A stretch of 54,562 bases of DNA, the filler included, from Sluysia triapertura (Eukaryota), in the NCBI GenBank assembly GCA_046118255.1. It is 4 parts of 4 records of this genome, joined end to end, with 100 filler letters (N's around TTAATTAATTAA, not from the genome) between each part and the next. Parts side by side here need not be neighbours in the genome. Positions count along the whole stretch, not along the records: positions 1 to 14,217 come from JBJNIA010003003.1; 3 more parts are not named here. The stretch is one strand, 5' to 3'. Positions 1-54,562 of this stretch are shown here, piece by piece. Below the pieces are notes generated by a model that saw only the letters and a list, made by a program, of their open reading frames with translations, did not search any database and was not told the origin of the DNA. The position numbers and the translations under genes were made by a program. Within the stretch, counting starts at the first letter, position 1, and each line of letters starts with the position of its first letter.

Positions 1-44
1 ATATATTACATCTTAGTACATTAATTTATTTTATTACCTTAATA

Positions 45-93
45 CAGTGGTGTCAATGTGCGGCCCGTAAAGCAAAAAGGTTTGACACCACTG
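45..93. mobile_element. Minimal (49-bp) internally deleted hAT-type non-autonomous element
   Basis: Perfect 12-bp TIR CAGTGGTGTCAA...TTGACACCACTG with an internal GCGGCCCG typical of Charlie/Buster-like hAT ends. The 8-bp flanks CCTTAATA and ATTTAAAT both have a central TA but are not identical. Confidence 0.6.
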
Positions 94-1309
94 ATTTAAA
101 TAATAATAATTATTATTATTAATATTATTATATAATAATAATTAATATTATTATAAAATAATAATATTCATATTACAAAACGTATTATTTTCCTTTTTCA
201 TTTGATAGTTTCTGCATCAATTTCTCATTGAAATGCTTGTTTACACATGTTTTATAATTTCTATGTAATTTAAATCGTAACTACATATTCACTGACATAA
301 TTATGTTGATGATGAGGAGACAAGAGTATTGTAGCTTGTAATAAGTAAGAAATACAAAGGAAACGAATATCGTTATATATTTATTAATTGGTTATGTTTG
401 TAAAATGTCTAACTTAAATTATCTAAATTATGGTTCAATTATTGTCAAATTTGCATATTTTATCCTCTGAATCAGAATGTATTTTAATATTGTGCTATGA
501 CAATAATTCAAAAGTGGTTTAAGACAAGATAGAAAACAATGTGTGGATATATATAATTGCAAATATGCAATGGAAATCAGAATTAGGAAATGTCGACAGT
601 ATAACGTTATCTGTAAATAAAGAAGCTGTTGTCTGGTATTATGATACTAGAACACTTCTTGATATGGCTGGACATATCTCAGTGAAGTAAGAAATGAATT
701 CTACAATGAAACCCGGATGAAACAGATAGATGTATTTATAAGATTTAGGTCAGATGATTGAAGGAATAAGAAGTAAAATTTGTAATTATATACATTTAAT
801 TTTATTATGGATATTTGTTATTGCATTCATTTTTTAGATATTTGAACTCTGGGTTAAGCCGTTACCCCGTTATACCAAACAATAATGAAGAGATATTTCA
901 GTAATACGAAATATCTAATAGTTAACTTAGTAAAAGATAACGTAAAAAATTTGGTATTGTACATTATCTACATTATAATACTTTAAACATAACTTTCAAT
1001 ATGACTTGATAGCATGTGCTCGAGCAATCCTACGTCCGATCTCGTTCTCTAATAAACCTTTACTCCTATAATTTTAACCACAATAAATATATAATATAAT
1101 AAAACTATAGTAAAGTTGAATTTTTTAAACTAAAACTATATATGCTTAAAGTACAAATATTTGCTTTTTAATAATAGATATATAAATTTTATAAGAAGTT
1201 ATTTTAATTAGTTGATAAAGCAGTAAAATCTTTACAAAATGCAGTATTTATTGAGCAACAAAGAAAACTGTAAAGATTATTTTTAATTCATTTAATTAAA
1301 TAATAATTA

Positions 1310-1700
1310 TATTAATATCTAAAATAAGTACTAAATATTGCTTTAAAAATATGATTCATTAAAACATATTTGAAATATAAATATCTTTGTCTTAAATATT
1401 TCATAATAATCCAGTAATTTGACATTCTCTGGTAACTAATTGCATATTTTTAAAACATTACACTATATAAGATATACATTAATATACATTATTATACATT
1501 CTGTACAAACTGTTATAACTTAAAGTCATAGTTATTTTGGTTCCTCGTTTCTATTATTTCCGAAAGATATTGATTTTAAATTCTTGATTTTATTTATAAA
1601 TAGTGTAATTTTTTAAGATTAGGTGTTTCATAAATTATTTTTGTTGATTGATTCTCTAGTAATTGTAAATTCTCTATATAATGAGTACAATATACCATTA
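1310..1700 (-). mobile_element. Decayed 3' end of an L2-clade LINE
   Basis: 1402-1465 is near-identical to 43300-43363 (TTTGACATTCTCTGGTAACT). The minus strand reads TPNLKKLHYL*IKSRI and N*LPENVKLL, matching the L2 ORF2 C-terminal motifs TPxLxxLHWLxxxxRI and WNxLP. Confidence 0.55.
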
Positions 1701-2329
1701 CTATTGTTAGATTTTGTTATTGATATTTTATTTTAATAGCTGTTAGTTTACATCTCTTTACATTATTCTTTTCCACAAAGAGTAAACCTAACTTAAACGT
1801 ATAATCAGTATTCGGAGTCAGAGTCCTTATCCCTCTTGATCTTACAATGAAAGTGAAAATATAAAAACACAAATGATGAATCTTAAGGTTTATCATGTAC
1901 AAGAAATTATGCTCATTACAAAGTAATATTTCAACTTGCGCTTATTTTTACTAGAATTTTAATTTTAAATTAATCGATATTTTTCGTCGAATATAACACA
2001 GAATAAAATACCTTTCTAAGTTATAATGATTTATTTATGCTAATATTAATGTACGAAAAATTATAAACTAGTATGAGTGATGATGCATAATCATGAATAT
2101 CTATTACTCTTAGACCAATGATGCATTTACAATTATGCATAAATACGAAAACGAATTTGATGTTGCGGTTAATAATATTTACTTAGTTCATTATAAGACT
2201 AATAATTAAGTGTGAAAGTTTTAAAAGAATTAAAAATGGCAGCGATATCGTCTAATGTTGCAAGGCATGGTTTTCCATTATTACATTTTGCTAAATGTGT
2301 AGTTGATCTAAGGAAATGTTTCCATCTAT

Positions 2330-2620
2330 TAAAGATTTGTGGTGGACCAAACCAGAATTCATGAATTTGAGCTTAAAAATATCACCATACTTTACTTTCA
2401 TATAAATGTCCATAAACAAATATATACATCATCTTATCAAACGTTTTATAATTATACATATTACACCTTTTAAACCAGCTCATTGTACATATTCTCAACC
2501 TAGGACTTTCCAATTTGTACTAAAATGATCATAACTCCAACAGTAATCATGCAAATATCCAATCAAACCATTACGCAATTAATAAACCAAATACGTATAT
2601 ATTTTATTAACCCAAGCAAT
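2330..2620 (+). mobile_element. C/A-skewed remnant related to the L1/Tx1-like tracts at 7490, 36600 and 44480
   Basis: Starts with TGTGGTGG (2338-2345, reads CGG) like the other copies and is followed by the same strand-skewed composition. Heavily decayed. Confidence 0.35.
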
Positions 2621-2959
2621 TAATAGAAAAACCACTTTTCATCAGTAATTTAAGTTTACAAATAATAGTGCAAGTCTATAAAAATTCTCGAGAAAAGTTA
2701 TGCGAAATTGCTAGAATTATTACAATCTATTATATACAAAACATTAATGATATATAAAAGAATTTTAACTTATTATTTTATTTGGAATCTTTACTTTTAC
2801 GATACCATAATGTTAAACATTTATTAAGTTTGCTACTACAACACATATATTCTGAGTGAAAATATAGAAAATACTGAACAAGGTACAAAGTAAATAAAGT
2901 GTAATTCTAAACTGAAATTTATTCCACGTTTTATTTGAAAATACTATCAGTCTTTATCA

Positions 2960-3795
2960 GATAAATTGAAAGTTTTTGTTGTTCGTACTATAATGACAAT
3001 AATTATGTTAGCTGGATTTATATGGCTTCTTTATTTAGGACCGATAGTTTCAATTATATTAGTAATGTTAATTCAAATAAAGGTTTTCCAAGAAGTCATA
3101 AAAATCGGTTATAATATTTACCGTTACCATGGTTTGAAATTATTTCGTTCTTTGTCCTATTTTTTTCTGTTCACATCAAATTATTTCTTGTTCGGAGAAA
3201 GTCTCATTGGTCATTTTCGAATTTTATTGGCTAAAGAAGATTTTGTTACTCATCATCGTTTAAGTTCATTTAGTTTTTATTTAATTGGTTTCGTGATTTT
3301 CGTTTTGATATTGACTAACAAACATTATTTTAAGCAATTTGTATTGTTTGGATGGACCCATTTGCTGCTATTGATAATTGTTACGAGCAGTCATTTCTTA
3401 ATAAACTATATATTCTTGGGCATTATTTGGTTTCTACTACCGGTTCTGTTGATATGTTTCATGGATTACATTTTGGAAACGCCATTGGTCAGACTCCACT
3501 AATAAAGTTATGACCAAAAAAGGCAGGGGAAAGTTTCATTGATGCTGCTACATTAACAGTGATATTTTCCATCATTGTACCGTTGACTTTTTTCGTTTCA
3601 ATTACTTGGAATACCACGATATCTATGGAGTTTGCGAAATTCTGTGTTCAGAGAGCATACATTAGAATTACCAAACATTTTGAAAAGACTGTTGCCCATT
3701 ATTCATATCACCTATTATTCGTTTTTGAAGCTTAGTATTGTACTGTCAATATTCGCATCACTGGTTGCTCCATTCTCTGGATTCTTTTCTTATAA
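2960..3795 (+). pseudogene. CDS: Phosphatidate cytidylyltransferase (CDP-DAG synthase) pseudogene, intronless and truncated at both ends
   Basis: ORF 2966-3502 follows animal CDS1/2 (QIKVFQEVIKIGY, FRSLSYFFLFTSNYFLFGESL, QFVLFGWTH). A shifted frame at ~3487 reads GQTPLIKL*PKKAGESFI (canonical [20 protein letters not shown]). ORF 3632 gives LSIFASLVAPFSGFF. The catalytic PGHGGxxDRxD signature is absent. Confidence 0.9.
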
Positions 3796-4859
3796 TAATG
3801 TGAGTATTGTTATATATTTTTTGTTATATTTTATTATATAAATAAAGGTTCAAATTTTGTCATTTCATTAGACTCGTTATTAGGCCTATTTCATTAATAA
3901 AAAAATTTTGTATTTCATTAATTGTTTTAAAATTAAAGTTTGATGGTTTTTTGTTAACTAAATTCTTAAATTTTTTTAATACATATTCAATATAAATAAA
4001 AATAACCATAATTTATTAAAATTATATAGAACTAATTATAATTTATCAGAATTAAAATATTTAACGCCCTCCACATGTGTAATTTGTGGTTTTTCAAAAG
4101 GTGTTGTTTATCTTTAGCTTTAGATTTATTATTATTATTAAATTTATGGTCCTTAGGTTTTTTGTTATTTTGATTATTAACTTTTACAATTTTGTATAGA
4201 TATTTTGTATGTTCATTATTATTACAATTAGCAATATCGTCATTAACGTAATGAAAAGACATGGCAGTATAAATATGTTATTTACCTTTTTTAATTTTAA
4301 CTTCTGACACCAATTTGGTTTTAGGCATATTACAATTGTATCAAATGATTCTTCACTAATATCTATATTATAAAACAAATCATTAAAACAGTGCTTGAGG
4401 CACTTTATATTATAAGAATGTTTAAAATTAAAATTATGAACTTTGTTAAACTTATAAAACAAATAATAGAGAACATGTTTGTTACATTTGTTATTACAAC
4501 TAAAAATTGCTATTACAACCGATTTAAAAGCAAAAATTAATTAAATAATTAAATTAAATTAATTTTGTTGCTTTATAAATATCATTTCAAATTGTGGTAA
4601 CATGTTCATCCGAACATTCTGAAGTAGTTGTTCTCAGCATTGGTACATTTAAACAATGCAAAAAATTTTTCAATGATAAAATTTTTTAAATCTTGGCGTA
4701 AAACAAATATAATTATCATAAAATACTAATAACAATAAAAATAATAGTAATATATTCTTTGAAACGACATTGGATGAAACAAGTCTCTTTTAACCTAGAA
4801 GCCTTTTCTAGGTTATATAATTCAAGTGATTGATATATTTTACCAGCATTAAAATTTAA

Positions 4860-5955
4860 TTAATCAACGATTTCCTTCGATAATTTAGTCTGGCATGTGA
4901 TTATAATTTGATTTAAAGAATAAATTGATGAACTCAAATCGAATTCATTTAAGACAATAAATTCACGCGTGTCACACCATTTACAAAAAGTTTTAATGAT
5001 TCTAATGTAAATAATATAGCTGGCAAATTTAGTTTTGTTATTAGTTATTACAAAAGCAATCACATGACTTTTTAACAATTCTTCAGATGCTTCAGGTTTA
5101 TATTTTCCAGGGCCGATTTGGTAATTTTGACTTGGTCCAGGCATACTAACCAAATGAAAGTTATCAATTGATTACATATAATAAAACTTGGATCTTCGAA
5201 TGAATATATATATTTCGAATAACATACGTTTCGGTCTCTTTGACCTTTCCAATAATTTTGACCTAAGTCTATTAAAATTTTGCTGTGATACAAATCCATT
5301 AAACTTTGGACGACTTTCCGAGTTAAATCATGCATTAAATTAGGTATCATTTTCTTGAAAAGCTAACTGGCCATGTCAAGAACGATCCATAGTTTTCGTA
5401 ACAATGTTTCATAAGGATATATATGACGGATAATTTTCATGTAACGCTCAACATCTGTAAACATTAGACTTATATTATCCACTTATGACTTTTTAGTACG
5501 TAATAAACCAGATGGATGTGGTAATCCAAAATAATAACACTCAGTTGCGCGTACTAAATGATGATGCTGTTGTTGTTGTTGCTGCATAAGAAATTGATGA
5601 TAAAGAAATTCAGGTATCATTTTATTAAAATTTTCATAAATTTGGATATTTTTGGGTGCATGCGTTATATGTGTGGTATGTTGCTGTTTGTTGCTGTTAG
5701 TTAACGAAATTTCTTATTCTTAATTTCTTTTTTTGTAACTATGTAACTTTAGCGTTTCTAAACTGATACGATAAACTTAATTACCTCTTTGTTAGATCTG
5801 ATGATATCTTGTTCTAGTTGTTCAGTATTCCTATAATCAGCTCGCCGAATGTTATTGAATTCGACATCGTTAACAAGAATGTTAAAATTTGGTTTAGTTT
5901 TAATTGCTTTTCGGATAAATTTGTCTAAACAAAGTGAATTTAAATGGCTTAACAT
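4860..5955 (-). pseudogene. Decayed ~1.1-kb coding tract with polyQ/H and a SHIPPO/ODF3-like PGPxxY segment
   Basis: Chain of minus ORFs (5955-5758, 5350-5072, 5153-4860) linked by stops and frameshifts. Contains MQQQQQQHHH and PGPSQNYQIGPGKYKPE. GC is higher than the flanks. Confidence 0.45.
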
Positions 5956-6304
5956 TAGAATTCAATTTATTACATAGAATAGGTTTTAAAATTAGAAGTA
6001 TTTCGTGAAATTTTAAAGGTAGAACTACCAAGAAAAATAAAGTAGGTAAAATTTATCATACAAAATATAAAAATAGACAATTTTAAAGGCATAAAAACAG
6101 TAACTTTTAAAGACAAACGAACACGAAAAACATCGAGCTGGAATTGTTTGGCCGCAACCGCTCAGTGATCACCACCAACTCTTTCTGATGTTCCATTTTA
6201 TAAGGAGTTGAAACAGGATGTCGGGAGAATATATAACTGTTGGGGTAAAAAGGCCTAAAGTGCCATTTGGTAAAATTTACTATAATAAAATAAAATCGTT
6301 AGAC

Positions 6305-6376
6305 GGGCTGATAGCTCAGTGGTAGAGCATCGAACTGCGCAGGTAGAAGTGCCGGGTTCGATCTCCGGTCAGTTCA
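6305..6376 (+). tRNA. tRNA-like gene or pseudogene, probably Ala-derived, with an unpaired anticodon arm
   Basis: Acceptor GGGCTGA/TCAGTTC with G3:U70 and discriminator A, D arm GCTC-AGTGGTA-GAGC, T arm CCGGG-TTCGATC-TCCGG, followed by TTTT. The anticodon stem TCGAA/GGTAG does not pair. Confidence 0.75.
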
Positions 6377-7489
6377 TTTTACGAAGTCTAACATAACAAA
6401 AATTTTCAATTCTTGATTAATACTAGTTAAGGTGATGTGTTATTTAGTAAGTTTTAATGTTTTAAGGTAGTTTCAATTTAAAAATTGAAACATAAAATAC
6501 AGGTAAAATAAATTTAAGGAAATCTCACAACCCCGATCTGATGAAGGGAACGTTATAAATCAAATTTATATATATTACAAGAATCAAAGATTCTCAGAGT
6601 TTTGATACTATAATTTAGAAGTGTTTTTGTAGCTTACTTTAATAATTGAATTTTTGTTAACTTATTAATTTAATTAATATATATTCATCTGTTCTCTTAT
6701 TTTAATTATATTGGAACGATTGATTAACAAGCATTGGAAGAGACCCTCTAATGTAATTAGTAGATCAAGCTTTTAACATTAGAATTAACTTACATTAGTT
6801 ACAGAGACGCCATCTTTACGACATAAGACGTTTAATGTAACCGGACCCTGCTCAGTTTTATTTTGCCGTAGGTTAAGAGTTAAGAAAACCACAGCAGCTC
6901 ACCGCCAACTTTAGTTCCAAAACTTCTAACCCACTGAAATATTGCCCTATAATCATTTTTTAAATCTTGCATAAGTCTGCAACCATTTCACAGACATTTG
7001 TATAAATCTTTTCACTAAATCTTTATTAATTAATTATAAATTTTTACGAGATTGATTTTTTGTTAGCCATGTTTTGCTATTACTTAGTACAAAAAATATA
7101 AATTTTTACTATCTATTATTCAGGAATAATTTTAGGAAAAACTATTTTTTTGAATTTTGTAAAGTGTTCCAATGTTAAATTATTTCGAAGAAATTTATTG
7201 AAAAATTATAGCAAAAATAAAAAGTATTATTTGAATTTATTATTTTAAATTTCCAATACATCAAACATAAAAGTAAAAAATATTTAAAAGTAGGCAAAAG
7301 CCATAAATTTACAAAAGTTCGTAAAAGCTTAATATACAAAGCATTTATTTCTTACTTTTTAGGTAAATGACAACTTGTAAAAATACATTAAATGATTTGA
7401 TAATAGATCATCGAAGTTTAAATATCAGTTTTATCAATTTTAGTATATTTGTTTTAAGAAAAATGTTTAATGTTACCTTTATATTAATT

Positions 7490-8345
7490 ATGTTGTTGTG
7501 GTGGCCAACGCATTACTTTAAATATTTTATTTCATCAAGACACAACAAAATAATTTTTTAGAACATTTTATAATTCTTAATATCTTCCAACATTCTAAAC
7601 ACAAAATTTCATAACATCAAAATCATATTCAACATGGAAAGTCATCAAAAAATACACTTTAAAAATTAATATATCACACACAAAACCACAAAACACTTTA
7701 CCTATTATACTATCAAAACCTTTTTTAAATTTTATTTCTTCAAACCCACTAGAACTATTCTTTTTTTGATACATCTTTAAGTTACAATTTTACGACACCA
7801 AAATAACTTCTATATTCAAAATCATTAACGCACATTAAATTTTATTTAAAACATTTTAACCCATAATTCGTAATATTGGAATTCACAATTACATCTCAAA
7901 TTATCATATATACACCTTAAATCAATCTAAAATATTTCAAGTTTACAATCCTTAACACTCAATCTCTAATATCACTGAAAAACATTAAATTATCGCTTTG
8001 AAACCATTTTCGACATTGCAATTAAAATAACATTCCTTTAACATTTTAGTTATCAATTATTTTCTTCAAACATTCTTTTATCAACTCATATCTTTGTAAT
8101 CACGGAACAAATCTCTTTCAAAGGAAATAAGAATTATAATCAATATTTCAAAAGCATTTAAAGAAAGAAAGGAAGTATGCACATAATCAAGAAAGAAAAG
8201 AACTAAAAACGATTTTATTTAAGGCATTAAGTTAAGAGAATTTTAGTTTATAATAAACCATTTTAAAGAAATTTATTATTTTGAGAAAAAAGATAATAAA
8301 AGAAAGATTGTATAAAATATTAACAAAAGAATTTATGTTTCTATT
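7490..8345 (+). mobile_element. Decayed L1/Tx1-like RT tract (leader of composite copy C)
   Basis: Nucleotide similarity to 44480-45065 (TGTGGTGGCCAAC..ATTACTTT; ATTTAAAACATTTTA; TCACAATT). Fragments read CCGGQRITLNILFHQD and ILSKPFLNFISSNP, resembling L1/Tx1 GRxIxDN and EPLxxxIRxN. Strong C/A skew. Confidence 0.45.
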
Positions 8346-8414
8346 TTGTTTTTATTATTACTAATATTATTTAATTATTATTCAATAATTTTAATTTTAA
8401 GTAATTTACATTTG

Positions 8415-8628
8415 TAACTGCCATCAATTGACAGTTTTAATTGAAATAAAACTGTTTCTATCCTATTTGTTGTCAATTACTGACAGTTATACAGGCAATC
8501 AATATATGAGATTATGTGAGTACACATGCTCGCAACTTCAATTATCTTTATACACCAATTGATTTGATGTCCAATCAAGTCTATTTATCTATTTTTATCT
8601 TACTAATTAGGATTGGACGTCCAATCAA
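8415..8628 (+). other. Double-hairpin module, copy C
   Basis: Imperfect IR 8415-8434/8470-8489 (TGACA/TGTCA core) followed by IR 8559-8576/8611-8628 (TCCAATC/GATTGGA), ending TTGG-ACGT-CCAAT (4-nt spacer; 3-4 nt in other copies). Confidence 0.7.
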
Positions 8629-8832
8629 CATGGAAAACATCAAATTAAAAATAGGCAATTTTTATTTTTAGTTACACAATTGTTAGCACTGATACAACAG
8701 AAAGTACGATATAATAATATTATTTAAAAGGTATTTCGTAAAAAAATTATTACCATTTAGTAACTCGTAAAATAATTGCGATGCTCACATTTCATAAACT
8801 GGTTATTTCAAAATAATTAAGGCATTCCAACA

Positions 8833-9960
8833 ATGTATTTTAATAAAATATTTAGTTCTTCATTATATGTGCTGTTCAAACATGTCAGTAGAAATATTGT
8901 ACTCGACTTTCAAATAAATGATGATTTAAAATTTAGTTATGTTAATTATTCCGTTAACGCCAAGCAAATAAAAGATGATGGATTCAAGGACGGATTTATA
9001 TATTTTATATTTTATGTATTTTATAATTTATGTATTTTTATATTTTTAAGAACAAAGTAATTATTCAATAAATAAACATAGTATGTCTCATGAATTACAC
9101 TTAGCACTAGTGAACGTTAAAAACTCTTTAAATGATAAAAATAATGAAATCTGTGTTAGTTTAGTGCCAGAACAAAACATTAGTATAAAAAGCCTACCCG
9201 CACCATTCTATATATCTCAATTAAGAGAAATATCTATGATGAATAAGAGCGATAAAAAATTATAATCATAATTCTAAATCAAGCCTATATGTTAAATTAC
9301 AAAATGACAAAGCAAGATGAAAGTATGGATAGATTAATAACAACAATAGAGGATCAAGTTACACTAATACCTATTAATGTATTCCTACCGTTCTACAGAT
9401 TAGTATATGTTAATTCATTTGTCATGACAAAGAAAGTACCATCGTTGAAGACAAATTTATCGAATGTGAATTCAAAAATTGGTCGTTTAAAGTCATCTTA
9501 TCGTTGTAGCAAACATCTATACATATGTCTATAAATTTATGTTAATGACAACAAACATTATAAGATGGCTCTCCGCCCGTGTGAAACCAAACCAACCGGT
9601 GAATGTTTTAAATGTGCTAGAAAATGTAGTTATTGCCATGGTTTCGATAAATTTAAAGATTTTGTCGGTCATCCTGCAGATCTCAATGGACACTAGGAGC
9701 GAATAAATAACCTCTTATCTAGTTCAGCAAGTTCATCTCAATATTCTCTGCAAATATGTTCATGCAAATATTCTCTGTCAATGCGGTGAACGTTCTCAAT
9801 TTCAATCGCGCTGTTTCTTCATTGGACCAAGTGACACAAGAAGACATAAAACGAAAGATATGAAAACTACAGGTGGCATGTTCAGGAAAATTTTAGACAA
9901 ATTAGAAGTTTTAATGTTACAATTTTGATAAGATTTAAATTAAGAGTTGGTTCACCAAAG
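8833..9960 (+). pseudogene. Decayed mosaic coding tract including RSPH9 (radial spoke head 9)-like fragments and a Cys-rich segment
   Basis: MSHELHLALVNV, IKSLPAPFYISQ and ESMDRLITTIEDQVTLIPINVF..VYVNSF resemble recalled RSPH9 segments (MDADSLLLSLEL, ILGLVADYYIAQ, ETRLVSVIDQIDKAVAIIPRGAL..HVNRTF) in the right order. Downstream reads CFKCARKCSYCHG. Several stops. Confidence 0.5.
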
Positions 9961-10759
9961 ATATCACTACCAAGTGCCAATGGGCGACGTTAAGTATTTT
10001 TATCTAACATCATTATTAATTTTATTTGTAAATTATGTGCAGCTTTTTCAGCTACACTGAAATACAAATATCGGCGTTGGCAGTGACAACTTTATTGTCA
10101 AATTTTTCCAGTTTATCTTCTGTTGACATTGGCATAATAAAAATAATCCGATGACATTGTCAAACAAAATAACCATCAATTGGAAATTTATAAACTAATT
10201 TCTATTAATTCTAGAGAATAAGATTATAACTTAAAGTGCTTGAGATATTATGATTTCGTTGTTTTAAGGGTTAGTGTTGGACAGTAAGGATATAAAGATT
10301 GATGAAGTATTTTATGTGAGTTTAAAATAAGATTTTATGCGTGTATATAGTATTTATAATGTAGTATAATCGCAATAGATGGTTGAACTACCACACCTAA
10401 CCATAAACATTTAAACAGTTTGTTGTGTTTATCCGTTTACTATTATCCCTCTTTCATAACTAAAGAAAAATCAAATAAAACTAAATCTCGATATATTCTC
10501 GATATATAACACTTATACAAATCAAATCATTATATGACAAATATAATTCTATAAATCAACTTCTTTATATCACAGTTACAGTTATATAAACCAAACTTTT
10601 ATATAGTTAAAACACCTCTTTAAATCAAATTCTTTAATAATTATTGCCTAACTCTTTAAGAATCGCAGGGATTACACGACATAAATGTCTTTACCACAAA
10701 TAAAATATAAAATAATGATAAAAACAAAACGAATCCTAACTAACCACGTAAACTTATTT

Positions 10760-11520
10760 TGTCTCCATGTTATTGCTGAATAAAAAGACTCAATGAGTGT
10801 TACCCACCATGGAAGTATTCTCCGGACACCATTTTATGGCGCATATGTCTTTGGGGTTTAAAGTTGTTTTCAGTTTTAGACGTTAATACAAGTTAACTAT
10901 ATTGTTGTTCAAATAAGAAAATAATACACGTGTCAATACGTTCGTTTTGAATCAACTCATAAAAAAGTTTAACGTCTTAAAGATCGTTCTACTACTACAC
11001 TTTAAAAGAATTATATATAAAATTATATTGGGGTTCGTCAATGTTTTTCTTTTTATATTTGAATACTGAGTTTCTTTCAATTTATAATTTTTTAACAATT
11101 TGCTATGCTTCGTATCTTTAAGTATTAATTTCGCAAATCTAATTTTAAAATTATTAAAATATTTATCATCATTAGTTTCCATAAAACGTAACAAAATTAA
11201 TTTCTCGTTTACAAAGAACCAAAGGACTTCACGATTAGTACTATAAAAATTTATTAATAAAACATTTAATGTTATGAATTTCCTACAAAAATAAATTATA
11301 TTAATATTAAAGATTTTGTTTTCTGCCTTTATTTCTTTTGTAGACCTCTTTCGATACAGACAACACCGTTGGGCTTCACTGATCCGAATACTAAACATAT
11401 GAGCTAAAATAAAAGTCAACACATATATGAAATTAAAGCTTACACTAGTAGATTCGATTTTGGTAAAGATTTGATTAGCTAGCTCCAGAAATCCTCTGTC
11501 GATCAGTTTGTAGATATTAA
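10760..11520 (-). pseudogene. Truncated member of an unknown protein family, paralog of 34091-34927
   Basis: TFILAHMFSIRISEAQR..NDDKYFNNFKIRFAKLILK..KNYKLK aligns with TFILVYMFDSWISEEQQ..NDDNFFDNFETQFTKFILK..KKYKIK over about 150 aa. Confidence 0.7.
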
Positions 11521-11780
11521 AAAGTAAACATTTTTGTAAATAAAATTAAAAATTTGTTTAATTAAATATTTTTGTAAAGTAATTAATTAGTACAAAAGAT
11601 ATTGTTTAATAAAAACTTTTATCTACCAAAAAATTAGATTAGCGTTTTAGAAATAAAAAACTATTTTACTAAAAAATTAGATAATAAAACTTTTTAACCT
11701 ACATAATTATAATTATTTTATGCTTTGAATTGACTCTTAATTTTTATCAAACAGACATATACGTCAGCAAAAAATAAATT

Positions 11781-12110
11781 ATAAATAGCTTACGATTCTA
11801 GTAATTTTTCATAACAACACAATAACTATTTTTAAAAGATTTGATTCTTGTAAATCGATTGGGATTCTTGTGGTTTAATCACACGTTCAATACTATTAGA
11901 ATTTTTATGCTTTAATCATCCAGCTGGGACTCTTATAGCTAATTTATTCAATTAGTATTTTTGTGGCTCAATTATTCGACTCTTGTGGAGAATTAGATTA
12001 AAATAATTGTGGAACGTCGTTGGAGAATAAATATTAAATTGGGAAAGCAGACATTTGGAAGCAGCATTCAGTTTTATCAAATTTCAAAAAAATAATCGTA
12101 AGCTATTTAT
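11781..12110. mobile_element. ~330-bp MITE
   Basis: Perfect 17-bp terminal inverted repeat ATAAATAGCTTACGATT (11781-11797) / AATCGTAAGCTATTTAT (12094-12110) with a non-coding interior. Confidence 0.7.
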
Positions 12111-12588
12111 TATAAGTGTTTACAAAAATTTACTGTATTAAAATCTACTCAAAATCATATTAATTTTCCACACCCAAGTATTCACCTGGGTTAAAATCAC
12201 ACTAAAATCTCATTTAATAATTTATTTAGGAGAAATCCTAAAATTGATATATTATTGTTATTATTTACACTCGTCTTATTAAATTTTTCTTATTTACCCG
12301 TGTATCATTGAATATTTTATACTTGTATTATTAATTTTGTAAAGAATAAAAATTCATAGAATACCTATAGTATTAAAGTTTGTTTTTGATTTTATATTTA
12401 GTTTGATTCATAAAGAAGTGAATCTAATATAAAAAGGTACAATTAATTAGTAGTTAAAGATATAAATAAAGACCCTCCATTGTTAGATAGTAAGGACTCT
12501 TTCGTAGCACTGACACATTAAAATCCTATAACTAAGTCTTCTGTGAGATATAAAACTTAGATTATAGGCGGACCCGTTTAACGTATTT

Positions 12589-13721
12589 TTATAATTGTCC
12601 AGTTAAGTTTTTTAATAAAATCTGAACAAGCTCATTCTTTGATAAGCTGCTCAGTAACAATTTACTAAAATAGTGATATTGTTTGATTTCATATTGATCC
12701 CGATTTCTTTTGTAATAATCATTATACGAGTTAAATAATTGACTCTGGTTAAATTCGTGCTCGAAACATCTTAAATAGAATAATGCATTATTCTCCAATA
12801 CTGATTCATTACAAATATTATAGGAAAGGCATCGTTTTGATTCAACATTTCTAGTTCCAACCACATTAACTTTTAAATTACTAATTATAAATCGAATATT
12901 TTGCGTCTTGAGTAAATTGTCGTTACTTATATCGATACATCGTTGACATTTGGGAAGGACATCATTATCAACTCTAACAAAATATGTAACTTGAAAATGT
13001 GACATATAAATCAATTCTAAACCTAACATTCTCTAATGATAAATTCATATAACTGTCAACGATAGATTGTAGAAAGACAAGATCATCATATGATGGTTGT
13101 TCTTTGTTGATACAATTTATTCCTTGTTCGACTTTTTCGAGTTGCGACGTCGTTGGACAAACGATAAATGACAAATGGGTATTATACGCATAATAATTTA
13201 CTAGATTAAGAAATTGAATCGATTTGTATAATGTAACTAATAAATACGGATGACCAAAGTACATATCTTTATCATGAAAATAATTTGGATTTTGTAACAT
13301 AGTACTTATAAGATGAAAAGTATTCTGGACTGTTGTCGGTTCTTGCGTCGAAAATTCTGTCTTTAAAGATGGTTCTATTTGAATATGGTTAATCCGAAAA
13401 CTAAATTTGATAGGTTGTGGTTCATTATTTAACATAATTGAAGGTGTAAGCAACATAAATTGGCTTTTTCCAATATTTACTAAAGTAACTATTATTGTTG
13501 AATGTGGTAATTAGTTCATAATTAGTTATTATATTGGAACCACCGACAGTCGAATTAGGACATCCATTATTGATGGTGTTGATAAAATTATCATTGCTAT
13601 GATATGAAGATAAATGTGGTATGATTTTATTAAACATAGAGAAGGTCCGTGAAAATTTAGCATCTATCATTACTCTTAATTTTATATTTGAGTTATAATG
13701 TTTTTCTTTTGAAAGTTCCAC
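12589..13721 (-). pseudogene. Frameshifted ~370-codon unknown coding tract (cargo of copy A)
   Basis: Three overlapping minus ORFs in successive frames (13721-13425, 13456-12974, 13029-12589), starting ~100 bp after hairpin module A. No family recognised. Confidence 0.55.
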
Positions 13722-13826
13722 CGTTTTCGATTAATAAAATTTAATTGCATATAATAACAAAAACTCCTCTAATAAAAATTCAATTGAGAACAGTAATACA
13801 ATATTTTTAATTTTTAGAGCGTTGTT

Positions 13827-14002
13827 ATTGGTCATCCAATCGAGGCCTTTAAAAATTGATACATGTTAAATTAGGTCTCGATTGGATGAGATAGGTAAGA
13901 TTTTAATTACTAATTAATTTGAAGCCTAACTGATGACTGACCATCATTAGCGCTGACAGTCTAATGAGAAATGTAACATAGGCTGTCAACACTGGTAATG
14001 GT
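13827..14002 (-). other. Double-hairpin module, copy A
   Basis: 17-bp IR 13832-13848/13873-13889 (one G:T) and 24-bp IR 13940-13963/13979-14002. 13826-14217 is collinear with 35537-35921. Confidence 0.85.
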
Positions 14003-14217
14003 AGTAACCAGATTGATCGTCAATTATAAAATTTTATGAAATTTATTTTAATGTTTAACAGTAATAACAATAATAATAATAAAATTAATGACATTGTGGT
14101 TATTATTATTATTGTTATTGAAATAAAATGCATAAACCTTATCTTTAAAGACTTTACACGATCTGTTCTTTTAAATTCTTTAATTTCTCACATATATAAA
14201 GTAGAAAGAAGAGTAAA

Positions 14218-14317
14218 NNNNNNNNNNNNNNNNNNNNNNNNNNNNNNNNNNNNNNNNNNNNTTAATTAATTAANNNNNNNNNNNNNNNNNNNNNNNNNNN
14301 NNNNNNNNNNNNNNNNN
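14218..14317. other. Artificial assembly join (44 N + TTAATTAATTAA + 44 N)
   Basis: Exactly 100 bp with a six-frame-stop linker. The same structure recurs at 29656 and 41353. Confidence 0.95.
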
Positions 14318-14335
14318 ATTTATGGCAAGCTGTTT

Positions 14336-14386
14336 AATAATAATAATAATAATAATAATAATGATAATAATAATAATAATAATAAT
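14336..14386. repeat. (AAT)n microsatellite
   Basis: Direct reading. Confidence 0.9.
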
Positions 14387-15241
14387 TTATTATTATGGTT
14401 ATACTATATTTTCAATAAATCTATTTTTAAATTGTGTTTAATAAATTAAATTAATATTAATGAAATTATATTTTAGTATAGATATTTAATTGAAACCCAT
14501 TTTTAAAACAGCAGTTATTTTTCAACCAACAGTTAATTTCTTATTTTATTCCTGTAACACTTTTAAAATTAAAATTGATAAAATATATTTCAAGATTAAA
14601 AACTTGCAGGTCTTTATACTTGTCGCGTAATTGAAATATTTCACTAAAGCATACAATAATATTTTCTGCAAAATTATTTTTTATTTCGATCATGACACAA
14701 TGCTTATGCACACAAATAATTACAAAATCTATTGGTGGAGTTATTTTCAGTTCACATTTAAATCAATGTATAGAAGTAATTATTTAAAAATGAATGTATT
14801 TCACGTTTAAGTGGGTAAATGTAATAAAACATAATGGAATGTATCAAATTTTCTATTATTATCATTATTATTATCATTATTATTATTAATTATCTCATCA
14901 TCCTTTCGTTTAGAATTTGCTATTTTATTTTAAAAATTATACTTTAAAAAATTATATATAATCAAATCACAATATTGATGCAGTATATTATCAAAACTAA
15001 AATTAATATTTTAAAAATAATTTAACTACTTTGATTTAATAATCTATAAAAAAATAGATAATTTTGTTGCAAATGAAACAATGTGGAATAATGTTACAAA
15101 TGTATTATTGGTCAAAGAATGTTGCCAATAACACACTGAAGATGATCGTATTAGCTAGATAAAATTAGCATCGTATTATATATATAAATAGAACGTTACA
15201 AAAATCTAGCCGAAGAATACATTCTGTTATACCTCATAAAA

Positions 15242-15296
15242 TGGACTAGCCGGGAATCAAACGTAGGACTTTCTCGTTCTACCCAGTGAGTTATCA
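15242..15296 (-). pseudogene. Degenerate second copy of the tRNA-like element at 6305
   Basis: Reverse complement TGATAACTCACTGGGTAGAAC-GAGAAAGTCCTACGTTTGATTCCCGGCTAGTCCA-TTTT versus TGATAGCTCAGTGGTAGAGC...AGAAGTGCCGGGTTCGATCTCCGGTCAGTTCA-TTTT. The anticodon arm is deleted. Confidence 0.55.
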
Positions 15297-17414
15297 ATAA
15301 AATAAAAATAAAATACTATCATTATCATTATTAATAATTATTTATTATATAAATTAAAATAATATAAATGCAAATTTTTGGTCGATTTCTTTTTATTGTT
15401 AATGAATAAAATAAACAATGCTGATTATGGAACTAATAATCAAGGTAGCTGTTACTCGTAACTGTAGCTAGGTAACTATAACATGTCAAAATAAAGATTA
15501 ATAAAATTTTTTTGTACAAAATTAATCTATTTATATTTATCAGTAGCTACAATGTAGAAATATTTTGTTATTGTGTTTGAATATTTTTATAAACATGTTT
15601 GATTATTTAAAATGTTGATCAATAATTAATTAGTTTAGAAATTTTATATCTTTTTTCAATTAAATTTTTATAGATATTTTATTAAATTATTTAAAGATGT
15701 TTGAAATATTTTAAAAAATAATAAATAATTGGATCAAATTTAATTGTAAAATGCGAAGTTTAAATCAAATATGAGTAGAAAAATGTGTACTGGATTCATT
15801 TATAAATATTGTTTTAATATTCTTTATAAAAATATAAAAAAATTATAATTCGATAGGTGAAAAATATTTTTTATTCGTTTATAATTATTATTGATTTAAA
15901 AATTAATACAATTTATTAATGCAACATTGACCAATAATAATAAAATTGATAATAATAATAATAAAGAAAAATAAAAAATGTTAAGAAAAATAATGCTTCA
16001 TTCAACAACTGCTGAATTTTAATTTTAGATATAAAAATTGATGTTATATTAAAAAATAATTTTTTTAAATACAATTTTGGTAAATAATGTTCTGTCATAC
16101 AATTCAAACATTTAATCAGTTAATTCACTTTTACATATTCAAAAATACTTTATAAATAATTGTCTAGACCTTGTTATATTCATGAATATTCAAAATCGAA
16201 ATTGTTAGGGGATTTTATAAAAATCATCAAATAATAATAAAAATAATAATAATAAAATAATAAAATAAAATTTCAAAATAATAATAATAATAATAAATAT
16301 TATTATAATACAAAATATATAAATATATGTCAATTAAATTAATTTATAATAAAGTTATATTTACAAATCAATACAAAATAAAATGACTAAAACTGAATTT
16401 TCATTGGTTATTTTCGACAAATTAAAAACTGAATACATTTTTTGGAATTTTGTTTCAAGTTATACTATTACTAATATTATATGATTTTACGATTTTTATG
16501 ATGGGATATTTTAACAAGTTATTACAGTATTAAATAAAAATGTTAGTTTGTTGTTCTTCGATTTATATTTATATTTATATTATTTTTATATTTATATTAT
16601 TAATAGAAAAACATATAATAGTTTTATAATCTACATTTTATGCAACAAATACAATTTTGAAAAATGTTTTTATGTGGTACTTTTTACATCTACGTTTATT
16701 TGTGTGTGATTATTCTGACTTGCTTTATTTGTGTTATTTTCGGATTATCTACTAGATCTTTGATTTCGAAATTGTGGCAAGAAAACAAGTTAAAAGGTTT
16801 AACAAATTCTCAAAACAATCACAGACTTGGACTTTGTAAAAAAACTTTAGCAAATAAGTTTCATGTTTGATTAAGAAAAAATTATAATCTCTAATCAACA
16901 TTAAAAATAAAAACTGATTATAAGTATCTGATGGAGCTATACAATGACCAAAACGATTACATCTTATGCATAAAAATAATCTGGATCAGACCATAATAGA
17001 AAAACCCCAATAAAACATGATACATTAATCTTATTTTTAAATATTTCCATTTATTTATATTGACTGATTTCGTAAAATTAAAACCAGCGAGACTCCCAGA
17101 GTTACTAAATAAATAAATTCGACTTTTTCTTATTTTTTAAAAACTTATAAAATGTGATTTCCCATTTTTTTACATTTTCAAGACAAATTAAATTAACATA
17201 TTTTATTCTTTATTAATTTTTGCAATCTTAATTTAAAAACAAGAAAATGTCAGATAAAATATTTAAAAAATATCAAATAATTATATTTAATTAAAATTCT
17301 CTGTCTTTGGGTGGTTTCGGATGGTGCGAATAGTGCGAATATATTTAGATCTAAATGAATTTTTATAAAAATTATATAGTCAAAAATTTTGTTTATATTA
17401 ATATTATGTATTAT

Positions 17415-17416
<2 letters not shown>

Positions 17417-17475
<59 letters not shown>
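17417..17475. repeat. (TAT)n microsatellite
   Basis: Direct reading. Confidence 0.95.
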
Positions 17476-17476
<1 letters not shown>

Positions 17477-18544
17477 TTTATTTTTATTATTTTTACAATT
17501 TATTCAGACATGAAAAGCAGAAAAATTTTGTTTAGAATTATTTTTTGCCACAGATTAAATAATCTTTCTGTTTATTTATTTAGTCTTAGTATTGTACAAA
17601 AGATAATAATTTATATCTTTCTTTTTAATCCTTCTTTTAGAAAATTATTTTCAAAAAAAATAAAAATAAGCAAAAAAAATTCAAAAATAACTATGAATTA
17701 AATTTAATTTGTAATAATTATTATAATTTATAATTTATTATAAATTTAAATCAAATTTAAAATAAATATCGTAATTATTTATTTAATTTTTTAAATTAAT
17801 TCAAACTTTTTATCCACTAAGCTCACTTAATAATTGTTAATATTATTTACTTATTTTTATTTATTAATTAAATTAATATTATTATTTTTTTCAATTGTTA
17901 ACAAGCTTAATTTCGGAATAGTGTGATTATTTAAATAAAATAAAAAATGAGTACATTTAGCTTCTTAATTATTCAATTCAACCCCAAAATATAATTATCA
18001 TAAACAAATTTTTAAACAAACGTCAATTCAAACTAACACAATTATTAAAAATCATCAAATAACGCACAAAAACAGGGAACACGAATAACACAACGGAACT
18101 CAAGATTCAACAAATTTTCAAAACAAACATAATACTTACATTAACAATTAGACACAACTACAATCTAAAATTTAATATTGTTATTATAATGTAAAACAAT
18201 AATATGTTGTCTTACAATTCTTCTATTATTACATTCATTATAATTGCTTCTTTCCATTAATTTTTTATTTTTATCATTTATCGGCATAAATACATTATAT
18301 TCATTATGCTATACTATTTTCTCTACCTTCATCTATAATTATTTATTTAAAAGCAGAAATATCTTTAATCGAAAGTTTAACTGTAGTAAAATATTTTTCA
18401 TGTATTTTCTACGTATATAAAATAAGACTGTAAAACGTATTAATAGTAACACGATAATTCATTATTTGCTATTACAATCATATCTGAATAAAAATAAATT
18501 TTAATCGAATATTAAATGAATACTGATTCAATGTTGGTATAATA

Positions 18545-19100
18545 ATAATATATTAATTTATAATGCGCTCATATCTACTACAAAGTAAGTACTCAAAAGC
18601 GCTTAAAATAAATCACTTAAAGAAAGAACTTTGCTTTTTTCTTAAATATTTCATATTCATCCTGTAATATGATTATTATTATTATTATGTCTCAATGAAA
18701 TTTTCATCTTGGTTTCCAAATTTTTTATTATTTCTAAGTTATAATAAATAAATTATTGTCATAATTGTGAATTCTATTCTTGCTTTTATTGACAACCACT
18801 GTAATTCCTTAAGATAAGGTGTTACCTGGGATCTGCTTGATTAATTATTAATTGTAATTTTTTACTTTCTATAAGAAATTGAGCAAAATAAATCATTGTT
18901 AAAATCTATGTTGTTAGTTATCAATGAATGAACAATAAGTTTAGCTGTTTCTTTATTAATAAATTTTTGAATGTGTGATAATATTTTATTTAACAATATA
19001 ATTAATGTTTTCTTCCATGTTCATTTATGAATCCATATAATTTACATTTATTATTTAAAATGACTAAATCTGATCTAACGATTATGCATAGTGTGTTTAC
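18545..19100 (-). mobile_element. 5'-truncated L2-clade LINE remnant
   Basis: Minus strand reads KFINKETAKLIVHSLITNNIDFNNDL..KLQLIINQA..VTPYLKELQWLSIKARIEFTIMTIIY (L2 consensus AKxLVHALxxSRLDYCNSL..KLQxxQNxAAR..ITPxLxxLHWLPxxxRIxFK). It shares its 3' end with 43195-43520 and ends in a TTA/ATT tail. Confidence 0.8.
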
Positions 19101-19249
19101 AAATGAATCATTATACGATTTAAAATCCAATAAACTTGTTAATTTATTTGAAGTTGATGATCTGAGATTTTTTTAAAGATAATTTTTAAATTTAATCGTT
19201 AATTTTACTTTATAATATGACTTTGACCATATAATTTATTTATTTGAGC

Positions 19250-19250
19250 A

Positions 19251-19298
<48 letters not shown>
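19250..19298. repeat. (ATT)n microsatellite
   Basis: Direct reading. Confidence 0.95.
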
Positions 19299-21107
19299 CC
19301 TTTAAGTTTGTCATTTTCATACGTTTCATTTTTTCGAAATTATTTATATATTGATAAATTTTGGAAATATTTACAAAATATTCTTGGAGTTTACTTTAAA
19401 ATTTCAAACTTCATTTTATATTATTTAGCTTTATTACAAAAACAGAATTATTTTAATAATTATTTTAAATTTAGTGATTTAAAAAATAAAATAATTATTG
19501 TTCAAATTATCATTATTATTATTATCATTAGTATCATAATTATCATATTTATCATAATTACCACAATAAAACTAGCAAATAAAATAAATTGAAACATATA
19601 ATATTTATATCCAATCAAAAAAGTAAAAATCGTTACAAATCTAAATTATTCCTAATTATATTGTTACTACTTATTAGTAGAAAATAATTTCGGAAGCAAA
19701 GAAAAATAAAAATATGTTACATATGAAACTTGTAGCACAATTACGGATATCTTATCTCGTTATTATGTTGTTGCATAATTTTGTTTTGAACAATATTTTA
19801 TCAATATTTTTATGATTGGTCAATAAGATTTTGACTTATTAAAATAATTTTAACAATGAAACAAAAATAGAAACATTTGAGATAAAACTTTTGAAAATAT
19901 TTTTACTATTTTTCACATAATAAGTTTCCGGATTTTACGTAATTAAAAGAAAATAAAAGAATACTTATGTAAAAAAATGTTCTTAGTAATTTTAAAATAT
20001 AAAAGATTGAAAGAAAAATGTTTTATTTTGTAACTTTATTTCTTAGTTTAGAGTTTTCATACTTCTAAAAACCAATAACAAATAATGAAAAATATTATCA
20101 AATATTAACATTATTATATATTATTATTAATATTAATATCGATGATCTTGTAATAATAAAATTAAATTTTTAATTTAAAAGAAATTAATTTATTTATTAA
20201 ATATTTTGAAGATAAAAGGTTCAATTTGAATGTTTAAAAAAGCACATTTTAAAAAGGAAACACATTTCTGAACAGAAAATTATAATTTATAATTATAAAT
20301 TTTCATCGAGCTTTATATTCGATGTTTACAATGCAAATCATTTCAAAGAAAGCAAGCTTAAGGTAAAATACGGAAAAACATTACGACTGAGATTCCAAAT
20401 GGATAGACGGATGAATAACTTTATTAACTTATGAGAAAAATATAAAATTTAGTTTTGAAATTTATCGTTTTGATGAAAGTTTGGTTATGTTTCCTATATT
20501 ACTCGGCTTGATTTTTAATTGCTTTTTGTAAATTGTTTTAATGATCGTTCAAATTTCTCACGGAACAAAAGTGGTGTACATTTTAAAAGATGTTCATATT
20601 AGATGTTCATAAAAGATGTTCAAACTACAATAACATTAATTTTATTACTACTATTATTATTATTAATGTAATTATAATATAATTCATGCACGTGCTGCCT
20701 TATTTAAACTTTTGTTTGTGGTACTATAAAAAAGATTTATGCTTAAAACATATTTTCAGATCCATTTTATTAAAATACTAAGACAATAAAGAATTGTAAG
20801 ATTTAATAAATAATAATAATAATAATAGTTTAATAATTAAAAAACATAATTTAGAAAGTATTGCATTATGTGAATGATATAAAGTTAAAAAGTGGAGTCA
20901 ATTTTTAAATTACATTATAATGAAAATAATTTTCTCATTTTAATAGAACTTTATTTTACTACACATTGATATATTTGATTAATTTTATTTTATCTGCAAT
21001 AAAAGAAAACCAGATGGTAGACATTTGTAATTTATATTTTGATAATTTTATGCTTAATTAATACAATTTTATCTTTATTAAGTTTTATTTTGACATAAAA
21101 TTAAAAT

Positions 21108-21110
<3 letters not shown>

Positions 21111-21152
<42 letters not shown>

Positions 21153-21154
21153 AT
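21111..21154. repeat. (AAAT)n microsatellite
   Basis: Direct reading. Confidence 0.95.
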
Positions 21155-21216
21155 AGAAAATATGGACAACGTGGTTTTTAATTCTTATTGATTTGCAATT
21201 TAATATGAAGATAATG

Positions 21217-21359
21217 NNNNNNNNNNNNNNNNNNNNNNNNNNNNNNNNNNNNNNNNNNNNNNNNNNNNNNNNNNNNNNNNNNNNNNNNNNNNNNNNNNNN
21301 NNNNNNNNNNNNNNNNNNNNNNNNNNNNNNNNNNNNNNNNNNNNNNNNNNNNNNNNNNN
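21217..21359. other. Scaffold gap (N run, no linker)
   Basis: Run of Ns. Confidence 0.95.
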
Positions 21360-23483
21360 GATAAACATTCTGTATGTAAATAGTTTTTACACTTATTTTA
21401 GAAAATTTATCTTTAAAAAATCTTATAAAAATCTGTCAATCTTTTTTTCTTTATATAGAGCTACTTTTTCAAAAACTAAACAAATCTTTATTCGAAGAAA
21501 ATCAATAATGTAACTATGGATATTGTGACTATGGATTTTTTAAAATGAAATTTTGACCAATAGACTTGAAAAGAAGAAGGTGACACTGGAAATATTTCCA
21601 GACAGAAAAGATTTCATAAATTTATTTTGTGTTATTAAATTTTAATACATAACGGTAAAGAGAAAACAATTTCTAATTAGATGAAGAAAATCATTATTTT
21701 TCTTGAAATGAATTTCATTTTATAAATATTAATTGGATTTAATAAAGCATTATAATTATCATTATTATTATTATTATTACATTTATTATAAATATCATTA
21801 TTGTTGTAAAAATGCATAAAGTGGTGGTTTATGCAATATGTGTAATGTATGTAATGTGAAAGTTTGTTCTCTCCGTTGAGTTCTTTTAGTCGTATATACA
21901 CTAATTATTTAATATTAATTCACTTAATTTATCCGAAGTTTTACTCAATTTAAAATATTTATCTTTAATGTCATGAGTCCTACAAGTCTTAGTTGCTCGA
22001 GATGGAAGTGTTTATTTTTCTTATAATTTTGATGAAAAATATCAATTACTTATTTCTGGGTTATTTTGTGGAAAATAGTATAATAACTTAAATAAAATAA
22101 TAACTGTGAATATTAACATACCAATTTCATTCAGATTATAAGCAGCAAATTTCTTGCTACCCTTGCTGCAGAAACTATTAAGTTGTATGGATGATTAATT
22201 AAAATTAGATAATCACACATCTGTAGTTATAGTTACAGGCATGTCTACTGTAACCGAACTATCCTAAAATTTATTTTATCGTTTGTTAAAAATAAGAATA
22301 ACAAAAATGGTTATACTTATGATTGTTATTGCTATTAATTATATGTAATTAATTAATTGTATAATTATTATATCTACTGTTTGTTCAAGGATCAATATTA
22401 TCAGTATGTTTAATTTTTTATCGCTTTTTGTCACTAATTGTTTACATGGATTTTGTGTGTTTCATCATAACTATGTGAAATTATAAATTTATAATTTATA
22501 ATTGATAATAATAATGTAAAGAAATAATTTTAACATTTAATTAATAATTTTAATTTAAAATAAATATTTAATGAAATAAATTTTTAAATAAATTACTCAA
22601 AATCTAAAGACACATAACACTATCTACACGATTTTTTGTATACCTATTTGCATACCAGCTACGTATATTTAGATCTAGGATGAGTTGAAGGAAAATTATA
22701 CCGCTAAATAAATTTAACTATTACTGTACTAAAAGTCAAAACATGAATTGGGAAAAATGGTTAATCTTAGAAAATAATTTCAAATTAAAATGTTAAAATA
22801 GTGGTAAAGAATAAATCAAAAATACATTCAAAAGATAATAAAAAAAATAAGAAGGAAGAATAGAACTTAACATAGTTAATTAGTCAATAAAGGGGCTCCA
22901 GAATAAAAAACATTAATTAATAGTAGGACAGATGTTAAAGGGTATGTCAATTTACTATAGCATATATAACTATAATATAGAAAAATGACATAAATAAAGT
23001 GGATGAAAATATAGCCAGAACTATATTATCTGGAAAATTGACCACATAGAGGTAAAAATATATGTAATAATATTAAAATGTGTATAGCAAAATCGGCTCT
23101 GTGGTGAGATTAATTGTATAGAAAAAATGACCATGAAGCAATTATTATAGAATATAATGAAATAAAGTTTTGGCTATAATGTGTTATCCGTGAAAAAACA
23201 CTACAAAAGCCCACAAGCTAGAACAAGACATAATTCTAAATTTTGTTGACACTCTTGGCTGGATCTCGAGATTATTACAGGTTTATTGAAGAATCATTTG
23301 ATAATATTGATTGGACACGAAAATTGTAAAAAATTTATTGAAGATTAAATAAGTATGATGCCTGAATATTATATAAAATAAGTTTTTTTAAATTGATTAT
23401 TTATTTTAAGCATTATATGTGGTTTTAAGTCTTATTCCTTGCAAAACAAAATAGTCTAATAACTTTGTAACTATGAAATAGAT

Positions 23484-23910
23484 CAGGGTTGGCCAAACTC
23501 CTTGATAGTCCAAGCTATTTTTCAAAATTTGAAATTTTTAGCGAGCCGAAATTGATTACGTATTAAAAAAGTATGCAAAAAAATTCTAGATTACAAATTA
23601 TATCCATCCAAATTATATTCATCCAGAGCACAATATCAACTGTTCACTACAGTGAAAGTTTACAAATTCAAAATCGGTCTGGAGTCGATCGATTAGTGAC
23701 TTTTATGTCACGCCACTATTTGTATTCGTTCGTGCAGTTTTCCATGAGTTATATCATTCTTAACTTGGACGGAAATGAAATTTATTACAACGTTGCACTT
23801 AGTCTTTCATATTTGCTGAAGCATAATTACAATTTTTTAAAATATAATAAAATGAAAAGGAAACTCAGGTACATTTATCGAGAGTCACAAATAATACGAT
23901 TATTAAAATA
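23484..23910 (+). mobile_element. hAT-like non-autonomous element, one end only
   Basis: Begins CAGGGTTGGCCAAAC after AAATAGAT and contains GAGCCG/GAGTCACA subterminal-type motifs. No matching right TIR was found. Confidence 0.45.
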
Positions 23911-25299
23911 GAGACTGTTTACATTAAGTTTTAAAGTCATTTAATATTAGTCAAAGTATTATGAAGTTATTGATTATAGACAATTAGAAGTAAATATATT
24001 ACAAAGTCTATATTAGTCTTAAGTTTTCAAATAATTTTAAAGGGAGTAAGAGTCATTAAAAATAAATAATAAGTTTAGTTTAAAATAATTGGCGACAAGT
24101 TTTTCATTACACATTAATTTTAATGTAATAAACTTTCTCATTTTTAGTGTCTAGGGAGAAAGATAATTTAGTGCAAATGTTGCGACTTAAATCAAAATTA
24201 TTAACAAGAATTCAAAATTTATTTATTATTTTCAAATTAAAAACAAAAACTTAATACTATATTAACTACAAAAATCAAATATAAGAACAGGAATAAATTA
24301 ACTAAAAATGATTAAATCTTAAAATCAATATGTCTGTTTATTATTTATATGTTAATGATATGATAAAAAGGAAACCAGAGGTAACGCAACAATTAGCAAA
24401 ATTAAAATACAAATATCTATAAATATTAAAGTCGATAACAATTATATTGTTGTCTGGTCAAATATTTTTATTTTGACGTAATAACCAAAAACTATAAAAA
24501 TATAATTTGGGCAGAGAATCTGTCACAATTCTATTAAAATCAATATGCTGGGTGTTTTTCTTAACCAGAAAACCTAACCTACAGCAAAATAATTAATTAT
24601 TGTGAGTCCGTTTACAGTATACGACTTACCAATGGCGTACCTGTAAAAATTACGTGAAAGCAATTATCAAAATTAATCGTACAAAAAAGATGCTTATCCT
24701 TAACTTAACAATAATGGGTAAAAATCGTCATTTATGTCAATTAACAACAGATAACTTAAAAAACTAATTAACTAATTAAGACCAACGCTAGCTTAATAGA
24801 TATTTGAAATAAAATTAAGTGAATAATAATAATAGTATAAGAACGTGCTCTTTCTTTTATTTCTAAATTCTTTATTTGAAGATAATGACGTCGGATCTTC
24901 TTTGTTTATAATTCAATTGTGATTGCAAATGGCGTTATAATTTTTAATGATGGCGATTGCTTTATTTGTCACTGTCTTTATATACTCATAAAGATATTTT
25001 TTGAAATTGATACATTTAAATAAACTTCTTTCTAGAAATTTCTTTTTAGGTCTTTTAAAATTATAATAATAATAATTTTAATTTTAATAAAATTAAATTA
25101 ATAATTTTTTAAAATATGTAAATTTTAATAATTTTTATATTTTTTAAAATTCAAAAACGTAAAATACGAAATAGAAAAACTTTGTACACCTTTACAATAT
25201 TATTGCATAAAGACTCTTAAGTATTTCATAAGTATCAAATTGACTAGTAGCTTTGTAAAGTAATTACAAACTTATCAAGTTGCAGAAACTCCAACTATA

Positions 25300-25850
25300 A
25301 GTCATTTACTCTAACGGGATTCTGGCAAAAATATTTTGCCGTAGACTAAGTGTTAGAAAAATCACAGCATACCCTATACGGAAGAATTAATGAAAAGAAA
25401 TAATACAAAAAATAAAAATGACATTAACTTTGAAAATCAAAGATACAAAGAACAATTAAGAGGTTGTGTATTTCATGAAAGAATATCCCTAAAATCAACC
25501 ATAAAACGTATAAATTTCAAAATAGATCTAATGCATAATGCAGTATTAGAAAATGAAGATAGAATAATAATCGGAAGAACCATAATAGATAGAACAACAA
25601 ATAATAAAAATAATGGATCATTTGGTTTACAAATCTATGAGAGAACCATAATCACTTATCAAGAAAATGCAGATTCATTAATAACGGGAGGATGGAAAGA
25701 AGTAACAATGGAATGAAGAATGACTTTCCAGAAGTAAGTACATAACAATGAGAATTAAATCAACAATTAGTGGAAATTTCCAGAGGTACAATAATTGTGA
25801 TTGATTGAGTCATAAAGAAAGTGAAGTAGGTTTTCTCTAGTTGACAAATT
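25300..25850 (+). mobile_element. Possible decayed RTE-clade LINE 3' region
   Basis: HNAVLENEDRIIIGRTI..GGWKEVTME*R loosely resembles RTE GHVxRMxDxRIPK..WExxAxDRxxWR. Weak. Confidence 0.3.
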
Positions 25851-39349: not shown

Positions 39350-39800
39350 ATTAGTGGAGGTATTGCGAACGAAGTAATGCTTTCTTGTAATGAACTAGTA
39401 TATCCAATTATTGATTTAAATAGTGGGGTTGATTCTCCACACATACTAAGAGTCGAGTGTCATAATGAGACTGATATATCATGGTCAGTCGCCGGCCATC
39501 CATACATTATAGAACTACACGACTCATATGACACCAACATGTACATGTCTATAGTTTTTAAATTATGTTCAAAAGATGAATTATTCGATCATTTAAATTC
39601 GTGTGTTACATTCTTTGAGAAGCGCGCAGGAACTATCGTACGTGTTATAAGAACGCGACTCGAAACCGGAAAATACCCTGCCGGGTGACAGCAATAGTAT
39701 TCAAGTGATAGATCTTGGTTTAGTTATCAAAGTAGGCGACGAACAAGATTTAAGAGGAATTTGTGGTTTGTTCGGGTACTCGGTCCCAGAGATCTTATCT
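39350..39800 (+). pseudogene. PHKG: Phosphorylase kinase gamma (PhK-gamma) kinase-domain pseudogene fragment
   Basis: NETDISWSVAGHPYIIELHDSYDTNMYMSIVFKLCSKDELFDHLNSCVTFFEKRAGTIVR, then shifted frames RDSKPENTLPGDSNSIQVIDLGFSYQ and VGDEQDLRGICGLFGYSVPEILS. These match PhK-gamma VSGHPxIIxL..GELFDYLTxxVTLSEK..RDLKPENILL..DFGFS..LREVCGTPxYLAPEI. No introns. Confidence 0.85.
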
Positions 39801-41230
39801 GTTGGTTATTGTAATATTTTTTTGTTATTATCCTACACAACCTAAGTCAACTGAGATGTGTGACTACATTATAGATTATGATATATGTCGTACATACGAC
39901 CTTTTTAGTTTTGTTAGCGAATATAATCTCTTCATTTGTTATTATTTTTTGAATAATTTTAAAATTTCAATTTGTAATGTAAAATTTAATAATGATCACA
40001 ATTTCTCTAATGATTTTGAATTAGGTAAACGTCATAACTATAAGGACCTTAAGTCCAATTTTTCTAATATTGAATTTATAATTTTTAATTCTAAAATCAT
40101 TAATAATAATACAACTCGACCATCACATTGACCTCTAGTTATTTTTGAGTGTAATTTAATAAAAAAAACTTAAATAATTTTAAAATTAACAATAACTAAA
40201 TGAAATATTTCCATTTCTTACGACTTTCTTGACTTGACTTGGAGTTTGATAATCATCATATCGGTTTGATTTTTAATGACATTAAAACTCTATATTGTAG
40301 AAAAATATCATTACAGTTCGAATTTCACTAAACTGATACTATATTATATACTAGTAGTAGTCATCAGCCAATAAGAATCGGTAGAGTAATATAGAACGTT
40401 TGAGAAACTTCTCTTCTATTTTTAGTGATAAGTTTATAAAATGTTTCTTTTTTCATCTTTTTTAATCATGACAATTATACATTTCTGCTTAAGAAGATCA
40501 AGATGTAATAGAAACTTCCAGCTCCATTTTGCTTAATTTTATTTAAACAAAAAAATAATATTCTAATTTTATTATTATTTAAAATATTATTAATTTATTA
40601 TTGCGCTATTTTATTATAAAGTATAGGTTTACATAACATTTAGTTTTAATATTGATCTTTTGATATTTATTCATTTTATGACTAAATATCCAATTTGAAT
40701 ATGTGTATTTCGTTTTTCTATTTGCATTCGAAAACTACTTTTATCAAATATATTGAATCAAATTCAAATAATTATCAAAAGATTTCTGAATATTTTTTCA
40801 TCAAATAACTTCAAAATTTAGCTAATTTTTTCAATGTGTAATTTATATTTAGAAATTATTTTTTAGAATTATTTATTTATTTACTTAAGTTTTCAATTTT
40901 AACGAACTGAACTGAATTTATGATACAATTCAGAAATTAATCATTGCTTTTCTCGCTTTACATTAACATAGTACAATATTTATAAATAATTTGTGAATAA
41001 AAGTGAAAATATTTAATTAAAATATTTTATTTTTATTATGCTTTAAAGACTGCTTCAACGATATCTAATCTAAATTCAACAAACAAACAATTTAATCTAG
41101 AAGAATACTTCTAAATATGCTTATTTAAATTAAATGTTGAATAAATATATTTATATGTAGAACTTATATTGTGCTAACAAAAATATGAAAAATCTTATAA
41201 AATCCTTCTGAATAATTTTTTATACATTAA

Positions 41231-41525
41231 CCTTTGTCCGTCAACCGAATGTAATTGTGACGTTTTAGTCAACCTGGGGGGGGGTAATTTTACCCCCCAG
41301 AATTTTTACCCACCGTTTACGTTAACGTAGTATTACATCATACTGAAGAGAGNNNNNNNNNNNNNNNNNNNNNNNNNNNNNNNNNNNNNNNNNNNNTTAA
41401 TTAATTAANNNNNNNNNNNNNNNNNNNNNNNNNNNNNNNNNNNNNNNNNNNNAAAATTCTGGGGGGTAAAATTACCCCCCAGGTTGACTAAAACGTCACA
41501 ATTACATTCGGTTGACGGACAAAGG
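41231..41525. mobile_element. piggyBac-type termini flanking an assembly join
   Basis: TTAA-CCTTTGTCCGTCAACCGAATG... and ...CATTCGGTTGACGGACAAAGG-TTAA. At least 73 bp of inverted repeat, identical apart from G-run length. Confidence 0.85.
41353..41452. other. Artificial assembly join
   Basis: 44 N + TTAATTAATTAA + 44 N. Confidence 0.95.
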
Positions 41526-41757
41526 TTAACTAAAAATGGTGATCTTATAAAATTGATCTCATCTTAACAAATTACACTGGTTACCCATATCACAAATGCT
41601 TACGCTATTATTTTTCCAAGATAATAAAAAAAGTTGAATTTGATTGATGTACGACGTTTTTATTTTAGTTGTTGTTATTCCAAGTAAACTCAGAAAAATT
41701 TAAATTACACAGTGGCACACTAATTACATATGAATATGTTCTAAATTAACTATTAAC

Positions 41758-44242
41758 CTTGATCTCGATCAAAATTCGGTTTATACCATAAATCTTCACA
41801 CGCTATTACATTTTGCAACGTTACAAAATGTTCTATGCCAGAATCATGACCTTCTCGGTATGACTCACCTCGAGTTTGCCAACTATTAGTAACAGTTTGT
41901 TGTTGCTGCTGTTGATACTGAGGTTGTATGTAGCCAGCACTCGTATTTGTAGTTCTCATAGTACTCGAATATCCAGTTTGTGCTGGACGCGGTCTGGTTG
42001 AATTCGAGAAAAAATGTCGTTCGTTAGACTCATATGCTTGGTTTACATTGCGAGCACTGAAATTTCATTAATTGAACAGTTATTGTGTAGTCAAATAAAA
42101 TAAAATAATTCAGATTATCATTTGCATTAATACATTATTATTTTTATTTTTCATTTAAACACTTATTTCCCTATGAATGTTGTAAAGTTGGTGCTGCATA
42201 AAGAATTGATAGATTAAATTCAATATTTCATAAAGTGAATAAAATGATAATCTAGATGAATACTGCAACGACGTTTAGAATATTACGATCAAGGAAGATT
42301 GCTAAATGAATAGTCGCGATTTACCCTATGATATTTCGAACAATTTTGAAGGTAAATCAAAATTGGTTCAGATTTAATACGATTTTGGACAGTTCGTATT
42401 ACTAATAATAACACGATGCAATAGAATATAAAGTAACATCAATTCACTTGAAAGTGTTAGTGCTGAAAATTTTAATGTGCAAAAATGCATTGTCTTTTCT
42501 TTTATTCGGGAAAATCCGATTTATGAAATCTACTACAACAAATATTATTTATTTATATATTATAAAATTGACTCACTTTCTTAGTGCAAGATTAGCTACT
42601 AATTAACATCAATATATAATTATTTACAAATAATATTTTATTTGGCATGTTGATAGAAAAGTAGCTAGTTTCAAATATAAACTATAAGTAAAAATATAGT
42701 TTATTTAATTTAGTATTCCAAACTATGTTAAGTAATTAAATTTAATGTTATAAAACAGTTTTCTATTTCATTTTTTAATTTATAGAAATAAAATTAGCTT
42801 ACATGAATGAAAATCTCACATTAATATAATTTTTGAATTGTTGAAAATATTAAACCAACCTTTGCACTTTATTGAGTCGATGAGCAGATATTGGCATAGT
42901 ACTATACATGTTCTGAGGCTGCAAATGACTCGTATGTTTATTTTCATCACGAAAGTAACTGGTTGATTTCATCGTGTTTGTTGCGTCGATAACTGAAATT
43001 TTAAAAACAATCAATAATAACAATAATAATAAAGGGATTCCACCCTTATTTCATGGATTGTTAATTTAAAATTTAAATTTAAATTTTGTAAAACTGAAAT
43101 ATTAAAAATCAAGCCACAGATATACTTGAGATATCAATGCAATTTGAAAATTTTTTTGATATTTCAGATTTAATAATAATAATAATAATCATAATATATT
43201 AATTTATAATGCACTCATTTACTGCAAAGTAAGTACTCAAAAACGTTTAAGGTAAATCATTCACCATAATATTTCTGAAACAGAAAGAATTTGTCCTTTC
43301 ATAATCTTCCAGTACTTTGACATTCTCTGGTAACTGGTTGTATATTTTTGAAACATAAACTATTACCTAGCTTATTATCACTGTGGATTCTGTATAGATT
43401 ATCACGCCTCAATGAAATATTCATCTTAGTTTCCAATTTTTTATTATTTCTGAAAGACATAATGTAAGCATTTGTAAATTATTGTCATGATTTTGAATTC
43501 AATTCTTGGCAACCAATGATTAATGACACTTTTCAAAAAGTTCGAAATATTATCCAGCACAATTCATGCAGAAATAATAACAGAATTATTTATTATTCGT
43601 TGATTATAGATAAATCGATCATAAACATACTGAACAAGAGAATTAAGCATTAATTCAGATTTGAAAATATAAGATTAATTGAAAACATTTAGAATTTTGA
43701 CTTAGAATTTATATAAGTTTAAAAGAAGTTACTGTGCTACAATTATTAATTCAAAAAATTTAGTGAATTAAATCGAACATTAAATAAATTTGTGCATTCC
43801 CATCGCTATGAACAGCGACAAATTCGAAAACAACCTTTAAGAAATTATAATTTTAATAACACTCGATATAACTGCAAATGAAATTTATTTGTTGCAGTTT
43901 GAATTTACACATTTAAAAGCATCTATAACCCGATCTATAAAAATGTAAAACCTTTAAAGCAAAACTTAATGATCATAATAATTAAGAACAGTTTTGATAA
44001 CAGTTGTTAACTTTACACCACCAGATAAAGATAGATTTTTGTAAGTTATAAATAAAACATATTTTTATTTAGAGTATTAAAATTTAAACATTATGTACCA
44101 CGAAAGAACACTTACTCCTAGGTGTTTGTGCACGACTTATAGGTCGACTTAAAGTTACTCCACTGGCCAAATCCTGCACACCTTTACCAATTGGTTGTAG
44201 AGTTATTGTTTCTACCTCTTCTGTTGTTTCATTGGTTCTTCT
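41758..44242 (-). CDS. TNS: Tensin-like gene, three internal exons (44242-44116, 42992-42860, 42056-41758) leading into the SH2 domain
   Basis: All three exons have AG/GT boundaries with compatible phases (0/1, 1/2, 2/1) and are stop-free. The last ends CEDLWYKPNFDRDQ(G|gt), matching the tensin SH2 start WYKPxISREQA. Confidence 0.75.
43195..43520 (-). mobile_element. L2 LINE 3' remnant inside a tensin-like intron
   Basis: Reads HWLPRIEF..IIYKCLH..YNQLPENVKVL. Nucleotide similarity to 18556-18790 and 1402-1465. Confidence 0.75.
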
Positions 44243-44479
44243 CTGGAATTATAATGAAAATGATTTTATTTAAAATGATTATTTATTTTATAACAATAAT
44301 AACAATAATTTGACTCTTGGGTTGTCATCACAACCCTTTTTAAAATTTAAAACAATACTTAAAAACAATTTACTGTACTAAATTAACCTCATTTTTCAAT
44401 AAAATAACTTATTTTCTAAAAAAGAAATTTCCTTACTAAAAATAGAAAAGAAGTTTCGAAAACATTCGATTTCCATTGG

Positions 44480-45065
44480 TTGATTGTGGTGGCCAACCTA
44501 TTACTTTTAACAAATTTTATTAAATTTTTTTCTTTTTAATACAACAAAAATCACATTCACCTTCAAAATCATATTTTAAAAACTCATTATAAACATTTTC
44601 ATACATATTTCAATACCAACATAACCAAAATCATACTTTTCAACATCACACAATTACCATTTAGAAGGTACCAAAACATAGGCTATAATTTATCATCTTC
44701 GCATCCATTAAACTACTCTCTTTTAAATATATTTGTAAATCACAACCTTTTAACATCCAAACATCACTTTCATTTAAAACATCAATGTATATTTAGAAAT
44801 TCACATAAAACATTCATATTATTTTAGAATACTTACATCATACAGCTAAAAACATTAAATAGCATTTAAAACATTTTACGCATTATCTTATAACATTAGA
44901 GTCACAATTACATCTTTAAATTTTATCGAAAATGCGTAACAGGAATTTCAAACTCTATAAGTTCACAATTCTTTAATTCACACAACTTCAAATATGTTTA
45001 GAAATAATGAAAGAATTAGAAAGAAAGTTTGTGATATAATTTTTGAAAGGATTTGTGCAGTTTAT
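44480..45065 (+). mobile_element. Decayed L1/Tx1-like RT tract (leader of copy D)
   Basis: TGTGGTGGCCAAC at 44485-44497, similarity to 7490-8000, and ends ERIRKKVCDIIFERICAVYN (about RIxxxxVCxPKxEGGLGVxN). Confidence 0.5.
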
Positions 45066-45141
45066 AATAATAATAGTGATAATAATTATGACATTATTAT
45101 TATTATTATTATCATTTTTATTTTTATTATTTTAGTAATTA

Positions 45142-45297
45142 CTACTAGCAATGGTGACACTATTGCTTACTATGTATAAATTCTTGTCACAATTGATAGC
45201 GGATTGCCTGTAAATCTTATTCATTTTTATGTTATTAATATCTGTCCAACCAGAGTGATTGTTTTCATTATTTTATACCTCTGGTTGGACAGCCAAT
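45142..45297 (+). other. Double-hairpin module, copy D
   Basis: IR 45142-45159/45185-45202 (GTGACA/TGTCAC core) and a perfect 14-bp IR CTGTCCAACCAGAG/CTCTGGTTGGACAG (45242-45255/45279-45292), then CCAAT. Confidence 0.8.
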
Positions 45298-45454
45298 CTC
45301 AACAGTTAAAAAATTTTTATTTGACTTATTGTCATTAAAAATTAGCTCAATCAATATCATAGCGGTAAAAAAATTAATATTTCACTATTGACGCTTAATG
45401 CACATGAACGAGGAAACAAATTATTCTCAATTATCAAATGTTCATATAAACAAT

Positions 45455-46260
45455 ATGTCGAAATTTTCAAATATTTCAATCAGTATTAATGTTCCATTAC
45501 TTCAAAATGAGCCTGATTTATTAAATCAAAATCTTCATTAAATATCCGAAACATTAAAGAGAGCACAAAATAAAGTGAATTTAAAAAAATAGAAAATCCT
45601 AGTTTAGTTTCTAAAGAAGTGCCTTCAACACAAGAAGTTATTAAAGTTACATTGATTTCATTAGGAAATAATCAACATGTTTTATTAAGTGAGCAGTCGA
45701 ATTTAGAGAGTTTGTTGACTGGTGTAAGCAATCCAGGAGTTAAATCATGCAGTCAAATTTTGCCTTTACACCAATTAACTACATCAAATACATCAAATCT
45801 TGAATCTATACAGAAAGTATTACCAACTTTAGATTTGTTTAATGCTGGAAATTTGAATTTATCGAATGTAAGCAATTATTTTTCACATAGCACATCGTTA
45901 AATACATATAATTCTCTAAATTCATTATTAAATATTGTTCAAAAATCTTTAACAAATGTGAATACTGAAGATATGGTACATTTGGTATTCTAACAACGAA
46001 TATAAGCATAAAGTTAATCTTAAATAAAGCTCGACAAATTAACTCATCTAAGTTAAACAAGAATGATTAAAATAAATGTAAAAATAGCTCTGAGAACTGT
46101 CAAGTATATCAATATACCGATTCTCGTAATGAACAAATTCCTAATAATGTATTAATTTAATATCTTTCCAACAGATCACTGTTGATTCAATTCGATACAA
46201 ATACATCCATGACTTGCCAACTCCAAAAATATTTGACAACATTGGTCCCATTAATAATTA
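45455..46260 (+). pseudogene. Decayed S/N/L-rich coding tract (cargo of copy D)
   Basis: ATG at 45455 (MSKFSNISISINVPLLQNEPDLL), a stop and frameshift, then ORF 45619-45993. No family recognised. Confidence 0.5.
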
Positions 46261-49082
46261 CAGGGTAAATATTTATTGTGATGACATTAAAGATAATTTA
46301 ACTTTAAATTCTTTTTTAGATCATGAGACATGGTTACCAAAATTTTGCATATAATCTATATTTAGAAAATATATATAAAAATCTAATTGTGTATAATTAT
46401 ATTTAATTGTGTATAATAATTATGTTGATAATCAATATCTATATAAAAATCTATGTTAATAATCAATATCTATGTAGAATAATAATTGATCAAAAAATAT
46501 GATCTTTCAAACTACGTTCTAAAAATAAATTTTAATACATTTTGTTTTAAAATAAATAATTTTGTTAAGATATTTTAATATTAATTGCAAAAATATTTAA
46601 ACTTCTAATTTTAACTGTAATATTTAAATTTTAATTTGGTATTATTATTACTATTATTATTATTGTTTTTATTTTTATTTCTTTAAATACACTAAATTTC
46701 AAAAGGTAAGTCAAGGTGACAAATTTTAGTATATAAGACGTTACATAAATCACATAATACACACAGCACAATTTGTATACTTCACAATTGACAACACGTA
46801 ATTCAAAATTCGTAACGTACAATTTTTCAATTCACAATTCACAATACACAATCAAGGATAATTTTTAAATTTTGAAGCAGTATCGTCAAATCTTGTATAG
46901 CAGACAAATTTTAGCTTTGCGAAGGAATTTATTTATATGTTAAATACGTTAGTTTTTCTTGTAAGTTATTACAGTTTTAATTGTTTGTAAATTCTGTTGT
47001 ATAATATTTTATTTTCAAATCCCCTTTTTTAAGAAGGAGGAAAAGTCTTTAAATTAGATTATATTATAATCTGAAAAATATTATAATTGTCTTCTGTTAT
47101 ATTTTATATTTCAATTTTATATAATTTATTTAATAAATATTTTTACTTGGAAACTTTTAAGTTTATTCAATGATTTTAAGGTCCCCGATTTTATTCGGAG
47201 GTAACGTATTACATTAAAATTTTGAAAATAATCGAATAAAGTAATTAATGTACGCCGTTCTTACACGGTGGGAAACTACAGGTAAAATACTTTTGAAGTT
47301 TTGTTAATTTTCAGTTAATTAAATAACCAATTTGCTAACATAGAAATACAGATTTCTGCATTATTAAGTTTTCATTCTGCTAAGAAAAAATCTGTTTGAG
47401 AACCTCCATAATTTTCTTCTAAGATACTGCCTGCAACTTAGCCCTTAAGTGTGTAAGTCTAAGATTGTTGGGAACTCACGTCAAGAATAAATAAAATTTT
47501 CTTTACCTCTTCACATCCTGCTTTTTTTAACACTGTGATAGTAATTATGATAACAATAACTACAAATTTATGGTAATTATACATTCGACCGTGTTTATGT
47601 TTTGAATGTATCGAGTAACTTATTTAGCATTTTATATATGAAGTGTTGATTCGTGATTGTTATGTGTAGATGTGGATTTGGAGGGTTTTTTTCTTTTAGT
47701 ATTAAAAATGTAAAACTTTATGATTAGTCTGTTAACTAAATTTATTAACATATTTATATTTTCGTTTATTAAAAAATATTATCAAAATATTAAACTTTTT
47801 AGCAACTGATAAACAATTTAACGAAATAGGCTTAATGCTCTCAAACAATAAATGTGATTTTAAAACCAAACCAGCAAAGCTTAATTTTTTATTAGATACA
47901 AAAAAGCAGAAAAATAGCTAAATCATCAAATATGAATAATAAATGATAAGTTATAACATGTTTTGTACTTCAGATGGTCGTAAATGCTTCGTTCTAACAT
48001 TAAAATTGTTACCGAGGTTGGATTCTACTGCCAAACAATCCAAACACATTTGCATAACATAATAAAAATACTATTAGAAGACATTTAATCAGATTCATAA
48101 CATTAATATCATTTAGCTAATAAAAAATCAATATGATAATTTTTTATTTAATTATTATTAATTTATTATTCATTTATTTTATATTTTCAGATTAACATAG
48201 TGATGGATTGTGAAACAAACAATAAAACTCAACACAAATGAAAAATATCAAAATAAAATCCTCAACTTTCATTTTGTCCAAGATGTACTACTAACAATAT
48301 TTTGAAATAATGCATGAATTAACCACTTTTATAAAAACAGTATGTGTACGTATCGTAATTAAAATATTTAACGAATAATAGGATTACTATGAAATTAATT
48401 TTATTGCATCACCAAAAGTTAACATAATAAAAATATTTGTAAATAAAAATCATTTAAGTATATTTTCATTTTATTTTAATTTTTATTGTTATTGTTAACC
48501 AAGTTGCACTGTTTACTTTTGTCATTTGACGTAAAAATAAAATTGATCGAAATATAAAATGCTCATTTTAATGACATGTTTAATTACAAATGACAACTAT
48601 TTATTAGATATGTAAAAAGAATTGCAAAACTATCTATATAAAAAATTATACAGTTATTATTATGAATATTAATAAATATACACTTGAATAAAATTAAAAT
48701 TCGATACTAGAAAACGTTGAAAAATAAAATTTGCAATAAAGTGATACCATTTTTCAAATGAATCGTTCTGAAAACCAATCAAAGTTGTTATAAAAGACAA
48801 CAAAAATATATATACAGTGATTATAAAATCACAATTAACATCATCAAGTGTAATTTGTTCGATATATTGTGATATAATTTCGACATTGAAAACGAAGACA
48901 TTATTTAGAAAGCAATTATTTTATCGCTAAAATAAATTTTATATTATTATTATTATTAATTTTCAGTGTAAAATAATACGATAAAATTTAATAAGATTTT
49001 ATTTAATAGATTAGTCACTTTTATGTTTTGTTACTAGTCAAATTGACTAGACTTTCAATATGTCAAAAATAATTTTAGGGTT

Positions 49083-49991
49083 TTTACTTTTTCACTTTAA
49101 TGATGCACATAAATCTTCTCAAAGTATCACATGCTTTTTCGAAACTCATTTGTTTATAAAGTTCTTGATTGGTGCCTATTTTCAGTTCAACTTGTGCTTT
49201 TGCTTTTCTTTTTAAAATCTCTGATATTTCCTTGAGCCTCTTTACATATCTATGGATGTCTTTTTTAATCTTTTTAATAATTCAGTTATTGTATCAAGCT
49301 GAATTGTAAATTCATCTTCGTCTACTTCAGAATTCCATATCTCATCTAATGATTGGATAAATAAGTTCACATAAGGTTGTTTTCTACTTTAAAACGTATG
49401 AATGTTATAAATTTTAATTTTGAATGGGCCAGTAGCTCTTTCTAAATTTATGTCGTGCTTTTGAATAGTGCCAATAGAAATAAAATGACCAGATTCACAC
49501 ATACATAAATATATACAAATTCATACAAACAAAAAAAGAAATAAAATGAAAGGTGATGCGTAAAATGAAATAGTAATGATAGTAATGTTAACAATGATAT
49601 AATTGTTATATTTTAAAATGATGATGTTGATGATATCGTGATGTTATTATAAGAGTTACTAGATGATAATCATTATAATCATATTATATAACAATAACGG
49701 TAATAATTATTATATATTTTAATACGATTGGGTTTATAATAACATTAACTATAGTTTATGATAATTATGTACAATGACTACATTTTGTTGTTTGAATGAG
49801 TCAAGTAGTTTATTTAGTGTTCTGTGTATGTAAGAAATGTTTTTATGTAATGAAGTTTTGACATTTTGATATGATTTCCCTGCAATGGAGTTCATTACAA
49901 TGACGAGGTAGTGATAAACAATATCGTAATGTGGATTATATATATTATTTTTTCTGTGTAATTTTTCTTTTATTCCTTTTTTATAATGCAA
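49083..49991 (-). pseudogene. Decayed coiled-coil-like coding tract (cargo of degenerate copy E)
   Basis: 49505-49083 reads nearly open (LFIQSLDEIWNSEVDEDEFTIQLDTITELLKRLKK / DIHRYVKRLKEISEILKRK) with one stop and one frameshift. ORF 49749-49991 lies upstream. Confidence 0.45.
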
Positions 49992-50229
49992 TTTTTTCGT
50001 TTTACACTCATCAAATTTTTATTTTCAAAACTTTTTAATTCCATAATTTATAGGTGCATAACTTTTTCTCTTATCATGTTGGCAGATTACCTGCATACGA
50101 TGAATGATGACAAAGTATGTACTACTTATTGGCTTGACAGCCATTATGATTTTTATATGTAATTTTAATTAACATATTTATTATTGTCATTATTATTATC
50201 ACTATTAAAATATAATTGATTCTTTCTTT

Positions 50230-51000
50230 TTCTTCTTCCTTTTCTTGGGATAAACATTATATTGACATCAAAATTCAAACACTGCGGATGAAAATGGATA
50301 AATAAGATATTTTAAATAAGTTTATGAGTAAAGAATATTTTCGTGGAAATAATTTATTGAAATTGAGAGGTTTGAAGGGTGTTTGAGTAAATAAGTCGTG
50401 GAAGGATTGATTTGAAAATATATAAGTGTCACAATGAAGTATGTGGGACAATCAAGATAATGAATTTATGTGGTAATTTGGTATGTTAAGAATTATTAGC
50501 CTTGTGGAATGATTACGCAATCTAGAATTGTCGAATTTATAAGATAAGTGAACGATTAGAAAATTTTTGAATCGAATATATATATACAAAATGGTCTAAC
50601 ATAAAATAATTGTTTTTTGATAATCTTGTTATTTATTTGTAAGGATGAAAATAATATTAAGCTATTATTGTTGTCAATGTTCAAAGATGAATATTTGAAA
50701 TTGCTGGAAATTGTTGTTGGTGAGTTGAGTTTTCTGAAAATATTAAGTGATTATTGTATTCTGTAATGGGTTTTATCAATTGTTGAAGGTCATTGTTGAT
50801 GGCATCGTATGATTTATTTAAAGATTGTATATTTGTGTTGGAAAGGTAGTTTGTGGAATTGAGCGGAGTCGTGATGACAAAATTATGAATTAGCAGTTGG
50901 GTCAGCACAATTTTCCCAAATAGATGAAAATCTATTTTTAAATATAATAAAATAAAAATTAAAGGCGGTTCCAATGATAGGTAGAAAATCAATTTTACTT
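50230..51000 (-). mobile_element. Decayed L1/Tx1-like RT tract (leader of copy E)
   Basis: IFYLSLEPPLIFILLYLKIDFHLFGKIVLTQ resembles LFxLxLEPLLxxI..I.G..L.G..V. Followed on the minus strand by AATAGTGATAATAATAATGACA, as in copy D (AATAGTGATAATAATTATGACA). Confidence 0.5.
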
Positions 51001-51364
51001 AAAATATAATAACATAAAAATAAAATTAAAATGTCATCCAATACATGGATCTTCATTAAAGCGTCATAAACATTGATTAAATCAGTATTATGCTATAACT
51101 GTTATTGTGTTAAAATCTTTTAACTATTCCTTTTAATATTTTCTAATTTTCTAATAATTTTGAGTTCTACAATCTAATATTCTTTCAGACAAATTATTGG
51201 ATCCTCCTTTGAGGATTAAACCGATAGTAACAATTATTAGCTACGGAACATAAAAATTTGATCACTATTTTCTTCTACTCTATTTTTACTTCTCGATTTA
51301 AAATAACAATCATAACATTAGTTTTTAAAATTCAATTGATTTTTCTAATGAAAAATGTTTAAGG

Positions 51365-51607
51365 TTCTTATTTTAAAACAAATCGTTTTATGGACATTTG
51401 CTCCGTGTTATGCTCACCGTTTTATTATAATTCCGTGGATATTGATAACATCTTCCACGTTTCTTAGGCAGATCTATTCGCTCAGTTCATGTTATATTAA
51501 TTTGACAAGTAACAATATATACTGAGAGTTAAAATGCTTAAACACGTAACTAGTGGCAATTTTGCAAAAACATACAAATAATAAGACCCTGAATGGGAAT
51601 TTAAGGG
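51365..51607 (-). mobile_element. Internally deleted piggyBac remnant
   Basis: Terminus TTAA-CCCTT on the minus strand (51611-51603). Reads KKRGRCYQYPRNYNKTVSITRSKCP..TICF, a decayed piggyBac C-terminal Cys-rich domain. Confidence 0.6.
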
Positions 51608-54562
51608 TTAACACTAAACTCTAATTTCAAATTATTCTTAAAAACCATTTTTATTTTTATATATAATATAAAAGTGATATTTATTTTTTCATAAAATAGA
51701 TTAACTAAATAGATTAACAAATATCAAATCACATTCAGAGATTATGTCAAGTAACTATAAACAAACAAATAAAATTCATAAAATAAACACAAAGTATGTA
51801 TAAGTAATTGCAGATTAAAGATAGACATTACTTCACATTATTTTACTATTTTTTCAAATGACCAAAAATTTACCTGACAATAATATAAATATTAATAATA
51901 AAATTAATACGAATATCACTGAAAATCGAATGGACAAAAATTTCATTCATCTGGATTTAATTAGTCGTAAAAATGCCGTACCGGATATTACATTTGGATT
52001 ACCGTTAGATCGATTTAAAGCGATGATAAATGGAATTAATAATAATGATGTAAATGATTATATTGATTATTAATAGTAGTTTATGATTATTATTTATAGC
52101 TTATTTAAATTTCTAAGAAAGTAATCAATAATATATGGAAAAAATTATTAAATTTGATTTTAATTACAGCTTATTTTCAGTTAAATACATTATTTTGTAT
52201 TTTAAATTTAGTTTAAATTTCGTTTAAATAATATAATTTGACAATTATACATTAAATAAAGAAATTTATATTAATTAGCAAATAATAATATTAAATTAAT
52301 AATTTATGAGGCGCGAATTCTGTTATGAAACAAGTACTGAAAAGCGCTTATGATGTCATTCGTCGTAATATTTCTGTTTGTTTCCTTTGAAATATCTCAT
52401 AGTTTTCATATTTCCGTATTGAAACAAACTTATTTTGTTATTACTGTATATTCTGTATAAAATATTATATGAAAATTTATTCTTGTTTTTACTAGTAACC
52501 AATGTGATGTTTGTAGTAATCACATCGTAATACTATTATTTAAATAATGTATTATCACTATTATTATTACTTGTAATTACTGCATAAATAATTACATTTG
52601 ATGTGTTGATCTATATTTTGATAGTAAATGTTGGGATACGTTAGACATTATTTATTTATTTGTTCATTTAAATATTCACCTCGTCGTAATAACATTTTGG
52701 TGTACATTTAATAATAAATCTTTTGTTTTATCGAACTTTATCGTTACTTAATTAGTTCATGTATTGATGTAAATATTATTAGTAACAGTAAGTCAATAAC
52801 AGATCAATTTACTTAATGGAATTCCAATAAATTATCACAAATACTCTTATTTTAGCAATAATATTTATTAAAATCAGAATGTTACTTTTTTCTATTTAAA
52901 TTAATAACAATAACTCAATTTAATAATTACAAAATCAAATACAAATAGTTATTATCAGTTTTTATTTAAATAATTACAGAAATTCATTAAATAAAAATGA
53001 CAAAATCTCAAAATTATAGTAGTTTTATGATAATATTAAGAATAAAATACTCTTATCCAAAGAAACCAGAGTTGACCGCAATTAACAAAATCAAATTATT
53101 GTTAGCACTCCCAAAATATTTTTATAATATATAATAAATTTCAATGATCAAATTAGTCTGAAATCTCAATATATCTTCCAATATAATAAAACAAAAATTA
53201 CAATTAACTAATTAATCTCTTTTGAAGGAATTAATTAATTAAGTAGAAGATAATGGTATTAAGAAAAAACCTATTGGCAAGAATATAGATGATCGTCATT
53301 TTAGTCATTTTTAGTATTTTTAGTATATTTTTTAATAATTTGTATTTGACTTTTGTTTAACCAGTAAATTCTTGTGTTGTTATTGATTTGATTTTCAAAA
53401 GCTTAATTTTTGGGATGAATTACTGAAAATTTATATTTAATATAGTGAGTACTTAAATTATTGAGATTCTTTTTAAGCTAATTACATTGATATTGATTTA
53501 TTGTAGTTGATACTTTACAAAGACGCAACATTATAATTGATATAGAAATTAAGATAAATGAAATAAATAATATAATAAAACATAAATAATTGAAAGCATA
53601 AGTACATAAATAAATAAGTAAAGTTAATTTATCAAAAGTTATTAGATCTCAACAGATTAATTAAAACAAGGATCGAGATTAATTGTTGAATAATTGATTA
53701 AGGAATTAAGATAAAACGATGAGAAAATTGAAGTCTTTATAAACCCTAATCGTATTAATCGAATTTTATAAAAATACGTCAGACTTAAATCGGAGATTAT
53801 AGGCGAGCCCTAGCAACATATTTAAATTTGATAAATAATAAGAATAAAAGTCACCAGCAATTAGAATGTTTCGCATTAATTCAATTGTCAAATCTCATCA
53901 TAAATACATCATTTTTCAGACTTTTAACATTAGAATGTATAGGAACACTCGACATAGTAATAATGACAACTGTTACAAAAATTCGATTAAAATTTATTTT
54001 TTAATACCTGACAGGAAATATCGAAATAAAATTAATGTTTTATAATCAAATTAATGTTTTGTTATTAAAGTTCACTCTAATGAATTATGAGTTACAATCT
54101 CAAATGAATTGCATGTTTGCTCCAATGGAATATGAATTTATATTTATTATATTTAATTTATATTTATTATGATAACTGAAAATTGTATTAATTGGGATAT
54201 AGAGAATGTAATTGAGGTTAAATTTTATTTTGATTTTCTAACTTTTGAATTTGAAGTTAATTGTTGAGACATTAAATTGTTGAGATAAGAATATGTCAGG
54301 ATACGACAACAAAAATTGAAATAATAATAACGATAATTATAATAATAATATTGTAAATTGGAATAGTAACGATAATAATAATAATAAATATAATAAAAAT
54401 AATAGGAATATAACAATAATAAACTTCTAAAAAATAATATACTGTAAAATAATAAGAAAGTAATAATAATAATATTAATATTAATATTAATAAGGGAAAA
54501 TAATAGGAACATAATAATAATATTTAGAATTGGCTTAAAGTCTAAATTTTGTAAAATGTTGA

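Follow-up and report, generated by a model that had tools for sequence, protein, structure and literature searches.

A much-repeated 1-kb DNA arm upstream of broken genes in Sluysia triapertura and a candidate Pack-type unit that carries it

The AT-rich genome of Sluysia triapertura carries a much-repeated, 1-kb DNA arm upstream of several broken genes. In the stretch of 54,562 nt analyzed here (the window, four joined pieces), one copy of this arm, termed copy B, forms part of a 2,567-bp unit (34041..36607, minus strand) that begins with TGTGG, ends with CACCCA and lies between two AAATTAC repeats. Its two ends, the 7-bp flanking repeat and a contig that resembles an empty site lead us to propose, tentatively, that copy B is a non-autonomous Pack-type transposon moved in trans by a transposase or integrase, with the arm likely acting as a promoter.

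The left AAATTAC copy (36608..36614, minus strand) and the right copy (34034..34040, minus strand) directly adjoin the unit, and CA immediately precedes the right copy. As a measure of chance, 5452 segments of 47 nt were sampled, and 93 contained the 7-mer. The site is also indicated independently by the right-hand point where homology between A and B stops and by two contig joints; for the whole unit, joints fall at 36607/36608 and 34019/34039. At the right end of B, an 8-nt C/A unit is repeated three times and finishes with CA (34041..34062, minus strand; TRF period 8, 3.0 copies), and copy A has a similar motif that also ends in CA (10846..10860, minus strand). Among contigs of one public run, possibly the assembly's own sample, the empty-site-like contig (depth 13.3) runs from 34019 to 36608 across 9 intervening letters; 7 of these agree with TTGGCTT, which adjoins the right repeat of B on its outer side. 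Three further contigs tie the flanks less precisely (33791-36674, 33809-36833 and 33848-36658, with sides of 24, 33 and 73); where likeness is 80% or a side is short, a joint may stem from other repeats. We infer that the AAATTAC pair is a target-site duplication, which a staggered cut would have produced, and the one empty-site-like contig supports this.

The insertion site of B reads T/AAA. Its downstream flank (33731..34033, minus strand) is an open frame with no stops in 100 codons and is likely the second half of an interrupted sequence. Upstream of 36614, the same phase contains 2 stops in 60 codons, where the two other phases have 10 and 7, and each flank is at its most open in this common reading phase. 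The flanks are not alike, and there is no second direct arm at the right end of B. No real terminal inverted repeat is present in B either, as TGTGGTG and TGGGTG, read inward, share about 6 letters by eye. An exact flanking repeat of at least 7 nt after CA was found in one of the five copies tested, namely B, and was absent in C, D, F and H; in C, an 8-mer repeat found among three trial starts lies at a similar distance but lacks the CA.

The initial annotation had described four copies (A to D) with a common order, and this layout is real: a TGTGG start, a G-poor tract, three inverted repeats and a CCAAT end, on three of the four joined pieces (1, 3 and 4) as stated. The left terminal motif TGTGGTGGYCAAC occurs exactly at 7497 (plus strand) in C, 44485 (plus strand) in D and 36607 (minus strand) in B, with 0.0002 occurrences expected by base composition. 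The TGTGG start is likewise exact in these three copies, and that of A, which is cut by a join, is missing. Over the 300 nt past the motif the C-G skew is 0.73-0.76, compared with -0.09 to 0.14 ahead of it; this switch, together with contig joints at 36607, 36608 and 37543, marks a sharp left end. The skewed tract, previously put at 600-900 bp, measures 834 (C), 768 (B) and 571 (D) nt as delimited here. In B, the terminal motif and G-poor tract (35830..36607, minus strand) contain 6% G, and coding tests found no signal. Arm and hairpin module together span 7497..8630 (plus strand) in C and 44485..45302 (plus strand) in D, and the tract end and three inverted repeats of A occupy 13827..14217 (minus strand). 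The arm ends with CAACA or AACA a few nucleotides past the last CCAAT in A, C and D. As the annotation had proposed for ORFs 100-200 bp downstream, the first ATG with at least 25 codons lies 156 (A), 102 (B), 207 (C) and 100 nt (D) past CCAAT.

The pattern CCAAY-N20-45-RTTGGA-N3-CCAAT, built from copies A to D themselves, gives four matches, one in each copy, and none in 100 shuffles. Furthermore, each of the four modules out-folds all 200 of its shuffles (z -7.1 for A, -4.6 for B, -3.7 for C and -3.5 for D). The (AAT)n/(ATT)n stretch that had been noted ahead of two hairpins is present and is itself the third inverted repeat in A, B and D. In B (minus strand) it forms inverted repeat 0 (35770..35830), which is followed by inverted repeat 1, with about 31 pairs and a TGACA core (35634..35724), and by inverted repeat 2, with CCAAT/ATTGG and the final CCAAT as candidate promoter sites (35538..35595); past this last bin, contig depth drops to cargo level. 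When the 31 pairs of inverted repeat 1 are compared with A, 24 are the same, 4 are changed on one side, 1 is changed on both sides and 2 are broken. The hairpins fold about equally on either strand, which fits sites that act as double-stranded DNA.

The extent to which the module is shared differs among copies. A and B are clearly homologous (78% over 397 nt, z 53), whereas A and D reach z 4.2 and C is not significant in any of five module pairs. Among leader pairs, A-B (z 17.5) and C-D (z 9.5) stand apart from the remaining 19 of 21 pairs (z at most 2.9), and leave-one-out profiles fail to recover the hairpin module of C or D. Judged by these weak pairwise scores and failed profiles, C and D resemble A and B in layout and short motifs more than in sequence.

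The carried genes had been thought unrelated and swappable, which holds for C and D; a single orphan ORF family occurs in both A and B. Homology among all cargos, which the annotation had counted against its proposal, was thus found in part. B encodes an orphan ORF of 114 aa (35091..35435, minus strand) and an intact orphan ORF of 278 aa in common with A (34091..34927, minus strand; ORF2), which has a period-3 signal, no homologue in database searches and a structure model of pLDDT 46. The second cargo of A (10856..11497, minus strand) is 35% identical to ORF2 with dN/dS of about 0.5. The first cargo of A (12589..13670, minus strand) is broken and is likely a distant paralogue of ORF2, to which it shows a weak, collinear match (E 0.029 and 0.011; z 5.2, rank 2 of 55 pairs). 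In C, the broken cargo (8833..9930, plus strand) has a CCCH-like finger near 9570-9640; a CCCH protein, 1rgo, ranks fifth among 9 PDB matches and is a weak one (E 0.11), and Pfam gave no match. The broken cargo of D (45398..45993, plus strand) is unrelated to the others, and its period-3 signal is not significant (29 of 100 shuffles). Database searches found a homologue or parental gene for none of the cargos of A to D.

Summed contig depth over the arm of B is 10,805-63,806 versus 11.6-18.8 for exact contigs, or about 600-3,600 times exact-contig depth for the arm and 10-24 times for the cargo, although a summed depth is not a copy number. This rough estimate from one run suggests hundreds to thousands of arms and only 10-24 copies of the B cargo. 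A low genomic copy number, the other argument the annotation had raised against itself, is therefore not what depth indicates.

Three further arms (F, H and I) had been overlooked, at 2338 (plus strand), 37543 (plus strand) and 10395 (minus strand). Six of seven sites matching a relaxed motif open a C-rich tract, with a skew of 0.49-0.77 over 200 nt, against a background of 101 in 4249 windows with a skew of at least 0.5. Arm F (2338..2640, plus strand; motif and skew) precedes a CDP-diacylglycerol synthase gene copy (2837-3576) that is uninterrupted and broken. Arm H (37543..37850, plus strand) lies back to back with B, and is indicated by skew, a summed depth of 9,954 and the joint at 37543. 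Arm I (10084..10395, minus strand; motif and skew) is located behind A, contains TGACA/TGTCA repeats and does not align to the arm of B or C; DNA folding of 9930-10200 gives z -2.5, with 2 of 200 shuffles as good. The proposed fifth copy, E (50150..50975, minus strand), has only a G-poor tract and an AAT run, with neither terminal motif nor CCAAT hairpin and a best profile match of E 0.12, and its membership is doubtful.

If copy B is a Pack-type unit, a transposase or integrase encoded elsewhere would cut and paste it in trans, and the conserved TGTRGT..CAA 13-mer at the arm terminus is a candidate for the enzyme-bound end. The hairpin end of the arm would likely serve as promoter for carried genes, in which paired CCAAT and TGACA sites, presumably NF-Y-like and TALE-like, would bind host factors. 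The host or orphan sequence acquired behind the arm may differ from one subfamily to another. No transposase was found in the scanned regions of the window.

Among known systems, the Drosophila Pack-TIR element Ssk-FB4 is described as non-autonomous, multicopy and duplication-flanked; gene sequence lies inside it together with an upstream region, and its mobilizer is not identified (PMC8277862), all of which resembles B. In contrast, Ssk-FB4 is reported there to have TIRs of about 700 bp on both sides, a known parent gene and duplications of 9-10 bp, whereas B combines a single long arm with a short repeat tail, a 7-bp repeat and an orphan cargo. Of the features of Pack-TIR and Pack-MULE elements, a candidate target-site duplication is seen in B only (7 bp and one empty-site-like contig), and terminal inverted repeats on both sides are absent from B. 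Galileo, one of the DDE elements, makes duplications of 7 bp (PMC4168063), as do some hAT families (PMC4455052). As described, Galileo (P superfamily) also has long structured arms and a duplication consensus, GTATTAC, whose last five letters are those of AAATTAC, but it has two long, near-identical TIRs and transposase remnants, neither of which is seen here (PMC4168063). TGTNR, with which both Ginger transposons and the LTRs of Gypsy are stated to begin (PMC2836005), is found at six arm starts, and the ends of Ginger1, Ginger2 and Gypsy LTRs also share CA with B. However, the same account gives Ginger 40-270 bp TIRs and 4-bp duplications, and B has no TIR, 7 bp and no integrase found. The duplications listed for IS481EU are 4, 15-16 or 24-25 bp, and those for GingerRoot 6 bp (PMC10045372).

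The initial annotation had suggested a Pack-type or Terminon-like carrier, and the former is supported for B. Terminons and Athena elements, so far as described, have accessory ORFs and a C-rich, repeat-like 3' end (PMC6431247; bioRxiv 10.1101/2021.04.23.441226), and the tail of B contains CCCTAA and ACACCC once each. Unlike Terminons, which reach up to 40 kb, B is 2.6 kb with no RT or hammerhead and occupies an internal site with a flanking duplication. No hammerhead matched in Rfam at E 0.5, the core pattern gave 3 matches versus 1.96 expected, none at the right end of B, and no Athena-type RT was found in the scanned regions of the window.

A second, less probable reading is that these units represent an asymmetric kind of element not yet described. 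Such an element would combine one long promoter arm, closing with three inverted repeats that covary, with a short tail of repeats; it would start with TG and finish with CA, lack both TIRs and LTRs, and make duplications of 7 bp. It would occur as thousands of arms with many different cargos and depend on an enzyme outside the named superfamilies. If true, it would supply new genes throughout the genome of a flatworm.

It is rather unlikely that the units are non-autonomous RNA elements copied in trans by a LINE-type enzyme through target-primed reverse transcription, with transcription from TGTGG, the G-poor tract and hairpins as a structured leader, the 8-nt repeat as tail and the 7-mer as a variable duplication. 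A tandem tail and a T/AAA site are LINE hallmarks, and B has the tandem 8-nt tail (with its counterpart in A) and a 7-nt repeat that begins AAA after T. The stems of A and B that covary, with 1 both-sides and 4 one-side changes in 31 pairs, and the uninterrupted host-gene copy behind arm F also favor such copying. Nevertheless, depth peaks at the supposed 5' end, away from the tail, no 8-nt tail like that of B was found in C or D, and the hairpins show no strand preference in folding. Moreover, a terminal 13-mer kept across otherwise unalignable arms better suits an enzyme-bound DNA end. Duplications and tails of variable length and 5' truncation would be expected across copies made in this way, and B is the one copy here in which both ends are seen.

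We also consider it unlikely that the arm represents a Gypsy-type LTR, mostly occurring solo, with cargos that are LTR-mediated retrocopies or accessory ORFs. The CAACA/AACA ends soon after the last CCAAT and an arm far commoner by depth than its cargo would suit an LTR. Yet TGG, as at a primer-binding site, follows the arm in one of four copies, a purine tract is absent before all six starts (5-9 purines of 15), no duplication surrounds the arm alone, and no gag, RT or integrase match was obtained in the scanned regions of the window. Also, LTR elements usually make duplications of 4-6 nt, which 7 nt exceeds. The TGTNR start is consistent with an LTR (PMC2836005), long-LTR Gypsy elements are reported from planarians (PMC6431247), and LTR-mediated retrocopying is known in animals, where gene copies lie behind a potentially driving repeat and multiply further as non-autonomous units (PMC5131818). 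By the latter account, a second LTR is expected, but the right end of B has no second direct arm; a primer site and a purine tract were not found here either.

A non-autonomous Helentron of the HINE/DINE-1 kind, with genes captured through rolling-circle transposition, is improbable. HINEs are described as very high in copy number, with palindromes, a microsatellite and an arm without coding capacity (PMC4067079), and the arms here, with their palindromes and AAT microsatellite, are similar in all these respects; one contig has a head-to-tail-like joint of 36607 to 34039 (side 32). The same source states that TT is the insertion site of HINEs, that the target is left unchanged and that they have 11-15 bp subterminal inverted repeats. 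TT precedes only one of six starts, B has a 7-bp flanking repeat, and similarity of the arm ends is significant at most in D (9 of 1000 shuffles as good, versus 141 for C and 784 for B). It is equally improbable that a host promoter and its gene family were duplicated as a segment, with no mobile unit. Arm, ORF family and right end are indeed common to A and B, with dN/dS of about 0.5, and CCAAT sites lie 100-207 nt ahead of ATGs; against this stand an arm depth that is hundreds to thousands of times that of a single copy, the sharp ends, the flanking repeat and the empty-site-like contig.

The arm had originally been read as a decayed L1/Tx1-type reverse transcriptase cut at a shared CxPKxxGGLG motif, and it is probably not one. 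None of the six frames of the window contains the motif, and its best stand-ins share 2-3 positions (CNPF*RQDLC in B, CIKY*QKNLC in C). No RT family of Pfam was matched by 36 X-read leader frames, the single B leader frame searched, of six, had no match among 1.84 billion proteins, and one E frame had none in the PDB. A period-3 signal is missing in all five leaders, and 4 (B), 20 (C), 11 (D), 30 (E) and 39 (F) of 40 shuffles did as well as the sense strand in ordered chains of L1 motifs. These tests have limited sensitivity for very old, frameshifted sequence, and the negatives are not proof for such sequence because a polymerase remnant recognized by eye in the window likewise lacks a period-3 signal or Pfam match. 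A common cut point in a decayed RT of L1/Tx1 or, judged by eye, CR1/L2 type, as the homologous end of the A, B and D tracts might suggest, is nonetheless highly improbable: CR1-type chains on the sense strand of B, C, D and F are no better than shuffles (35, 33, 27 and 16 of 40), and the sense strand of E, which beat 38 of 40 shuffles, was equaled by its antisense strand (1 of 40).

Repeat copies A, B, C and D share a layout in which a terminal motif and a G-poor tract (the arm, or leader) are followed by a hairpin module of inverted repeats, a final CCAAT and cargo ORFs. The sequence TGTGGTGGYCAAC occurs exactly at 7497 (+), 44485 (+) and 36607 (-), and a tract with 6-7% G switches on at each site, in a window whose GC content per kb is 16-32% across its four joined pieces (1-14217, 14318-29655, 29756-41352 and 41453-54562). 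A relaxed motif, built from the TGTGGTGGYCAAC sites themselves, has seven matches in the window versus 0-2 in 30 shuffles. A C-rich tract begins at six of these seven sites, compared with 101 of 4249 background windows. The same search revealed three additional short arms: F at 2338, I at 10395 and H at 37543.

In A-D the tract gives way to three inverted repeats. The first is an AAT/ATT repeat (in A, B and D), the second a TGACA stem with at most 31 pairs, and the third a stem of CCAAT/ATTGG type, accompanied by the last CCAAT. Between A and B, 29 of the 31 TGACA pairs are kept, one of them through a change in both partners. A and B are clearly homologous in sequence, as are the tracts of C and D, and homology of A to D is modest; sequence comparison did not demonstrate homology to other copies for the C module or for E, the doubtful fifth copy. 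The dispersed composite architecture proposed by the initial annotation holds for A-D but not for E, which shares only composition with the arms.

Folding of the inverted repeats is similar on the two strands, and an ATG follows 100-207 nt after their end, so their simplest role would be as candidate paired factor-binding sites of a promoter. Transposon-borne motif pairs are known to act as promoters (PMC9757741). A preference for antisense RNA proved inconsistent, since among 12 hairpins folded as RNA the sense strand was lower in five, the antisense strand in six, and one was a tie. In A and B, the strand that does not carry the cargo has a hammerhead-like core, which occurs at chance frequency and by eye is without the right stems. 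Rfam matches were limited to a tRNA-like one at 6305-6376 (+; 37.7 bits), which ARAGORN did not call, and a miRNA one below threshold on the B hairpin; the module pattern was not found in JGI metagenomes. A second tRNA-like remnant was seen by eye at 31050-31110.

Contigs of one public run were aligned to 31900-38150 at 80% likeness. Exact-contig depth over this interval is 11.6-18.8, while summed depth is 178-425 over the B cargo and near flank, 3,520 in the CCAAT bin, 16,531 at the TGACA stem, 10,805-63,806 in the tract, 1,729-3,187 upstream of B and 9,954 at arm H. Divided by 17.7, these sums become about 10-24, 200, 930, 610-3,600, 98-180 and 560, respectively; as the alignment tool warns, summed depth, here from a single run, is not a copy number. 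At single positions, 95-100% of the summed depth shares one non-B letter (e.g. 20,380 of 21,152 at 35682), a pattern more in keeping with a true family than with low-complexity noise.

Among the 15 of 37 contig joints listed, some fall at the motif starts 36607, 36608 and 37543, and two of the motif-start joints connect with 34039 and 34019, the place at which homology between A and B stops. The right end of B reads CCCCAAAACACCCA and then AAATTAC, and AAATTAC also stands directly before TGTGG. The joint 34019-36608 has nine letters between its sides (among seven sets of between-letters listed), and seven of these agree with the letters directly beyond the right repeat, as would be expected of an empty site. 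Three further contigs link the B flanks, which are not direct repeats of each other and are most open in one and the same phase. From one copy and one precise contig, we interpret B (34041-36607, -) as 2,567 bp inserted into repeated coding-like sequence, with a duplication of 7 bp. No comparable repeat was found around C, D, F or H, nor were right ends of C and D. As candidate arm pairs, C+I and D+E (inverted) and A+I (direct) gave no alignment and no duplication. The stretch that separates arms B and H (36608-37500, -) is coding-like, with a period-3 signal, a summed depth of about 100-180 times and no Pfam match. Downstream of B, broken coding-like pieces at 32400-33450 (-) include a weak PHD-like match (E 0.007).

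Retention of the terminal 13-mer as the arm diverges, together with the TGTNR start and CA end, points to a DDE transposase or integrase that would act in trans (PMC2836005, PMC10045372). Duplications of 7 bp occur in Galileo (PMC4168063) and some hATs (PMC4455052). None of the named superfamilies fits fully, as the family is without TIR, second LTR, primer site or purine tract. Retro-insertion in trans is a less probable alternative, consistent with the tandem tail and T/AAA site of B. The duplication at B favours a staggered cut over rolling-circle movement (PMC4067079) or plain segmental duplication.

The earlier proposal of a Pack-type or Terminon-like carrier with swappable cargo is partly supported and is sharpened by B, the one copy for which both ends are present. 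The family works most like multicopy Pack-TIRs such as Ssk-FB4 (PMC8277862), but it failed the TIR test, so we do not file it under Pack-TIR; Pack-TIRs in the animal genomes surveyed there are few (370 in 100 genomes) and mostly single-copy. No description of the arm family was found among the open-access papers listed, and supplementary repeat libraries may contain one. Because both ends, the duplication length and a candidate empty site are available for one copy, the class of the family is directly testable. If the carrier reading is true, a family whose promoter-like arms number in the hundreds to thousands, and in which every arm can drive a different cargo, would supply a flatworm with new genes on a large scale. 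If the arms are ordinary solo-LTRs or a LINE partner, they would still represent an unannotated high-copy repeat of modest significance.

The tract had also been read as a decayed L1/Tx1 RT cut at CxPKxxGGLG, and motif, profile, protein and codon-period tests of this reading were negative. The motif is in no frame, 36 X-read frames of six leaders matched no RT family, one B leader frame had no match among 1.84 billion proteins, and one E leader frame had none in PDB. Chains of ordered short L1 or CR1 motifs resembled shuffles in 17 of 20 leader/strand/model tests (4/40 shuffles or worse, with 40 shuffles each). Of the best tests (1/40, 2/40, 2/40, plus one 3/40), one is on the sense strand of E, two are on its antisense strand and one is on the antisense strand of D, so that these tests are strand-blind; a by-eye CR1/L2 reading of the tracts was rejected on the same test. 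The leaders are without period-3 signal (37-80 of 100 shuffles reach the leader value), as are B ORF1 (114 aa), the second cargo of A, the D cargo and a by-eye polymerase remnant (11-65 of 100). The signal is present (0-1 of 100) in a CDP-diacylglycerol synthase copy, B ORF2 (278 aa), the first cargo of A, a kinase ORF and the B upstream flank, and is nearly reached by the C cargo (5 of 100). Given these negative results in the leaders, the tract is probably non-coding, although period-3 and homology tests miss some old coding sequence.

Copy A carries a copy of the B 278-aa ORF (35% identity, dS 0.93, dN 0.47), and a common C/A motif ends both A and B directly after the member of this ORF family. 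The first cargo of A matches the same B ORF weakly, in two collinear pieces. Database searches returned no homologue of this orphan family, and its fold model (pLDDT 46, pTM 0.38) is not usable. The C cargo includes a weakly supported CCCH-like finger, and the D cargo is unrelated to the other cargos. Arm F is followed by a host gene copy, a broken, uninterrupted CDP-diacylglycerol synthase (2837-3576, +; PF01148, E 3.6e-9), aligned without interruption over 2837-3454, whose named best matches are tapeworm proteins (three of five matches named, 55-57%). These matches make a flatworm the likely host. Just before the gene copy, an inverted motif (2828-2840) and arm F could together bound a 503-bp TG...CA unit, around which no duplication was seen. 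An intact 224-aa ORF (39014-39688, +) has no hairpin module directly upstream. Its match to the protein kinase family (E 3.5e-6) spans residues 149-212, and by eye the ORF joins part of a phosphorylase kinase gamma to unknown sequence.

Several other repeats and remnants are present in the window. By eye, 28650-29200 (+) is a decayed piece of Polinton-type DNA polymerase B, a reading unconfirmed by Pfam or viral contigs. A separate dispersed repeat has three copies (1321-1466, 18539-18782 and 43185-43508; 73-87%), the upstream flank of E recurs (50950-51233, -, and 29940-30266, +; z 8.7-10.9), and an 81-bp tandem repeat occupies 30312-30507 in 2.4 copies. An 80-bp sequence ending TTAACCTTT, inverted across a join at 96% (41227-41306 and 41453-41529), resembles piggyBac ends. 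Finally, a hAT-like 49-bp unit at 44-92 has perfect 14-bp terminal inverted repeats (CAGTGGTGTCAA...), and its end resembles the arm motif.

Follow-up and report, generated by a model that had tools for sequence, protein, structure and literature searches.

Pack-MULEs and the derivatives of Aedes Muta1 share with the locus described here related inverted ends, subterminal motifs and heterogeneous internal DNA, which in those elements includes fragments of host genes (excerpts of PMC5225508 and PMC6431247). Unlike MULEs, however, the family of modules found here lacks similar TIRs of more than 100 bp, a TSD of 8-10 bp and subterminal repeats in tandem, and it differs from Pack-type elements by its long G-poor tracts and its fold-back arms of 15-33 bp. 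Ginger1 and Ginger2 have a 5'-TGTNR terminus (PMC2836005, in part), which fits the TGTGG/TGTAG end motif of the modules, but a TIR of 40-270 bp and a TSD of 4-5 bp are missing here and the scanned frames held no integrase. With Helentrons, DINE-1 and HINE the locus may have in common inverted subterminal words of 12-15 bp, an inverted repeat, a microsatellite and the capture of genes (PMC4067079, in excerpt). Missing from it are a short inverted repeat at a distance of 3-22 bp from the motif, the 3' stem-loop beyond the motif, T-rich termini, a TT target and, in the frames scanned, Rep/Hel; by inspection, the flanks of the end motifs differ and have no hairpin or run of T in common. The LTRs of Metaviridae and Belpaoviridae are comparable, when the modules are read in the anti-cargo orientation, for their TG...CA ends, an AATAAA and a downstream G/T-rich stretch (part of PMC3601003). 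Unlike LTR retrotransposons, TRIMs and LARDs included, the modules have no paired direct repeat, PBS, PPT or 4-6 bp TSD, their ORFs lie antisense, and CCAAT stands at the extreme 5' end. In promoter and enhancer modules of NF-Y and TALE proteins, CCAAT boxes adjoin TGACA(G) words (PMC6023610, in part), but the words here are inverted pairs within long self-complementary arms. No description of the module architecture was found in the literature searched, which comprised main texts outside repeat databases and most subscription papers.

The window, that is, the whole stretch of 54,562 nt of Sluysia triapertura DNA analysed here, has about 24% GC, seven runs of N and 16 ORFs of at least 100 aa; no intact host gene was recognised in it. 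The hairpins are real and recurrent, and they form the inner part of an end module of about 1 kb that belongs to an unclassified, mobile-element-like family (Table 1). Four full modules (copies A to D) and one reduced module (copy F) lie within 54.6 kb, in both orientations. Read toward the cargo, a long end starts with a TGT...CAAC motif and continues with a G-poor tract, a purine-rich patch, an AAT/ATT palindrome (H3), a TGACA..TGTCA pair (H2), a CCAAT..ATTGG pair (H1), N4, a further CCAAT and the ORF.

Table 1. Modules, ends and cargo in the window (positions along the whole stretch).
Feature	Position	Strand	Remarks
Copy C long end	7497..8625	+	end motif, followed by a G-poor tract of 660 nt and by H2-like pair 8429-8475, H1 8571-8616, third CCAAT
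Short end G	9950..10395	-	inverted relative to C, whose right end it may be; motif at 10395, G-poor tract of some 200 nt and three TGACA..TGTCA pairs
Short end H	10421..10760	+	25 nt from G, with a weak motif and a G-poor tract; may be the far end of A
Copy A distal orphan ORF	10952..11545	-	197 aa, 37% identical to that of B
Copy A proximal cargo	12589..13730	-	three overlapping frames of an orphan, broken ORF; no credible family
Copy A third CCAAT box, cargo-proximal	13827..13831	-	forms ATTGG-N4-CCAAT with the H1 3' arm, an alternative 5-bp mini-hairpin
Copy A H1 (CCAAT) inverted repeat	13832..13889	.	17 pairs, AT-rich spacer
Linker motif AAATCTTA(C/T)	13895..13903	-	weak, with 13 matches in the window; B has it at 35613 (minus), D at 45212 (plus)
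Copy A H2 (TGACA-N25-TGTCA), long imperfect inverted repeat	13930..14011	.	core 13940-14002, loop 13964-13978, basal extension
Copy A H3 AAT/ATT palindrome	14063..14119	.	perfect 20-bp, mirrored C/G variant
Copy A module, distal conserved part	14120..14217	.	83% to B; cut at the 14218 gap, G-poor tract and end motif of A missing
Copy B cargo	34091..35435	-	114-aa and 73-aa frames, then 297-aa orphan ORF
Copy B hairpin module	35538..35921	-	H1 35543-35599, H2 core 35649-35711, H3 35774-35815
Copy B G-poor tract	35925..36607	-	G 5%, C 23% toward cargo; starts with end motif 36607-36595
Short end E and broken chimeric gene	37543..39900	+	ends in a phosphorylase-kinase-gamma-like piece
Copy D long end	44485..45297	+	end motif, G-poor tract, H3, H2-like pair 45155-45189, perfect H1 45242-45292, third CCAAT
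Copy F, reduced	50128..50909	-	end motif and G-poor tract of about 610-660 nt, followed by no more than a TGTCA beside a CCAAT

Self-BLAST aligns copies A and B at 78% identity along 397 nt, which in A begin at 13826 and stop at the 14218 gap; both copies have the two hairpins. H1 contains a single G:T in A; in B it has 15 pairs, three of them G:T, followed by a T.T mismatch. The core of H2 has 24 pairs around a 15-nt loop in either copy, and of about nine further basal positions seven are Watson-Crick in A and five in B. The interval first annotated, 13827-14002, is too short, since H2 reaches from about 13930 to 14011 and both H3 and the A/B homology extend further right. H3 is perfect over 20 bp in A and over 12 bp in B and D, and is not evident in C. 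In folding, A and B beat 200 of 200 dinucleotide shuffles on both strands (z -4.9 to -7.0). A splice-donor-like GTAAGA follows H1 directly on the plus strand at 13895-13900 in A and at 35605-35610 in B, and is not kept in D.

The initial annotation had proposed that the structure is kept while the sequence changes. This is supported, mainly by copies D and C; between A and B alone, only two of 39 pairs change on both sides. Both double substitutions it had named are real, a C-G to T-A change at pair 2 of H1 and a G-C/C-G swap at pair 20 of H2. Altogether nine of the 39 pairs compared differ between A and B, two on both sides and seven on one, and two two-sided changes against 0.39 expected gives a P of about 0.06. 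The one-sided changes are all transitions (7/7), as against 32 of 56 changes outside the stems (p about 0.02); such changes keep wobble geometry, and they also fit an RNA. Identity between A and B is 87% and 83% in the stems, 93% in the loop and 74-89% in other segments, all near background. The loop, which had been described as conserved, matches at 14 of 15 positions against a background of about 0.80 over the 392-nt A/B homology (p 0.17) and is not kept in C or D; its conservation does not exceed that background significantly. The non-Watson-Crick pairs of H1 in A and B are all G:T on the plus strand, as had been stated. The C:A mismatch that A and B were said to share in H2 is indeed common to the two, but two further C:A in A and one A:C in B had been omitted.

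When all four full copies are compared, 6 of 14 pairs of H1 change on both sides, as do 11 of the 39 pairs of the whole alignment, a count reached in 6 of 500 shuffles. In the four-row alignment 77% of the cells pair, as compared with 24-45% in slid controls, and the covariation score of the whole structure, calculated for four related sequences with the structure taken from A, was reached by 2 of 500 shuffles. These numbers are support rather than proof, because the rows are related, copy A supplied the structure, and the alignment of H2 is poor for C and D. The covariation of the hairpin module is modest but real.

The related modules C and D occupy 8405-8634 and 45130-45306. The pattern ATTGG-N4-CCAAT, chosen post hoc and with one variant allowed, has four sites (A, B, C at 8612 and D at 45284) against a mean of 0.03 in 30 shuffles. 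Copy D changes the H1 core itself, to CCAAC/GTTGG, and its stem, which had been noted as different and perfectly paired, is indeed both, over 14 bp at 45242-45292. Of the nine positions flanking the H1 core, nine are Watson-Crick in D, eight in A, six in B and four in C, with differing letters, and the spacer of H1 is 82-89% AT. The outer 12 positions of H2 are paired at 7 (A), 10 (B), 9 (C) and 8 (D), and the inner six at 4, 5, 0 and 2, respectively. In A, B and D the symmetry reaches past the core words CCAAT and TGACA into their flanks. The spacer between TGACA and TGTCA measures 25 nt in A, B and D and 37 nt in C; the 25-nt spacing stays in D even though its inner spacer barely pairs (2/6). 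The G-poor tract of D is partly alignable to that of C (z 10). A search of the window with nhmmer and the four-copy alignment found no fifth full module, and copy F has no significant fold.

We consider it most likely that the hairpins act on DNA, as a symmetric promoter and protein-binding site, rather than as a structured RNA. The fixed words, the fixed spacing of H2, the variable loops and the want of a strand preference point to DNA, and the DNA alternative, a cruciform, a single-stranded DNA or a protein-binding palindrome, fits better given that the core words and the 25-nt spacing are fixed in A, B and D. The z-scores for RNA folding on the plus and minus strands are -6.2/-6.5 in A, -5.5/-4.7 in B, -3.5/-2.4 in C and -5.1/-3.5 in D; plus runs against the cargo of A and B and with the cargo of C and D. 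Hence A has no preference, B slightly prefers the anti-cargo strand, and C and D prefer the cargo-sense strand; DNA folding z-scores are nearly equal between strands in all four.

A structured RNA on the anti-cargo strand (plus in A and B) is an unlikely explanation. Such an RNA could be LTR-R-like, or a pri-miRNA or hairpin RNA made from a bidirectional CCAAT promoter and ending at the AATAAA and the GU-rich stretch, and the unit would then be the end of an LTR-like or other retroelement. Unique wobble positions on the plus strand number seven G:T against four A:C, B folds better on that strand by 15 kcal/mol, the stem of H2 is of pri-miRNA size with about 33 pairs, A and B share the AATAAA followed by a G/T-rich stretch, and the cargo is intronless. 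In the anti-cargo orientation TGTT stands at the start of A, C and D, and CA at the end of B, C and D, which may be compared with the LTR anatomy in PMC3601003 (in part). However, the wobble tally is not significant (binomial p 0.27), the opposite strand gives the better fold in C and D, the presumed seeds are not the same in A as in B, the arms of C and D are different again, the ORFs would be antisense, and an AATAAA is uninformative at 24% GC; there is no TSD, no second similar LTR and, by inspection, no primer-binding site or polypurine tract. The strand-specific RNA antisense to the cargo that was first proposed is accordingly not borne out, with this tally, z-scores inconsistent across copies and no Rfam score at threshold.

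The scan with Rfam covariance models that had been suggested gave no family at threshold for the modules. At the gathering level the whole window has one match only, the tRNA-like sequence at 6305-6376, and at the E-value level A and B have 8 and 10 matches, all far below threshold and to generic hairpins (best 33.8 bits against a threshold of 70). The tRNA-like sequence scores 37.7 bits, is not called by ARAGORN, and is possibly a pseudogene or the head of a SINE. The core of a hammerhead ribozyme consists of CUGAUGA, then stem II and GAAA. A hammerhead of the kind found in Penelope pLTRs, retrozymes and Terminons was considered for the CTGATGA in A and B, but by inspection no stem II closes before GAAA, and there is no Rfam match. 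A pre-miRNA, for which a conserved mature sequence or seed and a variable loop are expected, was rejected as well, since A and B have unlike arms where the seeds would lie, and C and D depart further. Resemblances to a C/D-box snoRNA, a CRESS nonanucleotide, a tRNA primer-binding site and an integron attC were dropped because the other features are absent. A 29-nt degenerate pattern from A and B had no match in 185,579 prokaryotic genomes, and blastn of module B against phages and plasmids gave none.

Our leading explanation, which we hold tentatively, is that the module would be a palindromic promoter and binding site, acting at the DNA level, at one end of a non-autonomous, cargo-carrying element, with arms kept symmetric by selection or by arm-to-arm copying. 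The invariant words may be protein-binding sites, CCAAT for NF-Y and TGACA(G) for TALE homeodomain proteins, and together they would form a TATA-less promoter of the cargo, with germline or stem cells as a plausible place of activity. Co-occupancy by NF-Y and TALE at words of this kind is described for elements of the early zebrafish embryo (PMC6023610, in part), and NF-YB acts in male germ cells of flatworms (excerpt of PMC4909293). In sequence and position, the layout is that of a candidate promoter of this type, with CCAAT upstream of the coding start and TGACA(G) nearby; words of five bases are, nevertheless, weak evidence for particular factors. The symmetric arms would allow a hairpin or cruciform to extrude when the DNA is unwound, and their pairing might be maintained by selection, by template-switch copying from arm to arm, or by both. 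Template switching extends the identity between arms (PMC3820800, in part), and the mirrored variant in the microsatellite palindrome H3 of A is the outcome expected from arm-to-arm copying. For this reason covariation by itself is no proof of a functional fold. In palindromes, what looks like covariation can stem from symmetry at the DNA level or from arm-to-arm copying, which calls for caution in scans for RNA structure. The enzyme that mobilises the element would be supplied in trans.

The outer part of the module is defined by its end motif and base composition. The motif is 13-14 nt long and begins copies B, C, D and F; it starts with TGTGG or TGTAG in 5 of 6 cases, and with TGTGC in F. 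The G-poor tracts of the long ends measure 440-760 nt and contain 5-6% G and 18-23% C when read toward the cargo, and the distance from the end motif to the proximal CCAAT is 782-1129 nt. An unbiased scan found 22 G-poor tracts in the window, and all four of at least 400 nt start at an end motif and lead to CCAAT/TGACA words. The pattern of the end motif has 7 matches against 0.37 in shuffles, with the one at 29290 probably due to chance; inner segments picked by hand, 2063 nt in all, contain 19 TGACA/TGTCA words where 5.1 are expected, and the pairing TGACA..TGTCA as such is marginally enriched (7 against 3.3, P 0.04), and most of these motif statistics rest on patterns or segments picked after inspection of the data. 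Degenerate telomeric or tandem repeats were considered for the G-poor tracts and set aside, since nine tracts showed no periodicity. Copy A is predicted to run on past the gap at 14218 through a G-poor tract to a TGTGGTGG-type motif, 0.4-0.7 kb to the right.

Shorter G-poor tracts with related motifs lie at 10395 (minus), 10421, 37543 and 2338. The short end at 10395 faces copy C and has three TGACA..TGTCA pairs, which makes 7497-10395 a candidate element of 2.9 kb with asymmetric inverted ends. Its two end motifs are inverted and similar without being identical over 11 bp. The back-to-back ends G and H at 10393-10423 are exactly 25 nt apart (ACA-N25-TGT), as inside H2; those of B and E are 935 nt apart, so the 25-nt spacing may be chance. 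Further to the left of the cargo of B, 32700-33510 has more minus-strand G-poor tracts and a TGACA..TGTCA pair at 33410, possibly a degenerate end. The segments 29940-30175 and 50992-51233 are an inverted homologous pair (67%), each with a weak end-like motif and a short C-rich tract, and one member stands back-to-back with copy F.

Several observations argue against a mobile element, namely no TSD, no mobilising enzyme, minimal similarity of left and right ends, and a demonstrable ORF shared by A and B only. At five candidate boundaries no match of more than 6 nt was found, also with the ends shifted; old copies could have lost their TSD. Self-BLAST found no long inverted match between candidate ends, which share only the 13-14 nt and their base composition. 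No transposase, integrase, recombinase, Rep or RT was found in the frames scanned, which covered the window outside most of 1-7500, 21400-29650 and 41460-44480. The intronless cargo, furthermore, points to a step through RNA that a pure DNA transposon leaves unexplained.

The first ATG frame of at least 40 aa starts 100-207 nt past the proximal CCAAT in A to D, and the frames are broken. The distal ORFs of A and B are 37% identical in amino acids (E 2e-28) and about 63% in nucleotides, with a dN/dS of about 0.65, and are open over 197 and 297 codons; the noncoding module, at about 80%, is better conserved than this shared ORF. None of 888 candidates matched the distal ORF, a two-sequence profile had no match among 1.84 billion representatives, there was no Atlas match, and the AlphaFold model has a mean pLDDT of 37.5, too low for comparison of folds. 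Pfam gave only CDS, the kinase and weak noise on 24 ORFs and only the kinase on 24 read-through frames, and PHROGs had no match on 16 pieces. An assignment of the 160-aa ORF of A to Spore_GerAC_N (Atlas score 0.93) is not credible, with a recognition of 1808 below the mark of 2300. A similarity among the first ORFs of A to D seen by eye was dropped too, as only the distal pair of A and B stood out among 1717 segment pairs. Alternative stop codes failed to join the cargo into long frames, and a mitochondrial or recoded origin was therefore dropped.

Two relics of host genes, a CDP-diacylglycerol synthase (CDS) and the chimeric kinase, sit behind short ends; their far boundaries are undefined. 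The CDS relic at 2897-3790 is intronless and broken, and matches in one HSP over 894 nt (residues 62-375). Its best matches are parasitic flatworms, 10 of 10 among the matches listed at 51-56%, and the three named of four in a second search (both word-indexed). The AT-rich DNA is accordingly likely to be that of a flatworm. A short end-like motif and a G-poor tract lie upstream of the relic, within 2338-3841.

An explanation that we regard as equally unlikely as the RNA is that the module lies upstream of the genes of a host multigene family, lineage-specific and quick to evolve, which would owe its spread to segmental duplication and not to mobility of its own. In that case the inverted pairs of CCAAT and TGACA would be the functional part and the long arms a by-product of quasi-palindrome correction. 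The module is promoter-like in position, the ORFs of A and B have stayed open at 37% identity, neither a TSD nor, in the frames scanned, a transposase was found, and the perfect stems of H3 and of copy D agree with template switching. This does not account well for the sharp shared end motif 0.8-1.1 kb upstream, inverted at the far ends, nor for related ends that carry unrelated cargo, host-gene relics behind short ends and a window in which no intact host gene was recognised. If the modules are only the promoter of a decayed gene family, they are of local interest. If the family is mobile, it would be a dense, unclassified repeat family, with at least five long ends in 55 kb, that moves promoters and copies of host genes and would escape annotation based on homology.

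More doubtful is an origin of replication or nicking, belonging either to a rolling-circle element or to a linear replicon that has integrated, and Helentron-like or virus-like in kind. An initiator would bind three boxes, two flanking the AT-rich spacer and one adjacent; the alternative ATTGG-N4-CCAAT hairpin would serve as a switch, and the G-poor tracts would record the strand asymmetry of replication. The three-box geometry around a spacer of 82-89% AT, which presumably resembles a herpesvirus oriS, speaks for an origin, as does the composition of element C, where one and the same strand has a C-rich left end and a G-rich right end. Helentrons, moreover, have subterminal inverted repeats of 12-15 bp and capture genes (PMC4067079, in excerpt). 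On the other hand, the frames scanned gave no match to a Rep or helicase, and inspection found neither shared T-rich termini nor a 3' palindrome outside the motif; the loops vary from copy to copy, whereas nick sites would be conserved. The hairpins are set back by 0.6-1.1 kb from the end, and the skew reversal predicted on the cargo side of B was not seen.

The least probable of the readings considered would take the modules as ends of undescribed mobile gene cassettes of animals, 3-6 kb long with asymmetric TGT-type ends. Their identity would lie in strand composition (G-poor at 5') and fold-back geometry instead of in sequence, they would carry orphan ORFs and intronless copies of host genes, and the switchable three-box hairpin might be both an origin or recombination signal and a germline promoter. 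ACA-N25-TGT recurs inside H2 of A and D, and in B with one change, as well as between the abutted ends G and H; under this reading, the recurrence would make H2 a fused end-to-end junction.

The window holds a few other sequences of note. Cys-rich (CxxC) pieces without a family match lie in the cargo of copy C at 9535-9928. The broken frames at 28874-29368 resemble what we take to be a protein-primed family B polymerase of Polinton type, and Pfam, PHROGs and phage tblastn gave no support for a polymerase identity. A weak match to an Ets domain (E 0.01) was found at 23567-23911, and 41753-42064 (minus), without database support, is presumably a gene fragment with the start of a tensin-like SH2. 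An inverted duplication of 96% across an assembly gap (41227-41306 and 41453-41529), with a hairpin of G/C runs, is either a TIR pair or an assembly artefact. A separate family of short interspersed repeats, 73-87% identical, has members at 1321-1466, 18539-18782, 43185-43508 and 52285-52350.
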